NCBI GenBank assembly: GCA_038851035.1
Contig: JAWCLH010000013.1
Span: forward strand, 10,970 to 74,969
From: Thermoplasmata archaeon
GTDB lineage: Archaea > Thermoplasmatota > DTKX01 > VGTL01
Length of the DNA stretch: 64,000 bases
Reading direction: 5' to 3'
Shown: one piece after another, positions 1 through 64,000 of the stretch
How positions within the stretch are numbered: position 1 is the first letter of the stretch
Layout of the letters: the number at the start of each line of letters is the position of its first letter
Notes under the pieces: model-generated
What the model was told of the DNA's origin: nothing
What the model saw: the letters and a program-made list of their open reading frames with translations, nothing else
Databases searched by the model: none
Made by a program: the position numbers and the translations under genes

Positions 1-87
1 GCCCCGCCGGCGAGAAGGCTGAGAATTCGCGTCCCCGGCTCCGAGGCTCCATCAATCACGCCCATACCGAGGAAGCCGAAGCGGAGG

Positions 88-372
88 ATGAGCGCAATAG
101 AGGACCGCATCCACGCGCTCGAGAGGAAAGGCGTCGACGTGACCCAGCCCCGGCGGCTCCTGAGTCTCGCCAAGTCTTTCTGGAAGGGCGGGAACCCGAA
201 GAAGGCGGACCAGTACCTCCAGAGGGCCGAGGAGAAGCTCGCGGAGCTCGAGGAGAGCCACACGGCGGAGGTGGGGGCGGAGAAGCCTAAGGGGGAGGCC
301 TGTCCGAAGTGCGGCGCGAGGATGGAGCCCGGCTGGATAGTCTGCCCCGAGTGCGAGGCGAGAATTCGGTGA
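88..372 (+). CDS. small zinc-ribbon protein
   Basis: 94-aa ORF ending in a CPKC...CPEC zinc-ribbon pair; charged helical N-terminus; no family recognised. Confidence 0.4.
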   Translation: MSAIEDRIHALERKGVDVTQPRRLLSLAKSFWKGGNPKKADQYLQRAEEKLAELEESHTAEVGAEKPKGEACPKCGARMEPGWIVCPECEARIR

Positions 373-518
373 AAAAACCCCGATGCTCTCCGGCCCGCGC
401 GCGCCGGCCACGCGCCGCTTGAATGCGATAGCCCACCGCGAGCCCCGCCCTACTGCACGCCTCGAAAGGCCCTGCCAGCCGCCGCCTCCTCCCTTGAGTG
501 GCCGGGGGCGCTCCCGTC

Positions 519-1400
519 TCACCAGATGTACCTGCTCACCCTTTCCCTGCGAGACCTGCCGAGGGCCTCGAGCTCTTCCCTGAGGGCTTTCGCGTCGTCC
601 GTGCTGATAAGCTCTCCCATGGCGCGCGCGAGGCCGTCGATTCTGCCGACAGCCTCTGAAAAGTCGCTGAAGACCTCGATGAACCTGTTCTCGACCTCTT
701 TCATCGCGCTCATCGTGCCCAGCACGCGGTTGTAGCTGTCGAGAGACATTGCAATGAGCATCCTCTCCTCCCTCATGCACTCGGCCATCCCGCCACTGCC
801 CAAACCCTCGCCCTCCATCCTCTTCCAGAGCTCCTCTAACGCGCGCCTTCTGCTCTCGAGCTCCCTTGTACACTCGCCTGTGATTGCGGCGGCGCGCTCC
901 CTTAGCTCGGTGTAGCGCGCCCTTATTCCTTCAAAAGAGTCCTGGAGTGAGGCGTGGATGCTGCTGAGGGTATTGTGCATCTCGACGAGGTGCGGAACCA
1001 CGACCTCCGGGCCGGGTGAGGAGGTCATCGAGAGGCGCGCGAGAGCTCCGAGCTGCGCAGACAGCTCGTCCAGCGTCCTCCGGGATGAATCGAGCCTTTT
1101 CTCGAAGTCGCCCAGAACCGTCAGAAACCCAGAGACGTCCTGCTTGGTCAGCTCGTCCTTTTTAGCCTCCTTTCCGACCCCCCGGGCTCCGCCTGTAGCG
1201 ACCCCAGCGCGGCGGCCCCCCCTCCCTAAGCCCCTCTCCTTTCCCATCTTTTCCACCCCTCCGTTCCTGTCTCTTCCCCTCCCCCTTCGCCCGTCTGCAG
1301 CTCCATTCCGTTCTATCCGTCTCCCGCCCCCCGTCTCCCTATCACCCCTCCTCCCTTCTCCAACGCCCCACCCCGCTCCCACCGGTCGCTTTTCATTCAT
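519..1400 (-). CDS. coiled-coil protein with Gly/Arg-rich N-terminus
   Basis: ~200-aa predicted alpha-helical/coiled-coil C-terminal region. The long ORF extends to 1571, but an ATG at 1400-1398 overlaps the TGA of the upstream formiminotransferase gene (ATGA), so start is inferred there. The N-terminal segment is low-complexity G/R-rich (polypurine tract). Confidence 0.45.
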   Translation of the reverse strand: MNEKRPVGAGWGVGEGRRGDRETGGGRRIERNGAADGRRGRGRDRNGGVEKMGKERGLGRGGRRAGVATGGARGVGKEAKKDELTKQDVSGFLTVLGDFEKRLDSSRRTLDELSAQLGALARLSMTSSPGPEVVVPHLVEMHNTLSSIHASLQDSFEGIRARYTELRERAAAITGECTRELESRRRALEELWKRMEGEGLGSGGMAECMREERMLIAMSLDSYNRVLGTMSAMKEVENRFIEVFSDFSEAVGRIDGLARAMGELISTDDAKALREELEALGRSRRERVSRYIW

Positions 1401-2293
1401 TCCCAGATTCGCGTCTCGAGTATTTGGCCCTGCCCGAATTTCTCGAGCCTCAGGAAGTGCTCGGCGCACTGGGCCAGAGCCTCGAGGGGAACAAGACCCA
1501 CGATCTCGCTCCCTAGGACCTCCACGCCCATCGCGCGCGCCTCCGAGCTCACGGCCTCGAACGCGGCCCATATCGGCGTCCTATGGTAGTCGACCAGATT
1601 CATCGAGACCTGCACAATGCCCCTCTCTTTGATTTCAAAGCCCAGCGCCCTTACCGCCGGGAGGCCACCGTCCCTCTCCCTGACCTTCTTCGCTATCTTC
1701 TTGGCCACGTTGATGTCGGAGGTGTTGAGGTTGACGTTGTATGCGATCAGGAAAGGCCTCGCGCCGACCACGACCGCGCCCGCCGTCGGATGCATTACCG
1801 GCTCGCCCACGTCGGGCCTCCATTTCGGGTCCGTTATGTCCCTCTTCCTCCCCTCATATTCCCCCCTCCTCACGTCCGCGAGGGAGCGCCTCTCGGGGCA
1901 TGTCGCGGCCTCCTCGTAGAAATAGACCGGGAGGCGGAGCCTCTCCCAGAGCTCCCTCCCGAGAGAGCGGGCGAGCTCGACGCACTCCGCCATCTCGACG
2001 CCCGAGACGGGGACGAAGGGAATCACGTCCACCGCGCCGAGGCGCGGGTGCTCGCCCCTGTGCTTCTCCATGTCGATGAGCTCGACCGCCTTCGCGGCCG
2101 CGCTGAAGGCAGCCCTCCTCACGGGCTCCGGCTCCCCGATGAAGGTCATCACCGAGCGGTTGTGGTCCGGGTCGGACTCCACATCGAGAAGCCTGACGCC
2201 CTTCGTCGCGCGGATTGCCTGCGCGATGGCCTCGATGACCTCCCTCCTCCGCCCCTCGCTGAAGTTGGGGACGCACTCGACGAGCTTCCTCAT
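1397..2293 (-). CDS. glutamate formimidoyltransferase (formiminotransferase domain protein)
   Basis: N-terminus MRKLVECVPNFSEGRR is the hallmark start of the formiminotransferase (FTCD N-terminal) family; length ~300 aa fits. Confidence 0.8.
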   Translation of the reverse strand: MRKLVECVPNFSEGRRREVIEAIAQAIRATKGVRLLDVESDPDHNRSVMTFIGEPEPVRRAAFSAAAKAVELIDMEKHRGEHPRLGAVDVIPFVPVSGVEMAECVELARSLGRELWERLRLPVYFYEEAATCPERRSLADVRRGEYEGRKRDITDPKWRPDVGEPVMHPTAGAVVVGARPFLIAYNVNLNTSDINVAKKIAKKVRERDGGLPAVRALGFEIKERGIVQVSMNLVDYHRTPIWAAFEAVSSEARAMGVEVLGSEIVGLVPLEALAQCAEHFLRLEKFGQGQILETRIWE

Positions 2294-2366
2294 GTTCTCA
2301 TCGGGCCCGGTAATGAAGCCGCTGTTAAATAAGATTGCGACGGGCCCCCCGGCCTACACCAGCTTG

Positions 2367-3713
2367 CTATCGAGAGCTCCTTCGAGCTCGCCTGACCATC
2401 AGGAGGGCGAGGAGGAGAGAGACTATAGCGCTCGCCATCAGCGCGACCGCGGAGAGGAGGAGCGGCCCGCCATCTCCGTCCCGCGCGCTCCCGTCGCCCC
2501 CGTCGGGCGCGGGCGCCGCCGGGTATCTCAGCACCAGCCCACCCTCGCCCGTGCAGAGGGCGTATCTACCGTCGGGGCGGAACGATATCGAGAGCACGGA
2601 GAAGCCCGTGTCCGTCTCGATTGCCTCGAGGCCGGCGCCGTCGGTGTATCTGTAGAGTAGGCCTCCGCGCGCCGAAACAAGAGCGGTCCTGTTGTCCGTG
2701 GACCACGCAATCGCGAGGAACTGGCTTGCAGTGGAGGCGGCAACGGGCGTGAAGCGGGTTCCATCGTAGCGCAGGAGGGTGCCCAGAGTTCCGGCAAGGA
2801 GGGCGCAGCCGCCGTCGGGCCTCCAAGCGGCGGTCCTGACGAACTCGCTCGTGCCCGTGTCCAGATGTAGCACGGAGCCTGTCTCAGGGTCGTAGCGCAG
2901 GAGCGTTCCGGAATCACCGGCGACGAGGGCGATTCTCCCATCGGGCCTCCAGGCGACGGAGGTCAGGGGCCAGCTTGCGTTCGTCGTAATTCTCGAGAAG
3001 GCCCCGTGGGCGTAGGCGAGAAGGGTCCCATTGTGGCCGCAGAGGAGCGCCATGTCCCCCTGCGGCCTCCACGCGACGGCCTCAAGACGCACGGAACTCG
3101 TTCCATTGAGCTCCCTGAAGGAATGGCCGTCCCACTCGAGGACCGCGCCACCGTCGCCCACGAGAAGCGCAGTGTCGCCGGAGGGGTGCCAGCCGACGCC
3201 GTGCAGGTCGGACGCGACTCCCGGGGAAAGGGTGATGAAGAATTTCCCAGTGTATTGAAGCACCGTTCCGGACGCGCCCACTATGAGGGCATAGCTCCCC
3301 GAGGGCGCCGGACGCCATGCGACATCCAACAGGTCCCTCTGCGATGGGCACTCGAGCCTCTCCGGAAGCTCAGCCGGCCCCGCAAGCGCAGGCTGGAGCA
3401 CATGCGAGAAGAGGAGGGCTAAAGCGGCGAGCGCGCCCAGCGAGAGCGCGGGCCTCAGCGCCCTCCGGACAAGGAAATGAGTGTCGAGTAATGGATGGAT
3501 GGAGGGAGGATGTGAGAGGGGAATGGAGCGAGGTGGAGAGCGGCCGGACAGAGAATACGAGCGTGTGCGGGGATGGCCGCGCTCATGGAGGGGGCCGGAG
3601 GGATGGGGGAAAGGAGCTGCGGAAGAGCCCGGGGAATAGGGAGCCTTGGGAGCGGGCGGGGAATTATCGGGCCTGAGGTGAGAAAACGGCCCGGGGCGGG
3701 TGTGTGGCTTCAT
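2367..3713 (-). CDS. surface beta-propeller repeat protein (PD40/WD40-like) with signal peptide and C-terminal TM anchor
   Basis: Repeated ~40-aa units with the motif AWRPDG/AWRPQG...ALL(A/V)G...G(T/A)LL(R/E)YD, seven or more copies. Hydrophobic signal-like segment after a Pro-rich N-terminal extension. C-terminal hydrophobic helix followed by RRARRSSR. Confidence 0.6.
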   Translation of the reverse strand: MKPHTRPGPFSHLRPDNSPPAPKAPYSPGSSAAPFPHPSGPLHERGHPRTRSYSLSGRSPPRSIPLSHPPSIHPLLDTHFLVRRALRPALSLGALAALALLFSHVLQPALAGPAELPERLECPSQRDLLDVAWRPAPSGSYALIVGASGTVLQYTGKFFITLSPGVASDLHGVGWHPSGDTALLVGDGGAVLEWDGHSFRELNGTSSVRLEAVAWRPQGDMALLCGHNGTLLAYAHGAFSRITTNASWPLTSVAWRPDGRIALVAGDSGTLLRYDPETGSVLHLDTGTSEFVRTAAWRPDGGCALLAGTLGTLLRYDGTRFTPVAASTASQFLAIAWSTDNRTALVSARGGLLYRYTDGAGLEAIETDTGFSVLSISFRPDGRYALCTGEGGLVLRYPAAPAPDGGDGSARDGDGGPLLLSAVALMASAIVSLLLALLMVRRARRSSR

Positions 3714-4432
3714 AGAATTCCCAGAAAGTGAAAATTGTACTCCGCGAGGATGAGTAGGGCGATGAGGGCAGAGAGGAGGCCGATGTAGGCCGCCGGGCTC
3801 CAGGCCCAGACCTTGCGGCCGTCGAATATGAACACGGGGAGCATGTTGAATATCCCGAGGATGCCGCTCACTATCACGACATATACCGTGAGGTAGCCGA
3901 GGACGAGCATCCCTTTAGATAGGACACCCAGGGGCAGGAATATGAAACCGACCAGGGCGTTCATTGCGGGCCCGGAGGCCGAGACTTTCCCGGTCTGCTC
4001 GACGCTCAGGTATCCGCGGTGATAGACCGCACCCGGCGCGGCAAAGTAGACCCCAAGGAGCGATAGAAAGAGCCCGATGAGCAGGCCCGTGTCGCTCTTC
4101 CGGAACTCGGCCCAGCAGCCGTATCTGCGCGCCATGAGCTTGTGGCCCATCTCGTGGCTGATGAAGCAGAGCACCACCGCCGCCATTGATATCAGGAAGA
4201 AGACGCCAGCGAGCCAGGCCGGCAGGCCTGCGAGAAGAACGAACTTTATGTCCGACATCGAGAATATCAGTGAGAGAACCAGAACGGCCACCGTCAGGTC
4301 CCGGAGCTCCTCGGGGCTCGTGAAGGGGCCCGGGTATGGCCCAGTGCGCGCCGCGTAGGGACCGGTAAGGTAGACGATGCGGGGGGGCGCCGCGTAGCCC
4401 CTCCGCCAGTAATAATCATCGTCGTCCCACAT
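3710..4432 (-). CDS. site-2 protease family (M50) intramembrane zinc metalloprotease
   Basis: Polytopic membrane protein with HEMGH (HExxH) embedded in a TM helix, typical of S2P/M50. ATGA overlap with downstream gene. Confidence 0.7.
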   Translation of the reverse strand: MWDDDDYYWRRGYAAPPRIVYLTGPYAARTGPYPGPFTSPEELRDLTVAVLVLSLIFSMSDIKFVLLAGLPAWLAGVFFLISMAAVVLCFISHEMGHKLMARRYGCWAEFRKSDTGLLIGLFLSLLGVYFAAPGAVYHRGYLSVEQTGKVSASGPAMNALVGFIFLPLGVLSKGMLVLGYLTVYVVIVSGILGIFNMLPVFIFDGRKVWAWSPAAYIGLLSALIALLILAEYNFHFLGIL

Positions 4433-4434
4433 CG

Positions 4435-5775
4435 CTACCCCAGCCCCATTCTTATCAGATAGGGCATCGCAACAAAAGTCCCGATCATGCTCCCCACATT
4501 GGTCAGCGCCGCCACCATCAGGACCCTGATGACCCTGTTGTTGAAAAACTCTTTGGTCGTCGCCACCCTGCCGAGCTCCTGCCAGTCCTTAACGGTCGGA
4601 GTCCTGACCTTTGCCTCGACGAGACCCGAGAACCAGCCCGCCGCCACACCGGGGTGAATGGCTGTGAAGGGGGAGGCGATGAAGGCGGTTCCTATTGAAA
4701 GCGGGTGCCCGCGCGCGACAGCGCAGAAGCCCGCGGAGAGGAGCGCGTGAATCAAAAACCACCAGCCGAAGGCCTCGAGAGCCATCCCCACGCCCCTCGT
4801 CAAGGCCATCCACACGAGGATGCCGCAGAGGAGGATGGTGATTCCCCAGCCCAGAGCCCTCCCCCATGGGAAGCCGGGCGGCGGGAGCGCCTCGAGTTCT
4901 GCAATGGAGGGCAATGCCCCCCTCCCCCGGGCCAAACCGCTCCCTCCCCTCCCCGCCTCTGTGGCTCCCCCAGCCCCCACTCCCCTGACCCGTGTGCCCG
5001 GCGCGCGCGCGGCCTCCCCCCCACCCCCGACCCCGGCCCGCAAGGGCCCCGCGGTGCCCCCCATCTCTCCCGAGCCGGACTCGCCCCCGGGGCCCCCGCC
5101 CAGCGCCTCCGCGATTCTCGCCTTTACTCCCTGCAGGTGCCCCGCTCCAACGACGGCCAGCACCTTCCCCCCGCCCGAGGCCGCCTCGACGATTCTCCGG
5201 GCGATGTAGATGTCCCTCTCCTCTATCAGCACCTCGGCGACTGTGGGCGCGAGCTCCCTGAGCTCCCTCATCATCGCAGTTAGAGCGTCCTCCTTCATCA
5301 GCTCCTTCAAGTCCAGCTCCCCCTCCTCGTACTCGACGAATGGGAGCTGGAAGAGCGTCCTGACAACCCTCCACTTCTCCCGCAGCCCCATCCTCTTCCA
5401 CGCCCGCTTCAGCGTGATGGTGATGTCTCTGTCCGCCAGAACAACCTTCACGCCCCTCTCCTCCGCCGCCCTTATCGCCTCGAGCATCTCCGCCCCCGGC
5501 TCCGCCCCGAGCCTCTCTCCCAGCCTCCTCTGGTAGGCGGAGAGGAAGGACTGGGCGATGAAGGCGTAGGCGTTCCTGTCCTTGAGGAGCCGTGTCATCG
5601 GCAAGCTCTCCCACGCCTCTTTATCCTTCAGGACCCTGTACCGTCGCTCACAGAGCTCCACCGCAACGACGTCGGGCCGGAACTCCTGAATCGCACCCCT
5701 GACCTCCGCCGCGCTCTCGGGAGAGACGTGGGCAGTCCCGACGAGCAAAATGTTCTCCCCGACGCGCTCTATCAA
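4435..5775 (-). CDS. TraB/PrgY family protein with Gly-rich insert and C-terminal TM domain
   Basis: N-terminal ...ILLVGTAHVSPES... then ...VLAVVGAGHLQGV..., which are TraB family signatures. Low-complexity G/A-rich linker. Four or more C-terminal TM helices. TTG start overlaps the stop of the upstream DHH gene. Confidence 0.7.
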   Translation of the reverse strand: MIERVGENILLVGTAHVSPESAAEVRGAIQEFRPDVVAVELCERRYRVLKDKEAWESLPMTRLLKDRNAYAFIAQSFLSAYQRRLGERLGAEPGAEMLEAIRAAEERGVKVVLADRDITITLKRAWKRMGLREKWRVVRTLFQLPFVEYEEGELDLKELMKEDALTAMMRELRELAPTVAEVLIEERDIYIARRIVEAASGGGKVLAVVGAGHLQGVKARIAEALGGGPGGESGSGEMGGTAGPLRAGVGGGGEAARAPGTRVRGVGAGGATEAGRGGSGLARGRGALPSIAELEALPPPGFPWGRALGWGITILLCGILVWMALTRGVGMALEAFGWWFLIHALLSAGFCAVARGHPLSIGTAFIASPFTAIHPGVAAGWFSGLVEAKVRTPTVKDWQELGRVATTKEFFNNRVIRVLMVAALTNVGSMIGTFVAMPYLIRMGLG

Positions 5776-7196
5776 GCCGACCCCCCGGAGAGTCCCGCGG
5801 CCCTGAGGTAGCGCTCCCTGATTCTCTGCCTCGCCAAAGCCAGGGCCCTATCTCCATCAACCCCGGGCGCGAGGGACGGGAGCGGCACGGAGGCGCCTGC
5901 AGAGTTTGCGTGGCCGCCCGCCGAGCCCAGCCTCCCGAAGGCACGCTGGAGAACCCCGCCGACGTCGAGGGAGTGCTGGTCGGTCCGCGCGGATATGTGC
6001 ACCATGCCCCCAATGATGCCCCAGACAAGCGAGGCGCAGACGCCGTCGAGGCGGAGGAGGAAGTCAGCGGCCCGCGCGAGAGTCTCCCTGTCCCTCACCC
6101 TACCGGCGAACGCGAGCAGGTGGCCGGATATGAGCTCCCTGTCCATTATTGCCCTCGCCAGCGCCGCGGCCGCGGAGGCGCTGAGCGGCGGGGCCTCGAG
6201 CCTGCGGACCAACCTTAGGTCAGCTTGCTCCGCGAGAAAGCCGAGGGCCTCGAGGTCCTCCGGGTGGACGCTCCGGGTGAAGTCCGCGGTGTCGACCTTT
6301 ATTCCAAAAATCAGCGCGGAGGCGAGTGCCGGGTCCGGCCTTATCCAGAGGCGCCTTAAATAGCCCGTGAGCATTGTCGACGCCGCGCCCAGCTCCGGCC
6401 TGATGTCAACAAGTCCTCCCTCGGGCCAGAGGGAGGGGGAGAGGGGGTGGTGGTCTATCACGATATCCACCCTCGCCCCCGGCGGGAGGATGTTGTTTCT
6501 TCCGGGAACGGAGGACTCGACGAGCGCGACCGCGCCGTACCTGCCGGCGATGCGCGCCGCCTCCTCCGGGCTCTCGACCCTGCGCAGCCTCGCCCCCAGC
6601 ATCGAGACCAGCAGTTTGCTGCTCTCGCCCGAGACGCTCCCGCCGTGGTAGATGCCGCACCTCACACCGCGGGCCGCGCAGATTCTCTTCAAGGCGAGGC
6701 CCGAGGCTATCGTGTCCGGGTCGGGGTCGTCGTGGAGGAAGACCGCCAGCCCCCTACCACCGCAGTCGTCGATGACCGAGACGAGCCGCCGGGCCGCCCT
6801 CTGGCCCTCGAGCGAGCCCATCTTCTCGAGCATCCCGGAGGCCGCTAGCCTCGCGGGCTCGACGGCGAGGTCGGCCCCGGCAAGCCTGAGCCCGCTCGCA
6901 GCGCCCCGTCCGGAAGCCTCGGCGAGGATCAGTATGTCGGGTCTCAGGCGCCTCAGCTCTCGAGATATCGACGCGTTCAGCTCTCCGCGCCCCGTGACCA
7001 CGAAGGCGGCGTCGGCGGCCGCGGGAACACGCCGGGCCATCCTCTCCTCGGGGGTCCTAACCACGCGTGCGCCCGTGCCCCTCATTGCGCGCGCGGATGC
7101 AGAATCGGGGACGAGGCAGAGCGGCCTCTCGCCCCTCCGGCAGACCTCGCGCGCCAGCTCCCGCGCGAGCCCTCCCCCGCCGATAATCACCATCAA
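5772..7196 (-). CDS. TrkA_N (Rossmann) - DHH/DHHA1 family phosphoesterase
   Basis: N-terminal IIGGGGLAREL NAD-binding Rossmann motif (TrkA_N-like), DHH motif (VIDHHP) and DHHA1 motif (GGHANSAGAS), as in NrnA/RecJ-like phosphoesterases. Confidence 0.75.
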   Translation of the reverse strand: MMVIIGGGGLARELAREVCRRGERPLCLVPDSASARAMRGTGARVVRTPEERMARRVPAAADAAFVVTGRGELNASISRELRRLRPDILILAEASGRGAASGLRLAGADLAVEPARLAASGMLEKMGSLEGQRAARRLVSVIDDCGGRGLAVFLHDDPDPDTIASGLALKRICAARGVRCGIYHGGSVSGESSKLLVSMLGARLRRVESPEEAARIAGRYGAVALVESSVPGRNNILPPGARVDIVIDHHPLSPSLWPEGGLVDIRPELGAASTMLTGYLRRLWIRPDPALASALIFGIKVDTADFTRSVHPEDLEALGFLAEQADLRLVRRLEAPPLSASAAAALARAIMDRELISGHLLAFAGRVRDRETLARAADFLLRLDGVCASLVWGIIGGMVHISARTDQHSLDVGGVLQRAFGRLGSAGGHANSAGASVPLPSLAPGVDGDRALALARQRIRERYLRAAGLSGGSA

Positions 7197-7197
7197 G

Positions 7198-7710
7198 TCA
7201 GATACCGCCCCAGTGCTGCTCCTTGTGGGAGCTCATGACGATCTGAACTACTGTGTCCCTCACGCCCTCCATCCTCAGAAAATTGTCCACGAAGTCCTGC
7301 AGCTCCGATGTCGAGACAAAGAGCGCCACCAGAAGGATGTTGTGAGGACCGGTCACGCGATGAATCGCCGTTACCCTAGGGTGCTGTCTGAGCTTCTGCA
7401 CGACCTCTCTCAGCCTGTCCGAACTGACCTGCAGGTGGATGAAGGACTTCACTGTGTTCTCCACGGCGGAGAAGTTGATTACCGTCGTGAAGGCCAGGAT
7501 GAGCCCCTTCTCCTTGAGCGCCTTCACCCTCCGCCTCACGGTGGCCTCGGTCACGTGGAGCTGGGCCGCGATTCTGCTGTTGGTCTCCCGAGCGTTGCGG
7601 ACCAGAATCGAGAGTATCTGGATGTCCCTCTTGTCAACCGGCAGGAGCCTCCGGTCCAGTGCCCTCCATCTCTCCGCGAGGTCAAGCTCGACGCCCCTCA
7701 GGCGTCCCAC
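7198..7710 (-). CDS. Lrp/AsnC family transcriptional regulator
   Basis: HTH (DIQILSILVRNARETNSRIAAQLHVTEATVRRRVKAL) plus C-terminal RAM/AsnC_trans domain. The ORF runs to 7947 with no internal ATG; a GTG at 7710 gives a typical ~170-aa Lrp, but the start is uncertain. Confidence 0.7.
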   Translation of the reverse strand: MGRLRGVELDLAERWRALDRRLLPVDKRDIQILSILVRNARETNSRIAAQLHVTEATVRRRVKALKEKGLILAFTTVINFSAVENTVKSFIHLQVSSDRLREVVQKLRQHPRVTAIHRVTGPHNILLVALFVSTSELQDFVDNFLRMEGVRDTVVQIVMSSHKEQHWGGI

Positions 7711-7949
7711 CCCCCTCTTTTCGATTTTCGGCGCCTTTCCCCCAGTATGCGCCGAAATCAGGCATTGGCTCCTGGCGTATTTATTGATTGCGCGGGCGCC
7801 CGGAGGCCATTTTTCGGCGGCTGGCCGGCAGTCCAACCGAAATCTTCCTGTGGGGTCAATGCGGGGTCTCAATGGGGGTAAGGGAGCTATACGGGCCCCG
7901 AATCGAGTAGTTAATGGCCAGGGGCCGCCGAAGGGGGGTAGAAACATCG

Positions 7950-8123
7950 TGGAAGAGGTGGGTGTTCCTATTCATTTCGGCGGCCACTGGCCTATCATAT
8001 TTATGTATTATTTCGCGGTCCCTGCTCCGCGTTCGAATCAATTAATTCTCTTGGAGACTATAAATATCTTTCTGACAATTTTCGACAGATTCGCGTCGAA
8101 ACCGGTACATGAGTTCTCGGATG
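7950..8123. promoter_or_regulatory. AT-rich intergenic region with TATA-like elements (lrp promoter side / pilin-operon 3' end)
   Basis: Local AT-rich island (ttatgtattatttcgcg...ctataaatatctttctgacaattttcg) in a ~65% GC background. It sits between the lrp start and the last gene of the giant-pilin operon. Confidence 0.3.
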
Positions 8124-9137
8124 TTACCTCACCCTCGCCTCCACGACCGCCACGCAGAGCTCCAGCCTCGTCACCGCCTTGAGCTCCAGTCTCACCCAGC
8201 CGTCGCCCGTCTCGATGGAGTAATCGGCACCCATCGTGAGGTTCGTCACGGGGCGGGAGAGGGTCTCATTGAAGTACCGGGCCCACGCGCCTGGGGAAGT
8301 TGTGGTCAGGTTAACGCTTATATTCTTTCCCAGAGACCATTCCGCGCCCTCGTAGACGTTCCAATCTTTCGAGACCACCCTGGTCTCGACCACGACATTC
8401 TCCGTCCCCGCGAGGCTGGTGTAGTCGCCGGTCAGAGACACGAAGAGCATCGAGGCGGAGAGGTTCCCGGCCGCGCCCCGGCTCGCGCTGAAGTGGGGCG
8501 GAGCCCTCATCGCCGCATCGCTCCCGCCCGACACGAGGACGGCCCCCTGCTCGTATATGAAGGTCTGCTGTGATACGTATGCGTTCTGGGAGAAGAATGA
8601 GACGCTCCCCCGGCTCCTTACATAAACGTCCCCGGGGTCGTCGGTGTTGTAAACCGCCAGCGAGCCGTTGAAAGGGTTGGTGACGAGTCTCCCCGCGGTC
8701 TTGGAGAAGCCGAGGAGCGCGCTTGGCTCCCTCCCGAGGGTTACCCTCGTGCTGACACTCACGGGAGTCTCCCTGAGAATCTGGGCATCTATGTTTTCCC
8801 TGAGCGCGTAGAACTGCTCCAGCGTCTCCCTCATGTGCTGGTTCTCATCTATTTCGCCCCACACCGGGACGTAGTACATTATAACGAGAGATAGGACGCT
8901 GCTGATGATCAGGAGCAGCATCACCGCGGTCACCGCGCCCGAGACCGCACGCCCGTTCCAGCGCACCCGGCCCTCCCCGCTCCGTGCTATGCCTCCACCC
9001 CCTCCTCCCCTCCCCGCCACACCTGTCCCCCCTCGAGCCCGCCCACCCTTCTCCTTTCCACGTGCTCCTCCTCGCATCCCTTGGCCCCCGCTCCCGTCGT
9101 CCTCTCCTCTTCCCGCCCTCTGCCACCTCCCTTCCAT
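8124..9137 (-). CDS. minor-pilin-like secreted protein, paralog 1 (N-terminal class III-like signal/TM anchor)
   Basis: Arg-rich N-term, then the hydrophobic helix AVSGAVTAVMLLLIISSVLSLVIMYYVPVW, then a ~260-aa domain. Clear paralog of the two upstream genes; shared motifs are YYVPVW, NID.QIL, VTLG, MYY..Q.Y.YE.GA, and a C-terminal ...AVVE... The N-terminal G/R-rich stretch may be 5'UTR rather than coding. Confidence 0.6.
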   Translation of the reverse strand: MEGRWQRAGRGEDDGSGGQGMRGGARGKEKGGRARGGTGVAGRGGGGGGIARSGEGRVRWNGRAVSGAVTAVMLLLIISSVLSLVIMYYVPVWGEIDENQHMRETLEQFYALRENIDAQILRETPVSVSTRVTLGREPSALLGFSKTAGRLVTNPFNGSLAVYNTDDPGDVYVRSRGSVSFFSQNAYVSQQTFIYEQGAVLVSGGSDAAMRAPPHFSASRGAAGNLSASMLFVSLTGDYTSLAGTENVVVETRVVSKDWNVYEGAEWSLGKNISVNLTTTSPGAWARYFNETLSRPVTNLTMGADYSIETGDGWVRLELKAVTRLELCVAVVEARVR

Positions 9138-9159
9138 TCCCTCTTCCCCTCCCGCCCCC

Positions 9160-10080
9160 TCACATCTCCAGCTGAATCTCCACGACCGCTATCCCGAGCT
9201 CCAGTTCCCTCACCTTGAAGAGCGTAACGTCCACGCCGTTGGGCCTGACGTAAACCTGATAGTCCGCCCCGGTGAGGCCCGTCTCGGGCCTGCCAAGGGT
9301 TGTGTTGAAGAAGTCCGCCCACACGGAAGGGAAGGCGGTAGTGATGTTCAGCCCCAGATTCCTCCCTGCCTCCCAGTCGCCGCCGGCGTAGGAGGTCTTG
9401 TCAAATATGCTTAAGGTGCTCTTCACCCTCATGTCTCCAGAGCCCGAGCGGGTGGCGGGTACACCGGTCAGGGATATCAGGGTGACGCTCGCGCTCAGGT
9501 TCCCGTCGGGCTCCCTGCGCAGGTCGAAGTGCGGCGAGGCCTTCATCACCGCTCTCCCGCCCTGCTCGACGATTATCGCTCCGTTCTCGTAGTGGTAGCT
9601 CTGATCTGGATAGTACATGTTCTGGGGCTGAAAGCCCATCCTCCCTCTCGTCAGACCGAACGTCTCGTTCGGGTCTGTGGCGCTTCCCAGCCTGTACTCC
9701 CCGTCTTCTGGGCTTAGGGAGAGGCTCCCCACGGTCCGGGCGAGGCCGAAGACCGGACCGCCCTCGTCCCCGAGCGTGACCCTGTTGGTCAGTGTCGAGC
9801 TCCTGCCCGCGAGAATCTGGAGATCTATATTCTCCTTGAGCTGAATCATCTGGGACTGAATTCTCTTCATCTGGCGCGCCTCGGCGTCCTTGGTCCATAT
9901 CGGAACGTATATTGCCATGAACATCGAGAGCGCTCCTGCGGCCACGAGGAGTATCAGTAGGGTCACCACGACGCCCGAGGCGCCCCGCCTCTCGCGCCTC
10001 CAGCGGTATCTGAAGGGCCTCTTTGGCGATTCGACGCGCCCGGCGCCCTCGCCTCTCCGAGATGGACGGGGGTGCCTCAT
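9160..10080 (-). CDS. minor-pilin-like secreted protein, paralog 2
   Basis: RRG|ASGVVVTLLILLVAAGALSMFMAIYVPIW N-terminal anchor; homologous to the flanking paralogs; ATGA overlap with upstream paralog 3. Confidence 0.6.
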   Translation of the reverse strand: MRHPRPSRRGEGAGRVESPKRPFRYRWRRERRGASGVVVTLLILLVAAGALSMFMAIYVPIWTKDAEARQMKRIQSQMIQLKENIDLQILAGRSSTLTNRVTLGDEGGPVFGLARTVGSLSLSPEDGEYRLGSATDPNETFGLTRGRMGFQPQNMYYPDQSYHYENGAIIVEQGGRAVMKASPHFDLRREPDGNLSASVTLISLTGVPATRSGSGDMRVKSTLSIFDKTSYAGGDWEAGRNLGLNITTAFPSVWADFFNTTLGRPETGLTGADYQVYVRPNGVDVTLFKVRELELGIAVVEIQLEM

Positions 10081-10979
10081 CTGCTCACCTTCACCTCCAC
10101 GACCGCGAACCTGATGGTCAGGGAGACAATGCCCCTTGCATCCATTCTGAAACCCTCCGGGGTCTGGCTGAGAGACACCTCAGAGCCGGTCAGGTTGGCG
10201 GCCGCGGCCTGCTCCTGAATCGATGCGTTGAGCCACCTGAGCCATCCGTCCGCGTGCCTGGTTGTGGCGTTTAAGGTCACGTTCCTTTCTCCGGGGAAGG
10301 GAATCAGGGTCTCTTCATAATGCAGAACGCGCGTCTCCACGCCCGCGCTCCCGGCCCCCGTCACGGAGACCCCCTCGCCGAAAAGGGCGTATAGGGGTAT
10401 GGTGAGCGTCAGGCTGCCCCAGCGGTCCCTCTTGAACTCTGGCGCCGGGCCCTCCCTGACTGTGGAGTGGCCCTCCTGATGCACCAGCACAGCTCCTCCC
10501 TCGTAGACATACTCTTGCTGCGGGTGGTACATGTTCCGAGAGCGGAAAATCAAGGACCCGCGCGAGAGCGCGAAGAGCTCGTCTGGGCTGTCGGTGTCGC
10601 AGACCTCGAACAGGCTCGCGTTGGCGTCAAAGGATAGCGTCCCGCTAGAAGGCTCGCCCTGAATTCCGAGGAAGGACGTGGTGGTGCCAGAGCTGAGTGC
10701 GATATGGAAGTATAGGCTGCCCGCGGTCTCTCCCTGCGCGAGCTGGTCCTCGACGCCGTCGCGTAGGGCGAAAAACTGGTTCGCAACGCGGCTCATATGG
10801 GCCGCCTCCGCGTCCTTCGACCAGACGGGAACGTAGTACAGAGCCACGGCCGTCAGGATGGTTGTGATAATGATGACGAAGAGTACCGCCGTCACCGCGC
10901 CCGCGACGCCGCTCCGCCGCCCCTGCCACCGTCTCCACGTGCCAGTCGACCTGCGCCTCTTAGTCCTCATCCTTACCAT
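10077..10979 (-). CDS. minor-pilin-like secreted protein, paralog 3
   Basis: RRSGVAGAVTAVLFVIIITTILTAVALYYVPVW N-terminal anchor; homologous to paralogs 1 and 2; overlaps the 3' end of giant gene 1 by 20 nt. Confidence 0.6.
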   Translation of the reverse strand: MVRMRTKRRRSTGTWRRWQGRRSGVAGAVTAVLFVIIITTILTAVALYYVPVWSKDAEAAHMSRVANQFFALRDGVEDQLAQGETAGSLYFHIALSSGTTTSFLGIQGEPSSGTLSFDANASLFEVCDTDSPDELFALSRGSLIFRSRNMYHPQQEYVYEGGAVLVHQEGHSTVREGPAPEFKRDRWGSLTLTIPLYALFGEGVSVTGAGSAGVETRVLHYEETLIPFPGERNVTLNATTRHADGWLRWLNASIQEQAAAANLTGSEVSLSQTPEGFRMDARGIVSLTIRFAVVEVKVSR

Positions 10980-13900
10980 CTCGATTAACCGTGGGGTTCT
11001 TAAACCTATTCAACTCGGTCGCGCCCGCAATGGGTGATGCGCTGGTGGGCCTCGCGCTAGGGCCAGCGCCCCCTCCGTTGGGTCCGGTGCGCCCGTCCCC
11101 TCCCTCTTCGGCAGGCGCCGCGCTCTCTCCAGAACCGCGAATGGAGCCACCGTCCTCGGGCATACCGGTGGCCGCGGGGGCGAGGCCGTCCCCACCGCTC
11201 TCCGGTGCCCCCCCAGCGCCGCGTCCCTGCCCGGTCGTGGTGTTTCCGATTACAGTGACGTCGTCAATGAATATGCCGCCGAAGCCCGCGCCGAGGTCGT
11301 GGTAGTGGAGGGCTAGGTCGTTGCGCGTGACCACCCTGAACTTCAGCAGTATCACGGAGCCCGCCCAGCCTGAGAGGTCACAGTTGAGTCTGGTCAGGGT
11401 GCGGCTGTCGACCCAGTTGTCGCGGATGCCCACGCCGGTGTAGCTCGTCCCGTCGGGCCCCGCGGCCTCGGTGCCCGAGACGTTCCAAGCGGAGCGCGCG
11501 CCCATGTTTAGCTGCCTCCAGCTCACCCCGTTATCGCTCGAGACCTCGACCCTGAAGCCGTCTGGTGGCCTGCCCTCGGCGAACGGGATGTTGAAACGGA
11601 GCTTTGCCGCAAGCCGCGCATCGCGCGCACGGGTGAGGTCAATTGGTATCGTGACCAGAGAGTTGTCTATTCCCCCCTTCAGCGCGTCCATCCCAGGCTG
11701 GGGGTTGTGGTTCCACCAGGCATGCGTCCCGCTGAAGGCGAAAGTGCCGTCAGCATAGTCATCGCCGTAGGTCCGACCGACTTCGACGAGCTCCCACTGG
11801 TCCGTCGTCTGGCCAGTGACCGAAACCGAGTCAGAGCGCCGGACCTTCACCTCGACGTCGTCTATGACCCAACCGTATCCCGTGCCGCCGTCGCAGAATA
11901 TGTAGAGGAATCTCACCCTGACGAATTCATTGCCGACGAAAGGCGTCAGGTCCGCTTCCACGTAATCCCAGCTGAACCTGCCGGCCCCGCTGACGCCATT
12001 CCAGCACCACCTCATGTCGTTCCCAAAGTCGTCCTTCAGATGCGGCGTGCCCCACTCGGAGAGCTTCAGGTTGCTCGGGTAGGGCTGGGTGGGGGCGACG
12101 TATCTGTAGGAGAAGGGGCCGTTGGCGGTGGGGGCCGTCCCGACCATTATCACGCCGCCATTGCTCCCGACCTTCAGGTTGTACTTGTGCCAGAAGGTCA
12201 GCCGCGCGCTCGACGCGCCCTTCAGGCTGAAGGTGGCGGTGGTGAGCCATTTGTCGGAGGGCGTTTCGTCGCCGTCGTTCCAGAAGGGCTGGTCGCCCGG
12301 CTTCTGCGGGGGCGGGACCGGGGTGAGGGCCGTGATCAGAATCTCGTCTATTGACCAGCCGTCGTCGAGGTCGTTGTCGTTGTCCGACTTGAACCTGAAC
12401 CTTATTTTCATCTGGTCCGTGAGGGTGACTGCCCCTCCCTTCGAAATATCGAGCGTTATATTGACCCAGCTCGTGATGTGGGAGTTGTTCGTCCACAACT
12501 GCGTCCAGGTGGCGCCGTTGTCGTTGCTCACCTCTATGTAGGATCTGTCGTCGTTGTCGTCGACGTCGTGCCTGAGCCAGAGGAAGAGCGTCGGGGCGCT
12601 GTGGCCGGTCAGGTTCAGGGCCGGTGTGATCAGACTGTCGTCCTCCTGCTTGTCGTAGTAGTTCGAGCCGCCCGATTTGTAGCACCTGTAGGAGTTGCTC
12701 CCGGCGTACTTGAAGAAGGTATCGTTCTGCCAGACGCCGTCCCCGCCGAGGTTCGTCTTCGTCCACCCGGACAGCGCTCCCTCGAAGCCCTCCTGCAGGA
12801 GCACCACGAGGCCCCTCCCCTCATCCCCTCCGCCCCCCTCGCCTCCGGCGCCCCTCGAGAGCCAGCTTGGCTCGCCAGTCAGTAGGACGTCGTCTATTGA
12901 CCAGCCCTCCGCTGTCTCAGCCACGTCTGCCCACATCCTAAAAGCGATTTTCATCTGGGATGTTGGCTGGATGACGTTAACATCCAGGTTTGAGACCATT
13001 GTACCAATGGCATTCCTTGGATTTCCATAATATCCCAACCATAAATTATTTGCCCAGCTTCTGACACCATACCATGTGAGGCCATTGTCGTTGCTAATGA
13101 AGACGTAGCCAAGGTCAGCGTTCCAGGATGATTCCCCGCCCCAGTAATAGGTGCCCCGGAATACCGCGGGCCTGTGCCAGAAGCTCAGCCTGAGGTTCAC
13201 GTAGCCCGAGGCGTCAATGGTGGGCGACACGAGCCAGTCGTCGTCGTTGTTCCCGTACCTGCCGGTGGCGGTGTCGTAGCAGCGCCACGCGGATAGGCCA
13301 CTGTTCCGGAAGTCGCCGGTCACGTACCTCCACGTGCTCCCCGCGGGGCCGTTGTTGACGACGCTCCAGCCTCCCGCGCCCATCTCCATATTGTCGTAGA
13401 AGAGCACCACCCGTTCCCCCGCCCCACCGGGGTTCTCCGACGCCCCAGCTCCGCCCCTACCCAGTGTCTGGGCCATCTCTTCGATTTGCTTGGATATGTT
13501 TGCGAATACCCACTCCAGCTGCTCCGCGTTGGGCGCGAAGTAGTACCATCCCCCGCCCCCGCCGGTCAGATTGGCCTGCGCCGCGAGGGCTATCATGTCC
13601 GGCTGCGAGGTTCCGACGACGTCCGCACCGTAGCCGATGACGAATATCGGGACCGGCGCGGTCGTGACGGTGGCGAAGGCCGTTGCTCTGCCCGCCGGTA
13701 CACTTGGGGAATCTGAGTTGCTCTGTCCGTCTGTGAGAATCACCATACATCTTATCCTGTTAGCCGCACCATAGTCCCTGATATAAGTGAAACTAGTTGT
13801 AACAGCGTTCCAGAACGGAGTGCCACCCCCGATTCTCATCTTTGCAATGGCATCATGGAGCGCGGACTTATTACTGGTCAAGGGCTGATCTAATTGGGTG

Positions 13901-16900
13901 TAGTAGGGAATCAACGGGGGATTTGGATAGCTGTTGTACGGTCTGTAGGTCGAGAACTCCGCCACCGCGCCCCTGTCCTGCGGCCAGAGCTTGTTCACGA
14001 ACTGCATCATCGCGGTCTTAGCCCCCTCAATCCTCGCGACCGCGTCCCAGGCCATCGAGCCGGTGACATCGCAGGTCAGTATGACGTCAACCGGTGTCCT
14101 CCTCTGGGCCTTTGGCTCGTGCATGTAGTAGGCGCTGTCGCGGCTATGGAACTGGGATGTTATATTGGGCAGGCTCATATTGTCTGTAGTGTTGCGCCAC
14201 CCATTGAATTCGGACCACTCGGCCACTATGTCGGTGTAGACGTCGCCGGCGTCTATGTACTCGAGCGCCGTTTCTCCATTAAGGCGCACAATGGTCGACT
14301 CGTGCGTCCACTTGTCCGCCCCCTCCTCCATGTCGTCGTAGAAGAAGTAGCACTGGATAGTAAGGGAGGCGACGTTGTTGAACTTGAAGACCTCGCTCAG
14401 GATGCCGTCGGGGTCGACCGAGACCGATATTGTGCGGCTGCCCGCGAATATCGGTGTCCAGATGATCTCAGCCACTATCATCGAGCTCCTCTCGACGCTC
14501 ACGCTGACGGAGTTGATGACCGTGCTCCCGTCCGAGAACCGCACGACGGCGTCGCCCCGGGTCCCGCCGGGGTTCCAGATGCGCGCCTTCAGCATGTAGG
14601 ACTCGCCCATCATGGGCTTCATCTCCCTGAGAGGCTGGAGGGTTGTGTGGAATAGGTCGAGGTGGGTCACCCTGAGCTCGGTCCTTGCGTCGTACATGTT
14701 GAACCATCGAAGCACCATGTAGGCGAGCTCGGAGAGGTACTGGTTGTTTCCTTCGTAGGAGATGAAGGACGGGTCCCAGGCGGTGAAGACCGTCCTGAAG
14801 CTGAAGGTGGTGTTCTCGTACCGAATTCCGTTGAACGGTCTAGAGAGGATGATGTCGTCCACGGCGCCCTCGCCCTCATTCATCACAACCTCGAACCCGT
14901 CGACCTGCCTGATTGTCCTGCCGCCCAGCCCGCTCCCCTCCCTGAGGTCCCTCTGCAGGTCGCGGGTCACGGTGTGCCACCTTCCATCGGCGGTGCCGGC
15001 GCCAAGCCCGTGGTGCACGGGCCCTGCGCCCAAGAGGTCCGTGTCGCTGTTTGTGTAGGTCAGGGCGATGTGGGTGCCCAGCGTGTCGGTCACGTGCCAG
15101 ACGAATGTGTAGTTGATGTCGAACCTGAAGCTCCAGCTCGCAGTCAGCCTCTCCCTCTCGTTCCAAGGCAGGTCGTTCGGGTTCTGGTCGCTGCCGAAGG
15201 CGAAGTCGCCGATAATGAAGTATGTGTCCTGCGCGCTCGCCCCTGTCCTGGCGAGGCGAATCACGCTCGAGCCCCGCTGAAAATCAAAAACATTGTTTAT
15301 AGAGGCTGAGGTTAGTGGCGGCACCACCCTCGCCGCCCACCCCTCCGTGTCGCCGTCCTCTGCGTCCTCAAGAAAGACCTCGTTCGGAGAGTCCGGGGAG
15401 GGCATCGGGGACTGGTAGGTCACTCCCCGGCCGTCGATATAGGGCAGCAGCAGTCTCCCCTTGTCGGCGGAGGTCGGCTGGGCTGGGTAGCGGACTCCGT
15501 GGGCTATTGGGTCGAGGTACGCGCCCTCTATCATGCCCGGCGTCCTCGCGCTGCCCGGGTCCACGACGCTCCCGATGCGCAAGTAATCCCTGTAGAACGG
15601 TTCCGCGCCGCCGGCGTAGTTCCCGTCAGGAATCGCGCGCGGGCCAAGGAGCCAGAGATACCTGCCGTCCCCTCTTCCAAGGAAGGAGGCGAGGCTCGTC
15701 CTGTCCGTGGCGGTGAGAGCGTTCGCCTGCTCCCCGGCGACCCATATTAAGGCGTTGTAAAGCGACATCTTTGCCGGGTCCGGGCCGTCTTCGCCTACAT
15801 TCACCACGTGCAGGTCGTACTGATACCCCAGCTCGTCAAGGGCGCGGGTCACATTGGCGGTGGAGTTGTAGGAGCTCCCCCCGTTGTTGGCGCTCCCGTC
15901 GTCGTCTATAACGAGCGTGCCGTATCTCACGTATAGGAACTCACGGTTCATGCTGGCCGAGACTTTGTTGTTGTTCTCGTTTATCTCTGATATGTAGTCG
16001 TAGGGGTCCACCTTTCCTGTTATCGTATGGGCCCCGATTCTATCCGCGGTCCAGACCATCGAAATTTTTATGAAGCCGCCCCCGCCCGGGACCCTGAGGC
16101 TGGCGTTGGTCGTGTCCTGGGGAATCCATATTTCCGAGGTCGGGGGGTTGAATGTGGTCAGGGAGCCGTTCAGCTCTATCATGACCGACTTCGGAGCGAA
16201 GGTCGCGCCGTCGATGTAGAACGCGACCTGCAGCTGGGGCCGGCTGACGTCGAGGGGCTCGTCGCTCAGGCCGTTGTTGCGGAGGTAGATGGTTATGTTC
16301 ACATCCTCCATGAACGCCGGCGCGCTCTTGTCGAACTGCTGGTCGGAGACCGCCAGGTCCCTGCCCCAGCTCGCTAGACAGCCGAACCAGTTGAGCATCT
16401 CGTATGTAATCATCGCCCTTTCGTTGGCCTCGGCGACCCGAGAGAGCTCGAAGCCGAAGAAGGCGGTCTGGAACGTGTTGGCTCCGGGTGTGCCATTAGT
16501 CGTTGCATTGAATAGGAGCCCGAGAGCCCTGTAGGGGTCCCCGGCCTCCGTGAAGGCGGGAACCGCTTTGCCCGAGAGGGGCTCCATGAAGTCCGCCCTG
16601 TCTGGAAGTCCGGAGGGAAAAGGCTTGGCCACGACGAAGCTCCTGCCGCTCAGAATTCCATTGCCGAGAATCTGTTGGGGCGTGTAGCGGTCGTAGAATG
16701 TGGTCGGCGTCAGTGGCGAGACCTTCATATAATTATTGAGGAACGGGTCGCCGCGCCCCAGACTGCTCAGGACGTCCTGACCTATCAGCCACAGCTTGCC
16801 CCCGTTGTTTAAAAATGTGGCCAGGTTGCTCTTGTCGTTTGAGGTTAGGGTCCCCACGCTCTCGTAGCCCGTGAGCCATATCACGAGGTCGTAGTCCCTG

Positions 16901-18252
16901 AGGGGGTGGGTCCCGCCGTCGTAGAGAGGCCCATCACCCGTTGGGACTACATGGGTCGTGTAGGAGGCCGCAACAGCGTCCAGCGACTCCTTCATATACA
17001 TTCCCACGTCCCTCACCGAGCCCTCGATGGCCCGGTCGTCGTCCACGAGCAGAATCGTCGGCAGGACCTCGAGCTGAATCGACTGCTCGTCGGGGAGCCC
17101 GTATGGGTCGGAGGCGTTGACAATCAGAGTGTGGATGCCGCCCCGCGGGGCCCTCCAGACAATGATCGAGTAGGACTCTCCTCCAACGGGAATGCTCAGG
17201 TTGTGCTCCACCCCGACCATGTCTCCGGGCGAGGTGCCGTCGAGGTAGTAGGTGACGTTGGCGAGCGCCGGGACGCCGCCCTGATTTGCGATGCGGGCGG
17301 TGATGTTAACATAGGCTCCATGTACGGGGTGCCTTGGATATACGTCAATCGAGCGAATTCTGAGGACCGGGTTGCCAGGGTGCATGGCGATGACGGTGTA
17401 GCCCACGCGATAACTCTTCGTGGCGTAGTTATTCCCGTAGCGAGACTCGTTCAGGAGGGGAACAACCCTCACAGTGATGGTGTGGATGCCCCAGCTCCCC
17501 GCGGGGATTTTGTAAACCGTGGACAGGTTGGCACTGGAGCTCCCGTTGAGCGCCAGGGTGGCATTCATCACTGGGAAGCTCTTCCGGTCTATGGTCGAGT
17601 AGTCGCTGATTCTGACCACGAAGTCGCCCGAGTAGGCGGAGCCGTAGTTGTGCACCGTCACATTGACCGTCACATTGTCCCCGGCCATCGGAGCGTTCGT
17701 GTCGTTGAATGTGGCGTTATTAAATAGAACGACTATATCCGCGGGCGTCAGGCCGAGGTCTGGGAGCCCCCCCGTCTCCGGTCCCTTCTGAAGAACCTGG
17801 TCCAGGAGAATCACGCTGTGCGCCGTGTCTATGACCTGTATCTTCAGCCTGTCGGATGGGCTTGTGTTGAAGGGCATGGTCCAGCGCTCCCCCATCCCGA
17901 GGGACGCGTCCCCACCGGTCCCATCGGTGAGGTTGTAGCCCGACACGAACGTCTCGTTTACGAAGAGAGCAAAACGTGTCGTGTGGTTGTGGAGGGTGTC
18001 ACCGCCCATGTGCGTGATTGTGATTATCTGGCCGTCATAGGCCGCCTCGAGGTCCACCGTGACGCTGTCAGACGGTCCTTGCACTGTGCTGAGCTGGAGC
18101 GCCAGCGCAGTCACCATCACCACGGACATCGCGACGAGCAGGAGGTCGCCGATGACCTCGGCCGCGCCTCTGCGGTCCCCGGAGATCCTCCGGAATTCCG
18201 CGGTTCCTCCAGCGACTGGTCCGAGTGTCCTTACGCTCCTCCACGAGCTCAT
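10960..18252 (-). CDS. giant (2430 aa) type-IV-pilin-like adhesin with VWA domain, CARDB-like and MAM-like repeats (paralog C, most downstream)
   Basis: N-terminus ...RRGAAEVIGDLLLVAMSVVMVTALALQ matches the archaeal pilin N-terminal/class III signal consensus (R-G|A-x-E-V-I-G-x-I-L-L). VWA domain with MIDAS motif (VDVILTCDVTGSM...). Repeated beta-sandwich domains ending in GW(A/S)IDD(I/V). Two copies of a ~200-aa L(V/I)DDD...DLVIW.TG...GGKLWL(I/L)G domain. Dense N-x-S/T sequons. ATGA overlap with upstream paralog. Confidence 0.8.
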   Translation of the reverse strand: MSSWRSVRTLGPVAGGTAEFRRISGDRRGAAEVIGDLLLVAMSVVMVTALALQLSTVQGPSDSVTVDLEAAYDGQIITITHMGGDTLHNHTTRFALFVNETFVSGYNLTDGTGGDASLGMGERWTMPFNTSPSDRLKIQVIDTAHSVILLDQVLQKGPETGGLPDLGLTPADIVVLFNNATFNDTNAPMAGDNVTVNVTVHNYGSAYSGDFVVRISDYSTIDRKSFPVMNATLALNGSSSANLSTVYKIPAGSWGIHTITVRVVPLLNESRYGNNYATKSYRVGYTVIAMHPGNPVLRIRSIDVYPRHPVHGAYVNITARIANQGGVPALANVTYYLDGTSPGDMVGVEHNLSIPVGGESYSIIVWRAPRGGIHTLIVNASDPYGLPDEQSIQLEVLPTILLVDDDRAIEGSVRDVGMYMKESLDAVAASYTTHVVPTGDGPLYDGGTHPLRDYDLVIWLTGYESVGTLTSNDKSNLATFLNNGGKLWLIGQDVLSSLGRGDPFLNNYMKVSPLTPTTFYDRYTPQQILGNGILSGRSFVVAKPFPSGLPDRADFMEPLSGKAVPAFTEAGDPYRALGLLFNATTNGTPGANTFQTAFFGFELSRVAEANERAMITYEMLNWFGCLASWGRDLAVSDQQFDKSAPAFMEDVNITIYLRNNGLSDEPLDVSRPQLQVAFYIDGATFAPKSVMIELNGSLTTFNPPTSEIWIPQDTTNASLRVPGGGGFIKISMVWTADRIGAHTITGKVDPYDYISEINENNNKVSASMNREFLYVRYGTLVIDDDGSANNGGSSYNSTANVTRALDELGYQYDLHVVNVGEDGPDPAKMSLYNALIWVAGEQANALTATDRTSLASFLGRGDGRYLWLLGPRAIPDGNYAGGAEPFYRDYLRIGSVVDPGSARTPGMIEGAYLDPIAHGVRYPAQPTSADKGRLLLPYIDGRGVTYQSPMPSPDSPNEVFLEDAEDGDTEGWAARVVPPLTSASINNVFDFQRGSSVIRLARTGASAQDTYFIIGDFAFGSDQNPNDLPWNERERLTASWSFRFDINYTFVWHVTDTLGTHIALTYTNSDTDLLGAGPVHHGLGAGTADGRWHTVTRDLQRDLREGSGLGGRTIRQVDGFEVVMNEGEGAVDDIILSRPFNGIRYENTTFSFRTVFTAWDPSFISYEGNNQYLSELAYMVLRWFNMYDARTELRVTHLDLFHTTLQPLREMKPMMGESYMLKARIWNPGGTRGDAVVRFSDGSTVINSVSVSVERSSMIVAEIIWTPIFAGSRTISVSVDPDGILSEVFKFNNVASLTIQCYFFYDDMEEGADKWTHESTIVRLNGETALEYIDAGDVYTDIVAEWSEFNGWRNTTDNMSLPNITSQFHSRDSAYYMHEPKAQRRTPVDVILTCDVTGSMAWDAVARIEGAKTAMMQFVNKLWPQDRGAVAEFSTYRPYNSYPNPPLIPYYTQLDQPLTSNKSALHDAIAKMRIGGGTPFWNAVTTSFTYIRDYGAANRIRCMVILTDGQSNSDSPSVPAGRATAFATVTTAPVPIFVIGYGADVVGTSQPDMIALAAQANLTGGGGGWYYFAPNAEQLEWVFANISKQIEEMAQTLGRGGAGASENPGGAGERVVLFYDNMEMGAGGWSVVNNGPAGSTWRYVTGDFRNSGLSAWRCYDTATGRYGNNDDDWLVSPTIDASGYVNLRLSFWHRPAVFRGTYYWGGESSWNADLGYVFISNDNGLTWYGVRSWANNLWLGYYGNPRNAIGTMVSNLDVNVIQPTSQMKIAFRMWADVAETAEGWSIDDVLLTGEPSWLSRGAGGEGGGGDEGRGLVVLLQEGFEGALSGWTKTNLGGDGVWQNDTFFKYAGSNSYRCYKSGGSNYYDKQEDDSLITPALNLTGHSAPTLFLWLRHDVDDNDDRSYIEVSNDNGATWTQLWTNNSHITSWVNITLDISKGGAVTLTDQMKIRFRFKSDNDNDLDDGWSIDEILITALTPVPPPQKPGDQPFWNDGDETPSDKWLTTATFSLKGASSARLTFWHKYNLKVGSNGGVIMVGTAPTANGPFSYRYVAPTQPYPSNLKLSEWGTPHLKDDFGNDMRWCWNGVSGAGRFSWDYVEADLTPFVGNEFVRVRFLYIFCDGGTGYGWVIDDVEVKVRRSDSVSVTGQTTDQWELVEVGRTYGDDYADGTFAFSGTHAWWNHNPQPGMDALKGGIDNSLVTIPIDLTRARDARLAAKLRFNIPFAEGRPPDGFRVEVSSDNGVSWRQLNMGARSAWNVSGTEAAGPDGTSYTGVGIRDNWVDSRTLTRLNCDLSGWAGSVILLKFRVVTRNDLALHYHDLGAGFGGIFIDDVTVIGNTTTGQGRGAGGAPESGGDGLAPAATGMPEDGGSIRGSGESAAPAEEGGDGRTGPNGGGAGPSARPTSASPIAGATELNRFKNPTVNRDGKDED

Positions 18253-21200
18253 TCTGAATCACCTCCAGTCAGTTCCCTTTCAAATCTCGCGGGTGCGGCG
18301 CTCGCAGGAACCTGAATTCTAGGCACGCTCGTCCCTGCCGGTCTCGGGCCGAGGATACGGTCCCCCGAACCCTCCCCGTGGGAGGGCGCGCCAGCCCAGT
18401 CGTCCATGACTCCTGTGGCGCCAGCTCCGGGAGCAGCGTCATCGCCCGCCGTCCCCGGGAGGCCCCTCCCTCCAGTGGTGGAGTTCCCGAAAACAGTGAC
18501 GTCGTCTATGTATAAACCGCCCCAGCCCGTCACCGACTCGTAGTGGTTGATCGTGTCCGCGCGGGTCACGACCCTGAACCTCAGGTGAATCACCGAGCCC
18601 GCCCAGCCCGTTAGGTCGCAGTTGAGCCGGGCGAGCGATGTGGAGAGGACCCAGTTCCCTCCGATGTTAACGCCCGTGAAGCTCTTCCCGTCCGGGCCCG
18701 CGGGCTCCGTCCCCGACACCTTCCAGGCCGCGCGGACGCCGAAGTGAATCGGCCTCCACGTTACTCCTCCATCGTCCGAGACCTCGACCCTGAAGCCATC
18801 GGGGGGCCTGCCCTCCGTATAGTTGATGTTGAATTTGAATTTGCATATCAGGGTGGCGTCTCTCGCGTTGGTGAGGTCGATGGGCGGGGTTATCAGGTAG
18901 TTGTCCAGCCCGCCCTTCAGATAGTCCACGCTCGCGCTCGGGTTGTGGCAGAGCCAGGCGTACTGCCCGCTGTAGGCATCGGCGAAGTCGCCTCCGCCAC
19001 CCAGAACATCGCCCTTCTTGACGAGCTCCCACTGGTCGGTCGAGGTCGTCTGAACGGCCGCGGAGTTGCTACGGGTCACCTTGACCTCCACATCGTCAAT
19101 GAGCCAGCCCTTCCCGCCCCCCCCTCCAGCGCGAATGTAGGCGAACATCACCCTGACGTACTGCTGGCCGCAGAACTTGTTCAGGCTGACCTCCGCATAC
19201 TCCCAGTCAAATGTTCCCCTGCCGCTGATGCCGTTCCAGCACCAGCGAATCTCGTTCCCGAGGTCGTCCAGGCGCGTCACGCTCGTCCTTATGTTGCCGG
19301 TGTAGGACTGGGACGGTGTCACGTATTCGTAGGTAAAGGTCACGTTGTTCACTGACGTCCCCACGAGCACGACCGCGCCGCTCCAGCCCATCGAGAGGTG
19401 GTATTTGTGCCAGAAGCAGAGCCTGGCTGATGTCACGCCCTGGAGGCTGAAGGACTGAGTTAGGGCGTAGAGGTCCTCGGCGCCCGGAATGTTGGGGGAG
19501 CGGCCTGAGGCCGGGCCCTCCGGTCCTGAAGAGTCTGACGGGGCCTGGCTCTTCCCGGGGGTCGTGGGCGCGCTCTCCGAGCCTCCATCCTCTGGAGCTC
19601 CTCCGCCTCCGCCGGCCCCGCCGCCGTCGAACGAGCCGCCCGCGCTCCTCGCGAGGGAGAGCGAGGCCAGCTCTTCCGCAAGCTCGTCGAAGACGCCCAT
19701 CAGGTCAGCGCTGCTGGGGGCGTAAAAGTACTTCCCCTTTGGCGATGTCGTAGCGATGCGATAGAGGTTGTACTCGGGCGTGCCCGACTCGAGCGAGCCG
19801 GGGCCGGTGTAGACCGAGCCCGCGCGGTCGAAGTTGCTGACGGACGATATTGTGCTGAAATATGGCAGGTTCGGGTCGTGCTCGAGGTTTATGCCGATGG
19901 TGAAGACGGTCATCGGGGCGTTCAGGAGGCCGTCGGCGGTGTTGCAGCCGCCGGTGTAGGTTTGGTTGTACCAGTAGCCCGCGACGCCCGCCTTGCCGAA
20001 GTATTTCCCTATGTGATAGGTGAAATAGCCCCTCGTCCCCCAGTTTATCCAAGGGCAGAATCCCGGGTTGGCCAGATTCCCGTTGCTGCCCTTCTCGATG
20101 TTGTTGTAATCATCTGGGTTTTTCGGAGGGTCCTTGATGTTGGAGTCGTCGCCCTGGTAGTCCTGACCGTCGCACAGCGCAACCACCACGGGAACCCTGT
20201 CCGCGGAGCGGTAGTCCCAGGTGTAGTTCATCGCCTCGCCGAATGTCTGCCATATCGGCGTCCAGGCCTGGCACGAGAGGGTATTGATTGTGTTTACGAC
20301 CGTGGTCCTCCCGGCGGCGTTGAGCTGCGTGAAGCCGAGGACGAACCTCTGTCCCGGGTTCTGCGCGAGCTTGAATATCGCCACCCTCGAGTCGTTTCCG
20401 AGGCCCTGTATCAGGGCGAGCGCGGCGTTCTTCTCGTCCTGCAGGGGCTGGCCCGCCATCGAGTTGGAGGTGTCGAAAACGAGGGTCAGGTCCACCGGCG
20501 GCCCCGGCTCCCTGAGCTTGAAGGAGGAGTTCATCGAGTGGAAGTCGTCGAAGGTCTGGCGGAAGCCGCGGAGCTCCTGCCATGACGACGCCACGTTCGT
20601 GGACACGTTCCCTATGTCCATGTACTCGAGGGCCGACTCTCCGTTAATGCGCACGATCGTCGACTCGTGCCTCCAGTGCCCCGTCCCGTTCTCCATGTCG
20701 TCGAAGAAGAAATAGGTCCGGAGCCCCACGGAGGCGCGGTCGTTGAACCTGAATATCTCTTTGACCACTCCGTCGGGGTCCATCACGACCGATATCACTC
20801 TCTCACCGGCGAAGAGCGGGGTCCAGATGATCTCGGTCATGGTCGTTCCGCCGGGCGCTATCGAGGCGAAGGCCGTTCCTATGACCGTACTCCCGTCCAG
20901 GAAGCGCACTGAGCAGTCGCCCCTAGAGCCGCCCTCGTTGCGTAGGGACGCCTTCACAACGTAAGAGCTCCCCATGGAAGGGCTCATCCAGGAGAGGGGG
21001 GTCATGTTCCCGAAGTACAGGTCCACTTCGGTCACCCTGAGCTCTATGCGGATGTCGGGCATCCCGAGCCAGTGCAGCGCGAGGTAGGTGAACTCGGCCT
21101 CGTACTCCTCCTCGCCCACCCCAACCCTCCCGGCTATGAATGACAGGTCCCAGCCGCACCAGATGGTCTTGTAACCCATTGACGGGGATTCGTAGCTGAC

Positions 21201-24023
21201 AGCGTTGAATGTGCCTGCGGAGCGGTTGTGGTAGGTGACGCCGTAGGCATCGGGCCTCGGGACCATGGTCGACCCGCCCGAGGCGGGCATGAAAGTCCGG
21301 GATATCGTGTAGTTGATTCCGTGACCAACAGGGTTCCCCTTTACACCGTATAGAATTTCAGGAACGCCCCGACCGCGCTCCACTCCGCTGATGTGCAGGA
21401 AATCGTGCACAAAGGTGCCCGCTCCGTAGCTACCCGTCTCGAAGGCATCCTGCCCTATGAGCCAGAGGCTCCTGCCGTCGCCGGAGGAAAGGTATCCCCT
21501 GAGCGCGCCCAAGTCGGCCGCCGTCAGCGGTTCGCTCGCACCGGGCGCGCACTGGCCCGTCACCCATATCACGGTGTTGTACTTCCTCAGAACGGCCTCG
21601 GAGGGCCCATCATCGGACGGCCCGGGGACGACGTGCGTCTGGAAGGTGTAGCCCAGCCTCTCCATCGCTCTCGAGACCTCGAATGAGGAATTGTAACCAG
21701 TGCCGGTTGCGCGGTTGTTGGGGCTGTCGTCATCGTCAACGAGAAGAACGCTGAACCTGACCATGAGCTGCGAGGAGGAGGCACCCCAGGCCTCGTTGTT
21801 GTTCTCGTCGACCTCGGGGATAAAGTTGAAGGGGTCCACAGTGACCCTGAGGGTGTGTGTGCCGACCCTGTTCGCCACCCACTTCATCGTCACCTTCACC
21901 ACCCCTCCAGAGGCCGGGACCAGAGGCACCTCGACCGGATTGGTTGTGGCGCTTGAATTCTGGAGGGCGTCATCGATGTAGAGCTCAACGGGTACCACGG
22001 GCACATTGTTCATGAGGAATATCACAATCACCCTGTCGGAGCCGACGGGCTCGTTGCTGGGTCCATTGTTGCGGACGAACACCGTGAGATTGACCTCGTC
22101 CATGAAGTCGGGGTTGAGCTTGCTGATTCCCTGCTCCGATATGGCGAGGTCCCTTCCCCACCTCGCGAGAACGTCGAACCACCTTAGCATCTCATAGGTG
22201 AGGATGGCTCTGTCGTTGGCGCTCCTGAGCTGGGTGAGCTCGAAGGAGAAGAAGGCCAGTGTGTAGGTCGGGCCCGAGCCGTTGGTGGTGGCGTTGAACA
22301 TCAGGCCGTATCTCTTCATGAGGCTCGAGTTCCAGAGCGCCCCTATTGAGAACGCGTCCGGCGCCAGCGTGTCCGCCCTATCCATGAGGCCGCCAGTCCA
22401 GGGCCACGGGTTCATCGGCAGGGACATATTCTCTGTCGCGCTGTTCCCGGGAACCCCCTCGAGGGTCCCGGCGGTGCCCGTGTTCAGGTTGTAGCCCTGA
22501 ACATGGAGATAGTTCGAGAGGAAGCTGCCGTTCAGAATTCTGAGCTCGTCCACGATGTCCTGGCCGATGAGCCAGAGCTTGCCGCCAGCGTCCAGGAATT
22601 TGGTCAGGCTCTCGATGTCGCCCGGCGTCAGGGTCGAGGCGGTTTCGAAACCGGTGAGCCAAATGACTAGGTCGAAGTCGATCAGCCTTCTCTTCACGGG
22701 CCCTGCGTCGTACTTCGGACCGTCTCCGCCGGCGACGCTGTAGTAGGTATACTGGGCCCCTACTGCGCTCAGGGCGGCCCTGAAAGGCGATGTGACGTCC
22801 TTCAGGCTCCCGTCCCCAGCCCTGTCGTCGTCCACGAGCATGATGGTGGGCAGGACCTCGACCGTCTCCGTCCTCTCGTTGTTCCAGGGGTTTGCGTCGT
22901 CGGGCGGGGCGGTGGTCACGGAAACATTCGCTCTGAGCTGGTGCATCCCGCCCACGTCCGGAATCCAGATGGTGTAAACCTCCAGTAGCTGTCCCGCGGA
23001 TACGGAGATGTTGTGGTCGGTGAACAGCTTTCTCGCGCCGTCCCAGTAGGTCAGACTCACGCCGCAAGGCACCCCGCCCTGGTTGGCGATTCTGACGAAA
23101 AACCTGACGGCGTCGCCGTGCTGCGGGTGGTTGTTAGAGAGATAGATGGCGGTGATGTTCAGGTCCGGGGCGTCCGGAGTGATGATACCGGGGCCGATTC
23201 TTATTTGCTTGCTAGCGTAGTTATTGGTGAAGAGACTCTCGTTGCGCAGCGGAATCACCCTCACATAAATCGTGTGCGGGCCCCAGTCCCTCACCGTCCA
23301 GTTGAAGCTCGCCACCGCTACGTCGCCCGGCTGGCCGGTAGAGTTAAGGAATGGAACGGTCTGCTGGGGGAGGGCTGTGGCGCTGTACATGTGGACCGAA
23401 GCGACCACCTGCACGCCATTCACGGGGACCTTGCCGTAATTGTGCACGAGAACGTCGATTCTTATGATATCGCCCTGCATGGGAGCGTTGGCGCCCTCAT
23501 CTATCGGCGCTCCCGAGCGATAGAAGGATATGTCCGCGGAGGTAAGGCCGATGTCTGGGAGGAGGGTGTAGTCCTGCGCCCTCTCGACCTCCTGCTCGCA
23601 GAGCAGTCTACTATTCACGCGGTCCACGAGAGCCACGCGCACCCTGTCCTCTGGCGCCGCCACGCCGCTGATGTCTCTTCTCCACACCTCGCCAACTCTG
23701 AGTATACCGTCCGGGTGGCCCGAGGCGATGTCGTAGATCGCAGGAAGCGCCCCCACGGGGCCCACTTGAATCTCTATGCCCGGATCCCTGAGTTCGCTGC
23801 CGCCGATATGCTCTATGGTGAGATTGGTGCCGTCGAAGCTCGACGCAATTTCGACGCTCAGGGCGCCCGAGGGTGGAGTGACCGAGAGGAGCTCGACCGC
23901 CATTGCCGAGAGCATCACGACGCTCATGATAACCAGCAGAATGTCCCCGAGCACCTCCGAGACGCCCCGCTCGTCCCGGGCGAAGGGCCGGTCCCGGGTC
24001 TTTTTAAAATCTCGCTGCCTCAT
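18249..24023 (-). CDS. giant (1924 aa) type-IV-pilin-like adhesin with VWA domain (paralog B)
   Basis: N-terminus ERGVSEVLGDILLVIMSVVMLSAMAVELLSV (class III signal). VWA MIDAS motif VDLTLVFDTSNSMAG. Same domain order as the flanking paralogs; C-terminal GWAGSVIHLRFRVVTR...IDDVTVFGNSTTG then a G/A/P-rich tail. ATGA overlaps at both ends. Confidence 0.8.
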   Translation of the reverse strand: MRQRDFKKTRDRPFARDERGVSEVLGDILLVIMSVVMLSAMAVELLSVTPPSGALSVEIASSFDGTNLTIEHIGGSELRDPGIEIQVGPVGALPAIYDIASGHPDGILRVGEVWRRDISGVAAPEDRVRVALVDRVNSRLLCEQEVERAQDYTLLPDIGLTSADISFYRSGAPIDEGANAPMQGDIIRIDVLVHNYGKVPVNGVQVVASVHMYSATALPQQTVPFLNSTGQPGDVAVASFNWTVRDWGPHTIYVRVIPLRNESLFTNNYASKQIRIGPGIITPDAPDLNITAIYLSNNHPQHGDAVRFFVRIANQGGVPCGVSLTYWDGARKLFTDHNISVSAGQLLEVYTIWIPDVGGMHQLRANVSVTTAPPDDANPWNNERTETVEVLPTIMLVDDDRAGDGSLKDVTSPFRAALSAVGAQYTYYSVAGGDGPKYDAGPVKRRLIDFDLVIWLTGFETASTLTPGDIESLTKFLDAGGKLWLIGQDIVDELRILNGSFLSNYLHVQGYNLNTGTAGTLEGVPGNSATENMSLPMNPWPWTGGLMDRADTLAPDAFSIGALWNSSLMKRYGLMFNATTNGSGPTYTLAFFSFELTQLRSANDRAILTYEMLRWFDVLARWGRDLAISEQGISKLNPDFMDEVNLTVFVRNNGPSNEPVGSDRVIVIFLMNNVPVVPVELYIDDALQNSSATTNPVEVPLVPASGGVVKVTMKWVANRVGTHTLRVTVDPFNFIPEVDENNNEAWGASSSQLMVRFSVLLVDDDDSPNNRATGTGYNSSFEVSRAMERLGYTFQTHVVPGPSDDGPSEAVLRKYNTVIWVTGQCAPGASEPLTAADLGALRGYLSSGDGRSLWLIGQDAFETGSYGAGTFVHDFLHISGVERGRGVPEILYGVKGNPVGHGINYTISRTFMPASGGSTMVPRPDAYGVTYHNRSAGTFNAVSYESPSMGYKTIWCGWDLSFIAGRVGVGEEEYEAEFTYLALHWLGMPDIRIELRVTEVDLYFGNMTPLSWMSPSMGSSYVVKASLRNEGGSRGDCSVRFLDGSTVIGTAFASIAPGGTTMTEIIWTPLFAGERVISVVMDPDGVVKEIFRFNDRASVGLRTYFFFDDMENGTGHWRHESTIVRINGESALEYMDIGNVSTNVASSWQELRGFRQTFDDFHSMNSSFKLREPGPPVDLTLVFDTSNSMAGQPLQDEKNAALALIQGLGNDSRVAIFKLAQNPGQRFVLGFTQLNAAGRTTVVNTINTLSCQAWTPIWQTFGEAMNYTWDYRSADRVPVVVALCDGQDYQGDDSNIKDPPKNPDDYNNIEKGSNGNLANPGFCPWINWGTRGYFTYHIGKYFGKAGVAGYWYNQTYTGGCNTADGLLNAPMTVFTIGINLEHDPNLPYFSTISSVSNFDRAGSVYTGPGSLESGTPEYNLYRIATTSPKGKYFYAPSSADLMGVFDELAEELASLSLARSAGGSFDGGGAGGGGGAPEDGGSESAPTTPGKSQAPSDSSGPEGPASGRSPNIPGAEDLYALTQSFSLQGVTSARLCFWHKYHLSMGWSGAVVLVGTSVNNVTFTYEYVTPSQSYTGNIRTSVTRLDDLGNEIRWCWNGISGRGTFDWEYAEVSLNKFCGQQYVRVMFAYIRAGGGGGKGWLIDDVEVKVTRSNSAAVQTTSTDQWELVKKGDVLGGGGDFADAYSGQYAWLCHNPSASVDYLKGGLDNYLITPPIDLTNARDATLICKFKFNINYTEGRPPDGFRVEVSDDGGVTWRPIHFGVRAAWKVSGTEPAGPDGKSFTGVNIGGNWVLSTSLARLNCDLTGWAGSVIHLRFRVVTRADTINHYESVTGWGGLYIDDVTVFGNSTTGGRGLPGTAGDDAAPGAGATGVMDDWAGAPSHGEGSGDRILGPRPAGTSVPRIQVPASAAPARFERELTGGDSE

Positions 24024-27000
24024 TCCATCTCACCTCCCCTAGGGCGGACCAGAGCCGGGGTCGCGGGCACAGCGACCAGCCCCAAGGGCCCGAGCATCAT
24101 GCCCCGCAGGCCCGCGCCCTCCTCTCCCGATGCCGGGTCAGGGCCGGAGCTCTCGACCGGGCGGCTATCGGCCCCCTCGTCTCCATAACAGACCTTCCCC
24201 CCCGCCCCAACCTCCTCCTCAGCCTCCGCGCCGGAATGGCAAGCGCTCGTGACTGACCTCTCCACGGGTCCGGCGGCCCTCCCGCCCGTGGTCGTGTTGC
24301 CAACAACCTTGATATCGTCAATATAGACTCCTCCGAAGCCCGCGAGCGCGCTATGGTAATGGTCGGCGATGTCGGTCCTTGTGACCACCCTGAAGCGCAG
24401 AAGTATGACCGAACCTGCCCAGCCTGAGAGGTCGCAGTTCAGCCTCGACATCGTGCCGCTGGCGACCCAGTTACCGCCGAGGTCCACGCCCGTCGCGCTC
24501 GTCCCGTCCGGACCCGCGGCTTCTGTCCCGGAGACCTTCCAGCCCGAGCGGACGCCGCGGTTCAGGGCGCGCCAGGTGATCCCATTGTCGCTCGAGACCT
24601 CAACCCTCAGGCCGTCGGGTGGCCTGCCGTCAAGTGAGTTGATGTTGAACTTCAGCCTCGCGTCTAGCCGGGCGTCGAGGGCGTTCGTCAGGTCGATGGG
24701 AATTGTAGTCAGGCTGTTGTCTATGCCAGCCGCGAGATAGTCAATGCCGGGTGAAGGGCTGTGGCAGAGCCAGGCGCGCTCGCCGCTGTAGGCATCGGCG
24801 ATGTCCCCACCCCCGCCAAGAGCATCGCCCTTGCGCACCAGCTCCCACTGGTCCGGTACCGACGCGGAAACTGGCACGGCATTGGCGCGCTCCACCCTGA
24901 CCTCGATATCGTCTATCGCCCACCCCATTCCCGTCCCTCCAGTGCAGTAAAAATAAGCGAAGCGAATTCGTACAAACTGGTTTCCTATGAAAGGCGTGAG
25001 GTCAGCCTCGACGTAATCCCACGTGAATCTGCCCGAGCCGCTCACGCCATTCCAGCACCAGCGGATGTCGTTTCCGAACCCGTCTTTTAGGTGCGGTGTG
25101 CCCCACTGCGCAATCTGGAGGTTACCGGTGTAGGGCTGGGTGGGCGTGATGTAGCGGTAGGTATATGGGCCGCTCTCCGAGGCAGCGGTACCGACCATCA
25201 GGACCCCCCCGTTCGCCCCAGCTTTCAGATCGTACTTGTGCCAGAAGGTCAGTTTGGCCGAGGAGACGCCCGCTAGGCTGAACGTCTTGGTGGTCAGGTT
25301 CCTGTCGCGCGGGGTCTCGTCCCCGTTCATCCAGTATCGAATTCCCTCGCCAGCCAGAGGGACGTCGGAGGTGACCAGGACCTCGTCCACGACCCAGCCG
25401 GTGGCCACGCTGGAGCCGTCCGAAGTGAACTGGAACCTTAGCACCATCGACGACGTCGGTGTCACCGCGCCGCCCGCGGTCAGGTCGATGTAGCACTCGT
25501 ACTGCCAGTTGTTGGAGTCTTTGTTCGTGCTCCAGACCTGCGTCCAACTCGTCCCTCCGTTGTTGCTCACGTATACCCTGCACCAGTCGCCATTGTTCCC
25601 AAGGTCAGGACAAGACCAGAACGCCAGCCGCGGGTTCTGGCGGCCCGAGAGGTCGAAGACGGGCGATATGAGGCTGTTGTTGTCGTTGTTGTCGTAGTTG
25701 CCCGTGCCGGTGTTGAATGAGCGGTAGGCGAAGGAGCCGTTGTGCTTGATGCCGCTGTGGCGGACCCACTGCGAGCCCGCAGCTCCTCCGTTGACCGTGG
25801 TCCATACCGGAGTGGCGTTCTCGAAACTGTCGTAGAAGACCGTGACCTGCCCCCTCTCCAAGGCGCCCCCCTCGGGCGTGGAGCGGCCGAGGGTCTGGGC
25901 GAGCTGCTGAATCACTTGTGCTATTTGAGAGTATATCTGGAGAAGCTGGTCGCTCGTTGGGGCGTAGTAGTAGCTCCCGCCCTCTGACGCATCGGCGGCG
26001 TCCTGCAGATTGGCGGTGTTGACGTCCCCGCCAAGGCCGATTGTGAAGAGGGGCCCGTGCATCGTGGCGATGAGCGCAAGGGTGTAGTCCCTAGTGTACG
26101 GCGGGTTGTCGTAATTGAACTGCCCGTCTGTGAGAAATACCACGGCCCTCATCGCCCCCGGCCTCGAGTTCTGGATGGTGTAGTTGGTGCCCTGGGACAT
26201 CGCGGTCCAGCCCGCGGTCCATCCGCCCGCCGACAGCTCCTTGATGGTGTTGATGCAGGCGCTCTTGTTGAAGGTGAAGCCCAGGTCCATCGTCACCCCG
26301 CTCGAGAAGGACCATACCGATATTCTGTCTATTGACTCAAGCTGCGTTATGAAGAACATCGCGGCGTTCTTGGCGTCCTGAATCTTCTGGCCGCCCATCG
26401 AGCCCGAGCGGTCGATGATGATGGTGCAGTCCACAGGCCTCCTGATGTCCTGCCTCGACTCGTGCATGTAGAAGGCCCTCGGCCAGCTCCTATACACAGA
26501 GGTTATGTTGGGCAGGCTCGCGTTGTCCGTGGTATTGTACCAGCCGTCCATCTCCTGCCAGCCCTGTATTATATTCGTGTTCGCCACGCCCGGGTCGAGG
26601 TATTCGAGAGCCGACTCGCCGTTTATCCGCAGAACCGTCGCTTCGTGCCTCCAGTTCTTCGTCCCGCTCTCCAGGTCGTCGTAGAAGAAGTAGCAGTCGA
26701 GGCCGACTCCCGCCACATTGTTGAACTTCATCGTCTCGCTCACCGCGTTGTCTGGGTCAACGGTTGCGCCTATGACCCTGCTGCCTGCGAAGAGAGGCCT
26801 CCAGACGATCTCGGCCATCGCCCTCCCGTTGGCCTCGACCGACACCGTGACCGAGTCGATGACTGTGGTCCCGTCGGTGAAGCGAACGACTGCATCGCCC
26901 CTCGTTCCCCCTAGGTTCCAGACCATCGCCTTGAGGACGTAGGATTCGCCTAGCATCGGCTTCATCTCCCTCAGCGGGACCATGCCCGAGTAGTAGAGGT

Positions 27001-30000
27001 CCATGGACGTGACCCTGAGCTCCGTCCGGCTCTCGTAGAAGTGGAACCAGCGCATCACTAGGTAGGTCAGCTCTGAGAGATAGTTGTCGTTTCCATCGTA
27101 CGATATGAATGAGGCGTCCCAGGCGGTCCAGACGCTCCTGAAGTTGTGGGTTGCATTGTCATGCCTAACCGAGTTGAATGGCCGGCAGAGCGAGATTCCG
27201 TCCACCCTCCCCTCGCCCTCGCCAATCCATACCTCGAACCCGTCCACGCTCTTGATTCCGAGCCCCATGTTGCCGGTACCGTGCCTCAGGTCCTCCGTCA
27301 GGTCTCTGGTGACGGAGTGCCAGGAACCGTCCATCGTCCAGCTTCCGAGTCCGAAGACCGGGTTGGGGCCGGGGATGTTGGCGTCCGAGGTGGAGTAGAA
27401 CAGCGTCCGATGAGCGTTGGTGGTGTCTGTCACGTGCCATCCAAAGCTCGCCTCAACTTGGAAGGAGAAGCTCCAGCGCGCTGTTAGTCGGCTGCGCTCG
27501 TCCCAGAAAAGGTCGTTCGGGTTCTGGTTGTTCGTGGCGCTGAAGTCGCCGATAATGAAGACGGTGCTTTGGACAGACGCACCGGTCCTATTGAGCAGGA
27601 TGACCCTAGAGCCCCTCGAGGTGTCCTGAACGTTATAGATGCTAGCGGTCGTGCCCGGCGGAACCACCCTAGCGAACCAGCGCGCCGTGGACCCGTCCTC
27701 CGCGTCGCAGAGGTTTCTCTCGCTCGATGCCGATGCGAGGGGTGACTGGAAGAGAATTCCGTGGCCGTCGATGTACGGCACCAGGAGCCCGCCCTTGTCC
27801 GTGAATGTGGGCTGGGCGGGGTAGGAGATTCCATGGGTCACTGGGTCCATATAGACCCCCTCAATCGTGGAGGGCGTGTGGCTGGCCGGGTCGGAGACCA
27901 ACGCCACCCTCAAGAAGTCCCTACAGAACGGGTCGGAGCCGCTACTGTAGTCCCCGGGCAGAACCGCCTTCTGGCCGATGAGCCAAAGGCCCCGGCCGTC
28001 CCCCTTCTTCAGGAAATCCTGCAAATTGCTCCGGTCATTCGCCGTCAGGGCGTCCGGGCTCTCACCGGCGCACCAGATAATCGCATTGTACTGGCTCATC
28101 TTGTTCAGGTCTGGGCCGTCCGCGCCAGTTGGGACGACGCAAACATCGAAATCGTAGCCCAGCGCATTGACCGCACGGCTGACATTTTGTGTGGCGTTGT
28201 ATAGCGTTCCACCGTTGTTGGCGCTACCATCGTCGTCCACTAGGAGCGTTCCGTACCTGACGAAAATCACCTCATTTGCAACGGCGCTAGCGACCTTATT
28301 ATTGAGCTCGTTTATCTCTTCGATATAGTCGTAGGGGTCGACCTTGACCGTAACCGTGTGGAGCCCCACCTGGTCGGCCACCCAGACCATCGACACCTTC
28401 AGGTAGCCGCCCCTGCCCGGGACCACGAGCGAGGGGTGGGGTGTGTTCTGAGGAATCCAGAGCTCCGAAGTTGCGAGGTCGAACTCCCAGAGCTGGGTGC
28501 TATTTTCAACCGTGACGCGCGCGGGGTCGAAGGCCTTTCCGTCGATATAGAATCCGAGTTGGAGAATGGGGTTGAGGAATGAGGGCGGCTCGTCGCTCAG
28601 GCCGTTGTTGCGGACGAGGACCGTGATGTTGACCTGGTCCATGAATGTGGGCGTGGTGATGTTGAACTCCTGCTCTGATATCGAGAGGTCACGGCCCCAG
28701 CGCGCGGAGCAGTTGAACCACTCGAGCATCGTGTAGGTCAGGATGGAGCGCTCGCTGGGGCGCTTCATACGAGTCAGCTCGAATGAGAAGAAAGCGGAGG
28801 TGTAGGTCTCGACCCCGGGGGTCATGTTCGTGGTTGCGTTGAAGAGAATTCCGACGGGGCGGTTGGGCGCCACCGCTTCAACTAGAGCAGAGGCTGCGAA
28901 CGGCCTTGGCTCGACGAAGTCGCCCTTATTCAGGAGGCCCGGCGGGTAGGGGGTGGAGATGTTGAAGGAGGCGCCTGGTAGAATTCCGGTCCCAACCACC
29001 GGGTCTGGAGTGCCGGCGTCTAGGTAGGATGGGAGGGTTGCGATGGGGTCTACGTTCAGGATGCTGACCAAAAACGCGTTGGATAGGCCGAGGTCGCTCA
29101 GAATTCCCTGACCGATTAGCCAGAGCTTCCCGTGGCCGTTGATGAGATACTTTATCAGCTCCATCTGGTCATTGGGCGTGAGGGTCGTGGTGTCTTCGAA
29201 GCCCGTCATCCATATCACTAGGTCGAAATCCCGCATCGGGTGCTCCCCGGAATCGTATCTCGGTCCATCGCCACCGGCTACGACGTGGGTCGTGTAGGTC
29301 GCACCCACGCTCTCCAGAGCGGCGCTCATGGGCGTCACCACGTCCCTCACGCTCCCCTCCGCGGCGCGGTCGTCGTCGACGAGTAGAATCGTCGGCATTA
29401 CCTCCAGCTCCCTAGACGCCTCCCCGCCCGTCCCGTTGGGCTCGGTGGCGTTGACGATTATCGTGTGGAGGCCCCCGGAGCCGGTCTTCCAGAACGCAGT
29501 TGATATCGTCTCGCCGCCGACGGGAATGCCGACGCCGGTGAGCTCACCTATCAGGCGGGAGTAGCTGCCGTCGTAGAAGCGCACCGTGGCGTAGGCGGGC
29601 ACGCCGCCCTGGTTCACAATCTTCGAGCTGATAATAACCGTTGAGCCGTGGACGGGGTGCTCGTCAGAGAACTCGATCGACTTGACCACGAGATAGGGCC
29701 TGGTGGGGCTGGTGGCGATGACCGGGTAGCCCACGCGGTATTGAACGACGGCGTTGTTGTTCGAGAAACGGGACTCGTTGTGGAACGGGATGATTTTGAC
29801 GGTGAGGGAGTGCATGCCCCAGCTTCCGTTCTGAATTCGGTAGCTGGCGGAAACGCGGGTTGAGTTCCCGGCTCCGAGCCAGGGGATTGTGATGTTGGCG
29901 AAGTCGATAGAGAGGCGGTCTAGGCTTGAGTAGTCGCTCATCCTCACCCGCACGCCCGGGACTCCAGAGCCGCCGTAGTTGTGGATTGTGGCGTTGATGA

Positions 30001-30583
30001 CGAGCGTCTCGTTGGTCAGGGGGGTGTTCAGGTTCTCGTCCACTGGGGCCCCGTGCCTCAAAATCTCTATGTCCCCAGGACCGAGTCCTACGTCTGGCAG
30101 TAGGGCAGATATGGCCCCTCCTTGGAGAATTCTGTCGAATATGATGGCCGGGGCTTTTATATCAACTATCTGGAGCCGGAGGGTGTCGTCAGGATCTGCG
30201 GTGAATGGGTGGGACCAGCTCTCGCCCGTCTCCAATCTGCCGTCGGATGGGTGGCCGTCGCTGACGCTCAGGGAGCTCGAGAGGGTGTCATTGAGGAAAA
30301 TATTGAACCGGGTGCTGGAGTTGTCGAGAGGGTCGCCTCCGAGGTGCTTGACGAGGATCTCAGCGCCGTCGTAGGTTGCCTCGAGCGAGGCCATCGTCTT
30401 TTCCGGCGGCTGCTCCACAGTGCCCATCTGGAGGGCGAGGGCGGATATCATGACCACTGCGATGCTGACGAGGAGGATATCGCCCACTATCTCAGACACA
30501 CCCGCCGCTTCTCGGTTGAGCGCCGGTCTTGCCGAACGTACCGCGCGCAAGTCATCCCCTCCAACCATAGCGCTATCAGTCAT
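24020..30583 (-). CDS. giant (2187 aa) type-IV-pilin-like adhesin with VWA domain (paralog A, first gene of operon)
   Basis: N-terminus REAAGVSEIVGDILLVSIAVVMISALALQM (class III signal). VWA MIDAS motif VDCTIIIDRSGSMGGQ. CARDB/MAM-like repeats. C-terminal ...VYIDDIKVVGNTTTG followed by an acidic G/A-rich tail that includes a hydrophobic stretch MMLGPLGLVAVPATPALV. Confidence 0.8.
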   Translation of the reverse strand: MTDSAMVGGDDLRAVRSARPALNREAAGVSEIVGDILLVSIAVVMISALALQMGTVEQPPEKTMASLEATYDGAEILVKHLGGDPLDNSSTRFNIFLNDTLSSSLSVSDGHPSDGRLETGESWSHPFTADPDDTLRLQIVDIKAPAIIFDRILQGGAISALLPDVGLGPGDIEILRHGAPVDENLNTPLTNETLVINATIHNYGGSGVPGVRVRMSDYSSLDRLSIDFANITIPWLGAGNSTRVSASYRIQNGSWGMHSLTVKIIPFHNESRFSNNNAVVQYRVGYPVIATSPTRPYLVVKSIEFSDEHPVHGSTVIISSKIVNQGGVPAYATVRFYDGSYSRLIGELTGVGIPVGGETISTAFWKTGSGGLHTIIVNATEPNGTGGEASRELEVMPTILLVDDDRAAEGSVRDVVTPMSAALESVGATYTTHVVAGGDGPRYDSGEHPMRDFDLVIWMTGFEDTTTLTPNDQMELIKYLINGHGKLWLIGQGILSDLGLSNAFLVSILNVDPIATLPSYLDAGTPDPVVGTGILPGASFNISTPYPPGLLNKGDFVEPRPFAASALVEAVAPNRPVGILFNATTNMTPGVETYTSAFFSFELTRMKRPSERSILTYTMLEWFNCSARWGRDLSISEQEFNITTPTFMDQVNITVLVRNNGLSDEPPSFLNPILQLGFYIDGKAFDPARVTVENSTQLWEFDLATSELWIPQNTPHPSLVVPGRGGYLKVSMVWVADQVGLHTVTVKVDPYDYIEEINELNNKVASAVANEVIFVRYGTLLVDDDGSANNGGTLYNATQNVSRAVNALGYDFDVCVVPTGADGPDLNKMSQYNAIIWCAGESPDALTANDRSNLQDFLKKGDGRGLWLIGQKAVLPGDYSSGSDPFCRDFLRVALVSDPASHTPSTIEGVYMDPVTHGISYPAQPTFTDKGGLLVPYIDGHGILFQSPLASASSERNLCDAEDGSTARWFARVVPPGTTASIYNVQDTSRGSRVILLNRTGASVQSTVFIIGDFSATNNQNPNDLFWDERSRLTARWSFSFQVEASFGWHVTDTTNAHRTLFYSTSDANIPGPNPVFGLGSWTMDGSWHSVTRDLTEDLRHGTGNMGLGIKSVDGFEVWIGEGEGRVDGISLCRPFNSVRHDNATHNFRSVWTAWDASFISYDGNDNYLSELTYLVMRWFHFYESRTELRVTSMDLYYSGMVPLREMKPMLGESYVLKAMVWNLGGTRGDAVVRFTDGTTVIDSVTVSVEANGRAMAEIVWRPLFAGSRVIGATVDPDNAVSETMKFNNVAGVGLDCYFFYDDLESGTKNWRHEATVLRINGESALEYLDPGVANTNIIQGWQEMDGWYNTTDNASLPNITSVYRSWPRAFYMHESRQDIRRPVDCTIIIDRSGSMGGQKIQDAKNAAMFFITQLESIDRISVWSFSSGVTMDLGFTFNKSACINTIKELSAGGWTAGWTAMSQGTNYTIQNSRPGAMRAVVFLTDGQFNYDNPPYTRDYTLALIATMHGPLFTIGLGGDVNTANLQDAADASEGGSYYYAPTSDQLLQIYSQIAQVIQQLAQTLGRSTPEGGALERGQVTVFYDSFENATPVWTTVNGGAAGSQWVRHSGIKHNGSFAYRSFNTGTGNYDNNDNNSLISPVFDLSGRQNPRLAFWSCPDLGNNGDWCRVYVSNNGGTSWTQVWSTNKDSNNWQYECYIDLTAGGAVTPTSSMVLRFQFTSDGSSVATGWVVDEVLVTSDVPLAGEGIRYWMNGDETPRDRNLTTKTFSLAGVSSAKLTFWHKYDLKAGANGGVLMVGTAASESGPYTYRYITPTQPYTGNLQIAQWGTPHLKDGFGNDIRWCWNGVSGSGRFTWDYVEADLTPFIGNQFVRIRFAYFYCTGGTGMGWAIDDIEVRVERANAVPVSASVPDQWELVRKGDALGGGGDIADAYSGERAWLCHSPSPGIDYLAAGIDNSLTTIPIDLTNALDARLDARLKFNINSLDGRPPDGLRVEVSSDNGITWRALNRGVRSGWKVSGTEAAGPDGTSATGVDLGGNWVASGTMSRLNCDLSGWAGSVILLRFRVVTRTDIADHYHSALAGFGGVYIDDIKVVGNTTTGGRAAGPVERSVTSACHSGAEAEEEVGAGGKVCYGDEGADSRPVESSGPDPASGEEGAGLRGMMLGPLGLVAVPATPALVRPRGGEME

Positions 30584-30660
30584 CTTTGGGGGAGTATAAC
30601 TACATTGGCCGAATTTATTCTGAATAAATGGTTAAATAGCGAGGAAGCGATTAGAGCCCC
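30584..30660. promoter_or_regulatory. 77-bp divergent promoter region with palindromic TATA-like element
   Basis: Only AT-rich patch between giant-operon start (30583, minus) and regulator start (30661, plus). Perfect 7-1-7 palindrome TTTATTC-T-GAATAAA (30614-30628). A TTAAATA box sits ~26 nt upstream of the plus gene and an AATAAATT box ~27 nt upstream of the minus gene, so both transcripts are probably leaderless. Confidence 0.5.
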
Positions 30661-33228
30661 GTGAGCGCGGGGCTTGCGCTTTGGATGCGAATTCTGCTCC
30701 ACCTATCAGCCCACGAAGCGCGTGGTGAGGGATACGAATTGCCCGTCGAGCTCACGCAGCAGGGCATTGCGGAGGCTCTGGCAGTCAGGCAGAGCGACGT
30801 CTCGCGCGCTCTTGCAAGGATGAAGCAAGATGGACAGGTGGAGGAGAGGAGCGCACTGGTTGGGCCTTCACGGAGGGGCCGGAAGCAGAGGCTCAAGGCC
30901 TATCTCCTCACCGAGCGGGGAAGGCACACCTCGAAGGAACTGAGCGCGCGGCTGGCCTCAATGGAGGTGAGAATTCCCCCACGGCCCGGTGAGGCTGAGG
31001 GCAAGTCCGTCAGGCTGGGGGAAGTGAATGCCCTTCTAGGCACGGGCCACTCCCTGCTGAGGCTAGCGGACATGGTCTCGCCTGACGGAACCCTCATCCT
31101 GAGTCCCCCGGCCGCTCGCGCGCCCCCATCCCAGCCATCGGCCCCGGAGCCCCACTTCTTCGGCAGGGAGGAGGAGCTGAGGGCCCTGCGCGAGTGGCTC
31201 GGCTCCGCGGGTGAGACGGCGATGGCCGTTATCGGCATCCCGGGGATGGGAAAGACCGCACTGGCCCTGAGGCTCGCCGCCGAGCTCGGCGCCCAAAGGG
31301 CCTTTTATTTTCAGGTCCGTCCCTATCCATCCTACGGCCAGTTCCTAACAGCCCTCCGGGACTTCCTCGTCTCCTCAGGGAGGAGGAGGCTGGCGCAGCT
31401 CCTCCAGCGCTCCCGCTCGCCCTCTCCGGATGAGGTCCTCGGGGCGCTCTCACGGGACCTGGAGGGCTTGGGCGCCCTAATCATTCTCGACGATTTTCAG
31501 GAGGCGACGGGGCAGCCGGAGCTCTGGACCCTCGCGCAGGAGCTCCCCCGCCTACTCAGCAGCCTGGCCACGCCGTCGAAGCTCCTGCTCCTCTCACAAA
31601 TCTCGCCCGGCCTCTCCCTCATGCCGAGGGACGGCGCCGAGAAGCCCCTGAGGGAGCTCAGGCTCAACGGTCTGGACGAGGAGAGCTCTAGGAGGCTCGC
31701 GAGTTCATCGGGAGTGCCGGAGAGTGAGCTGGACGGGGTCTACAGGCTGACGAGGGGCCACCCGCTCTCGATAAAGTTACTTGGAGGAGCGGGGCCGGTC
31801 CCCCTCAGGAGAACCGACGCCCGTCGCTTCATCCAGGAGGAAGTGATAGGTAGGCTACCGGCGGGTGAGAGAATTCTCCTGCAAACGCTCTCCATACTCA
31901 GGCGGCCCGAGGGTATTGACACGGTGCTCGCCCTGAGCGACGACCCGCTCGCGTTCGATGCTCTCAGCTCCTTGGTCTCCAGAGGGCTAGTCTCGCTCTC
32001 CAGCGGCATGTACTCCGTCCACGAGATGGTCAGGGAGATGGCATACGAGAGAATTCCCCTCCAGACCCGCAAGGAGCTGCATAGGAGGGCGGCGGCTTAC
32101 TACTCCGGAAACGGTGGGGCCGAGGCCGGGCCAGAGGCCGTCTACCACTATTGCAGAGCGGGCGACCACGAGCGCGCCGCCCTCCTCCTTCTCTCGCTTG
32201 GAGGTGAGCTGATATCCGAGGGCCGGCTGGAGGAGTGCCGGGCCCTTTTGGACATGGTTGATGCCGGCGAGCACGGCCAGCAGGAGGGCCTGAGCCGGCT
32301 GAGGGAGAGCCTGCTCGACGAGTACGGGGAGTGGGACGCGGGCCACGAGTATCTCTTCCAGATGTCCATTCTCTCGCGGGCGGCGGGCTGTGGAATTCAG
32401 GCGCCGGGGAGGCTGGTGAGGAGCGAGAGGGAGTGGGCTGCGGCGCTCGAGGACCACGAGCGCGGTCTCGGGGTCCTCCGGAGGGCTGGGGACAAGGACG
32501 GCCAGTGCGAGCTCCTGCTAAGCCTCGGATGGATAAGGATGATGAGGGCTGAGCTCGAGCGCGCGGAGGAGGCCTACAGGACCGTCCTGAGCATGGCCCG
32601 AAGGACCCATTGCAAGGAGGCCGCCCTGAAGGCTAGAATCGGGCTGGGGCACATCGCGTGGCTCACACACAAGAGGAGCGAGGCTGACGCAAGCTACAGG
32701 GCCGCTCTGAGGGCAATGGCGGGCCGGAAGAACGCCGGGTTGCGGGTCGCCTGCCTGAACCACCTCGCCTGTCTGGCGGAGCCGAGGGATGAGAGGGGGC
32801 TCAAGAGAGCTGTTGCACTACTAGAGAGGGCGCTGGCCCTCTGCGGCGCCGGAGGACACCGGCGCGAGAGGGCCTACACCCTCCTCCATCTCGGGAGGCT
32901 CAGGCTGCTCAGGGGGGAGAGGGCTGAGGCGGGCCGCCTTCTTGAATCGGCGCTGGCCGAGTTCCGCGGAATCGGGGACACTCACGGGGTTGTGTATGCG
33001 GAGCTAGCGCTCGCTCTACGTGCGCTCGACGCTGGAGAAACGGCTGTTGCTCGGGAATGGGCCTCGGCGGCGCTACAGGACGCCCCCTCCGCCCGCCTCC
33101 CAGGAGTCCGCGAGTGCGCTGTAAAACTTATCGGCCTCGCGAACCGGGGTGCGGGGGTCGGGGGAGTGGCGCGGGTGACTGGAGAGGGTGAATGTGATGG
33201 GAGCGGTAAGGGAGAGTGCCCTCGTTAA
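30661..33228 (+). CDS. wHTH - STAND (NB-ARC-like P-loop NTPase) - TPR transcriptional regulator
   Basis: N-terminal winged-helix (LTQQGIAEALAVRQSDVSRALARM). Walker A GIPGMGKTALAL and Walker B LIILDDFQEA. GxP motif LTRGHPLSIKLLG characteristic of STAND/NB-ARC. C-terminal ~350 aa of TPR-like helical repeats. GTG start. Confidence 0.75.
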   Translation: MSAGLALWMRILLHLSAHEARGEGYELPVELTQQGIAEALAVRQSDVSRALARMKQDGQVEERSALVGPSRRGRKQRLKAYLLTERGRHTSKELSARLASMEVRIPPRPGEAEGKSVRLGEVNALLGTGHSLLRLADMVSPDGTLILSPPAARAPPSQPSAPEPHFFGREEELRALREWLGSAGETAMAVIGIPGMGKTALALRLAAELGAQRAFYFQVRPYPSYGQFLTALRDFLVSSGRRRLAQLLQRSRSPSPDEVLGALSRDLEGLGALIILDDFQEATGQPELWTLAQELPRLLSSLATPSKLLLLSQISPGLSLMPRDGAEKPLRELRLNGLDEESSRRLASSSGVPESELDGVYRLTRGHPLSIKLLGGAGPVPLRRTDARRFIQEEVIGRLPAGERILLQTLSILRRPEGIDTVLALSDDPLAFDALSSLVSRGLVSLSSGMYSVHEMVREMAYERIPLQTRKELHRRAAAYYSGNGGAEAGPEAVYHYCRAGDHERAALLLLSLGGELISEGRLEECRALLDMVDAGEHGQQEGLSRLRESLLDEYGEWDAGHEYLFQMSILSRAAGCGIQAPGRLVRSEREWAAALEDHERGLGVLRRAGDKDGQCELLLSLGWIRMMRAELERAEEAYRTVLSMARRTHCKEAALKARIGLGHIAWLTHKRSEADASYRAALRAMAGRKNAGLRVACLNHLACLAEPRDERGLKRAVALLERALALCGAGGHRRERAYTLLHLGRLRLLRGERAEAGRLLESALAEFRGIGDTHGVVYAELALALRALDAGETAVAREWASAALQDAPSARLPGVRECAVKLIGLANRGAGVGGVARVTGEGECDGSGKGECPR

Positions 33229-33739
33229 GAAGGTCTGCGTCCTAGGGGACCCCGCGGTTGGGAAGACCAGCCTCGTCTCCAGATTCGTCACAAGGCAGTT
33301 CGGCGAGGAGTACGTATCGACGATTGGGGCCTCAGTCTGCGAGAAGAGTGTGAGGGTTGGGGATGGTCCTGCGACGCCGGTGGTGAGGCTGGTTCTTTGG
33401 GACATCGCGGGACAGTGCCAGTTCACCAGTGTCACACCCGGCTTTTACAGGGGCGCCGAGGGCGCGCTGCTGGTCTGCGACCTGACCCGGAGGGAGACCC
33501 TACGCAACCTGTTCCAGTGGGACCACAGGTTGCGCCGGACCGCCTCGCCCCGAGCGGTACTCGTTCTTTTCAATAAGAGCGATCTGAGTGCGGAGTGGGA
33601 GGTCTCGAGGGAGGAGGCGGAGGCGGTCGCCGGAAGGCTGAGCTGCCCCCATCTCTTCACCAGCGCCAGAACGGGAGAGAACGTCGAGGAGGCATTCACG
33701 GAGCTCGCGAGGAACCTCGCGCGACACCGAGGCCCTTGA
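33188..33739 (+). CDS. Ras superfamily small GTPase (Rab-like)
   Basis: G1 GDPAVGKTS, switch I YVSTIGAS (Rab-like T-I-G), G3 WDIAGQ, G4 NKSD, G5 FTSAR(T). Size ~180 aa. 5' end overlaps the 3' end of the STAND regulator gene by ~40 nt (the true start may be the internal ATG at ~33197). Confidence 0.8.
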   Translation: MNVMGAVRESALVKKVCVLGDPAVGKTSLVSRFVTRQFGEEYVSTIGASVCEKSVRVGDGPATPVVRLVLWDIAGQCQFTSVTPGFYRGAEGALLVCDLTRRETLRNLFQWDHRLRRTASPRAVLVLFNKSDLSAEWEVSREEAEAVAGRLSCPHLFTSARTGENVEEAFTELARNLARHRGP

Positions 33740-33804
33740 CCGACGTCCACTCCGCGGTCGCTCGGGCACCATCGCGGGGTCGTGAAAGGGCTTCCCGCGC
33801 CCTC

Positions 33805-34299
33805 CTACCCATTGCCCACGATCTGGACCAGCATGCTCCTCTTGCGGGGCCTAGTGTCCAGCTCTATGAAGACCACGCTCTGCCACGTCCCGAGGGGAAG
33901 AGACCCCTCGCGCACGGGGAGCGAGACGCTTGGGCCTATCAGGGCGGCCCGCACGTGGGAGTGCCCGTTACCATCCCCCCACTTCAAGTGGTGCCTATAC
34001 TCGATGCCCTTCGGGGCGATTCTCTGGAGGGCCTCCCGAAGGTCTTCTAACGCGCCGGGCTCGAACTCCATCGTCGTTAACGCGCCTGTGGCACCCGGAA
34101 CGAATACCGTGGCGATTCCTTCGTGAATTCCCGAGTCCCTCACCAACCTGTGGAGCTCTTCCGTGATGTTGACGATGTCACCCTCGCCCTCTGTCTGAAT
34201 TCGTATCTCGCCCGAGTGGACCCGAAAAGCCCTCTGGTCCTCGGGACCATTCCGGGAAATCGCCTCGCCCCCCTCGTCCATTTTGCGCTTTCCGGACAT
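33805..34299 (-). CDS. YjbQ/UPF0047 family protein (secondary thiamine-phosphate synthase-like)
   Basis: Conserved ...GNGHSHVRAALIGPS...PV..G.L.LGTWQ.V.F.ELD..PR.R motifs of the UPF0047/YjbQ family; ~140-aa core. Confidence 0.7.
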   Translation of the reverse strand: MSGKRKMDEGGEAISRNGPEDQRAFRVHSGEIRIQTEGEGDIVNITEELHRLVRDSGIHEGIATVFVPGATGALTTMEFEPGALEDLREALQRIAPKGIEYRHHLKWGDGNGHSHVRAALIGPSVSLPVREGSLPLGTWQSVVFIELDTRPRKRSMLVQIVGNG

Positions 34300-34316
34300 C
34301 GGACCACCGGAGCCTC

Positions 34317-35405
34317 TCAGGCCAGGAGGACCTCGCAGAGCGCACGCGCCTGCAGGAGCCCGTACCCGTAGTGGTCGTCGTGGGGAACGGACTGGCCCTC
34401 CGCCGCCAGCGCGGTTTCCATGAGTGCCTCCTTGAATTTAATTATTGTGGTCTCTCCCCCATTCCTCTCCTGCTGGTATTCTGGTCTGGCCTCCAGAACC
34501 AGCGCGAGGGCGGCAGACACGAATGCCGTGGCGTGCGAAGTCCCGCTGGCGAATTGATGGCCCCCGCCCGGGACCGCGCACCAGATGTCGACACCGGGCG
34601 CCACAACCTCGGGCTTCTTATTCGGATCCTGCCGGGGGAGGATGGGAGGGAAAAGGGAGCCCCTGTTCGCTCCCGCAGAGCTGAAGGGCGCGATTTTTCC
34701 GTGCCTGTCCACGGCCCCGACTGCGATCACAAGAGCCACACTGGCTGGACTCGCAACTTCGCCATCGTCTGACTCCCCATCGTTGTCGGCCGCGGCGACG
34801 ACCAGCGTCCCCCAAGACAGTGCTTCCTTCACAGCCCTTTCCGTTTCGGTCCCGAGTAGCGGAATTCTTCCCCCGCCCAGTGACAGCGATATTATGTCTG
34901 CAGCGTCCCTCCTGTCGCCATCGCCGTCCGGGTCTAGGGCGCGGCGCACGGCTTCAGCCACCCTTGCGTCTGTGCTCGTGCCGTCGGAGCGGATGGCTTT
35001 CACAATGTAAAGGCTCGCGTTCGGCGCGCCCCCCCAGACACCGGCGATGATGCCCGCCATCATCGTCCCATGGCCGCCGTCGTCATAGGGCACGGGCTCG
35101 CCGTTGACGAGGTCAAGCCAGCCCAATATGGAAAGGTTCCGGAGGTCCGGGTGGGATAGGTCCACGCCTGTGTCCACGAGCGCTATGACGACGCCCCTGC
35201 CGCTGTAGCCCATTGCCTGAAGCTCGTCAATCTGAACGGCCTCGAGCGCCCAGAGCGAGGGGCCGGGAGGTGGTGTCTCGGCCGGCCTTTTCTTCACGCA
35301 ACCCGAGAGCGGTGGATAGCTCGCGGCCGCGAGTAGGATGAGGCAAAGGATGAGCGCTCCTGACCTTCTGCCGGCGAGCATAGCGACCATATGAATCCCC
35401 ATCAA
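34317..35405 (-). CDS. secreted subtilisin-like serine protease (S8)
   Basis: Catalytic triad motifs ALVDTGVD (Asp), HGTMMAGIIAG (His) and GTSHATAFVSAALAL (Ser). N-terminal signal peptide with LSGC lipobox-like site. Confidence 0.8.
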   Translation of the reverse strand: MMGIHMVAMLAGRRSGALILCLILLAAASYPPLSGCVKKRPAETPPPGPSLWALEAVQIDELQAMGYSGRGVVIALVDTGVDLSHPDLRNLSILGWLDLVNGEPVPYDDGGHGTMMAGIIAGVWGGAPNASLYIVKAIRSDGTSTDARVAEAVRRALDPDGDGDRRDAADIISLSLGGGRIPLLGTETERAVKEALSWGTLVVAAADNDGESDDGEVASPASVALVIAVGAVDRHGKIAPFSSAGANRGSLFPPILPRQDPNKKPEVVAPGVDIWCAVPGGGHQFASGTSHATAFVSAALALVLEARPEYQQERNGGETTIIKFKEALMETALAAEGQSVPHDDHYGYGLLQARALCEVLLA

Positions 35406-35451
35406 TCCCCCTTCTCTTAAAATTTATCTGCGGGAATTCTCATGGCGGGCC

Positions 35452-36714
35452 GTGGCCGGTGAGAGGCAATCCCGGGGAGTGGGGCAGAGGAGCGGAGATG
35501 TCGTGGGGGACGGGAGTACCGGGACAGAATTCTCGCCCGGGCATTCCAGCTCCCTCGTTGTCGGTGGCGGCTCCAGTCCAATTCCGGTCGCCGGGATGCG
35601 CGCTCAAATTCGCGGCCTGCCGCGAGGGAGTCTGAGGAGAGGTCCACTGCCGAGGGGCTGCGTCCTCTGCCAGAAAGGGGCCAAGATGGTGCTCCTTGTG
35701 ACCGGGAAGTGTGGGGCGCACTGCTGGTACTGCCCACTCTCGGCCGAAAAGAGGGGCAGGGACGTCGTATTCGCGGACGAGATGCGCGTCAGGCGCCCCG
35801 CTGATGTACTCCGCGAGGCTAGTATGATCGATGCAGAGGGAACTGGCATCACCGGCGGCGACCCGATGCTAGCACCCCGGAGGACGCTCTCGTTCATACG
35901 CCTTTTAAAGAAGCGCTTTGGAAGGGAGCATCACATCCACCTCTACACCGCCGGTCGCTTCAGCCCCCGCCTGATTCGCTCCCTCGCCCTCGCGGGCCTC
36001 GACGAGCTCCGCATCCACCCTCCTACCCCCCTCTGGAGGAGGTTTGGGAGGAGTCATCAGGCCCTCCTGCTCGGGACAGCAATTCGCGAGGGAATTCAAG
36101 CCGGCGCGGAGGTGCCGGCAATACCCGGGATGGAGGAAGAGCTCCTCGCCCTCGCAAGGTCCCTCGACGCGCTCGGGGCTCGCTTCCTCAACCTTAACGA
36201 ACTCGAGTACAGCGAGACAAACTTCCGTCAGCTGAACAGGAGGGGCTGGACGGTCAGGAGCGACGTGTCCAGCGCGGTGCTCGGGAGCGAGGAGACCGCG
36301 AGGAGGGTGGTTGAGAGGGCGGATGTGGAGATGGCACTCCACTATTGCTCCTCATCGTTCAAGGACGGGGTCCAGCTCAGGAGGAGAATTCTGCGAAGGG
36401 CTAGGAATGTCGCCCGGCCCTACCAGCTCATCACCTCCGAAGGAACCTTGCTGACTGGGATAATCGAGGGCCCGCCATCCATTCTGGCTTGGGTCAGGAG
36501 GGCCGGCGTTCCCACAGAGCTCTCCGCATATAACCGGAGAATGCGGAGGGTCGAGGCGGCGCCTTGGCTGCTCGAAGAGCTTGCGCCGCGGCTGCGCCAA
36601 ACGCTCTTGATGAGGGGCGGGAAGGGGAGGGCCAGGGTCGGGGGACCAAAGCTATTCATCGTGGAGGAGTATCCGACCGCCGATGGACTTGAGGTCGAGA
36701 GGACGCCGCTCTGA
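35452..36714 (+). CDS. radical SAM domain protein
   Basis: CGAHCWYC (Cx3Cx2C) cluster motif shortly after MVLLVTGK. The long ORF's first ~75 codons are Pro/Gly-rich and likely not coding; the true start is probably near 35680. Confidence 0.6.
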   Translation: MAGERQSRGVGQRSGDVVGDGSTGTEFSPGHSSSLVVGGGSSPIPVAGMRAQIRGLPRGSLRRGPLPRGCVLCQKGAKMVLLVTGKCGAHCWYCPLSAEKRGRDVVFADEMRVRRPADVLREASMIDAEGTGITGGDPMLAPRRTLSFIRLLKKRFGREHHIHLYTAGRFSPRLIRSLALAGLDELRIHPPTPLWRRFGRSHQALLLGTAIREGIQAGAEVPAIPGMEEELLALARSLDALGARFLNLNELEYSETNFRQLNRRGWTVRSDVSSAVLGSEETARRVVERADVEMALHYCSSSFKDGVQLRRRILRRARNVARPYQLITSEGTLLTGIIEGPPSILAWVRRAGVPTELSAYNRRMRRVEAAPWLLEELAPRLRQTLLMRGGKGRARVGGPKLFIVEEYPTADGLEVERTPL

Positions 36715-36888
36715 GCGCCCGAGCCGGAACCGCGAGCACCGCCGGGAAGGCGACCCAAAATTTCCCCCACAGACCCCCGGAGCAACGCCGCATATATGTC
36801 TCTGGACCCGCGGGCACGGGGGAGCCCCGGCGTGTCATCAACCAGCCGCTATACTCCGGTCGGCGCGGTCCCATGGAGCTCTGCCCAC

Positions 36889-37377
36889 TCAGCCGCTCTC
36901 CCCTCTCCCTTTCTCCCCCCACACGAAGGCCTCGATTTCCGCCACCTCCTTTTTATAGGTCGGGTCCTCAGCCATGAGCTTCTCCATCCAGCTCTCGAAG
37001 AACTGAATCGCCCTCTTCAGCTCGGGCGTGGGGGAGGGCTGGGCCCTCGCCAGCGAGAGCCACAGCCGGGCCAGATGTATCTCCTTCGGGTAGAGCTTGT
37101 AGGTTGTATAGGGGTTCCTCTCAGCGATAACAATGTTCTGCTCCTTCCAGAAGCGCATCTTGTCGAAGGCTATTCCCACGAGCAGAATGACGACCACTAT
37201 CACCAGAAAAAGAAGGAGCATCGGAACGAGCACGTTGGCCGGGTCGATTTTGAATTTGTCCCTGATGTACGGGTAAAAAATGCCCGTCAGCATCAGGCTC
37301 CACATCAGCAAGCCGATGATCGACTGGCTCTGCTGCAGCCTCCACATCAGCTCCATCAACGCTTTTTTCACGGTCAT
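36889..37377 (-). CDS. small membrane protein (2-3 TM helices), function unknown
   Basis: 162-aa ORF with hydrophobic helices (IIGLLMWSLMLTGIFY, LVPMLLLFLVIVVVILLVGIAF) and good coding appearance; no family recognised. Confidence 0.45.
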   Translation of the reverse strand: MTVKKALMELMWRLQQSQSIIGLLMWSLMLTGIFYPYIRDKFKIDPANVLVPMLLLFLVIVVVILLVGIAFDKMRFWKEQNIVIAERNPYTTYKLYPKEIHLARLWLSLARAQPSPTPELKRAIQFFESWMEKLMAEDPTYKKEVAEIEAFVWGEKGRGESG

Positions 37378-37644
37378 GCGCGCTCACCGCTCCGCCTCTG
37401 GAAGGGCATCGGCACTTTAAAGCATTGCCGCCCCCTCCGGAGCGGACTATACCCCGCCCGCCCTCCCGGGCCCTGCGGCGAATGGTCATCTGCCCGGCCT
37501 CTATTCCCCCACCAACTCCGGTCTACCCAATGTCCCCACAGCCCGTGCGCGTTTCCAGCGTGTCCGGGATGTCTTACGCCACCCGCCCCGGAAGCGCGCG
37601 GCCGTCGGGGCGCGCTGGCCACCAGCGAGATTCCGCGAATGCCC

Positions 37645-38640
37645 TCATGAGCCGAGCTCTATTTTTCTCCTCTCCTTCATCGAGGCCAGCGCCGCCCGCG
37701 CCAGCTCCAGCGCCCTCAGGCCGTCCTCGCCAGTGACAAGCGGGGTGCGCCTCCGCGCTATTGCGTCGAGAAAATCGCGCAGCTCGTTCTTCAGCGGCTC
37801 CTGCTTTTTAAGAAAAATGTGCTTGATATCGAACTCCTGTGGAATCTGGAAGAGGTTGGATAGGTCGACCTCGGTGGGGACGGAGGTCGAGAGCTGGACA
37901 GACTGGCCTATATAATCGGCCTCCACGACACCCCCGGAGCAGGTGAGCGAGAGCCTCCTGACCTTCGTGGGCGTGAGCCAGTTCACCTCCACAAAGCCCG
38001 TCACCCCGCTCCTGAAGTAGAGGAGGATGTTCGCGTGGTCCTCGTGTCTCGTCCTGCCCGACCTGCCGCCGAGGGCGTAGACGCTCTCCACCTCGCTCCC
38101 CGAGAGATACCTCATGACGTCGACGTCGTGCGTTGCGAGGTCGAGAACAACGCCCACGTCAGCTATTCTCGGCGCGCTCGGGCTGACTCTCCGCGCCGCC
38201 ATGGATATCACATCGCCAAGCTGCCTCGCTTCCACGGCCCTTTTCAGGAAATCGACCACTGGGTTGTGCCGCTCTATATGTCCGACTGCGAGGGTGAGGC
38301 CGGCTCCCTGAGCCGCGCGGATGACCTCCAGCGCCTCAGCCTCTGTGGCACAGATGGGCTTCTCGATGAGAATGTGTTTCCCAGCCGATATCGCGTCGAG
38401 CGCAAGCGCATGATGGGTGAGAGTGGGCGTCGCAACGACCACTGCATCCAGCCCCTGCCCGAGCAGCTCCGTGTGGTCGGTGAAGGATGGGACCCCGAAC
38501 CGCCTCCCGACGGTCTCGGCCGCCTCTTTGGACACGTCACAGACTCCTCCCAGTGCGCCGAGCTCCGAGAGGACTCGCGCGTGGTTCTGGCCCATCGCGC
38601 CGCAGCCGATGACACCAACCTTAAGCATTTTCTCCGGCAC
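37645..38640 (-). CDS. Gfo/Idh/MocA family NAD-dependent sugar oxidoreductase (WbpB-like)
   Basis: N-terminal MLKVGVIGCGAMGQNHARV Rossmann motif, EKP motif (ILIEKPI), ~330 aa, in a sugar-modification cluster. Confidence 0.8.
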   Translation of the reverse strand: MPEKMLKVGVIGCGAMGQNHARVLSELGALGGVCDVSKEAAETVGRRFGVPSFTDHTELLGQGLDAVVVATPTLTHHALALDAISAGKHILIEKPICATEAEALEVIRAAQGAGLTLAVGHIERHNPVVDFLKRAVEARQLGDVISMAARRVSPSAPRIADVGVVLDLATHDVDVMRYLSGSEVESVYALGGRSGRTRHEDHANILLYFRSGVTGFVEVNWLTPTKVRRLSLTCSGGVVEADYIGQSVQLSTSVPTEVDLSNLFQIPQEFDIKHIFLKKQEPLKNELRDFLDAIARRRTPLVTGEDGLRALELARAALASMKERRKIELGS

Positions 38641-38737
38641 ATAACCGCTGCCCGGCTATTTTAGGCTTCGCTCCTTCCACCCCATTGTCCCTAGAGCCCT
38701 CCGAAACAACCTTTTATCCGCTTGCCGTTGCCGAGGC

Positions 38738-40429
38738 GTGATGGGAGGGTCGCTTGAGGCTGACCGCAGGAGCTATAACGAGCTGAAGGAGCTAGCTCTG
38801 GCCGCGCTGGAGGCGGGCGAGGATGAGCGGTGCCTCGACCTCTGTCGAGCGGCAGCTGCCCTCGCCTCCCGGGTGCACATCGGAATCTGGTACGACACAG
38901 GGCTTGAAGAGATTCTCCGGAGCGTGGGGAGGAGGGTCGCCGGGACCCGCGCCCGGGTAAGCGCCGCCGTTGGGGCGACTGCGGGGTCGCCCCCAGGGGC
39001 CCCGACCGCTGATGGAAGGAAGAGGGTGGCTCACATCACGAGCTTCCTGAGCGACATGGGGGGCCACTCCAGGACCATCCGCCAGATGGTCCTCCTGCTC
39101 GAGGAGCTAGGCGTCAGGCAGACCATATTCGTGACCAATCTATCCAGCGAGCCAGTCCCCCATCCCCACTTCGAGCGAGGCCTCAGCGGCCGCGCGGTCG
39201 ACATCATCGAGCTGCTTCCCGACGAGACCTACTACTCGAGAGTTGGGGCCCTCCAAGAACACATTGAACAAGAGGGCTACGAGCTCGCGATTTTATTCGT
39301 ATCTGGAGATGACGTGATCGCATTTTCCGCTCTCGCGGGTCTGGAAAAGAGGCCCCCCACCCTCTACTTCAACCATAACGACATGGATTTCTGGTTGGGG
39401 AAGATGGTCACGGACCGCCTCATAGACGCGAGGACCGTGGGCGCGAGGTACTCCCGCGTCCACAGGGGAATCGAGAGCTCCTTCATTCTCCCTGTTACCT
39501 CCGACTTCAGAAAGGGGCCCCGGAACAGGGGCGCCATTGGTATCCCGGAGGATGCCACACTATCAGTGAGCCTAGGCAGCTTCTATAAAACAATGGGTGA
39601 CCCGGGGCTCGACTACTTCCGGGCGGTGGGGCGCGTGCTGGAAAGGTTCCCGAACCACTACCACATGTTCCTGACTGGCCCGCCTCCTCCAGACATAGAT
39701 AAGCGCGTCGCCGCCCTCCCTTTCCGGCCCGAAGTCAAGCGGCGCCTGATAGTCTACGGACCCGAGCCCGAGCCCCTAAAGGTCTACAGCTCGGCCGACT
39801 TCCTCATTGAGACATTCCCCTGCGTCGGGGGGATGGTCAGGGTGGAGGCGATGGCCGTCGGCCTCCCAATTCTGGGCTTCAAGAACAAGAGGTTCCCACT
39901 TCTCTCAGAGACTGACAATTTCCCGCCGGACTACCCCCTCATCGCCTCCAGTGGAAGCGAGGTCGAGGAACTCTCGTCAAGGCTCATTCAGGATCCGATG
40001 CTGAGGGAGCGGGTTGGGAGACAGCTTCGCGAGTATTTCGAGAAGAAATTCGCGCCGGAGGTCCTGCTGCCCGGGCTGAGGGCATTTCTGGACGCTCTCC
40101 TCGCCCGGGAAGAGCAGCCAGAATCAGCCGTGTCGAGCCCCAGCGGATCGCCCGACGCCCGTTTGCAAGACGGGAGCGAAGCGGCATATGACGTGGAGTA
40201 TGCCCATGACTGGCGCTACAGGGACCTCTGGCCCTGGAGGTTCCTCCTTCTACAGGCGGTGACGAAGAGGGGAGATTTCTCGCTTCGGGACAGGGCGCGC
40301 TTCTACTCGATGGCTTTGAAAAAAGGAGAATTTGCAGGGGCTCTGGACAGAGCCGCCTATCTCGGGATTGCGCTCGGAGGCAGGCTAGGGTTCCTAGCGC
40401 TCAGCCGATTCAGGAGCGCCCTGACTTAA
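38738..40429 (+). CDS. glycosyltransferase (GT1/GT4-like C-terminal domain) with long N-terminal extension
   Basis: C-terminal ...ETFPCVGGMVRVEAMAVGLPILGF... resembles the GT4 E-x7-E/EAMA signature; the N-terminal 300 aa has no recognised domain. Confidence 0.5.
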   Translation: MMGGSLEADRRSYNELKELALAALEAGEDERCLDLCRAAAALASRVHIGIWYDTGLEEILRSVGRRVAGTRARVSAAVGATAGSPPGAPTADGRKRVAHITSFLSDMGGHSRTIRQMVLLLEELGVRQTIFVTNLSSEPVPHPHFERGLSGRAVDIIELLPDETYYSRVGALQEHIEQEGYELAILFVSGDDVIAFSALAGLEKRPPTLYFNHNDMDFWLGKMVTDRLIDARTVGARYSRVHRGIESSFILPVTSDFRKGPRNRGAIGIPEDATLSVSLGSFYKTMGDPGLDYFRAVGRVLERFPNHYHMFLTGPPPPDIDKRVAALPFRPEVKRRLIVYGPEPEPLKVYSSADFLIETFPCVGGMVRVEAMAVGLPILGFKNKRFPLLSETDNFPPDYPLIASSGSEVEELSSRLIQDPMLRERVGRQLREYFEKKFAPEVLLPGLRAFLDALLAREEQPESAVSSPSGSPDARLQDGSEAAYDVEYAHDWRYRDLWPWRFLLLQAVTKRGDFSLRDRARFYSMALKKGEFAGALDRAAYLGIALGGRLGFLALSRFRSALT

Positions 40430-40720
40430 TCCGGCGCTCGCGCACTCGAAGAAGGTAGTGGCGAGCTCGTCGGTAATGGCCTCCATTATAGCCCATTGCC
40501 GTCTCGCCGGTGCCCCTTAAACCCTAGACAATTAAATTGTAATCACGAATTATTCTGGTAGCGAATCTGGTTCACCGGGTCGAGGCAGTGCCCTTGGCCG
40601 CGGGGATGGAGAGCAGGAGCGGCCCGGCAGCCCAAAATGCAGAGTAAGACCCACGCCCATCGGCATCAAATTGCCATGCCGCGACATTTGCTCACCCTCT
40701 CCACGAATCGATGAGAACCG

Positions 40721-41308
40721 TTATCGAGCCCTGCTCGAGCGCCTCCCCCGGCTGCTCCTCCCCACTTTAAGAACGTTTGAAAAGTCCTTTTTAATTCTTC
40801 TGATTATTCTCACCGGAACCCCCGCCGCAATGGAGTAGGACGGGATGTTCTTGTTCACGACCGAGCCGGCCCCTATCACCACATGGTCGCCTATCGTCAC
40901 GCCCGGCAGAATGACGGAACCGGGGCCGATATGCACATGCTTTCCGATTCTCGTGGGCTTTCTGATGGTCTCGAGCTTTCGAGCGGAAACGCACCGGGCA
41001 TGCGTGCTGTGCGAGTATATCTGGACACCGGCGCTGATGTCGCAGCCGTCGCCTATCTCCAGACCCCCGGTTGCGTCCAGCACCACAAAGAAACCTATCC
41101 AGACCCCGCGTCCTATTTTTGGTTTTCCGTAAATGAACACATGCTCATAGCAGCTTGCCTCTGCTCCAAAACCGAGGCTCTTCGCTTTCTTCCATCTGTC
41201 AAGGAGCATCTCGTCCCAGGGCAGAACCCGGTCCCACTTCCGCCGCATCTCCCTAGATAATCTGCGGCGCAGGCGCTCCATCTCCCTTTTATTCATCCGC
41301 CTCACCAC
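40721..41308 (-). CDS. left-handed beta-helix (hexapeptide-repeat) sugar acetyltransferase (WbpD/WcaF-like)
   Basis: Tandem hexapeptide repeats (IGDGCDISAGVQI, IGKHVHIGPGSVILPGVTIGDHVVIGAGSVV). Confidence 0.75.
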   Translation of the reverse strand: MVRRMNKREMERLRRRLSREMRRKWDRVLPWDEMLLDRWKKAKSLGFGAEASCYEHVFIYGKPKIGRGVWIGFFVVLDATGGLEIGDGCDISAGVQIYSHSTHARCVSARKLETIRKPTRIGKHVHIGPGSVILPGVTIGDHVVIGAGSVVNKNIPSYSIAAGVPVRIIRRIKKDFSNVLKVGRSSRGRRSSRAR

Positions 41309-41533
41309 CCGCCCCCGGGTTTTGCCCCCCGGGACAACTGCAAGTCCAGCTCTCCTAGACCGATTTCCGGAGCGCGGATGGTCAGCGATGAAAGCACAGA
41401 CCCGTGCCCCGACAATCGGGAATTCTTCATAGATAACTCGATAACGATGTATAATGAATTATTAAAACCTTTTGAATCGGCACGACACACCTGCTTGCCC
41501 TAATGGTAATCGGATATCTACCCTGCCGGCGAT

Positions 41534-42589
41534 GTGCCAGTCACAAGTCTTATAACAGCATATCAGTATTTTCGTCTCATGGCCCCGGGCGACCTGAGCC
41601 TGCGGGGGAAATCCGTTCTCGTGACCGGCGGAGCGGGATTCATCGGCAGCCATCTAGTGGACGCACTGGTCGCGGAGGGCGTCGGACGCCTTGTCGTTGT
41701 GGACAATCTATTCTTGGGGAAGGAGAGCAACCTGAGCGAGGCGCGCGCGGCGTTCCCAGACCTCAAATTCTACAGAGAGGACGCCGGCGATCTCCAGCGC
41801 ATGAGAGAGATAATGGCCTATGAAAAGGTCGAGGTGGTCTTTAATCTGGCCATCGTCCCCCTCCCAGCCTCGCTCGAGAAACCCCTCTGGACATGGCGTG
41901 AGAATGTGAGGATAACAGAGGCGATGTGCGAGCTCGCGCGCCTTGGGCTCTATAAAACCCTGATTCACTGCTCCTCTTCCGAGGTCTACGGCAGCGCAGT
42001 TGACACCCCGATGACCGAAACACACCCCCTCCTCCCCAGGACGCCCTACGCGGCGAGCAAGGCCGCCTGCGACCACCTCGTGCTCTCCTACGTCTCCACC
42101 TTCAAAATTGACGCTGCCATCATCAGGCCGTTTAACAACTACGGCCCCCGGCAGAACGAGGGAACCTACGCGGGCGTGATACCTGTGGTGATAAAGAGCA
42201 TGCTCTCAGGAGGCCCGGTGACGATATTCGGCGATGGCGAGCAGACGCGCGATTATATCTACGTCACTGATGCCGCCGCTGCCGCCGTAGATATATACAA
42301 GTGCGCGCGGACGCGGGGCAGGGTCTTGAACATCGCAAGCGGTGTCGAGGTCTCGATAAACCGTCTTGTGGACACGATTGCGAGAATTCTGAAGTACGAC
42401 GGGGAAATCGTCCATACCTCGCCGAGGCCGGGCGACGTCCGGCAGCACTGGGCCGATATCAGCATGGCCCGGAACCTCATCGGCTTCAGCCCCCGTGTGG
42501 GGCTCAGGGAAGGCCTCGAAAAGACGGTTGAGTGGTACATCAAGAACTACGCGGCATGGGGCGCGGACCGGAAGAAGGGGGGCGGCTGA
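41534..42589 (+). CDS. NAD-dependent nucleotide-sugar epimerase/dehydratase (extended SDR)
   Basis: VLVTGGAGFIGSHLV Rossmann motif and YAASKAACD (YxxxK) catalytic motif. The true start is possibly a few codons downstream of 41534. Confidence 0.8.
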   Translation: MPVTSLITAYQYFRLMAPGDLSLRGKSVLVTGGAGFIGSHLVDALVAEGVGRLVVVDNLFLGKESNLSEARAAFPDLKFYREDAGDLQRMREIMAYEKVEVVFNLAIVPLPASLEKPLWTWRENVRITEAMCELARLGLYKTLIHCSSSEVYGSAVDTPMTETHPLLPRTPYAASKAACDHLVLSYVSTFKIDAAIIRPFNNYGPRQNEGTYAGVIPVVIKSMLSGGPVTIFGDGEQTRDYIYVTDAAAAAVDIYKCARTRGRVLNIASGVEVSINRLVDTIARILKYDGEIVHTSPRPGDVRQHWADISMARNLIGFSPRVGLREGLEKTVEWYIKNYAAWGADRKKGGG

Positions 42590-42592
42590 GTA

Positions 42593-43710
42593 TGCCAGGC
42601 AAGCTACCGCTCGCCCGTCCTTTTTATGACCGCCTGGACATAGAGGCCGTCCGCAGGGTCCTCGACTCGCGCTGGGTGGCGCAGGGCCCGGTTGTGGAGG
42701 AGTTCGAGAGGAGATTCGCGGCCTACTGCGGGACTAAATATGGCGTGGCGGTCAACTCCGCAACCTCCGCCCTCTATCTCGCCCTGATCGCACTCGGTAT
42801 TAAAAGGGGCGACGAGGTCATCGTGCCCGACTTCACATTCCCAGCGACGGGGAACGTCGTGCTCGCACTGGGAGCGAGGGCGGTCCTAGCCGACATCGAC
42901 CCGACGACCTACTGCATCGATGTGAGCGATGCCGCCAAGAAGGTCACGGAGAGGACTAGGGCCATAATCCCGGTCCACATATTCGGCCATCCCGCCGATA
43001 TGGACGCGGTCTCCTCCCTCGCGGAGGCGAAGGGGCTCGCGGTACTAGAGGACGCTGCCTGCGCCCATGGAACCATGTACAAGGGGAGGATGGCGGGCTC
43101 GCTGGGAGACCTGGCAGCATTCTCGTTCCACGCGCGCAAGGTTATCTCCACAGGCGAGGGGGGGATGGTTCTCACAGATAGAAAAAAAGTGGCAGAGCAT
43201 ATCGGTGCCCTCCGGTCCCACGGAATGTTCCAGAGCGCCTGGAGGCGGGAGCAGCGCTTTTCTCTGCCTTCATTCAAAATTCTCGGCTATAACATGAGGA
43301 TGAGCGACGTGACCGCAGCCCTCGGCCTCTCGCAGCTGGCGAGAGTAGAGGACTTCATAAATAAACGGAGGGCGCTAGCTGCAGTCTATAACGAGCTCAT
43401 TAGAGACTCGGGCCTTCCCGTCGCCACGCCCTCCGAGGCCGAGGGCTGCAAGCACAACTACCAGACCTACTGCGTGCGCCTGCTGAAGGGCAAGAGGGAC
43501 CGGGTGCTCCGAAGGCTGCTCGCCGCAGGAATCGGCTGCACAATCGGAACCTACTCGCTCGGGCTCCTGCCGCTCTTCAAGGGCAGGTGCCCTGAGGGCC
43601 GCAGGGCTTTCAGGACAACCCTCGCTCTTCCGATGTTCCACGAGCTGACTGATGACGGGGTTGTGCGGGTTGTCGGCGAGCTGAAGAAGGCGCTCCGGGC
43701 GGAGAGCTAG
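42593..43710 (+). CDS. DegT/DnrJ/EryC1/StrS family PLP-dependent sugar aminotransferase (WbpE-like)
   Basis: N-terminal LARPFYD..EAVRRVLDSRWVAQGPVVEEFERRFAAYCGTKYGVAVNSATSAL and conserved lysine region FSFHARKVIS. The ORF track starts at 42532, but the ATG at 42593 just after the epimerase stop is the likely start. Confidence 0.8.
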
Positions 43711-43760
43711 GGAGCTGCTCTCCCGGCCCCCGGGCCGGCTTTCCGAGGGCCGCGCTCCCG

Positions 43761-44906
43761 ATGGAACAATTTATAGAGCCGGTCCACGATTTGCATTGGA
43801 CGGGAATGAGGGTCGCTTTCCTCTACGATGGCCCCCACCCCATGCACCTCGCGTGGGCGCAGAGCGTGGGAGCCCTACCAGTGGCCAACAGGTTCAATAC
43901 CCGCACGGACGCCGCGGCGCTGGAGCTCTCGGAAGCAGGGCGGGGGAGGGCGAGGGGGCTGGAGCTCCTGAAGGGAATCTCCCTCCGAACCCTCGGGCTC
44001 CCGGCCTCCTCCCTGTTTCAGGGACTTGTCCAGGCCGTCGCGGACATGAGCGAGCTCGAGGCCGATGCCCTCATCGTCGAGGGCAGGATGGGCGTTGTTC
44101 CGGGCCATGTCTTCAAGAAGCTCAGGGGGGGAAGGACGCTGCTGATATGCGCGGACCCATTCGTCTGGGAGGTCCGGGGGTTCCCGCCGCGCTGGAGGAG
44201 GACCTTCGAGAGAATTCTGGAGGGCTACGATGGCATTGTCGCGGTCTCAAGGATGATGCTTGAGCTCCTGCCCCCAGGGGCCCGTGAGAAGGCCCGGGTG
44301 GTCCATCCCTCCTTCGAGAGCAGGTACTCCGGCCCGACCCCCGACCCGGCCTCCAAGAAGATAGCATACCTAGGAGCGATGGACGAGAGGAAGGGCGTCG
44401 ACCTTTCGGTCCGCGCCTTTAGGGAGGTCAGGGCGAGGGTCCCTGAGGCCCAGCTTGTCCTCATCGGGAAAGGGCCGCTCGCGGAGGTGTTCAGGGACGA
44501 GCCCGGCGTCGAGCTCGCGGGCTTCGTTGAGGAGCCGGTGGAGCACCTCAGGAAGTGCTCTCTCTATATTCATCTCGCGCGCTTCGACCCCTACCCCGTC
44601 TCCGTTCTCGAGGCGATGGCCGTGGGTCTGGTGCCGGTGGTCTCGGAGATGACTGGGACGAAAGAGCTGCTCGAGTCCATCGACCGGCACCTCGTCGCCC
44701 CCGACCCGGCCGCGGCCGCCCGGGTAATTGTGGCCCTGATGGAGAATTCCAAGCGTATCCGGGAGCTGTCGTTGATGTGCCGCGAGGCCGCGAGTTGCTG
44801 GAGTAGGGAGAGGAGCATCGGGGAGTTCAGGGAGGCATTCAGGGAGCTGATCGGCGAGCCCGGCTCTGGGGAGGGGCAAGTGACAAAGGGGGGAGGGGGG
44901 CGGTGA
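43761..44906 (+). CDS. glycosyltransferase family 4 (GT1 superfamily)
   Basis: C-terminal FDPYPVSVLEAMAVGLVPVVSEMTGTKELL GT4 signature; ~380 aa. Confidence 0.7.
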   Translation: MEQFIEPVHDLHWTGMRVAFLYDGPHPMHLAWAQSVGALPVANRFNTRTDAAALELSEAGRGRARGLELLKGISLRTLGLPASSLFQGLVQAVADMSELEADALIVEGRMGVVPGHVFKKLRGGRTLLICADPFVWEVRGFPPRWRRTFERILEGYDGIVAVSRMMLELLPPGAREKARVVHPSFESRYSGPTPDPASKKIAYLGAMDERKGVDLSVRAFREVRARVPEAQLVLIGKGPLAEVFRDEPGVELAGFVEEPVEHLRKCSLYIHLARFDPYPVSVLEAMAVGLVPVVSEMTGTKELLESIDRHLVAPDPAAAARVIVALMENSKRIRELSLMCREAASCWSRERSIGEFREAFRELIGEPGSGEGQVTKGGGGR

Positions 44907-45084
44907 GCGATATTGCGGTTCCAGCGCCGCGATGCGGTCGACTGCCAGGCATCGAGGAGATGGGTTGTCCCGCCCGGTCCAAGGGCGAGCGCGGATATAG
45001 CGGGCCTGCGGCACGCACCACCCGCAACCCCCTCCAGCGCCTCCCGGAGGGCACGGGCGGACGCGGAGCCCGCGGGGAGGTTGG

Positions 45085-46029
45085 GTGGGGCCGATGAGCG
45101 GTCCGGCGGCGGCCCCGGTGGGGGGCGTGGTCCAGCAGAGAAAAAGGGAAGACTGCGCCGTGCTCGTGCTGAACCACAACGGAGAGGAGTTCCTGAGGCC
45201 CTGTCTTGAGTCGCTCTTGCGCCAGACCGTCGTCCCGCGCGTCGTTGTTATTGACAACGCCAGCACCGACGGCTCTAGGGAGCTCGTGAGGAGAGAGTTC
45301 CCGGCGGTGGAGCTGCTCGAGAACGAGAAGAACCTGGACTTCGGGACCGCCTACAACAGGGCGATTCTGCCCCGCGGGGAGAGGTACATCGGCATCCTAA
45401 ACAACGACATAGTGCTCGAGCCCGACTGCATCGAGAACGCACTGGCGTTCCTCGACGCAACCCCCACCGCGGGGGCGGCCGTTTTCATCGTCTTTGAAAT
45501 TGGCGAGGAGATCAAGTTCCCCTACGAAAGGGACTACATAGTCAAGCCCCGCTTCGGTCTGGACCTTGGGACGCGGGTCAGGTTCGGGTCGAAGAACTCG
45601 CCACCCCAATACATGAGGTACATCTGGGGGGGCGGGAGCATCGTGCGCAGGGAGGTCTTCAACCTAATAAAATTCGACGAGGACTTCGGATGGTACTGGG
45701 AGGACGCAGACCTTGGCTGGATGATGGTCAACGCCACGGGTCTCCGGCCCGCGGCAGTTCCGGGCGCCATCGTCCGCCACATCGGCGGGGCGACCGTGAG
45801 GAAGCGTTTCGACCCTCGCGAGATAAACCTCCTGGACCACAGGAACTCGCTACTCTCATTCGCAAAAAACGCCACCCGCACCGAGCTCCTCAGGAGCTTG
45901 CCCCAGAGGCTCTACTTCTTCATGAAGCAGCCCCGGAAGCTCGAGCTCCTGCGCGAAATGAGGAGGAAGAGGCACGAGGGCGAGGCCCTGCGCAGGGGCC
46001 TCATGCCCCGCGGCTCCTCCTTTTGCTGA
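45085..46029 (+). CDS. glycosyltransferase family 2
   Basis: N-terminal CAVLVLNHNGEEFLRPCLESL...VVVIDNASTDGS (GT2 motifs around DxD) and NNDIVLEP. Confidence 0.7.
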   Translation: MGPMSGPAAAPVGGVVQQRKREDCAVLVLNHNGEEFLRPCLESLLRQTVVPRVVVIDNASTDGSRELVRREFPAVELLENEKNLDFGTAYNRAILPRGERYIGILNNDIVLEPDCIENALAFLDATPTAGAAVFIVFEIGEEIKFPYERDYIVKPRFGLDLGTRVRFGSKNSPPQYMRYIWGGGSIVRREVFNLIKFDEDFGWYWEDADLGWMMVNATGLRPAAVPGAIVRHIGGATVRKRFDPREINLLDHRNSLLSFAKNATRTELLRSLPQRLYFFMKQPRKLELLREMRRKRHEGEALRRGLMPRGSSFC

Positions 46030-46468
46030 AGTAAAAAATGTCCCTGTGGAGCTCGTAGCCCATCGCCCTAAAGGCCTTCAGGGAGACCCTGTTCCAGTCC
46101 TCCACTAGAGCGCAAAAGACTCCTATCCCCATTCTCCTGAAGCGCCTCTCGAGCTCCCGCACAAGCGCCCGCGCCACGCCGCGCCTCCGGTACTCAGGCA
46201 GGACCGCAAGCCTGTTAACCCAGCCCTTGCGGCCGTCGTGGGTGCCCAGAACCACGCCCGCGATGACCTCCCTTTTCCCAACCCCCCGCCCCACCACCGC
46301 CTTTAGATAGACGCTCGTCGGCAGGGAGAGCTGGCGCAGGATCTCTCTCCTGCTGTCCCTGCCCCGCGGCCTGAAAGGAAGGCCCGCTCTTCTCCAGAGC
46401 GCCACGAGCTCCTCGTAGTCCCCCGGCTCTAGCTCCCTTATCCTCAACCCCCTGACCCTGAGCACCAT
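46001..46468 (-). CDS. GNAT family N-acetyltransferase
   Basis: Acetyl-CoA binding motif LAVLPEYRRRGVARALVRELERRFRRMG. Confidence 0.75.
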   Translation of the reverse strand: MVLRVRGLRIRELEPGDYEELVALWRRAGLPFRPRGRDSRREILRQLSLPTSVYLKAVVGRGVGKREVIAGVVLGTHDGRKGWVNRLAVLPEYRRRGVARALVRELERRFRRMGIGVFCALVEDWNRVSLKAFRAMGYELHRDIFYFSKRRSRGA

Positions 46469-46560
46469 TGGGACCGCATCTGTGGACCTGGATATGATAT
46501 ATATCTGTCTTCCCGATTTAATTTAAATAATATTGCCTCGCTCCAGCGCTGGGGATAGCC

Positions 46561-47067
46561 ATGACCGCACAAGATAAAGCCAAGGGGTTTGTGAAGGAAT
46601 TCAAGGAGTTCATAGCGAAGGGGAACGTGCTCGGAATGGCCGTGGGCATCATAATCGGCATCGCTTTCGGCGCCGTCGTGAATTCGTTGGTTAACGACGT
46701 GCTGATGCCGCCCATAGGCCTCGCGCTGGGCGGGGTTGATTTCTCCGAGAATTACATAGTTCTCAAGGGGGCCGAGGTCAACGGGACGACAGTGACATCT
46801 TTCCCCAGCCTGCAGGCCGCGAAAGAGGCGGGCGCGGTAACGCTCAGGTGGGGCATCTTCGTGAACACGATAATCAACTTCCTGATAATCTCCTTCGTGA
46901 TATTCCTCATCGTGAAGGCCGTGGGCTGGGCGACGAGGAAGGAGGAGGAGAAAAAGGCGGAGACGGAGAAGCCCTGCCCCTTCTGCGACACCAAGATACC
47001 CATCAAGGCCGTTCGCTGCCCCAACTGCACCTCGAAGCTCGACGAGGCCGCGGGCGCAAAAGCCTGA
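46561..47067 (+). CDS. mscL: large-conductance mechanosensitive channel MscL with C-terminal zinc-ribbon extension
   Basis: FKEFIAKGNVLGMAVGIIIGIAFGAVVNSLVNDVLMPPIG is the MscL TM1/loop signature. A second TM (IINFLIISFVIFLIV) follows. An extra C-terminal CPFCD...RCPNC motif is present. Confidence 0.8.
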   Translation: MTAQDKAKGFVKEFKEFIAKGNVLGMAVGIIIGIAFGAVVNSLVNDVLMPPIGLALGGVDFSENYIVLKGAEVNGTTVTSFPSLQAAKEAGAVTLRWGIFVNTIINFLIISFVIFLIVKAVGWATRKEEEKKAETEKPCPFCDTKIPIKAVRCPNCTSKLDEAAGAKA

Positions 47068-47432
47068 GCGGGAGCGCGCCGGAAGAAAGAGACGGGCCCC
47101 TTTCTCATGGGGGACAATTCGCGGCCCCCCGACGGATGGGACACTCTGCCGGCACGGGTCCCCGGGAGGGCAACGCGCCGCGCCGGCGTTGTCCGGGCCG
47201 TTTGCGGAGCCGGGGGCGCGGTGCGGGGCGGCCTCGTGCCAACGTCCTGACACATTCCGCCCGCTCGCGCACGCCGGCGCCTCTCGCGGCCCGCGCGCAT
47301 TCAGAGAACCCTTACCTGCAGTAACAGCCATGGGCCTCCGGCGCCCGGCTTCCGGCCCCTCCCGGCAACCCCGCCTATACACGTAGAAACATTAAAGCCG
47401 GCCCGGCGCATAACGCGCGCCGCCGGGAGTCA

Positions 47433-47858
47433 ATGGAGATCAAGCTGGACGAGGATGCGCTCAAGCTCATCGCGCTCTTCGAGACTGTGACGAGGGCGGA
47501 GGTCAGGGACTGCATCGCCTCTGAAGAAAGGGTGATTTTTATTGTTGGCGAGGGGCAGGCGCGCGCGGCAATGGGCGAGAGGGGGCAGAGGCTCAAGCGC
47601 CTCAGGAGTCTTCTGAAAAAGAATGTGGAGGTCATCGAGTGGTCCGGGGAGCCCGAGAGGTTCATCAGAAACATCTTCCATAACTTCAAAGTCAGGGGTG
47701 TGAGGCTGGAGCGGAGGGCCGGAAGGCTGACCGCGGTCGTGGAGGTGGACCCGGACGAGAAGGCCCGCGCGATAGGAAAGGGCGGGCGGAACCTCTATCA
47801 GGCGCGCGAGATTCTAGCGAGGCACTTCGGCGACATAGATGGACTCGTGGTGGCCTAG
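47433..47858 (+). CDS. nusA: archaeal NusA-like transcription factor (two KH domains)
   Basis: ~140 aa with two KH-type GxxG loops (VGEGQARAAMGERGQ; IGKGGRNL). The pattern matches short archaeal NusA normally encoded after L30e in the RNAP operon. Confidence 0.7.
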   Translation: MEIKLDEDALKLIALFETVTRAEVRDCIASEERVIFIVGEGQARAAMGERGQRLKRLRSLLKKNVEVIEWSGEPERFIRNIFHNFKVRGVRLERRAGRLTAVVEVDPDEKARAIGKGGRNLYQAREILARHFGDIDGLVVA

Positions 47859-48057
47859 GCGAAACGCGCGGCGCCGGCGGAGTGTTGAGACGGGACGCTG
47901 TTAGACCCGGCGACAGAAGGACGGGAGCTCCAATGGCTCACCGAGCTCGGTGGCGCGGGAGAATCCGGCCCAGGTCCTTCCCCCCGGCCTCCACCGTGCA
48001 CCCCGAGTTTCTCGGGAACCAAAGAATTTATAGCTCAAGCGACTGTGCCCGCGGGCG

Positions 48058-49236
48058 ATGGACCTCTTCACCCACATGCTGGTCTCTTATCTGCTCGGGC
48101 AGGGCTTCGGCCTGCTCTCGGGCGGGGTCACAGAGCCCCAGCTACTCTTCGGCGTCATAGCGGGCGTTCTGCCCGACATCGATGTCTTCGCGTTTCCCCT
48201 GTGGCACAGGCTCCCGCGCCTCAGGCACCACGGCATCACCCACTCCCTCCTCCTCCCGGCGGTGATGGCGCTCGTCCTCCCTCTCGTTGTCTCTCTTTTC
48301 TGGCGTCTCGACCCCCTCCCCCTCATTGCCCTCGGCCTTATGACGGGCGTTTTCCATGTCCTCAGCGACCTCCTGACGAACTTTCCCGTACCTCTCCTCG
48401 CCCCGCTGAGCTGGAGGGGCTACAGCTTCGCAATTGACGCCGCAGTCAACCCCTATGTCCTCTTCTCAAGTCTGGCCCTCATTTTTTTCTTCTGGAACCT
48501 AAGGGCGATCGGCTACGACTATGGAACCTTCAGGCTAATGCTCCTCGCCGTCGCGCTGCTTATTTTACTCCACTTCATTGTGAAGTGCGGCACGAAGCTC
48601 GTCCTCCGACGTAGATATCGCGCCGCAGCAGCCCGTGTTGACGCGGAGCCGACCTTCCGCTACCTGACCTGGTATATAAAGCTTAGCAGAGAGGTCGATG
48701 GGGCCATCCTGACGGAGTATCAGAAGCTCCGCATCGGCCGGGAGGCGAGGAGGAGCCTCTTCTACGAGGTCTCGCCTCCCGCGGACTGGAGCGCGTCTGC
48801 CCGCTCAGAGGCTCCAACGCTCGAGCCGGGGGCGGAGGGAGTGGCTGGAGGAACCCCGGTGGAATGTCAGGCCCCCGAGAAACCCCTTCCTGAGCGACTA
48901 GGGGGTTCTGGAGCCGAAGCTGGCGCCGTAGCCCGAGGTGAGCCACGGGATGGAGCGCTGGGAACCGCCGGTTCTGGAGGAGGGGCGGCTGGGGGCTTCC
49001 TGAGCGCCGACGCCGCTATCATCGCCAGCTACCGTCTGGTCAGGGGGTGGCGCGACATCCTCGGGAGCGATGATGAGGCAGCCGCCATAGTATCAGAGCG
49101 CCCGGGAGGCGGCTGGGAGGTCTTCTGGTTCCGCTGGTGGTCAGCCTACAGACCCCCTGTAAAAGGGCTGGTGGTCACGGTCCTCCCCAGCGGTTCAATG
49201 GAGGTTGCGGAGGTTTGCAGGAGGGTAGAGCTCTGA
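48058..49236 (+). CDS. membrane-bound metal-dependent hydrolase (YdjM/DUF457-like) with C-terminal extension
   Basis: MDLFTHMLVSYLLG... and HHGITHSLL histidine motifs in a 4-5 TM N-terminal domain typical of the YdjM family; ~180-aa soluble C-terminal tail. Confidence 0.55.
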   Translation: MDLFTHMLVSYLLGQGFGLLSGGVTEPQLLFGVIAGVLPDIDVFAFPLWHRLPRLRHHGITHSLLLPAVMALVLPLVVSLFWRLDPLPLIALGLMTGVFHVLSDLLTNFPVPLLAPLSWRGYSFAIDAAVNPYVLFSSLALIFFFWNLRAIGYDYGTFRLMLLAVALLILLHFIVKCGTKLVLRRRYRAAAARVDAEPTFRYLTWYIKLSREVDGAILTEYQKLRIGREARRSLFYEVSPPADWSASARSEAPTLEPGAEGVAGGTPVECQAPEKPLPERLGGSGAEAGAVARGEPRDGALGTAGSGGGAAGGFLSADAAIIASYRLVRGWRDILGSDDEAAAIVSERPGGGWEVFWFRWWSAYRPPVKGLVVTVLPSGSMEVAEVCRRVEL

Positions 49237-49307
49237 GGGAGGCCCTAACACCTCGAGAGGCACCCTGGGCTCCGGGCGCTCTGGGGCTCCTGAGAAATTA
49301 GGCGAGC

Positions 49308-49598
49308 CTACTTCAGAACGCTCATTATCTGAGACTCGCCTGGGTTAAGCACCGTCAGGACCGAGACGGCAAAGGGCTTCCCGCACGCAGAGCCAAGCTC
49401 AAGGCTCGTTCCCGGGAATCTGTATACGGGAGCGCCCTCGAACTTCGCGATGGCCTCCGCGTTCTCTTTTGACACATTGCTCGCGACAATGACCAGCTTC
49501 GCCGTGCCCGACTTGAGGGCCTTTTTCGCTTGGTCGGCCCCGAGCAGCACCTTTCCCGTCGTCACAAGTGTCCTGAGCTCCCTTGTGATGTCAATCAT
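49308..49598 (-). CDS. rpl30e: ribosomal protein L30e
   Basis: MIDITRELRTLVTTGKVLLGADQAKKAL...KLVIVASN... matches L30e. Start taken at the internal Met; the ORF extends to 49649. Conserved position after rpoA''. Confidence 0.8.
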   Translation of the reverse strand: MIDITRELRTLVTTGKVLLGADQAKKALKSGTAKLVIVASNVSKENAEAIAKFEGAPVYRFPGTSLELGSACGKPFAVSVLTVLNPGESQIMSVLK

Positions 49599-49656
49599 CC
49601 CTCTGCCCTCCTGTCTTCTCCCTCCATCCAGCGGTTGACGAGAGCCCACGGCCGCC

Positions 49657-53711
<4,055 letters not shown>

Positions 53712-53721
53712 CGCACCACCC

Positions 53722-56700
53722 CTACTTCAGGTCCTCCAGCTGGAGCCGCATGGCGACCCCGAGCGAGAGGAGCTCGTCCATCAGGAGCTTGAAGGCGTAG
53801 CTGGTCTGAATCGGGTGGATGTTGCCCGTGTCGCCGCAGACCGGGCACCTGAGGAAGCCCCGGCGGTCCAGCATCGCGATGTGGCCACACTTCGGGTTTC
53901 CGCAGACGTACTGAATGGTTCCGTCCGACTCGTCGAGCAGCTTGTCTTTGATCACCATGGCTGCGCCATGCCCAATCAGGCAGTCCCTCTCCATCTCCCC
54001 GAACCTCAGGCCGCCCTGGCGCGCCCGGCCCTCGGTGGGCTGGCGAGTGAGTATCTGAACGGGACCCCGCGAGCGCACGTGGAGCTTACCCGCGGCCATG
54101 TGGTGCAGCTTCTGGTAGTAGATGACGCCGATGAAGATATCGGCCTCAATCATCCTTCCGGTCTTTCCGTCATACATCCTCTCCCGGCCGTTCTCCTTGA
54201 AGCCGGCGCTAATCAGCGCGCGCCTGAGCTCGGCCTCCGGCTCCCCGCCAAAGGGGGTCCCGTCCACCATCCTTGCCTCCATGCACCCGACCTTCCCCCC
54301 GATCATCTCGAGCACGTGGGCCACGGTCATGCGCGATGGAATCGCGTGCGGGTTGATGATTAGGTCTGGTGTGACCCCGTCGGCCGTGAAAGGTAGGTCC
54401 TCCTGGGGCACTATTAGGCCGATGACGCCCTTCTGGCCGTGGCGGCTCGCGAACTTGTCCCCGAGCTCGGGTATCCTCTCGTCCCTCACGTACACTTTGA
54501 CCATCCTTGACCCATTCTCGGACTCTGTCAGGAGAACGTTGTCGACCCAGCCCTGCTCCCCGTGCCTGACGGTGATCGAGGTCTCTCGGCGCTTCTGGGG
54601 GGTCAGGAAGTCGGTCTGCTCCTCCAGGAAGCGGGGTGGTGAGGTCTTGCCCACCAGCACGTCGCCTCCCTTGACCGCCACCTCAGGGCTGATCAGGCCG
54701 TCCTCGTCGAGCGAGCTGTAGGTGACGTCGACCCTAGCTCCCCTGATGTCCGGGCTGGGAATCTCGAAGTGGTCTTCCTGCCCGCCCGGGTACCTCCTCT
54801 CCTCCGCCCTGTATGTCCTCAGGAAGTGCGAGCGTCCCAGACCCCTCTCTATCGAGGCGCGGTTGAAAACTAGTGCGTCCTCCATGTTGTAGCCGTAATA
54901 TGAGAGAATCGCCACCACGAAGTTCTGGCCCGCGGGCCTGCGCTTGAAGTTCACGAATTCCATCGCCTTGGTCTGCACGATGGGCAACTGGGGGTAGTGA
55001 AGGATGTGGCCCCTGGTGTCGGGCCGAATTCTAAAGTTGGCCGAGGCGAGGCCCAAGCTCTGCTTCGCCATCCCGGCGCCCATTGTATTCCGGGGCGATG
55101 AGTTGTGCTCTGGGTAGGGGATGAGGGAGGTACATACGCCCAGAATCACCATCGGGTCGATCTCGAGGTGGGTGTGCTCGGGGGTGAGCTCGCTCTCCCT
55201 GACCGCGATGAAGGCGTTCTCTTCCTCCTCTGCGTCGAGCCACTCGATGACACCCTCCCTGACCAGGTGCTCTACGGTTATCCTGCCGCTCCTGAGGTCC
55301 TCCAGATGGCGCTCGGTAAGGAGGCACTTGCCGTTCTTGACGACCAGCAGCGGCCTCCTCAGGCGGCCCTCGTCGCAGTTGATTATAATCTCATTAGTGG
55401 TCTCGTCGTACCTGATGTTGATCTCGGGCGAGAGCAGGCCCTGCCTCCTCCTCTCCCTTATCTCCTCCACGAGCTCCCGGGGCTTCTCGTGCATGCCGAC
55501 CAAGTCCCCGTTTACGTAGATCCTTGTCTCGCTGACGTGCTCTCCCCCCTTGATCTCCTTCAGGCCGATGTTGTTCAGGAACCACTTCACCTCTTCCTCA
55601 TCGAAGCCCTTCGTGACCTCGACGATGAGGGCGTAGTTCTTCACCAGCCCGCAGTTCTGCCCCTCGGGTGTCTCGTTGGGGCAGAGGCGGCCCCACTGGG
55701 TCGGGTGGAGGTCACGGGCCTCGAAGTGGGGCTGGGAGCGGGTCAGGGGGCTGGTGACGCGCCTGAGGTGGCTCAGGGCGGCCATGTTGCAGGTCCTGTC
55801 GAGGAGCTGGGAGACCCCGACCCTCCCGCCAACCCAGTTTCCCGTGGCGAGGGCGTGGAAGAGCCTCTGGGAGAGGATGTCAGGGCGAATCGCGGACGCT
55901 ATCTTCAGGTCCCTCCTCCTCCCGAATCCACGCTCGAGCTGGTATTTCAGGTCCTTGCACAGGTTGGTGAAGGCCACGCGGAATAGGTCCTCCATCAGGT
56001 CCCCGGCGAGCTTGAGCCTCTTGTTGGCATAGTGGTCCTTGTCGTCCTCCTTTCTCTTGCCGAGGGAGAGCTCGAGCACCGACCTCGCCACCCGGCCGAG
56101 GAATATCGCCTTCTTGAGCCTGTCCTTCTTCGTGTCGCCCAGGTGGGGGAGCAGGGAGCGGTCGATGATGCTCTCTACCTTCTTCGTCCTGTACTCCTTG
56201 GCCTGGCCCGTGGCGAACTTCTTTTCGAGATAGATTATCGCGTCCTCGGTGGTGAACACGCCGTCCGGAGGATAGAGCTTCTTGTCCTGGCACTCCTCCA
56301 GATTGGCGAAGATTATATTCGACATCGCCGGGTCGGAGACTATCGCCCTGTGGATGTCCTCGTCCTTCTCCATCCCGAGGGCCTTCATCAGGATGACCAG
56401 CGGTATCTGGCCGCTCGCCGCCGGGACCGACACGATCAGCATACCGTCGGTCTTCTTCTCAACGACTGTCAGGGCTCGGTAGCCCTCCTTCTGCGAGAAA
56501 ACCTTTGCAATCTCGACTCTGTGGCCGTAGCGCTCGTCATATTCCACCATCACGCGGTTTGGGGCCAGGTCCTCAAGTGAGATTAGGACGCGCTCAGTGC
56601 CGCTGATGATGAAGTACCCGCCCATGTCGAGCGGGTCCTCGCCCATCTCGATAAGCTTCCAGTTATATTCCTCATCAGTCAGCTCCCCGTCGCTCTTTAT

Positions 56701-57183
56701 GTTCTCCCTGTGGAGGTTGCACTTGCGCGAGCGTACCATTATCGGCAGGTCTCCGATGTGCACCTTCTCGGGCTCGCGGTCTATGCCGTTCTCCACCACC
56801 GTGAACTCGAGGTAAATCGGCGCCTTGTAGGTCAGGGAGCGGAGCCGGGCCTCCATCGGCGTGAGCTCGTGGGAGGAGCCGTCGGCCTCCTTGACCACCG
56901 GCAGCCCAACGCTGATGGTCGGCCTGGCGCGCGGCGATATGTTCCCCGTAACTGGGTCCCGGGCCCTGCCCATGTGAATCTCGATGGTCTCGTGTCCGCT
57001 CTTGTCGAGCTCGAGCTTTATGACCCCCCTCTCTGTGTCATCCTCGCTGACGCGGACGCTGTCAACGATTTTCTGCATACGGTTGTTCGGGTTGTCCGGA
57101 GTTGGGAGGAAGGTGTTGAAAGACTCGAGATGATGGTTTACTATGCTCCGGTTTTTAAAAAAGAACTCAACCAGCTCCTGCAT
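53722..57183 (-). CDS. rpoB: DNA-directed RNA polymerase subunit B (unsplit)
   Basis: Full-length ~1150 aa. Start inferred at [23 protein letters not shown], preceded by the SD-like AGGTGGTG; the ORF track extends spuriously to 57369. Conserved [12 protein letters not shown] and C-terminal Zn motif CxxC...CxxC. Confidence 0.95.
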
Positions 57184-57193
57184 CGCACCACCT

Positions 57194-57451
57194 CTAGTCC
57201 ACGACCACCCTGTAGCAGACGTACTTCCCTGCCGTCTCGCTGCTCCTGATGATTTTAATGATTCTCCCGCGCCGAATCTCCTCCCCCGCCTGCGCCTCCA
57301 GCGCTTGAATACACGGGTCCGACTTGCGAATCTTCGGGAGTGAGTCCTTGGTTGTCTTGTACTTCGCAAGAACCTCTTTCTCCTCCTCCTCGGACAGAAG
57401 GATATGCATCGGAACCAGCTGATGACTCATCACGCTGAACTTCTGCTCCAT
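57194..57451 (-). CDS. rpoH: DNA-directed RNA polymerase subunit H (Rpb5 homolog)
   Basis: [23 protein letters not shown]...LPKI...DP...[29 protein letters not shown] matches the RpoH consensus; sits immediately upstream of rpoB. Confidence 0.9.
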
Positions 57452-57509
57452 TTATACCACCCGCTTCCTTCTGCTCCTCTACGACGCTCCTACCGCACTT
57501 TTCGCTCAC

Positions 57510-57675
57510 GGGCCTGAGGGGATTCGAACCCCTGGCCACCTGGTGTCCACGCCCGCTGAGGTTCAGCAGCGAACATAAAAGCCAGGTGCTCTTTCTAGGG
57601 GCGCCTCGACCGGTCCGCGAGTCATGCGCGCGGTGTGTCTGGGGAGCGCGCCCTACCTAGCTGAGCTACAGGCCC
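57510..57675 (-). tRNA. tRNA gene with ~95-100-nt insertion (intron); anticodon not resolved by eye
   Basis: Minus strand reads 5'-GGGCCTG-TA-GCTCAGCTAGGTAGGGC... and ends ...AGGGG-TTCGAAT-CCCCT-CAGGCCC-G. Acceptor stem is 7/7 paired, D-arm is canonical, and the T-arm has the GTTCGAATC signature. About 100 nt between the D-arm and T-arm exceed any variable arm, so an intron is implied. Confidence 0.55.
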
Positions 57676-57699
57676 ACATGATACCGTCCATAAAGCCTA

Positions 57700-57953
57700 G
57701 GTCCCTGCCAACAACTTCAATAATTTCTGAGGCCATTGCCACCCCGGCCCTCCCCCCCGGTTCTGTCAATATTTATATTTTACCTCCGGATTGAGCATGT
57801 GCATACATCAACACCTATTTATATTTAATCGATAAATACCAGAATTTTTATATTTATTTTTATAACAAAGGATGTTTTTTCAATAGTTCACAACAGGCCG
57901 GAGGGGGCGCCTTCTCAAATCCCCTTCAACGGTTAACATTGCAATAGAAAAAG
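57700..57953. promoter_or_regulatory. AT-rich island between two tRNA genes (promoter/terminator region)
   Basis: tcaatatttatattttacc...tatttatatttaatcgataaatacc...tttatatttatttttataacaaagg is ~75% AT in a 65% GC genome. It contains TATA-like boxes upstream of the intron-tRNA, and a T5 run on the minus strand immediately 3' of tRNA-Ser (57947-57951). Confidence 0.4.
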
Positions 57954-58038
57954 CGCGGGGAGGGGGATTTGAACCCCCGTGGTGCATGGCACCAGCGGGT
58001 TAGCAACCCGCCGCCTTGCCGGGCTGGGCCATCCCCGC
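57954..58038 (-). tRNA. tRNA-Ser (GCT anticodon), class II with long variable arm
   Basis: Minus strand: GCGGGGA-TG-GCC-CAGCCCGGCAA-GGC-G-GCGGG-TTGCTAA-CCCGC-TGGTGCCATGCACCAC-GGGGG-TTCAAAT-CCCCC-TCCCCGC-G. Anticodon loop is TT-GCT-AA. A 16-nt variable arm fits Ser. CCA is not encoded; followed by T5. Confidence 0.85.
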
Positions 58039-58230
58039 GCTGCGATTTGGTAGGCGGGGACAGAGAGCCCGGCAAGGCTTGCCTCCGAAGGCGAGCGAGC
58101 ATGAGCGAGCTCGCCGAGGCACGGAGGACCGTGAGGTCTTCCAGGCCGAAGGCGAGCGAGCATGAGCGAGCTCGCCGAGGCGCAGAGGCCCTGAGGGCCT
58201 CGGCGTGCCGGGCTGGGCCATCCCCGCGCT
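58017..58230. repeat. 25-bp direct repeat of the tRNA-Ser 5' end flanking a ~160-bp segment with a 60-bp tandem duplication
   Basis: tgccgggctgggccatccccgcgct occurs at 58017-58041 (inside the tRNA) and again at 58206-58230. Between them, ccgaaggcgagcgagcatgagcgagctcgccgaggc occurs twice (58085-58120, 58145-58180), each containing an internal inverted repeat (gcgagc...gctcgc). Confidence 0.6.
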
Positions 58231-58633
58231 TATACCGCCCGATGGCCCGCGTGCGGTTGCTGAAGCCATCGGACGCCATCATGGAGAGCTGAATGAGACC
58301 GAGATATATAGAGGTTTGCGGGCTGACGGGCGCCCCATCACGGGGACGGCGCTCTCTCTAGGAAATATTTTCGCGGCTCCGAGTCCCCCAAGAAGCGCTC
58401 GTTCCCACACAGCACAACGGAGCGGGCTCTTCACGAACTTCGCTGGCCCAAACCTCCACCGCACCCCTCCCGGCTAGTCTTCGCCTTGACACAGCAGCTC
58501 CGCTAACCTGTTTCATATAAAAACTTGGACGCTCGATGAGTTTGGCGCCCAGGAGCCACCAGTTCGTCTGCAACAAGGTAGACCTGCCTCATTTCCCGTT
58601 GGTCACGGGCAGGACCACCGATGTTGTTTACGT

Positions 58634-60102
<1,469 letters not shown>

Positions 60103-60480
60103 GGAAGAAACGGTCACATAGACTTCTCTAAACGAACTGGCGGTTCCTGAGTATCGCCTCATCATCGAGCGTCGGAGCCAAGAGGTCCCGTAACCGGTTT
60201 TCTCGGCTCTCCATCTCTATCGCGATCAATGGACCTGACTGCTCATGGCCGGAATTCGCACGAATTCCGCTCGCAGCCATCGCCTTCCAGACCGCGGCCC
60301 GCGTCTTCCACGGGCAATCAGCTCTTATTACAAACGCATTATATAAAATTTATGCAGACGACCCCGGCCCGAGCGGCCCGCGAAAGCCCGCCTCTGCAGC
60401 TAGTGCCGCCGTGCGCTCTGGAGGGACCCGTGCCCTCCGATACTTTTTTACCGTCCACTAGTATTGGACCACGCTCGCAG
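60103..60480. promoter_or_regulatory. 16S rRNA leader/promoter region, also upstream of the divergent mscS-like gene
   Basis: AT-rich ttacaaacgcattatataaaatttatgcag (60327-60356) with TATA-like box. Perfect 9-2-9 palindrome cggaattcg-ca-cgaattccg (60249-60269) in the 16S leader. Confidence 0.4.
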
Positions 60481-62031
60481 ATGAAGGGCGATAAAATGAG
60501 GATGGCGGAGTGTCTCCGGCTCGCAGCCACGCTCGCACTGGTGGCAGCCCTCGTGCTCCAGACCCCCTCCGCCCGGGCTGGGCCTGGCGAGGACGTCAAG
60601 ATTCTAAACAGGGACGCGAGCTACGAGAGGGAGGTCGTCGGGGGCGAGAGGGCCACGGCGGGCTGGTTCGCCGTGAACATGAATAATATCACCTCCTACA
60701 ACGTCCGGCTTGGCCTTGCGGACGACTACGGCACCTGGAGGCTCTCGCTGGAGCCGTCGACCTTCGCCCTCTCCCCTAACTCCGCTCAAGAGTTTCAGCT
60801 CGTGTTTGACTCAAGGCGGTCGAACCTGGGGGAGACGAAGACGGTGGTGGTCCGGATAAACGTGACCGAGATAACGACCTCCACAACCCCCGCCTCCTTC
60901 GAGCTCTCTAGGTCCGTGACTTTCACAGTCGTCGCCCAGCCGACGCAGGAGGTCCACGGTCTGGACCTGCTCGGTTACCACTTGAGCCTGCCGGAGCCTC
61001 TGGACAACAGGTGGGGCCGTTTCGCCATTCTGGTCCTGATATGGTTCGTCGTGGGTGCCCTCGCGACCTTCGCCATCATTCCCTTCCTCAGGAAGCTCGC
61101 GAAGAGGACGAAGACGAAGTACGACGACATCGTGCTGGACATTATCAGCATCCCCGTTCTCGCAATAATCGTTCTCTGGGGCGTTATCGACTCCCTCGCG
61201 CAGCTGGAGCTTAGGGCCGACGTCATATCGTGGCTCGTTCGCGCGCGGGACCTTGTGATAATCCTCATTCTGTGTTACGTTGGATACAAGATATTCAAGG
61301 GCGTCCTCATCAGCTGGTTGAAGGAGGTCGCCGAGAGGACCGAGAGCCGCGTGGACGACGTTCTTGTGCCCGTGTTCGACAACATCGGGACCGTGGTGAT
61401 AGTGGTCATCGCCTGCATCTTCGTCCTGAACTACCTCGGCATAAACGTCACTGTCTTCCTGGCGGGCATGGGCGTGGCCGGCCTCGTCATCGCCTTCGCC
61501 GCACAGGACACCCTCTCCAACTTTTTCGCGGGCGTCCACCTCCTCCTCGACAGACCATTCTCGGTGGGGGAGACGATAGTGCTCGAGAACGGGGACTACT
61601 GCGAGGTGAAGCATATAGGGATGAGGAGCACCCAGCTCTACAACCTCTTCACCGTGGACACGATATCGATACCCAATAGCAAGATCGCGAACATGCAGAT
61701 AATCAACGTCTGCCGCCCCACGAGGATGGAGAAGGCGGTGGTCGAGCTCAGCGTCGCCTACGACAGCGACCTGGACAAGGTCGAGAAGATAATAGACGAG
61801 GTTGTCAGCTCCCACCCGAATGTGGTCAAGGACGAGAAGCACAGGCACATCATCCGCCTGACCGAGTTCGGCGATAGCGGAATCAAGTACAAGGTGTGGT
61901 TCGTCGTCGACGACTTCCAGAACAGGTGGCGCGTCAGCCACGAGCTCCGCAAGGAGGTATTCAAGCGCTTCCGGAGGGAGGGCGTGGAGGTTCCCTTCCC
62001 CCAGAGGGTGGTCCGCGTCCGAAGGGATTGA
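60481..62031 (+). CDS. MscS-family mechanosensitive channel with N-terminal secreted domain
   Basis: Signal peptide MKGDKMRMAECLRLAATLALVAALVL, ~170-aa extracytoplasmic domain and multiple TM helices. MscS core: ...ITVFLAGMGVAGLVIAFAAQDTLSNFFAGVHLLLDRPFSVGETIV... (pore-lining TM3 and beta-domain). ORF track start at 60229 lies in the rRNA leader and is unlikely. Confidence 0.8.
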   Translation: MKGDKMRMAECLRLAATLALVAALVLQTPSARAGPGEDVKILNRDASYEREVVGGERATAGWFAVNMNNITSYNVRLGLADDYGTWRLSLEPSTFALSPNSAQEFQLVFDSRRSNLGETKTVVVRINVTEITTSTTPASFELSRSVTFTVVAQPTQEVHGLDLLGYHLSLPEPLDNRWGRFAILVLIWFVVGALATFAIIPFLRKLAKRTKTKYDDIVLDIISIPVLAIIVLWGVIDSLAQLELRADVISWLVRARDLVIILILCYVGYKIFKGVLISWLKEVAERTESRVDDVLVPVFDNIGTVVIVVIACIFVLNYLGINVTVFLAGMGVAGLVIAFAAQDTLSNFFAGVHLLLDRPFSVGETIVLENGDYCEVKHIGMRSTQLYNLFTVDTISIPNSKIANMQIINVCRPTRMEKAVVELSVAYDSDLDKVEKIIDEVVSSHPNVVKDEKHRHIIRLTEFGDSGIKYKVWFVVDDFQNRWRVSHELRKEVFKRFRREGVEVPFPQRVVRVRRD

Positions 62032-62734
62032 GGCTCTCCTCCGGCAGAATGTCCTTAGGGTTAGTCATCTGCTGCTCTGCGAGGTCGAAGAGGAATCGGT
62101 TGCTCTCGTTCTCGCGCAGGGGGCGGAGATGCAGGAGGGCCTCGAAGTGCTTCTTCGCTTCCCTCTTCCTCCCCAACCTCCTCGATATCTCGCCCATGAG
62201 GTACCGGATGTGGAGTGCGTCCTCGGTGTGGGGCCTGACTTTACTCAGGGCCTCTTCGAGCTTCTTCAGGGCGAGCTTGCCGTACTTCGCCCTCTCCTCG
62301 GGCCCGCTCCACCAGAACGGCTGTACGAAGCTCAGGGCGCGGTCGAAGGGGGTTTCCTGAATATGGCCCAGGTACTGTAGGAGCTCCCCGACCTCCGCAC
62401 CGTAGTAAAGCCGCGCCGGGAGTGAGGTCTCGATTCCCTCGCCGTATTTGGAATAGAGCACCCTGAGGCACTCTGCAAGCTCCCTCTTCTGCGTCCCGGA
62501 GAGCTCGAGCTGGAAGTACTCCTGGTCCGCGCAGAGCTTGCAGCAGGGGCATAGGTGGTAGTAGAGCCTCATGGGGTTGGGCTCCTCATAATTTGGCCTG
62601 AAGTCAGTCCTGCGCGTCTCGTAGCCGAAGGACTTCGCCTCCCAGGAGATGAAGAATGTGTCGCATACAGGGCAGGTCAGGGAGATCGAGTCCATCTTCG
62701 TCCTGTCCCTCTCCCTGTCCCTCTCGGCCTGCAT
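61961..62734 (-). CDS. zinc-finger (C4) / helical-repeat protein, DUF2225-like
   Basis: CPVCD...CPCCKLC zinc-ribbon pairs followed by a TPR-like helical region. Start inferred at the ATG overlapping the trxB stop (TAATG); the ORF extends to 62818. Confidence 0.5.
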   Translation of the reverse strand: MQAERDRERDRTKMDSISLTCPVCDTFFISWEAKSFGYETRRTDFRPNYEEPNPMRLYYHLCPCCKLCADQEYFQLELSGTQKRELAECLRVLYSKYGEGIETSLPARLYYGAEVGELLQYLGHIQETPFDRALSFVQPFWWSGPEERAKYGKLALKKLEEALSKVRPHTEDALHIRYLMGEISRRLGRKREAKKHFEALLHLRPLRENESNRFLFDLAEQQMTNPKDILPEESLNPFGRGPPSGGREPPRPPSGSA

Positions 62735-63651
62735 TAGCCCCCTCCCCCGCCCCTGACGTGCTCCGCCGCCCTTATGCCCGCGACGCAGCCCTCGCCCACG
62801 GCCTTCGCCATCTGCCAAGGCGGGCCAGTTACGTCGCCCGCGGCGAATACTCCCCGGGCGGCGGTGGCCTGGTTCCTATCCACAGCCACGTTCCCATTCT
62901 CGTCGAGCGAGATGCCCAGCGAGGCCCCGAGTTCCATGACCCCGCGCGCCCCTTTCTCTATGAAGACGCCATCGGTCTCGAGCCTGCTGCCGTCCGAGAG
63001 TGAAACGGCCTCAACGGCGTCCCTACCCAGAATCTCCCGGACCTTTCTCCCCGTCATAACAGCTACGCGCGCCTCACCGAGCTGCCTCACCAGCTCCGGA
63101 GCGACCTCGAGCCTCTCGGCCACCAGATTGACTGTTGAGGCAAAGCGCGCCAGGTGCAGCGCCGCGCCCGCGGCCGCGCTCCCCTCCCCGACCACAACCA
63201 CCCTCTTCTTTTTGAAAAACCCGGCGTCGCAGTCGGCGCAGTAGCTGACCCCCCTGCCCTCCAGCTCCCTCTCCCCTGGCACCCCGAGCCTCTTCCTCGC
63301 GGCGCCCGTGGCCAACACCACTGCCCCAGCCCCCAGCGTTTTGCCCGACTCTAGTCTCGCTAGGAAGCCCTCTCTCGAGGTCTCCAGTGCCATCACGTCC
63401 TCCGCAATGTGCCGCGCGCCGAAGCCGGTCGCCTGAGCGAGCCCGATTTTAAGAAGCTCCTCGCCGCTCCTCTTGCCCGGAAGGAAGGCGTAGTTCTCTA
63501 TGTGGCCCTTCGCGAGCGCGCTCCCGGATGGCCTTCCAGTTATCACCACCGAGACCCCCCGGCGCGATGCATGGATGGCCGCCTGGATGCCGGCGGGCCC
63601 CGCGCCTACGATGAGGACTTCGCAGCGCTCGTCCATCGAGTTCCCCAACAC
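62734..63651 (-). CDS. trxB: thioredoxin-disulfide reductase (FAD/NAD(P)-dependent, CxxC)
   Basis: FAD motif VLIVGAGPAGIQAA, redox-active CADCDA (CxxC), NAD(P) motif VVVVGEGSAAAGAALHLA, C-terminal GDV...A; ~305 aa. Confidence 0.85.
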   Translation of the reverse strand: MLGNSMDERCEVLIVGAGPAGIQAAIHASRRGVSVVITGRPSGSALAKGHIENYAFLPGKRSGEELLKIGLAQATGFGARHIAEDVMALETSREGFLARLESGKTLGAGAVVLATGAARKRLGVPGERELEGRGVSYCADCDAGFFKKKRVVVVGEGSAAAGAALHLARFASTVNLVAERLEVAPELVRQLGEARVAVMTGRKVREILGRDAVEAVSLSDGSRLETDGVFIEKGARGVMELGASLGISLDENGNVAVDRNQATAARGVFAAGDVTGPPWQMAKAVGEGCVAGIRAAEHVRGGGGG

Positions 63652-63655
63652 CGAT

Positions 63656-64000
63656 TCACCTCATTTTATTTTCGCTCGCGAAGGGTCCCGCGTCAGGGCG
63701 ACCACCCTGCTGTCGGGCCTCTCGCCTAGTGTGACGTAGCCGGGAAGGAGTGCCTCCAGCCGCCGGGCGAAGAGACGGACTCTTTCCTGCGAGGGCATGT
63801 TGGATAGGCTGAGCCTGCTCCTCGAGTCCCCGACGAATACATAGCCCTTCGCCTCGATAAAGAGAGGCTCGGCAGCCGCGTCTAGCGCGGCGTAGTCCTC
63901 CTCCCGCCCCAGATTCCAGCCTTCGACCAGGGTGTGGCGGATAACGGTTCTTGTGTCCAGGGATGGAAGCAGCTCCAGCGTCTCTCTGAGCCTCTGCCAC
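63656..64000 (-). CDS. 3' part of an unidentified ORF running off the window edge
   Basis: Open minus-strand frame to the window end; composition is Arg/Gly-rich and could be a GC artefact; no recognisable motifs. Confidence 0.2.
   Translation of the reverse strand: MAEAQRDAGAASIPGHKNRYPPHPGRRLESGAGGGLRRARRGCRASLYRGEGLCIRRGLEEQAQPIQHALAGKSPSLRPAAGGTPSRLRHTRREARQQGGRPDAGPFASENKMR

What the first reader, a model, noticed from the sequence alone, without database searches (positions are those of the whole stretch)
8124..30583. 22.5-kb operon of three giant pilin-headed VWA adhesins plus three minor-pilin-like proteins
Six co-oriented genes are joined by ATGA (4-nt) or 20-nt overlaps and share a single upstream promoter region. 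The three giant proteins (2187, 1924, 2430 aa) each start with a textbook archaeal type-IV-pilin class III signal (RG|xSEV(I/L)GDILLV + hydrophobic helix), so they would be processed by a prepilin peptidase and could insert into a pilus-like filament. Instead of a small pilin globular domain, each carries more than 1800 aa of CARDB-like, GATase1-like (LVDDD...GGKLWLIG), VWA (intact DxSxS MIDAS) and MAM-like beta-sandwich domains. The three ~300-aa paralogs with N-terminal anchors look like minor (tip/priming) pilins. No PilB/FlaI ATPase, PilC/FlaJ platform or PibD peptidase is in the window. Giant pilin-anchored VWA adhesins as an operon with dedicated minor pilins are not a described system; this is a candidate adhesive filament or 'tethered mega-adhesin' apparatus.
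Basis: partly seen in the sequence, partly recalled or inferred. Interest (0 to 1): 0.9.

Follow-up and report, generated by a model that had tools for sequence, protein, structure and literature searches.

The report
Giant archaeal pilin-fused adhesin operon
An uncultivated Thermoplasmata archaeon carries an operon of three 1,900-2,400-residue surface proteins that each start like a type IV pilin and carry binding domains, plus three smaller pilin-shaped partners; this looks like an unusually large archaeal version of the "modular pilin" adhesins known from bacteria.

Summary
Six co-oriented minus-strand genes (8124-30583) encode three paralogous giants (2187, 1924, 2430 aa) and three paralogous ~300-aa proteins.

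The small proteins are DUF7289-like. A confident AlphaFold model shows a 59-residue N-terminal helix followed by a beta domain that has no solved relative.

The main new evidence is genomic context. In a sister clade, giants and DUF7289 genes sit directly beside a PilB3-like ATPase and PilC/T2SSF genes. DUF7289 also sits beside PilB/PilC in Methanohalophilus and other Thermoplasmata. The window's own clade lacks adjacent machinery, so it would act in trans; that step is inferred.

At least 75 clusters at 50% identity share the N-terminal architecture (median length 1942 aa). I found no paper describing them.

Closest known: bacterial modular pilins (S. sanguinis PilB, with a vWA module; largest reported 860 aa), TadG, and PilY1 with minor pilins. 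Verdict: a new archaeal, giant variant of a known kind.

The parts
30584..30660 (-). Upstream intergenic region with AT-rich TATA-like elements (ATTTAA / TTTATT / AATAAATT), 25-56 nt before the G1 ATG. Putative archaeal promoter of the operon, shared with the divergent STAND gene.
   Evidence: Read directly from the sequence. Promoter function is inferred.
24020..30583 (-). G1, a 2187-aa giant modular pilin-like adhesin. Order of parts: leader, class-III-type helix, pilin beta domain, 2 CARDB, GATase1-like, CARDB, GATase1-like, beta-sandwich, CARDB, VWA, 3 MAM-like domains.
30296..30502 (-). G1 Pilin_N match (aa 28-96): AAG|VSEIVGDILLV..., a helix at aa 26-55 and the first strands of the beta domain.
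   Evidence: Pfam 40.8 bits against GA 25.2. AlphaFold model has a helix at 26-55 and a sandwich at 65-154.
28718..29389 (-). G1 GATase1-like module 1 (aa 399-622). Motifs LLVDDD and GKLWLIGQ; no nucleophile Cys.
27584..28249 (-). G1 GATase1-like module 2 (aa about 779-1000).
   Evidence: Repeats the LLVDDD / LWLIGQ motifs. Weak ThuA hit, E = 0.041. Assigned by similarity to module 1; not modelled.
25928..26428 (-). G1 VWA domain (aa 1386-1552) with a canonical MIDAS: DRSGS, then T, then D.
   Evidence: Pfam VWA 57.3 bits. PDB sequence hits 8s05 (E 7e-9) and ITIH4. Alignment.
24305..25837 (-). G1 choice-of-anchor-J / InhA-like MAM beta-sandwich region (aa 1583-2093; about three domains).
18249..24023 (-). 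G2, a 1924-aa giant paralog. Pilin_N at aa 19-88 (nt 23760-23969); VWA at aa 1178-1297 (nt 20133-20492) with MIDAS DTSNS.
10960..18252 (-). G3, a 2430-aa giant paralog. Pilin_N at aa 31-96 (nt 17965-18162); VWA at aa 1389-1545 (nt 13618-14088) with variant MIDAS DVTGS; one extra MAM-like domain.
10077..10979 (-). S1, a 300-aa DUF7289-like protein. Arg-rich leader, then RSG|VAGAVTAVLFVIII helix.
   Evidence: Pfam DUF7289 22.6 bits (below GA 27). Paralog of S3. Alignments.
9160..10080 (-). S2, a 306-aa DUF7289-like protein. Leader, then RRG|ASGVVVTLLILL helix.
   Evidence: Pfam DUF7289 22.2 bits (below GA). 38% identical to S3.
8124..9137 (-). S3, a DUF7289 protein: 337 aa from ATG 9137, or 280 aa from GTG 8966. 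Motif GRA|VSGAVTAVMLLLII. Modelled as a 59-residue helix plus a beta domain.
   Evidence: Pfam DUF7289 36.2 bits, above GA 27. AlphaFold pLDDT 88.5. Alternative start.
30661..33739 (+). Divergent neighbours, possibly regulatory. Membership in the system is unproven. They are an HTH + NACHT/AAA_16 STAND NTPase (30661-33228) and a Ras/Roc-type small GTPase (33188-33739).
   Evidence: The same pair lies upstream of the giants in L003.

Best explanation
The six genes form one operon encoding substrates of a type IV filament (archaeal T4P/Tad-like) machine. The proposed mechanism has six steps.

1. The operon is transcribed from the AT-rich region upstream of G1 and translated with coupling through ATGA overlaps and Shine-Dalgarno-like motifs (the sequence features are shown; their function is inferred).
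2. Each product enters the membrane through its single N-terminal hydrophobic helix, and an archaeal prepilin peptidase removes the basic leader after the conserved [G/A] (motif shown; cleavage inferred).
3. A PilB3-type ATPase with a PilC/TadC platform extracts the helices from the membrane and packs them into a helical core. This machinery is encoded elsewhere in this genome but immediately beside the homologous genes in a sister clade.
4. Each giant carries about 1,850-2,350 residues of ectodomain, so it cannot be a repeating shaft subunit. The giants are most likely placed at the tip, or on a short stub, as in bacterial modular pilins. The three DUF7289 pilin-shaped proteins would act as the initiating or adaptor minor subunits.
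5. The displayed head is a glycosylated stalk of CARDB/Ig and non-catalytic GATase1-like modules. It presents a metal-dependent VWA (MIDAS) site and MAM / choice-of-anchor-J sandwiches that bind proteins or glycans on particles or other cells.
6. The VWA-MAM segment is the least conserved part among orthologs, so it is probably the specificity cassette.

The product is therefore a pilus-presented, or pseudopilus-anchored, mega-adhesin set with three non-redundant specificities.
For: - Pilin_N is above the Pfam threshold in all three giants.
- The [KR/x][GA]|(V/A)(S/A)E(V/I)(I/L)G motif followed by a hydrophobic helix is conserved in about 50 homologs of 1,360-2,510 aa.
- Each giant has only one TM-like segment and no C-terminal anchor.
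- The AlphaFold model of G1 1-632 shows leader, 30-residue helix, beta-sandwich, 2 Ig domains and a GATase1-like module.
- Genomic linkage in the sister clade: L014 carries giant, giant, DUF7289-like (549 aa), DUF7289, PilB3-like ATPase and 2 T2SSF genes in one direction. L001 is the same as far as PilB.
- PilB homologs share contigs with a giant (20,754 bp) or with DUF7289 genes (17,625, 8,731 and 22,595 bp).
- DUF7289 lies beside PilB/PilC without giants in Thermoplasmata locus L009 and in Methanohalophilus locus L004.
- Giants and DUF7289-like genes co-occur in three divergent clades: the window, L014 and L019.
- The three orthogroups G1, G2 and G3, their gene order and the flanking synteny are conserved in L003 and L015.
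- N-glycosylation sequons are enriched 1.7-1.9x in the giants and 3-4x in the small proteins.
- The MIDAS motif is intact in G1 and G2.
- The VWA/MAM region is the least conserved: 0.22-0.38 against 0.5-0.8 elsewhere. G1-type orthologs P0008-P0017 lack a VWA hit.
- Precedents: S. sanguinis PilB is a vWA modular pilin and tip adhesin (PMC8179133). Haloferax pilB3C3 assembles pilins that are encoded in trans (PMC7002104, PMC4858521).
Against: - No PilB, PilC or prepilin peptidase is found in the 64-kb window, nor within 10 kb of the operon in the two closest relatives.
- None of the 120 best PilB homologs lies on a window-clade contig.
- No small major pilin gene is present in the operon or the window, so the identity of the shaft, or whether a shaft exists, is unknown.
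- G1 and S1 lack the usual charged residue at position -2.
- S1 and S2 score below the DUF7289 threshold.
- The DUF7289 beta domain has no significant solved structural relative.
- Class III signals also occur on non-filament archaeal surface proteins, such as the Sulfolobus sugar-binding proteins (PMC4858521).
- Ligands, cleavage and assembly are all untested.
Confidence: 0.6

Rival explanations
1. The giants are a surface coat or membrane-anchored glycocalyx, not a filament. They stay anchored in the membrane of a (probably wall-less) Thermoplasmata cell by their N-terminal helix, forming an S-layer substitute or a bindosome-like array. The class III signal serves only for targeting or processing.
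For: No assembly genes lie near the operon in this clade. No shaft pilin gene is present. The giants are very large and sequon-rich. Archaeal class III signals are known on non-pilus proteins, and S-layer-like proteins accompany T4P loci (PMC4858521).
Against: The sister-clade loci place the same architecture in one gene string with PilB3-like and PilC genes. The giants are always accompanied by pilin-shaped DUF7289 proteins, a family that otherwise travels with PilB/PilC. The pilin-type N-terminal motif is conserved across the whole family.
Confidence: 0.2
2. The system is a substrate-capture or degradation apparatus rather than an attachment adhesin. Its binding modules (VWA, MAM / choice-of-anchor-J as found in InhA/M36 peptidases, non-catalytic GATase1/ThuA-like modules) would trap detrital proteins or polysaccharides for extracellular hydrolases. 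This resembles the Sulfolobus bindosome idea scaled up.
For: Choice-of-anchor-J / MAM domains match those of secreted M36/InhA peptidases. A subtilase gene is a conserved neighbour. In other clades the giants are followed by M14/C11 peptidase genes. The GATase1-like fold is shared with ThuA-like proteins and with non-catalytic domains of glycoside hydrolases.
Against: No catalytic domain was detected in any of the six proteins. The GATase1-like modules lack the nucleophile. This reading differs from the main explanation only in the nature of the ligand, not in the mechanism of display.
Confidence: 0.12
3. DUF7289 proteins are not pilins but membrane-anchored assembly or stator components, analogous to FlaF/FlaG of the archaellum or TadG of Tad systems. 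They would stay at the base, and the giants would be the only filament subunits.
For: DUF7289 is the only conserved partner of PilB/PilC in L004 and L009, which fits a machine component. The family has no significant structural match to pilins. Its N-terminus resembles those of uncleaved FlaF/FlaG (from my own knowledge, not tested here).
Against: A conserved [GA]|(V/I)S motif precedes the helix, with a basic leader, as in class III signals. There are three paralogs alongside three giants here, and two alongside two in L014. That pattern suggests partner-specific subunits rather than a single base component.
Confidence: 0.25

Closest known systems
Bacterial modular type IV pilins, e.g. Streptococcus sanguinis PilB (pilin module + vWA) and PilC (pilin + lectin) (Raynaud et al. 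2021, PMC8179133; PMC9934059)
   Same: An N-terminal class III signal / pilin module is fused to an adhesive module, including a vWA domain with a MIDAS site. The predicted location is tip-only for steric reasons. They are encoded together with other minor pilins.
   Different: Here the pilin head is the archaeal Pilin_N type, not IPR012902. The proteins are 1,924-2,430 aa, against about 860 aa for the largest bacterial case reported in that survey. They carry more than 10 extra domains. Three paralogs lie in tandem with three DUF7289 partners. No experimental data exist.
TadG and TadE/TadF of bacterial Tad (T4c) pili
   Same: A pilin-like N-terminal hydrophobic segment is joined to a VWA domain (TadG), and pseudopilins are encoded with the machine. 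Archaeal PilB/PilC systems are the evolutionary relatives of Tad (PMC4858521, PMC10191384).
   Different: TadG is a few hundred residues long and is thought to be a membrane sub-complex or anchor component. No sequence relationship to it was tested or found here.
PilY1/PilC with the minor-pilin priming complex (T4aP), the GspH-K tip complex (T2SS), and the CofB tip trimer (T4bP)
   Same: A large adhesin, with a vWA domain in P. aeruginosa PilY1, is presented at the filament tip by a small set of minor pilins that initiate assembly. CofB forms a trimeric cap (PMC10191384).
   Different: PilY1 is not itself a pilin, whereas here the adhesin and the pilin module are one polypeptide. The 3+3 stoichiometry is only a guess.
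Large DUF2341 'PilY-like' adhesins and S-layer-like proteins predicted in archaeal T4P loci (Makarova et al. 2016, PMC4858521)
   Same: Large secreted proteins are encoded in archaeal T4P neighbourhoods and predicted to be pilus-associated adhesins.
   Different: The domain content differs: no DUF2341 here, and CARDB / GATase1-like / VWA / MAM instead. That census does not mention Thermoplasmata giants, CARDB or DUF7289.
Sulfolobus bindosome (class III signal sugar-binding proteins assembled by BasEF)
   Same: Functional non-pilin ectodomains carry class III signals and depend on a PilB/PilC-type machine for surface placement.
   Different: Bindosome substrates are ordinary-sized ABC solute-binding proteins. 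No transporter is linked to this operon.

Membership tests
Archaeal type IV pilin (Pfam Pilin_N PF07790 / class III signal peptide proteins) - the three giants | Match to the Pilin_N model above the curated threshold | tested here: met
   40.8, 26.3 and 28.3 bits against GA 25.2.
Archaeal type IV pilin - the three giants | Short charged leader ending in G/A, followed by a hydrophobic helix of 20 residues or more at the extreme N-terminus, and no other TM segment | tested here: met
   Leaders are 20-29 aa. Cleavage contexts are AAG|VSE, RG|VSE and RG|AAE. The single hydrophobic segment lies at aa 26-57, 19-50 and 29-58. The model shows a helix at 26-55. G1 lacks the usual K/R at position -2.
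Archaeal type IV pilin - the three giants | Cleavage by a prepilin peptidase (PibD/EppA/FlaK, A24 family) and incorporation into a filament | not testable with these tools
   No peptidase gene in the window. Needs N-terminal proteomics or filament preparations.
Archaeal type IV pilin - the three giants | Genetic association with a PilB/PilC-type assembly ATPase and platform | tested here: inconclusive
   Met in the sister clade (L014, L001; contig matches). Not seen within the window or within 10 kb in the closest relatives.
Modular pilins in the sense of Raynaud et al. 2021 | A pilin module followed by one or more domains that are not specific to T4P biology | tested here: met
   Pilin_N followed by CARDB, GATase1-like, VWA and MAM-like domains. 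The original definition used the bacterial IPR012902 motif, which does not apply to archaea.
VWA domain with a functional MIDAS | DxSxS ... T ... D metal-coordinating residues | tested here: met
   G1 DRSGS/T/D and G2 DTSNS/T/D are canonical. G3 is DVTGS/T/D, a variant with one S replaced by T. Metal binding was not tested.
Class I glutamine amidotransferase (enzymatic GATase1) | GATase1 alpha/beta fold | tested here: met
Class I glutamine amidotransferase (enzymatic GATase1) | Nucleophile Cys in the G-x-C-x-G elbow, with the His/Glu triad | tested here: not met
   The elbow reads G-K-L-W-L-I-G-Q / G-L-W-L-I-G-Q with no Cys. It is therefore fold-only, like the ThuA-like, GIFT and GH42 trimerisation domains.
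DUF7289 (PF23960) - the three small proteins | Match above the curated threshold | tested here: inconclusive
   S3 scores 36.2 bits, above GA 27. S1 (22.6) and S2 (22.2) fall below it, but both are clear paralogs of S3 (E 3e-41 and 2e-64).
Type IV (minor) pilin - the three small proteins | Class III-like N-terminus plus an extended N-terminal alpha-helix packed on a beta-sheet globular domain | tested here: met
   A conserved [GA]|(V/I)S(G/N)xVT motif. The model has a helix at 6-64 followed by a beta domain, pLDDT 88.5.
Type IV (minor) pilin - the three small proteins | Detectable sequence or structural homology to known pilins | tested here: inconclusive

The most novel reading that the evidence does not exclude
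The three giants and three DUF7289 proteins assemble into a defined hetero-oligomeric cap, for example one helical turn of three giant pilins primed by three adaptor pilins, on an archaeal type IV filament. The head alone would be about 700 kDa (6,541 residues in total). These would be by far the largest pilin subunits known. They would define a Thermoplasmatota-wide system that displays exchangeable VWA/MAM specificity cassettes and may be the main cell-surface interaction organelle of these uncultivated, often wall-less archaea.
Probability: 0.3. Interest if true: 0.78.

Novelty: new variant of a known kind. Interest (0 to 1): 0.62.

Why it matters
Type IV filaments are the one pilus type shared by bacteria and archaea, and how they gain new functions is an active question. 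Modular pilins have so far been described and surveyed only in bacteria, where the largest reported is about 860 residues.

This locus, and a family of at least 75 clusters at 50% identity (median length about 1,940 aa), suggests that archaea use the same trick at two to three times that size. They do so in conserved multi-paralog operons, with a dedicated family of pilin-shaped partners (DUF7289) that otherwise accompanies PilB/PilC.

The finding gives a concrete, testable function to DUF7289. It raises a steric and mechanistic question: how can a machine extrude a 250-kDa pilin? It also offers candidates for how abundant uncultivated Thermoplasmatota attach to particles, prey or partners.

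Tried and rejected
1. Exact-sequence lookup of S3 in the assembly index found nothing on record. The window itself is not indexed; the nearest relatives are 97-98% identical.
2. A haloarchaeal origin was rejected. D+E is only about 11%, rpoB is unsplit, and all homologs come from Thermoplasmata/Thermoplasmatota MAGs.
3. The tiny 45-48-aa ORFs in L001, L014 and L019 were checked as possible Flp-like major pilins. They are hydrophilic and not pilins.
4. A motif scan of all six frames for further class-III-like N-termini found only the operon's own genes.
5. I looked for a C-terminal anchor or PGF-CTERM-like sorting signal on the giants. No second hydrophobic segment was found.
8. I tried to place PilB on window-clade contigs by matching contig lengths among PilB homologs. 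There were no matches among the best 120 of 7,999 hits, so the result is inconclusive.
9. Literature searches for DUF7289, PF07790, Thermoplasmat* with type IV pili and CARDB, and giant archaeal pilin adhesins found no description of this family.
10. The single genome-contig scan, using the DUF7289 alignment, returned only distant (25-28% identical) relatives. The window's species is therefore not among those representatives, or was missed.


Full report
**1. What is in the sequence**

The G1/G2, G2/G3 and S1/S2 junctions are ATGA overlaps, and G3/S1 overlaps by 20 nt. S2/S3 does not overlap: there is a 22-nt gap. The gap would be 193 nt if S3 starts at GTG 8966, as in the 280-aa NCBI homolog P0059. 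However, homolog P0060 also has a long Gly/Arg-rich leader, so the start stays ambiguous. GGAGGTGA-like motifs precede G2, G3 and S2.

The 77 nt upstream of G1 contain AT-rich TATA-like elements. The stretch after the S3 stop is AT-rich, with TATA-like elements ahead of the next gene, an Lrp/AsnC regulator. One transcription unit is plausible but not shown.

The giants are paralogs (39-49% identity, collinear), and so are the small proteins (28-38%).

**2. Domain content of the giants**

All three giants match Pfam Pilin_N above the gathering score (40.8, 26.3 and 28.3 bits against 25.2). They also match CARDB (81-89 bits) and VWA (57.3, 24.1 and 23.8 bits against 23.8). They match InhA-like MAM and Reelin subrepeat-B in Pfam, and choice-of-anchor-J in NCBIfam.

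Each giant has a single hydrophobic segment, at the N-terminus, and no C-terminal anchor.

The MIDAS motif is canonical in G1 (DRSGS...T...D) and G2 (DTSNS...T...D). In G3 it is DVTGS, so 'intact DxSxS in each' is two-thirds right.

The LVDDD...LWLIGQ module occurs twice per protein. Pfam sees only a weak ThuA hit (E 0.041).

An AlphaFold model of G1 1-632 was built from 16 aligned family members and reached pLDDT 79.6. It shows:
- a disordered leader (1-25);
- a 30-residue helix (26-55);
- a beta-sandwich (65-154);
- two Ig/CARDB domains;
- an alpha/beta module (399-622).

N-glycosylation sequons are 1.7-1.9 times more frequent than expected in the giants and 3-4 times in the small proteins. 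That fits archaeal surface glycoproteins.

**3. The small proteins**

S3 matches DUF7289 above threshold (36.2 bits against 27). S1 and S2 fall just below it but are clear paralogs.

Across 31 family members the N-terminus reads basic leader, then [G/A], then (V/I)S(G/N)xVTxxMxLxI, followed by an invariant P-x-W.

The AlphaFold model (pLDDT 88.5, pTM 0.81) has a 59-residue N-terminal helix followed by an all-beta domain. This is the general layout of a type IV pilin.

**4. Relatives and genomic context**

Homologs of G1 are all from uncultivated Thermoplasmata/Thermoplasmatota. They are named only 'CARDB domain-containing protein', 'type IV pilin' or 'FlaG/FlaF family flagellin'. The pilin-type N-terminal motif is conserved in about 50 of them.

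Among P0001-P0024, three orthogroups correspond to G1, G2 and G3. In L003 and L015 the gene order G1-G2-G3-S1-S2-S3 and the flanking genes are conserved. The flanks are an HTH-STAND NTPase with a Ras-like GTPase upstream, and Lrp/AsnC, DHH, TraB, M50, WD40 and FTCD downstream. The triplication is therefore old and each copy is maintained. The genes are not decaying. The only split gene seen is in L002, compared with L001.

In a sister clade the link to a type IV filament machine is physical. L014 reads giant (2047 aa, Pilin_N/CARDB/VWA), giant (2011 aa), DUF7289-like (549 aa), DUF7289 (327 aa), PilB3-like ATPase (T2SSE with PilB3_N/C) and two T2SSF genes, all in one direction. L001 is the same as far as PilB.

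DUF7289 also lies next to PilB/PilC without any giant, in a Thermoplasmata MAG (L009) and in cultured Methanohalophilus (L004). It therefore behaves as a regular companion of this machine type.

A third clade (L019) has three giants followed by two DUF7289-like genes. Two further clades have pairs of giants preceded by a KaiC-like ATPase. Makarova et al. list that type of ATPase among T4P regulators (PMC4858521).

A profile of the N-terminal 618 positions, searched against 1.84 billion cluster representatives, gives 1,024 hits at E<=1e-30. Of the best 150, 75 carry the whole pilin + 2 CARDB + GATase1-like arrangement at their own N-terminus. Their median length is 1,942 aa.

**5. What is missing**

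No PilB, PilC or A24 peptidase occurs among the 33 window ORFs scanned outside the operon (31 of 180 aa or more plus two shorter). No further class-III-like N-terminus exists in any frame, so there is no candidate shaft pilin here.

In the two closest relatives nothing of the kind lies within 10 kb. None of the 120 best PilB homologs sits on a window-clade contig. Only 120 of 7,999 hits are listed, so this does not exclude one.

Assembly in trans has a precedent. Haloferax pilB3C3 is not clustered with its PilA substrates (PMC7002104, PMC4858521).

**6. Most likely mechanism**

The operon supplies six substrates of a PilB3/PilC-type machine. Each product would be inserted by its N-terminal helix and trimmed by a prepilin peptidase, and its helix would then be packed into a helical core.

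A subunit with about 1,850-2,350 ectodomain residues cannot repeat along a shaft. By the same steric argument made for S. sanguinis PilB (PMC8179133), the giants should sit at the tip or on a short stub. The DUF7289 proteins would be the initiating or adaptor subunits, because type IV filaments grow from tip to base, starting from a minor-pilin complex (PMC10191384).

The head presents VWA/MIDAS and MAM-like binding modules on a stalk of CARDB and GATase1-like domains.

Among G1 orthologs the VWA-MAM stretch (aa 1400-1800) is by far the least conserved: 0.22-0.38 identity to G1 per column, against 0.5-0.8 elsewhere. Orthologs P0008-P0017 have no VWA hit at all. That is what a swappable specificity cassette would look like.

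*Shown:* domain architecture, N-terminal motifs, paralogy and orthology, and linkage to PilB/PilC in relatives.
*Inferred:* cleavage, assembly, tip position, ligands and the role of DUF7289.

**7. Rival explanations**

(a) The giants are a membrane-anchored coat or bindosome-like array with no filament. The absence of machinery and of a shaft pilin nearby favours this. The sister-clade loci and the constant DUF7289 partnership argue against it.

(b) The system captures substrates for extracellular hydrolases. Supporting points are the MAM / choice-of-anchor-J kinship with M36/InhA peptidases, a conserved subtilase neighbour, and M14/C11 peptidase genes after the giants in other clades. This differs from the main explanation in ligand, not in mode of display.

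(c) DUF7289 is a base or stator-like machine part (compare FlaF/FlaG and TadG) rather than a pilin.

**8. Comparison with what is known**

In mechanism, the closest systems are:
- bacterial modular pilins (PilB-vWA and PilC-lectin of S. sanguinis), of which more than 1,200 proteins were surveyed and the largest was 860 aa, in bacteria only (PMC8179133);
- TadG (a pilin-like segment plus VWA);
- PilY1 with its minor pilins;
- the CofB tip trimer.

Makarova et al. (2016) predicted large adhesins (DUF2341) in some archaeal T4P loci. Their paper does not mention CARDB, Thermoplasmata giants or DUF7289. No paper in the library mentions DUF7289.

The principle is therefore known. The archaeal pilin head, the two- to three-fold larger size, the conserved multi-paralog operon and the DUF7289 partnership are not described.

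**9. Verdict**

This is a new, archaeal and giant variant of modular type IV pilin adhesins. It belongs to a sizeable uncharacterised family. Interest is moderate to high.

Noticed in passing
window 30661-33228 (+) and 33188-33739 (+): Divergently transcribed from the operon are two genes: an 855-aa HTH (Crp/MarR-like) + NACHT/AAA_16 STAND NTPase, and a 183-aa Ras/Roc-type small GTPase that overlaps its end. The same pair sits upstream of the giants in L003, so it may regulate the operon. Archaeal Ras-like GTPases paired with STAND proteins are little studied.
   Followed up: partly
window 49657-57369 (-): RNA polymerase genes: an unsplit rpoB (1215 aa), rpoA' (930 aa) and rpoA'' (419 aa). The unsplit B subunit, together with D+E of only about 11% in the six operon proteins, argues against a haloarchaeon and fits the Thermoplasmata assignment of all homologs.
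   Followed up: partly
window 40721-46029: A glycan-biosynthesis cluster: hexapeptide acyltransferase, NAD-dependent epimerase/dehydratase, DegT/DnrJ aminotransferase, and GT4 and GT2 glycosyltransferases. Nearby is a 563-aa protein with no family match (38738-40429). The cluster could supply N-glycans for the sequon-rich giants.
   Followed up: no
window 8967-9137 (-): The S3 start is ambiguous. The ATG at 9137 adds a 57-residue Gly/Arg-rich leader, while the GTG at 8966 gives the 280-aa form annotated in the 98%-identical NCBI homolog P0059. Another homolog (P0060) also has a long basic leader. S1 and S2 have Arg-rich leaders of 24-33 residues, which is long for class III signals.
   Followed up: partly
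G1 aa 1400-1800 (window about 25184-26383, -) compared with orthologs P0002, P0008, P0009, P0011, P0013, P0014, P0016 and P0017: The VWA + first MAM-like segment is the least conserved part of G1 orthologs (0.22-0.38, against 0.5-0.8 elsewhere). It is replaced by non-VWA sequence in P0008-P0017. This looks like an exchangeable cassette inside a conserved scaffold.
   Followed up: partly
L017 642-2405 and L018 7666-9788: In two other clades, pairs of giant pilin-headed proteins are preceded by a KaiC-like ATPase (PF06745) and by a coiled-coil protein with repeated C-terminal zinc-ribbon motifs. They are followed by M14 (and C11) peptidase-domain proteins.
   Followed up: no
L002 9598-15655 compared with L001 16192-22209: The second giant is one 2005-aa gene in L001. 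In the near-identical contig L002 it is split into a 158-aa Pilin_N ORF and an 1839-aa ORF. This is either a frameshift or assembly error, or a natural truncation.
   Followed up: no
window 34317-35405 (-): A subtilase (Peptidase_S8, 362 aa) lies next to the STAND/Ras pair. An S8 peptidase occupies the same relative position in L003.
   Followed up: no
L004 6277-10855 (Methanohalophilus sp. RSK) and L009 9947-16222: A DUF7289 gene is the only pilin-shaped gene adjacent to PilB3-like ATPase and PilC genes in these loci, which have no giant adhesins. L009 carries two ATPases and a split PilC. This suggests DUF7289 is a core companion of this class of archaeal type IV filament machines.
   Followed up: partly

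What the first reader, a model, noticed from the sequence alone, without database searches (positions are those of the whole stretch)
8124..10979. Triplet of paralogous ~300-aa anchored proteins resembling a minor-pilin set
Three consecutive genes encode proteins with an Arg-rich N-terminus, then G/A-S-G and a ~25-aa hydrophobic helix ending in YYVPVW/IYVPIW, then a conserved ~250-aa domain ending in ...AVVE(V/I).... This resembles a class III signal peptide followed by a pilin-like globular domain. Three distinct minor pilins encoded together with the giant pilin-headed proteins echo bacterial GspIJK/PilVWX priming complexes. They have no obvious match to archaellin, FlaF/FlaG or known archaeal adhesion pilins, so they may be a new family.
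Basis: partly seen in the sequence, partly recalled or inferred. Interest (0 to 1): 0.65.

Follow-up and report, generated by a model that had tools for sequence, protein, structure and literature searches.

The report
Three paralogous DUF7289 pilin-like proteins
The three genes are real, diverged copies of an already catalogued but unstudied archaeal pilin-like family (Pfam DUF7289). Their relatives sit next to pilus motors or giant pilin-headed adhesins, so this is a new member of a known kind, not a new family.

Summary
Three consecutive minus-strand genes (10979-10077, 10080-9160, 8966/9137-8124) are paralogs (BLASTP E 2e-35 to 7e-66). They close an operon that begins with three giant Pilin_N/CARDB/VWA proteins. 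The window comes from a Thermoplasmata MAG.

The pilin reading is supported:
- Position -1 before the hydrophobic stretch is G/A in 119 of 120 diverse relatives.
- AlphaFold2 (pLDDT 92 and 90) gives a 60-residue N-terminal helix plus a beta-rich head, the pilin lollipop.
- The N-terminus aligns to the giants' Pilin_N region (hhalign E 2.5e-5).

The "new family" claim is not supported. Copy p1 scores above the Pfam DUF7289 threshold, and NCBI names a 72%-identical protein "DUF7289 family protein". The family has at least 1335 clusters at 50% identity.

In 120 related genome loci, 63 have the gene directly beside a pilB ATPase gene. The usual order is DUF7289-pilB-pilC-pilC-pilB. That is the layout Makarova et al. 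(2016) list for arCOG02911, their "predicted minor pilin", in Aciduliprofundum. Another 23 loci have it beside Pilin_N-headed proteins, as here.

The head domain has no detectable solved structural relative. Function as a minor pilin that partners the giant adhesins is inferred, not shown.

The parts
10077..10979 (-). p3, a DUF7289-family pilin-like protein (300 aa). Its predicted cleavage site is RRSG|VAGAV.
   Evidence: ORF. Pfam DUF7289 22.6 bits, E 9e-5, below the gathering score of 27. Orthologs at 54-75% identity. AF2 model with pLDDT 92, helix 23-82 plus beta head.
10821..10979 (-). p3 residues 1-53: Arg-rich N-region, G24 at position -1, hydrophobic helix, and the YYVPVW motif.
   Evidence: S occupies -2, so the strict FlaFind-type rule is not met here; R occupies -3 and -4.
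9160..10080 (-). p2, a DUF7289-family pilin-like protein (306 aa). Its predicted cleavage site is RRG|ASGVV, and its start overlaps the p3 stop by 4 nt.
   Evidence: (22.2 bits, E 1.1e-4).
9895..10080 (-). p2 residues 1-62: Arg-rich N-region, R32-G33 at positions -2/-1, hydrophobic helix, and the IYVPIW motif.
8124..8966 (-). p1, a DUF7289-family pilin-like protein, using the probable true start (GTG at 8966, 280 aa). Its predicted cleavage site is GRA|VSGAV.
   Evidence: Pfam DUF7289 36.2 bits, above the gathering score of 27. P0177 (98% identical) is 280 aa, and P0178 (72% identical) is named 'DUF7289 family protein'. AF2 model with pLDDT 90.5, helix 5-64 plus beta head.
8967..9159 (-). Purine-rich (GGAGG-like) spacer between p2 and p1. 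The part from 9137 to 8967 reads through as a G/R-rich N-terminal extension of the p1 ORF and is probably not translated.
   Evidence: Sequence. The extension is not conserved among P0177, P0178 and P0179 and is absent from 287-288 aa orthologs.
10960..18252 (-). G3, a giant Pilin_N-headed protein (2430 aa) with CARDB, VWA and Reelin/MAM-like domains, encoded immediately upstream of p3.
   Evidence: RG|AAEVIGD.
18249..24023 (-). G2, a giant Pilin_N-headed protein (1924 aa) with CARDB, VWA and MAM domains.
   Evidence: RG|VSEVLGD.
24020..30583 (-). G1, a giant Pilin_N-headed protein (2187 aa) with CARDB, VWA, MAM and Cleaved_Adhesin domains. It is the first gene of the operon.
   Evidence: An AT-rich TATA-like stretch lies upstream.

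Best explanation
p1, p2 and p3 are three anciently duplicated members of the archaeal DUF7289 family (very probably arCOG02911). They are type IV pilin-like proteins.

Proposed mechanism:
1. Each is made as a preprotein with a short, positively charged N-region.
2. It inserts into the membrane through the hydrophobic first half of a roughly 60-residue helix.
3. A class III (prepilin) signal peptidase cuts it after the conserved G/A.
4. A PilB/PilC machine encoded elsewhere in the genome extracts it from the membrane.
5. It enters a pilus or short pseudopilus as a low-abundance (minor) subunit. The helix lies in the filament core, and the roughly 220-residue, probably N-glycosylated beta head faces outward.

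Because the three genes close an operon of three giant Pilin_N-headed CARDB/VWA/MAM proteins, their most likely job is to co-assemble with those modular adhesin pilins and help nucleate or present them at a pilus tip. This would be functionally analogous to bacterial minor pilins acting with the VWA protein PilY1, or to TadE/F with TadG.

Shown: gene reality, paralogy, family membership, signal-peptide-like motif, predicted pilin architecture, and genomic linkage of the family to pilB/pilC and to Pilin_N-headed proteins.

Inferred: cleavage, incorporation into a filament, minor rather than major role, and partnership with the giants.
For: Family:
- Pfam DUF7289 hit above threshold for p1 and sub-threshold hits for p2 and p3.
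- Paralogy at E 2e-35 to 7e-66.
- A profile of the three finds 1335 cluster representatives at E<=1e-3 and 719 at E<=1e-10. Most of the distant hits listed carry PF23960.

Signal peptide:
- In 124 diverse members, position -1 is G/A in 119 of 120, with D/E/K/R before it and V/Q/I, A/S, G/S/N after it, followed by about 22 hydrophobic residues.
- P51 is invariant (124/124) and E58 nearly so (123/124). W53, H61 and M62 are highly conserved.
- hhalign to the giants' Pilin_N N-termini gives Prob 75%, E 2.5e-5.

Architecture: AF2 models for p3 (pLDDT 92, pTM 0.85) and p1 (90.5, 0.83) both show a 60-aa N-terminal helix plus a beta-rich head.

Extracellular head: N-x-S/T sequons are 2.5-4 times commoner than expected, and all lie in the head.

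Context:
- An exact-motif scan of GTDB genomes found at least 120 loci, against about 2 expected by my own calculation. Nearly all are Thermoplasmatota.
- 75 of 120 contain pilB/pilC, and 63 have the gene within 300 nt of pilB on the same strand.
- 28 contain Pilin_N-headed ORFs, and 23 of those are adjacent.
- Examples: pilB-pilC-Pilin_N(144 aa)-DUF7289-VWA protein (L007); alternating [Pilin_N-VWA]-[DUF7289] pairs (L008); three large Pilin_N proteins followed by one DUF7289 (L004, L005, L006, L009).

Literature:
- Makarova 2016 (PMC4858521) describes arCOG02911 as 250-550 aa, FlaFind-positive, all-beta, prone to duplication and a hypothesised minor pilin.
- Its Aciduliprofundum boonei locus runs arCOG02911, then an ATPase, with a second clade-2 ATPase three GI numbers further on. 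This fits the commonest layout found here.
Against: - No pilB, pilC or prepilin peptidase lies within the 64-kb window among the ORFs scanned, so the link to a pilus machine is by homology only.
- p3 has S, not a charged residue, at -2, and its orthologs have S, G or R there.
- Pfam Pilin_N itself does not hit p1-p3 at E<=1.
- No solved pilin or minor-pilin structure matches the head.
- The commonest partner of the family is the ATPase gene, usually with one copy per machine. That also fits a role as a machinery-proximal component.
- Giant-to-DUF7289 ratios vary (3:3 here, at least 3:1 in L004-type loci, 2:2 in L008), so strict cognate pairing is not general.
- No experimental data exist for any member.
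Confidence: 0.6

Rival explanations
1. These are components of the assembly machine rather than of the filament. A processed or unprocessed pilin-like protein would stay at the base of the pilus, for example docked on the PilC platform as a primer, stator or alignment subunit.
For: - In 63 of 120 related loci the gene sits directly beside pilB, typically one copy per pilB-pilC-pilC-pilB unit.
- The best conserved residues (YVPxW...EAxHM) lie on the helix just outside the membrane, where a contact with a conserved machine part would be expected.
- The machine-adjacent copies are more conserved (mean identity 0.40) than the adhesin-adjacent ones (0.335).
Against: - The window copies belong to the adhesin-adjacent context class. 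For 31 of 34 members of that class the nearest relative is in the same class, and for none is it machine-adjacent.
- They are encoded with giant pilins and with no machine gene nearby.
- The canonical -1 G/A motif and the 60-aa pilin-type helix argue for a filament-competent subunit.
Confidence: 0.2
2. These are major subunits of their own filament, so that DUF7289 proteins polymerise into a distinct thick pilus.
For: - In many DUF7289-pilB-pilC-pilC-pilB loci no other pilin-like ORF was detected in the 8-kb block.
- The predicted fold is a complete pilin lollipop.
Against: - Where a small (about 140 aa) Pilin_N pilin is present, it precedes DUF7289 in the position expected of a major pilin (L007, L026, L034, L047, L066).
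- Three diverged paralogs at 28-38% identity in one operon are atypical for a major subunit.
- The one Thermoplasmatales pilus solved so far, with the same dual-ATPase and split-platform machine, is built from a different pilin encoded remotely (PMC12448462).
- Makarova 2016 assigns major-pilin roles to other arCOGs.
Confidence: 0.1
3. These are signal-anchored surface proteins with no pilus involved. The N-terminal helix would simply tether them, and the giants, in the membrane of an archaeon without an S-layer, forming part of a glycoprotein coat or acting as accessory or maturation factors for the giant adhesins.
For: - No pilus machine lies in the window.
- Sequons are enriched in the heads.
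- Thermoplasmatales are reported to carry an unordered glycoprotein layer instead of an S-layer (PMC12448462).
- Bindosome-type class III proteins that are not classical pili are discussed in the 2026 preprint.
Against: - The family-wide linkage to pilB/pilC (75 of 120 loci) is hard to explain without a machine.
- Near-invariance of the -1 G/A (119 of 120) implies selection for peptidase processing.
Confidence: 0.08
4. This is a genuinely new family unrelated to any described pilin family.
For: - p2 and p3 alone fall below the Pfam gathering score, and their orthologs carry no precomputed Pfam domain.
- The head has no solved structural relative.
Against: - p1 passes DUF7289, and p2 and p3 are its clear paralogs and hit the same model at E about 1e-4.
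- The name is already used by NCBI.
- The family matches arCOG02911 by description and synteny.
Confidence: 0.02

Closest known systems
Pfam DUF7289 (PF23960), an archaeal family of unknown function
   Same: The model covers the N-terminal helix and most of the head of p1 (36.2 bits, profile positions 1-208 of 238). p2 and p3 hit it at E about 1e-4. Most distant homologs carry the domain, and NCBI names a p1 relative 'DUF7289 family protein'.
   Different: p2 and p3, with their orthologs, are divergent enough to fall under the curated threshold, so databases leave them unannotated. Triplication in one operon is uncommon: only 3 of the 120 surveyed loci held two or more copies.
arCOG02911, 'predicted pilin family protein', a hypothesised minor pilin of euryarchaeal clade-2 (system 2) type IV pili (Makarova et al. 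2016, PMC4858521)
   Same: The size (250-550 aa), the FlaFind-type signal, the all-beta head and the tendency to duplicate all match. So does the position immediately upstream of a clade-2 ATPase in Aciduliprofundum, with a second ATPase three genes further on. This is the layout I find in most Thermoplasmatota relatives.
   Different: Identity with arCOG02911 was not tested by sequence, because no arCOG profile or member sequence was available. The window locus has no ATPase or TadC gene. It is instead a pilin-only cassette with three giant adhesin-like pilins.
Bacterial minor-pilin sets with a VWA adhesin (PilVWX/FimU with PilY1; GspHIJK; TadE/TadF/TadG)
   Same: Several distinct pilin-like proteins are encoded together with large VWA-containing proteins. 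All have prepilin-type N-termini. A tip or priming role is plausible.
   Different: There is no sequence or fold match. Foldseek against the PDB gave nothing at E<=1e-3. A family profile against PDB sequences gave only the GspG N-terminal helix at E=1.8, which is not significant. The three proteins here are paralogs of one family, not three different families. The adhesins carry their own pilin heads. This is analogy only.
ArlF/ArlG (FlaF/FlaG) and archaellins
   Same: They share an N-terminal hydrophobic helix followed by a beta-rich extracellular domain.
   Different: No Pfam, NCBIfam or PDB-profile hit was found, and no FlaF/FlaG or archaellin structure appears among the listed Foldseek matches. 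No archaellum genes are nearby.

Membership tests
Pfam DUF7289 (PF23960) | Whole-protein HMM score at or above the gathering score of 27 bits | tested here: met
   p1 scores 36.2 bits, E 6.2e-9. p2 (22.2 bits) and p3 (22.6 bits) are below threshold. They are nevertheless full-length paralogs of p1 at E 7e-66 and 4e-43, so membership for them is transitive.
Archaeal type IV pilin-like (class III signal peptide) proteins | Class III signal peptide: charged residue at -2, G/A at -1, then a hydrophobic stretch of about 20 residues near the N-terminus | tested here: met
   p1 has R-A|VSG and p2 has R-G|ASG, both followed by about 25 hydrophobic residues. p3 has G at -1 but S at -2, with R at -3 and -4, so it partly deviates. 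Family-wide, -1 is G/A in 119 of 120. FlaFind itself was not run.
Archaeal type IV pilin-like (class III signal peptide) proteins | Pilin architecture: a long N-terminal alpha-helix followed by a globular beta-rich head | tested here: met
   AF2: p3 has helix 23-82 and p1 has helix 5-64, each followed by a beta-rich head. pLDDT is 92 and 90.5.
Archaeal type IV pilin-like (class III signal peptide) proteins | Cleavage by PibD/ArlK/EppA and incorporation into a filament | not testable with these tools
   This needs biochemistry or proteomics. No peptidase gene was found among the window ORFs scanned.
Archaeal type IV pilin-like (class III signal peptide) proteins | Genomic linkage to a PilB/FlaI-type ATPase and a PilC/TadC platform | tested here: inconclusive
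   Met for the family: 75 of 120 related loci contain these genes, and 63 have the family gene directly adjacent to pilB (L007). Not met in the window, which has no such genes in 64 kb.
Pfam Pilin_N (PF07790) | HMM hit to the archaeal pilin N-terminal domain | tested here: not met
   p1-p3 give no hit at E<=1, whereas the three giants do hit. Profile-profile comparison with the giants' N-termini shows remote similarity only (Prob 75%, E 2.5e-5).
arCOG02911 | Sequence membership in the arCOG | not tested
   No arCOG profile or member sequence was available.
arCOG02911 | Published descriptors: 250-550 aa, class III signal, all-beta head, duplications, and a position adjacent to a clade-2 ATPase/TadC | tested here: met
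   Sizes are 280-306 aa. The signal motif is shown and the beta head. The gene is triplicated here. The layout DUF7289-pilB-pilC-pilC-pilB fits the A. boonei entry.
ArlF/ArlG (FlaF/FlaG) | Sequence or fold similarity to FlaF/FlaG, and a location in an archaellum operon | tested here: not met
   No Pfam or NCBIfam hit. No PDB profile hit at E<=10 apart from two irrelevant ones. No Foldseek hit. No archaellum genes in the window.
Bacterial minor pilins (GspI/J/K, PilV/W/X) | Sequence or fold similarity to solved minor pilins | tested here: not met
   Foldseek against the PDB gave no match at E<=1e-3 for either model. NCBIfam ComGE scored E 0.083 for p2 only. GspG scored E 1.8 on the helix only.

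The most novel reading that the evidence does not exclude
DUF7289 proteins may be dedicated adaptor pilins, the archaeal functional counterpart of the bacterial minor-pilin/PilY1 priming complex. One conserved copy would sit with each dual-ATPase pilus machine as its initiator. Additional, faster-evolving copies would travel with cassettes of giant modular adhesin pilins and match each adhesin to the filament. The 3+3 operon in this window would then be a plug-in 'adhesin display' module served in trans by the machine. Its head domain has a fold with no solved relative.
Probability: 0.3. Interest if true: 0.6.

Novelty: new member of a known kind. Interest (0 to 1): 0.33.

Why it matters
Archaeal type IV pili are understood mainly through their major pilins. 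What starts a filament, and how huge adhesins are mounted on it, is unknown.

This family has at least 1335 clusters at 50% identity and is overwhelmingly from uncultured Thermoplasmatota. In the loci surveyed it was usually the only pilin-like gene detected next to the dual-ATPase, split-platform pilus machine. It also recurs next to pilin-headed adhesins.

A recent structural paper on a Thermoplasmatales pilus with that machine layout does not discuss such a component in the text I read. No member has been studied, and the head has no solved structural relative.

The window itself adds only a triplicated example. The useful outcome is a concrete, testable candidate for the initiator or adaptor subunit, with a cultured entry point in Aciduliprofundum boonei.

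Tried and rejected
- NCBIfam scan: only noise, with ComGE at E 0.083 and others.
- Literature searches for DUF7289, PF23960 and sibling DUF names found nothing. arCOG02911 appears in only one paper.
I replaced it with a degenerate DNA motif scan. The counts of neighbours are therefore lower bounds on a biased sample.
- A family profile against PDB sequences gave no significant hit.
- FlaF/FlaG, archaellin, S-layer and transporter-accessory readings were rejected for lack of any hit.
- The 337-aa reading of p1 was rejected in favour of a 280-aa product.
- Strict 1:1 pairing of giants and DUF7289 proteins was considered but is not general, because L004-type loci have at least three giants and one DUF7289.
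Full report
**What is there**

The window is high-GC (about 63%) archaeal DNA. RpoA is split and RpoB is unsplit. The p3 protein is identical to an NCBI protein from a "Thermoplasmata archaeon" MAG.

On the minus strand an operon-like run extends from 30583 to 8124. It starts with three giant proteins: G1 (24020-30583, 2187 aa), G2 (18249-24023, 1924 aa) and G3 (10960-18252, 2430 aa). Each has an archaeal Pilin_N head followed by CARDB, VWA and MAM/Reelin-like domains. Three genes of about 300 codons follow: p3 (10077-10979), p2 (9160-10080) and p1 (8124-9137 as the longest ORF). G3/p3 overlap by 20 nt and p3/p2 by 4 nt.

**Checking the observation**

The three proteins are unmistakable paralogs:

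| Pair | BLASTP E-value |
|---|---|
| p3/p1 | 4e-43 |
| p3/p2 | 2e-35 |
| p2/p1 | 7e-66 |

Identity is 28-38% over almost the full length.

Each copy has its own orthologs at 54-75% identity in other metagenome assemblies. Two long contigs (L001, L002) carry the same arrangement. At least two giants are followed by the three paralogs in the same order. The same flanking genes then follow: AsnC, DHH, TraB, M50, WD40 and formiminotransferase. The triplication is therefore old and maintained.

One correction applies to p1. Its first 57 codons are a purine-rich, G/R-rich stretch, and the equivalent stretch differs completely in its closest relatives. A 98%-identical NCBI protein is called at 280 aa, and more distant orthologs are 287-288 aa. 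A GTG at 8966 with a GGAGG-like sequence just upstream gives MRWNGRA|VSG.... I take 8124-8966 as the likely gene.

**Family**

Pfam DUF7289 (PF23960) hits p1 above its gathering score (36.2 against 27 bits). It hits p2 and p3 below the score (22 bits, E about 1e-4).

A profile of the three paralogs, searched without a word index against 1.84 billion cluster representatives, found 1335 proteins at E<=1e-3 and 719 at E<=1e-10. A search with 124 diverse members returned proteins most of which carry PF23960. A 72%-identical relative of p1 is already named "DUF7289 family protein" by NCBI.

The family is therefore large and catalogued, though uncharacterised. No paper in the library mentions DUF7289.

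**Is it pilin-like?**

Across 124 diverse members the N-terminus follows a class III signal-peptide pattern:
- Charged or polar residues at -3 and -2.
- G or A at -1 in 119 of 120 sequences.
- V/Q/I at +1, A/S at +2 and G/S/N at +3, followed by about 22 hydrophobic residues.

Immediately after the hydrophobic stretch comes a family signature, YVPxW-x4-EAxHM:

| Residue (p3 numbering) | Conserved in |
|---|---|
| P51 | 124/124 |
| E58 | 123/124 |
| H61 | 110/124 |
| W53 | 101/124 |
| M62 | 98/124 |

In the window the sites read GRA|VSG (p1), RRG|ASG (p2) and RRSG|VAG (p3). The S at -2 in p3 departs from the strict rule, and its orthologs have S, G or R at that position.

Pfam Pilin_N does not hit the three proteins directly. 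A profile-profile comparison of the family with the N-termini of 16 neighbouring Pilin_N-headed proteins aligns the two signal and helix regions (hhalign Prob 75%, E 2.5e-5).

AlphaFold2 with a 100-sequence alignment gives confident models for p3 (pLDDT 92, pTM 0.85) and p1 (90.5, 0.83). Both show a 60-residue N-terminal helix followed by a beta-rich head containing one or two short helices. This is the classical pilin lollipop with an unusually large head.

N-glycosylation sequons are 2.5-4 times commoner than expected, and all lie in the head. This fits an extracellular location.

**What the head resembles**

**Genomic company of the family**

Six distant relatives on long contigs showed three context types:
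- Four loci (L004, L005, L006, L009) have three large (830-1290 aa) Pilin_N/Laminin_G_3 proteins followed by one DUF7289 gene.
- L007 has pilB(PilB3_C)-pilC-Pilin_N(144 aa)-DUF7289-CLIPPER/VWA protein.
- L008 has two alternating pairs of [Pilin_N-CLIPPER-VWA protein]-[DUF7289].

I then scanned one genome per GTDB species for DNA encoding the exact motif YVPxW(x4)EAxHM. About 2 are expected by chance for 18 fixed and 3 two-fold positions in 1.2e12 sites (my own calculation). Nearly all are Thermoplasmatota MAGs, with single hits in Aenigmatarchaeota and Syntrophoarchaeum.

| Context in the 8-kb block | Loci (of 120) |
|---|---|
| pilB and/or pilC present | 75 |
| DUF7289 within 300 nt of pilB, same strand | 63 |
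| Pilin_N-headed ORF present (92-1940 aa) | 28 |
| Pilin_N-headed ORF directly adjacent | 23 |

The usual machine-linked order is DUF7289-pilB-pilC-pilC-pilB. These counts are lower bounds on a motif-biased sample.

The two contexts correspond to two sequence groups:

| Context class | Nearest relative in the same class | Nearest relative in the other class | Mean identity within class |
|---|---|---|---|
| Adhesin-adjacent | 31 of 34 | 0 | 0.335 |
| Machine-adjacent | 51 of 56 | 0 | 0.40 |

Mean identity between the two classes is 0.256. The window's three copies belong to the adhesin-adjacent context class.

Some family members are themselves modular. They carry Laminin_G_3 and DUF2341 domains alongside the DUF7289 region (P0048, P0071).

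**Relation to the literature**

Makarova et al. 2016 (PMC4858521) describe arCOG02911 as the one pilin-like protein shared by both euryarchaeal clade-2 pilus systems. They give it as 250-550 aa, prone to duplication, usually FlaFind-positive and all-beta, and they hypothesise that it is a minor pilin.

[quoted passage not shown] In Aciduliprofundum boonei it is a 300-aa gene immediately upstream of an ATPase, with a second clade-2 ATPase three GI numbers further on. That fits the commonest layout in my survey.

The dual-ATPase, split-platform layout is also the machine of the Cuniculiplasma divulgatum pilus, whose major pilin is a different, remotely encoded protein (PMC12448462).

I could not test arCOG02911 membership by sequence. 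The identification rests on size, description and synteny.

**Most likely mechanism**

Shown:
- Three real, conserved paralogs of DUF7289.
- A class III-type N-terminus and a predicted pilin architecture.
- Family-wide linkage to pilB/pilC and to Pilin_N-headed adhesin-like proteins.

Inferred:
- The preproteins insert with the Arg-rich N-region inside the cell.
- A prepilin peptidase cuts them after the -1 G/A.
- A PilB/PilC machine encoded outside the window extracts them.
- They enter a pilus or short pseudopilus as minor subunits.

They are co-operonic with three giant VWA-bearing pilins, and relatives repeatedly pair with such proteins. The best guess is therefore that they nucleate or adapt the display of these modular adhesins at a pilus tip. 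This is analogous to, but not homologous with, bacterial minor pilins plus PilY1, or TadE/F plus TadG.

Rivals:
- A machine-proximal component. This is favoured by the tight pilB linkage and by the conserved membrane-proximal motif.
- A major subunit of its own filament.
- Simple signal-anchored surface proteins.

Weaknesses:
- No pilus genes or peptidase were found in the 64-kb window.
- The -2 residue of p3 is atypical.
- Giant-to-DUF7289 ratios vary between loci.
- No experimental data exist.

**Verdict**

The pilin-like interpretation is supported at the level of sequence, predicted structure and context. The suggestion of a new family is not supported. This is a triplicated, adhesin-linked set of members of a known but unstudied family (DUF7289, very probably arCOG02911). 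Interest is modest for the window itself. The family as a whole is a good candidate for the unknown initiator or adaptor subunit of Thermoplasmatota pili.

Noticed in passing
window 10960-30583 (-): There are three paralogous giant proteins (2187, 1924 and 2430 aa). Each has a Pilin_N head with a conserved acidic residue at +3 (VSE/AAE), followed by CARDB, VWA and MAM/Reelin/Cleaved_Adhesin-like domains. They are modular 'adhesin pilins'. The DUF7289 proteins have G/S/N at the +3 position instead.
   Followed up: partly
window 8967-9159: A purine-rich, GGAGG-repeat spacer lies between p2 and p1. It reads through as a non-conserved G/R-rich N-terminal extension of the p1 ORF. Related high-GC MAGs have different extensions of similar composition.
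   Followed up: partly
window 30661-33228 (+): An 855-aa HTH (Crp/MarR-like) plus STAND/NACHT-type ATPase plus TPR protein is encoded divergently, only about 77 nt from the start of the giant-pilin operon. It may be a regulator. An AT-rich TATA-like stretch lies in the shared intergenic region.
   Followed up: no
window 7198-7947 (-) and 1397-7196 (-): An Lrp/AsnC regulator lies directly downstream of p1. DHH/DHHA1, TraB/PrgY, M50 peptidase, WD40 and formiminotransferase genes follow. The whole block is syntenic with the pilin operon in L001 and L002.
   Followed up: partly
window 58634-60101 (-), 57954-58038 (-): A complete archaeal 16S rRNA gene and one tRNA lie next to rpoB. No 23S rRNA matched anywhere in the window, so the rRNA genes appear to be unlinked.
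   Followed up: no
window 40721-46029: A sugar-modification cluster is present: hexapeptide acyltransferase, NAD-dependent epimerase/dehydratase, DegT aminotransferase, and GT4 and GT2 glycosyltransferases. It could supply glycans for the sequon-rich surface proteins.
   Followed up: no
P0048, P0071, P0060, P0101 (family members): These DUF7289-family members are expanded to 530-1840 aa by Laminin_G_3 and DUF2341 domains. Makarova et al. 2016 note DUF2341 in PilY adhesins. P0101 matches the family profile but shows no Pfam DUF7289 hit.
   Followed up: partly
L010-L129 (GTDB genome loci): The recurrent layout DUF7289-pilB-pilC-pilC-pilB has two ATPases and a split platform. This matches the Cuniculiplasma CdiP machine. 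The 2025 paper on that machine does not mention an adjacent pilin-like gene in the text I read.
   Followed up: partly
L086, L128, L097: Motif-positive contigs are binned as Nitrospirae, Deltaproteobacteria and Promethearchaeota MAGs. These are probably mis-binned Thermoplasmatota contigs, though transfer is possible.
   Followed up: no
L023, L058, L123: In some loci the DUF7289 gene is divergent from, rather than downstream of, a large (956-1940 aa) Pilin_N-headed gene.
   Followed up: no

What the first reader, a model, noticed from the sequence alone, without database searches (positions are those of the whole stretch)
10960..30583. Giant genes are recent tandem paralogs with conserved domain order and a conserved C-terminal G-N-T-T-T-G motif
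Corresponding segments are near-identical, e.g. C-termini GWAGSVILLKFRVVTRNDLALHYHDLGAGFGGIFIDDVTVIGNTTTG, GWAGSVIHLRFRVVTRADTINHYESVTGWGGLYIDDVTVFGNSTTG and GWAGSVILLRFRVVTRTDIADHYHSALAGFGGVYIDDIKVVGNTTTG. Central parts differ in length (1924 vs 2430 aa). Each ends with (V/F)GN(T/S)TTG followed by a divergent acidic G/A/P-rich tail. The motif may mark a proteolytic or glycosylation (N-T-T sequon) processing point. In paralog A the tail contains an extra hydrophobic segment (MMLGPLGLVAVPATPALV-RPRGG) that could act as a C-terminal anchor. Long near-identical DNA repeats make the locus prone to recombination or domain shuffling (antigenic or adhesive variation).
Basis: seen in the sequence. Interest (0 to 1): 0.7.

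Follow-up and report, generated by a model that had tools for sequence, protein, structure and literature searches.

The report
Ancient triplet of giant archaeal pilin-like adhesins
Three huge neighbouring genes of an uncultured Thermoplasmata archaeon are old (not recent) copies of one another. They most likely encode pilin-anchored surface adhesins, and the shared "GNTTTG" motif is the end of their last folded domain, just before a floppy tail.

Summary
The three genes are real: A 24020-30583, B 18249-24023 and C 10960-18252, all on the minus strand. They are collinear paralogs and each carries GN(T/S)TTG followed by a Gly/Ala/Pro-rich acidic tail.

They are not recent or near-identical. Protein identity is 38-53% and DNA identity 65-70%. 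The longest DNA repeat is 278 nt at 73-76% identity. Each paralog has its own orthologs at 76-77% identity in other Thermoplasmatota MAGs, in the same order. That order is a divergent HTH-NACHT-TPR regulator, then A, B, C, then three small DUF7289-like genes.

Each giant has:
- an archaeal type IV pilin N-terminus (class III signal peptide);
- CARDB domains and two alpha/beta domains;
- a VWA domain with an intact MIDAS motif;
- several MAM-like/choice-of-anchor-J jelly rolls.

The motif is the end of the last strand of the terminal jelly roll. Distant homologs stop there. Other lineages add a linker plus a true transmembrane anchor. This clade keeps a disordered linker only. The motif's N-T-T is one of six fully conserved N-glycosylation sequons.

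The ends of tails A and B contain the Shine-Dalgarno site (GGAGGTGA) of the next gene.

Between near-identical strains, sharply bounded old-allele tracts replace parts of the VWA and jelly-roll modules. This is allelic recombination, not exchange between paralogs.

Best reading: giant modular pilin-like adhesins, a new variant of a known kind.

The parts
24020..30583 (-). Giant gene A (2187 aa; NCBI MEM2869875.1, annotated 'CARDB domain-containing protein')
   Evidence: ORF. Pfam: Pilin_N, CARDB, VWA, InhA-like MAM. NCBIfam: choice-of-anchor J. Exact match in NCBI MAG 'Thermoplasmata archaeon'.
18249..24023 (-). Giant gene B (1924 aa; MEM2869874.1)
   Evidence: ORF. Pfam: Pilin_N, CARDB, VWA, InhA-like MAM. 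The start ATG overlaps A's stop codon (ATGA).
10960..18252 (-). Giant gene C (2430 aa; MEM2869873.1, identical to P0003)
   Evidence: ORF. Pfam: Pilin_N, CARDB, VWA, Reelin subrepeat B. NCBIfam: choice-of-anchor J, 69 bits. 100% identical to P0003.
30296..30502 (-). A: archaeal type IV pilin N-terminal domain. Putative class III signal-peptide cleavage at AAG|VSEIVGD, followed by a hydrophobic helix.
   Evidence: Pfam PF07790, 40.8 bits against a cut-off of 25.2. Strongest hydrophobic window of the whole protein, KD19 = 2.53 at residue 32. Coordinates verified.
23760..23969 (-). B: pilin N-terminal domain (ERG|VSEVLGD...)
   Evidence: PF07790, 26.3 bits against 25.2. KD19 = 2.58 at residue 28.
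17965..18162 (-). C: pilin N-terminal domain (RRG|AAEVIGD...)
   Evidence: PF07790, 28.3 bits against 25.2. KD19 = 2.34 at residue 33.
27704..29401 (-). A residues 395-960: alpha/beta 'LVDDD' domain, then a CARDB domain, then a second alpha/beta 'VDDD' domain. The arrangement is conserved in B and C.
   Evidence: AF2 model with mean pLDDT 88.6. Foldseek hits: OST48 lumenal domain, GH3 alpha/beta sandwich, PF1109 CARDB domain. V8, D9, D10, D389 and D391 are invariant in a 50-sequence alignment.
25928..26428 (-). A: VWA domain with complete MIDAS (DRSGS...T...D)
   Evidence: PF00092, E = 3e-15. PDB sequence hits are VWA proteins only. MIDAS residues aligned.
19905..20492 (-). B: VWA domain with a long insertion and MIDAS DTSNS...T...D. 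It almost coincides with a strain-variable tract.
   Evidence: PF00092, 24.1 bits against 23.8. MIDAS alignment. Window versus L068 is 60-75% identical here, against a 96-100% background.
13618..14088 (-). C: VWA domain with MIDAS variant DVTGS...T...D
   Evidence: PF00092, 23.8 bits, equal to the cut-off. MIDAS alignment.
24284..24895 (-). A: terminal MAM-like (InhA-MAM / choice-of-anchor-J type) jelly-roll domain
   Evidence: AF2 model: residues 1-210 of the fragment at pLDDT about 90, with last strand E196-208 = ...GVYIDDIKVVGNT. Foldseek hits: InhA2 peptidase, Eph ligand-binding domains, reelin repeats, neuropilin and meprin MAM domains.
18471..19061 (-). B: terminal MAM-like domain
   Evidence: PF20773, E = 9.9e-8. 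60% identical to A over this region.
11230..11826 (-). C: terminal MAM-like domain
   Evidence: Collinear with A at 68-76% identity per 50-column bin.
24284..24301 (-). A: GNTTTG motif. It marks the end of the last beta-strand and contains a conserved N-X-T sequon.
   Evidence: Translation verified. Conserved in 30 of 30 clade proteins. Sequon present in 27 of 27.
18471..18488 (-). B: GNSTTG motif
   Evidence: Translation verified.
11230..11247 (-). C: GNTTTG motif
   Evidence: Translation verified.
24023..24283 (-). A: 87-aa disordered G/A/E/P-rich tail. It includes the weak hydrophobic patch GMMLGPLGLVAVPATPALV (24047-24103).
   Evidence: pLDDT below 60 from fragment residue 212 onward. Composition and KD19 = 1.59. 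The tail sequence is unalignable with the 78% ortholog P0002.
18252..18470 (-). B: 73-aa disordered tail
   Evidence: Composition; maximum KD19 = 0.28.
10963..11229 (-). C: 89-aa disordered tail
   Evidence: Composition; maximum KD19 = 0.03.
24030..24037 (-). Shine-Dalgarno GGAGGTGA for gene B, inside the end of A's tail (encodes ...GGE...), 6 nt before B's ATG
18259..18266 (-). Shine-Dalgarno GGAGGTGA for gene C, inside the end of B's tail (encodes ...GGD...), 6 nt before C's ATG
10077..10979 (-). Small pilin-like gene S1 (300 aa). It overlaps the end of C by 20 nt.
   Evidence: ORF. DUF7289 at 22.6 bits, below the cut-off. Paralog of S3, E = 1e-42. Basic leader, RRSG|VAGAVTAV..., hydrophobic helix, then YVPVW.
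9160..10080 (-). Small pilin-like gene S2 (306 aa)
8124..9137 (-). Small pilin-like gene S3 (337 aa; DUF7289 above the Pfam cut-off)
   Evidence: PF23960, 36.2 bits against 27..
30661..33228 (+). Divergently transcribed HTH + NACHT/AAA_16 + TPR (STAND, MalT/AfsR-like) regulator. Its position is conserved in L001, L003 and L068.
   Evidence: Pfam. NCBIfam. Synteny. 64% identical to the L001 counterpart.
26052..26201 (-). Strain-variable tract in A, inside the VWA domain
   Evidence: 72.7% DNA identity to sibling strain L068, against a 96-100% background. Clustered amino-acid differences at 1488-1502.
19905..20504 (-). Strain-variable tract in B, covering the VWA domain
   Evidence: 60-75% DNA identity. 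dN 0.26 with saturated dS, against background dN 0.016 and dS 0.157.
13614..13913 (-). Strain-variable tract 1 in C (second half of the VWA domain)
   Evidence: 74-81% DNA identity.
12879..13163 (-). Strain-variable tract 2 in C (C-terminal two-thirds of the first choice-of-anchor-J domain, aa 1697-1790)
   Evidence: 58-63% DNA identity. The sibling allele is 53% identical to the window, 68.6% to the distant ortholog P0005, and only 30-42% to paralogous domains.

Best explanation
The locus is a conserved six-gene operon (8124-30583, minus strand) of an uncultured Thermoplasmata archaeon. It encodes three giant and three small proteins that all begin like archaeal type IV pilins: a short basic leader, a Gly at the presumed prepilin-peptidase site, and a hydrophobic helix.

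Shown:
- The three giants are ancient paralogs kept as a fixed A-B-C set.
- Each is a string of modules: pilin N-domain, CARDB domains, two alpha/beta domains, a VWA domain with an intact metal-binding (MIDAS) motif, and three to five MAM-like jelly rolls.
- GN(T/S)TTG is the last strand and exit of the terminal jelly roll. It contains a conserved N-glycosylation sequon.
- The motif is followed in this clade by a fast-evolving disordered tail. The 3' ends of tails A and B double as the ribosome-binding site of the next, translationally coupled gene.

Inferred:
- The N-terminal helix holds the proteins in the membrane or in a short pilin-type fibre, possibly built with the three small pilin-like proteins.
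- The VWA and jelly-roll modules are displayed as glycosylated adhesins that bind ligands.
- Binding specificity differs between strains because old alleles of the VWA and jelly-roll modules are swapped in by homologous recombination.
For: Paralogy and age:
- Full-length collinear alignment at 38-53% protein identity and 65-70% DNA identity.
- Three orthogroups in the NJ tree.
- One-to-one orthologs at 76-77% identity in L001.
- The same gene order in L001, L003, L004 and L068.

Pilin nature:
- PF07790 is above its cut-off in all three giants.
- The only strong hydrophobic segment in each giant is N-terminal.
- The small genes have a basic leader, RRG|V/A, a helix and an invariant YVPxW. S3 passes the DUF7289 cut-off.
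- The only PDB matches of the small-protein profile are pilins, but they are not significant (E = 0.28 and 0.42).

Adhesin-like modules:
- Pfam and NCBIfam domain hits.
- MIDAS residues are intact.
- AF2 plus Foldseek identify the terminal domain as a MAM/Eph-LBD/InhA-type jelly roll.

Motif as a domain edge:
- Strand E196-208 ends at ...VVGNT, and pLDDT collapses after it.
- 49 family members end within 30 residues of that strand, typically ...YGETIFG*.

Glycosylation:
- Sequons are 1.7-1.9 times the shuffle expectation.
- Six sequons are conserved in 27 of 27 proteins, including GN-T-T.

Translational coupling:
- ATGA overlaps and GGAGGTGA 6 nt upstream of the B and C start codons.
- GG[DE] near the C-terminus in most clade members.

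Strain mosaicism:
-.
Against: - No pilus-assembly ATPase, platform protein (PilB/PilC, FlaI/FlaJ type) or prepilin peptidase was found among the ORFs of the 64-kb window that were scanned, nor in the flanks of related loci. Filament assembly is therefore unsupported.
- Lineages of the same family carry a C-terminal TM anchor, which fits poorly with extrusion in a long pilus.
- S1 and S2 are below the DUF7289 cut-off, and the small proteins show no significant similarity to any solved pilin.
- No expression, processing, glycosylation or binding data exist. All sequences come from metagenome-assembled genomes.
- The function of the tail is unexplained.
Confidence: 0.7

Rival explanations
1. The three genes are recent tandem duplicates whose long near-identical DNA repeats make the locus a hotspot for unequal recombination, domain shuffling and copy-number variation.
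For: The genes are adjacent, on the same strand, collinear and homologous throughout. Strain-level variation does exist inside them.
Against: - DNA identity is 65-70%. The longest repeat is 278 nt at 73-76% identity.
- Each paralog has separate orthologs in several MAGs.
- Orthologs are 76-77% identical, against 38-53% for paralogs.
- Three other strain-level assemblies keep three genes of the same lengths.
- The variable tracts resemble orthologous alleles (up to 68.6%), not paralogous domains (30-42%).
Confidence: 0.03
2. GN(T/S)TTG-(G/Q)-G-R is a maturation site. The tail is a C-terminal propeptide, or the remnant of a membrane-anchor segment. It would be cut off after the conserved Arg, or shielded by an N-glycan on the Asn, so that the mature protein ends where tail-less homologs end.
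For: - Tail-less homologs stop 5-9 residues after the last strand.
- Both tailed lineages share an Arg 7-9 residues after the strand's Gly: GNTTTGGR and GESLEGTR.
- The tail sequence is free to drift, while its presence and length (72-136 aa) are kept in 30 of 30 proteins.
- The sequon is 100% conserved.
- An S8 subtilase gene lies 4 kb away at 34317-35405.
Against: - There is no direct evidence of cleavage.
- The Arg could simply cap the domain.
- No subtilase gene was called within the 10 kb sequenced upstream of the cassette in L001.
- No known sorting-signal model matches.
- This reading is compatible with the main explanation rather than an alternative to it.
Confidence: 0.2
3. The proteins are not pilus components. 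The pilin-like N-terminus serves only as a membrane anchor or export signal, as in the Sulfolobus bindosome sugar-binding proteins. The six proteins would together form a glycoprotein coat or envelope layer of a wall-less Thermoplasmata cell.
For: - No assembly ATPase or platform gene was found in the locus or its relatives.
- Relatives carry a second, C-terminal TM anchor.
- Conserved sequons are dense, and a glycosylation gene cluster sits nearby at 37645-46029.
- Makarova et al. 2016 found no T4P ATPase in Methanomassiliicoccus, while the family occurs in Methanomassiliicoccales MAGs.
Against: - Pilins are often encoded far from their assembly machinery (PMC12448462 and PMC4858521).
- VWA and MAM modules are typical of adhesins rather than lattice proteins.
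- The abundance and expression of these proteins are unknown.
Confidence: 0.3
4. The giants are secreted enzymes (a peptidase like InhA/M6, or a glycoside hydrolase) rather than adhesins.
For: The MAM-like domain is the type found in InhA M6 peptidases and in M36 peptidases. The alpha/beta domains give Foldseek hits to the GH3 non-catalytic sandwich.
Against: - No peptidase or glycosidase catalytic domain was detected by Pfam, NCBIfam or PDB sequence search.
- The M36 model hits score 14-17 bits against cut-offs of 1500-1700 and cover only the accessory domain.
- The GH3 hits have a TM-score of about 0.13.
Confidence: 0.05

Closest known systems
Modular type IV pilins, e.g. Streptococcus sanguinis PilB (pilin module + vWA module) (PMC8179133)
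   Same: An N-terminal pilin module is followed by grafted functional modules. These include a vWA domain with a complete MIDAS motif, so the expected role is adhesion.
   Different: - These are archaeal (PF07790 type), not bacterial IPR012902 pilins.
- They are 1924-2430 aa with about 12 modules. The largest protein in the bacterial survey was 860 aa.
- They occur as a fixed triplet with three small pilin-like partners.
- No pilus machinery is encoded in the locus.
- Incorporation into a filament is untested.
PilY1-type, VWA-containing T4P tip adhesins and the 'large adhesin-like proteins' found in archaeal type IV filament loci (Makarova et al. 2016, PMC4858521; bioRxiv 10.64898/2026.04.22.720090)
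   Same: Large secreted multi-domain proteins associated with pilin genes and interpreted as adhesins or minor pilins.
   Different: - The described archaeal examples sit in loci that also encode the ATPase and platform protein, and they carry other domains (DUF2341, Ig-fold hooks).
- Here the giants themselves carry the pilin N-terminus. The cassette stands alone, next to a STAND regulator.
- Neither paper describes this family. The full-text term searches in both found no mention of it.
Sulfolobus bindosome substrate-binding proteins (class III signal peptide proteins that are not classical pilus subunits)
   Same: A class III signal peptide is used to display a functional extracellular protein (background).
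   Different: The bindosome proteins are about 500-aa solute-binding proteins linked to ABC transport. The proteins here are giant and built from VWA, MAM and CARDB modules.
MAM / choice-of-anchor J domains of InhA (M6) and M36 peptidases, meprins, Eph receptors and reelin
   Same: The terminal domain has this jelly-roll fold and ends with the typical G-W/F-x-I-D-D-V strand.
   Different: No peptidase domain is attached. The domains are used here as three to five tandem modules at the C-terminus of a pilin-like protein.
C-terminal TM-anchored archaeal surface glycoproteins and archaeosortase substrates (PGF-CTERM and similar)
   Same: Related lineages of this family end in linker + TM helix + Arg/Lys cluster.
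   Different: In the window's clade the TM helix is missing (0 of 30 tails reach KD19 >= 1.8). No PGF/PEF-type signature sits next to the TM helix in the relatives, and no CTERM model hits.

Membership tests
Archaeal type IV pilin-like proteins (class III signal peptide; Pfam PF07790 Pilin_N) | N-terminal Pilin_N domain scoring above the Pfam gathering cut-off | tested here: met
   A 40.8 bits, B 26.3 bits and C 28.3 bits, against a cut-off of 25.2.
Archaeal type IV pilin-like proteins (class III signal peptide; Pfam PF07790 Pilin_N) | Short charged leader, Gly at -1, small or hydrophobic residue at +1, then a hydrophobic helix of about 20 aa | tested here: met
   ...REAAG|VSEIVGDILLVSIAVVMISALA (A)...DERG|VSEVLGDILLV... 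(B)...DRRG|AAEVIGDLLLV... (C). KD19 is 2.3-2.6 only at this position. A has Ala rather than Lys/Arg at -2.
Archaeal type IV pilin-like proteins (class III signal peptide; Pfam PF07790 Pilin_N) | Cleavage by a prepilin peptidase (PibD/FlaK/EppA) | not testable with these tools
   No peptidase A24 gene was found among the window ORFs that were scanned. The rest of the genome is not available.
Type IV pilus / type IV filament system | Cognate secretion ATPase and platform protein (PilB/PilC or FlaI/FlaJ type) encoded with the pilins | tested here: not met
   None was found among the 43 window ORFs scanned or in the called genes of L001, L003 and L068. Encoding in trans remains possible.
Modular pilins with a vWA adhesion module | vWA domain with the MIDAS motif DxSxS...T...D | tested here: met
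   A DRSGS/T/D, B DTSNS/T/D, C DVTGS/T/D (Ser to Thr). VWA Pfam hits.
Modular pilins with a vWA adhesion module | Presentation on a pilus and ligand binding | not testable with these tools
   Requires experiments.
MAM-like / choice-of-anchor J domain (NF038128, PF20773) | HMM score above the cut-off and a jelly-roll fold | tested here: met
   NF038128: C 69.3 bits and A 50.3 bits (cut-off 30); B 28.5 bits, just below. The AF2 model of A's last domain matches InhA2, neuropilin and meprin MAM domains and Eph ligand-binding domains.
Archaeosortase/exosortase-type C-terminal sorting signal | Signature motif directly followed by a TM helix and a basic cluster at the extreme C-terminus | tested here: not met
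   No CTERM model hit. Tail KD19 maxima are 1.59 (A), 0.28 (B) and 0.03 (C). 0 of 30 clade tails reach 1.8.
Recently duplicated, recombination-prone tandem gene array (contingency-type locus) | Long (over 100 nt) near-identical DNA repeats between copies | tested here: not met
   The longest repeats are 278, 222 and 197 nt at 66-76% identity. BLASTN identity is 65-70%.
Recently duplicated, recombination-prone tandem gene array (contingency-type locus) | Copy-number or chimeric variants among close strains | tested here: not met
   Sibling assemblies carry A, B and C at 2176-2177, 1924 and 2430 aa (one copy is partial at a contig end). Only four assemblies were available.
N-glycosylated archaeal surface protein | Occupied N-X-S/T sequons | tested here: inconclusive
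   Sequons number 27-37 per protein, 1.7-1.9 times the shuffle mean (z about 3.3-4.1). Six are conserved in 27 of 27 proteins. Occupancy cannot be tested.
DUF7289 (PF23960) small archaeal proteins | HMM score above the cut-off | tested here: inconclusive
   S3 scores 36.2 bits (cut-off 27). S1 (22.6) and S2 (22.2) fall below, but both are clear paralogs of S3 (E = 1e-42 and 1e-65).

The most novel reading that the evidence does not exclude
The conserved '3 giant + 3 small' cassette may build a dedicated surface organelle not yet described in wall-less Thermoplasmata. In this reading, three small pilin-like proteins form a short pilin-type stalk or priming complex. That stalk presents three different 200-260 kDa modular pilins, whose VWA and jelly-roll heads are exchanged between strains as old allelic cassettes. 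The exchange would tune partner, host or particle recognition. The GNTTTG-G-R boundary with its vestigial anchor tail would serve as a maturation site.
Probability: 0.15. Interest if true: 0.65.

Novelty: new variant of a known kind. Interest (0 to 1): 0.45.

Why it matters
If the reading is right, these are among the largest pilin-type proteins known. They are two to three times longer than the largest modular pilin in a bacterial survey (860 aa).

They would also be a lineage-wide feature of uncultured Thermoplasmatota. Tandem giants of this family were found in dozens of MAGs, which makes them candidates for how these wall-less archaea attach to particles or partners.

The family shows three alternative C-terminal solutions: none, a linker plus TM anchor, or a linker only. 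It also shows old-allele mosaic tracts in the ligand-binding modules. Together these give concrete, testable handles on surface-protein evolution in archaea.

For the scan itself, the lesson is cautionary. Conserved motifs in giant paralogs looked 'near-identical' by eye, but the copies are ancient and the locus is not an unstable repeat array.

Tried and rejected
- **Recent duplication or near-identical repeats.** Rejected by BLAST and repeat search.
- **Gene conversion between paralogs as the source of strain-variable tracts.** Rejected. The tracts match orthologous alleles at 53-69% identity but paralogous domains at only 30-42%. Both dN and dS are raised more than 10-fold in the tracts, so they are old alleles rather than new mutations.
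- **DGR-type hypervariation.** Considered and set aside without a dedicated test. The tracts differ by indels and are only 58-75% identical, and no reverse transcriptase was seen in the ORFs scanned.
- **C-terminal TM anchor in A.** Sub-threshold and not conserved.
- **Known sorting signals.** No NCBIfam CTERM hit.
- **Tail as a non-coding spacer read through by chance.** Unlikely. A random 62% GC frame has about a 5% chance of staying open for 100 codons (my calculation), yet 30 of 30 clade proteins keep a 72-136 aa tail. The tail's codon-position GC pattern is nevertheless atypical.
- **Whether the tail of this clade derives from the TM-anchored tail of other lineages.** The NJ tree of the last domain did not place the two tailed clades as sisters, so this is unresolved.
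- **Homology of the small proteins to the giants' N-terminal domain or to solved pilins.** Nothing significant.
- **Exact look-up of protein B.** It failed in the look-up of encoding contigs but succeeded through cluster look-up.
- **Literature searches for DUF7289 or for this family.** Nothing found.
- **Further paralogs elsewhere in the window.** None.

Full report
**1. What is there**

Region 10960-30583 holds three abutting minus-strand ORFs: A (24020-30583, 2187 aa), B (18249-24023, 1924 aa) and C (10960-18252, 2430 aa). Adjacent genes overlap by ATGA.

Three further same-strand ORFs follow directly: S1 (10077-10979), S2 (9160-10080) and S3 (8124-9137). An AT-rich gap and an Lrp/AsnC gene come next.

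Upstream, across a 77-bp AT-rich spacer, a regulator with HTH, NACHT/AAA_16 and TPR regions is transcribed divergently (30661-33228). A Ras-like small GTPase gene follows it (33188-33739).

The window is archaeal: it carries an unsplit RpoB plus RpoA' and RpoA'' at 49657-57369. It matches an NCBI MAG labelled 'Thermoplasmata archaeon', where A, B and C are MEM2869875.1, MEM2869874.1 and MEM2869873.1 and are annotated only as 'CARDB domain-containing protein'.

**2. Checking the observation**

The quoted peptides, the lengths, the motif and the G/A/P-rich acidic tails are all present. The three proteins align collinearly from end to end.

The words 'near-identical' and 'recent' do not hold:
- Protein identity is 38-39% (B against A or C) and 49-53% (A against C). 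It peaks at 60% (BLASTP) over the C-terminal third, or 76% in the best 50-column bins.
- DNA identity in the alignable parts is 65-70%.
- The longest direct repeats in the 19.6-kb region are 278, 222 and 197 nt at 66-76% identity.
- No further paralog lies elsewhere in the window.

**3. Age of the triplication**

A search of 5.8 billion proteins returned 58 relatives, all from Thermoplasmata/Thermoplasmatota metagenome bins where a source name is given.

In a neighbour-joining tree, A, B and C each sit in their own clade together with proteins from several other MAGs.

Locus L001 (GCA_052744455.1) carries one-to-one orthologs. The giants are 76-77% identical to their window counterparts, the small genes 73-75%, and the regulator 64%. 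The gene order is the same there: regulator, A, B, C, three small genes. The same order is seen in L003, L004 and L068.

The triplication therefore predates these lineages, and the set is maintained as a unit. The three small genes are likewise an old triplet, at 28-38% identity to one another.

**4. Domain anatomy**

- All three giants pass the Pfam cut-off for the archaeal type IV pilin N-terminal domain.
- Each has its only strong hydrophobic segment at the N-terminus, after a basic leader and a Gly.
- Next come CARDB domains, then an alpha/beta - CARDB - alpha/beta block. An AF2 model of A residues 395-960 has pLDDT 88.6. Its Foldseek hits are the OST48 lumenal domain, the GH3 alpha/beta sandwich and the PF1109 CARDB domain.
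- A beta-sandwich follows that B lacks.
- A VWA domain follows whose MIDAS residues are intact in all three proteins.
- Three to five MAM-like/choice-of-anchor-J jelly rolls end the protein.
- No catalytic domain was detected.

**5. The GN(T/S)TTG motif**

An AF2 model of A residues 1890-2187, built from a 47-sequence alignment, gives a confident jelly roll (pLDDT about 90). Its last strand is ...GVYIDDIKVVGNT. From the Gly after TTT onward the chain is predicted to be disordered. The fold matches InhA2 peptidase, neuropilin and meprin MAM domains, reelin repeats and Eph ligand-binding domains.

Across the family, the segment after this strand exists in three states:

| State | Count | Typical ending |
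|---|---|---|
| (i) Protein ends within 30 residues of the last strand | 49 proteins | ...YVDDVxVYGETIFG* |
| (ii) Tail with a strong TM helix (KD19 2.05-3.06) followed by 3-6 Arg/Lys | 20 proteins | GESLEGTR, then 60-90 acidic residues, then the TM helix, e.g. ...IILMASLIFTAAMVSLVVVRRRS* |
| (iii) Tail of 72-136 aa, none reaching KD19 1.8 | all 30 proteins of the window's clade | GN[ST][ST][ST]G[GQ](G)R, then a low-complexity tail |

Six further tailed proteins outside the window's clade have no strong helix.

The motif is therefore the ancestral C-terminal edge of the last domain, and the tail is an add-on. Both tailed states share an Arg 7-9 residues after the strand's Gly.

The Asn of the motif starts an N-X-T sequon that is present in 27 of 27 clade proteins. 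It is one of only six sequons with that degree of conservation. Sequons overall are 1.7-1.9-fold enriched over shuffles.

Cleavage or glycosylation at this boundary is thus plausible but untested.

Paralog A's 'hydrophobic segment' is the best in the clade, yet it is sub-threshold (KD19 1.59, three Pro). A single L-to-Q change in the 97% ortholog lowers it to 1.22, and it is absent from the 78% ortholog. It is better read as noise or a vestige than as an anchor. Whether the clade's tail descends from the TM-anchored tail is unresolved, because the NJ tree of the last domain did not make the two tailed clades sisters.

**6. The tail and translational coupling**

The last codons of A and B contain GGAGGTGA exactly 6 nt before the next gene's ATG. 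The sequence is read in the tail frame as G-G-E or G-G-D. Most clade members end in ...GG[DE]xx.

This explains the one conserved feature at the extreme C-terminus as a constraint at the nucleotide level. Elsewhere the tails are unalignable even between 78% orthologs, and they show atypical codon-position GC. The frame nevertheless stays open in all 30 proteins.

**7. Variation between strains**

Two other assemblies are 99.9% identical to the window. A third, L068 (GCA_038894075.1), differs more.

Along the whole operon and regulator, DNA identity to L068 is 96-100% per 150-nt bin, except in sharply bounded tracts:

| Gene | Window coordinates | DNA identity to L068 | Module |
|---|---|---|---|
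| A | 26052-26201 | 73% | VWA domain |
| B | 19905-20504 | 60-75% | VWA domain |
| C | 13614-13913 | 74-81% | VWA domain, second half |
| C | 12879-13163 | 58-63% | first choice-of-anchor-J domain |

- In the background, dN is 0.011-0.017 and dS is 0.11-0.16.
- In the tracts, dN is 0.13-0.26 and dS is at least 1.6 or saturated. The tracts are therefore old alleles that were recombined in, not new mutations.
- The sibling's C tract is 53% identical to the window's tract and 68.6% identical to the distant ortholog P0005. It is only 30-42% identical to any paralogous domain. This excludes conversion between the tandem copies.
- Both allele sets were assembled independently at least twice, in NCBI MAGs and in Logan assemblies.

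The proposed mechanism does not.

**8. Most likely mechanism**

What is shown is the anatomy, the conservation and the translational coupling. The rest is inferred.

The proteins are probably exported and processed like pilins. They would be held by their N-terminal helix in the membrane or in a short pilin-type assembly, possibly with the three small pilin-like proteins. They would display glycosylated VWA and jelly-roll modules as adhesins.

The closest described concept is the 'modular pilin', such as S. sanguinis PilB with its vWA module. The largest protein in that bacterial survey was 860 aa (PMC8179133). Large adhesin-like proteins in archaeal type IV filament loci are also described (PMC4858521 and bioRxiv 10.64898/2026.04.22.720090).

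The main weakness is that no assembly ATPase, platform protein or prepilin peptidase was found in the window or in the related loci examined. In addition, the TM-anchored relatives argue against long extruded fibres. A membrane-anchored glycoprotein coat is therefore a serious rival (PMC12448462).

**9. Verdict**

The finding is real as a description of paralogous giant genes with a conserved terminal motif. Its headline interpretation (recent, near-identical, recombination-prone) is wrong.

The locus is an uncharacterised but widespread Thermoplasmatota cassette. Tandem giants of this family were found in 64 loci from species-representative genomes. It is best filed as a new variant of modular pilin-like adhesins, and its interest is moderate.

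Noticed in passing
window 26052-26201, 19905-20504, 13614-13913, 12879-13163 (compared with L068): Against a sibling strain that is otherwise 96-100% identical, sharply bounded tracts in the VWA domains of A, B and C and in C's first jelly-roll domain drop to 58-81% DNA identity. Both dN and dS are raised more than 10-fold there. These are old alleles swapped in by recombination.
   Followed up: yes
L006, L017, L019, L020, L028, L030-L032, L035, L037, L040, L042, L046, L059 (C-termini of the giant ORFs): In other Thermoplasmatota lineages the same family ends in GESLEGTR, then an acidic linker, a strong TM helix and an Arg/Lys cluster. Further lineages stop right after the last strand. One family therefore has three alternative C-terminal designs.
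   Followed up: partly
window 24030-24037 and 18259-18266: Identical Shine-Dalgarno sequences (GGAGGTGA) lie inside the C-terminal tails of A and B, each 6 nt before the overlapping start codon of the next gene. This explains the conserved ...GG(D/E)xx protein ends.
   Followed up: yes
window 30661-33228 (+) and 33188-33739 (+): A STAND-type regulator (HTH + NACHT/AAA_16 + TPR, MalT/AfsR-like) is followed by a Ras/Arf-like small GTPase. Both are divergent from the operon. The pair is also called in L001 and L068, and the regulator is seen at the cut end of L003.
   Followed up: partly
window 8124-10979: The three small downstream genes are themselves an ancient triplet (28-38% identity to one another), with one-to-one orthologs in L001. 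They share a basic leader, RRG|V/A, a hydrophobic helix and an invariant YVPxW. Only S3 passes the DUF7289 cut-off.
   Followed up: partly
window 27704-29401 (A residues 395-960): Two alpha/beta domains begin with invariant 'LVDDD' and 'VDDD' strands. Their best Foldseek match is the lumenal domain of the OST48 subunit of eukaryotic oligosaccharyltransferase. Their function is unknown.
   Followed up: partly
window 37645-46029: A cluster of sugar-modification and glycosyltransferase genes: GFO/IDH oxidoreductase, GT4-like, hexapeptide acyltransferase, NAD epimerase/dehydratase, DegT aminotransferase, GT1 and GT2. It could supply glycans for the sequon-rich giants.
   Followed up: no
window 34317-35405 (-): A subtilase (Peptidase_S8) gene lies 4 kb upstream of the operon. 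It is a conceivable processing protease, but no such gene was called within the 10 kb upstream of the cassette in L001.
   Followed up: no
L039, L041, L026, L033, L012, L025, L029, L050: In tail-less lineages the usual cassette is two giants followed by an ORF of about 1000-1046 aa, rather than three giants plus three small genes.
   Followed up: no
literature (PMC4858521) compared with L022, L039, L041, L051, L057: Makarova et al. 2016 reported no type IV pilus ATPase in Methanomassiliicoccus genomes, yet this pilin-fronted family occurs in Methanomassiliicoccales MAGs. This hints that the proteins may not need a pilus machinery.
   Followed up: no
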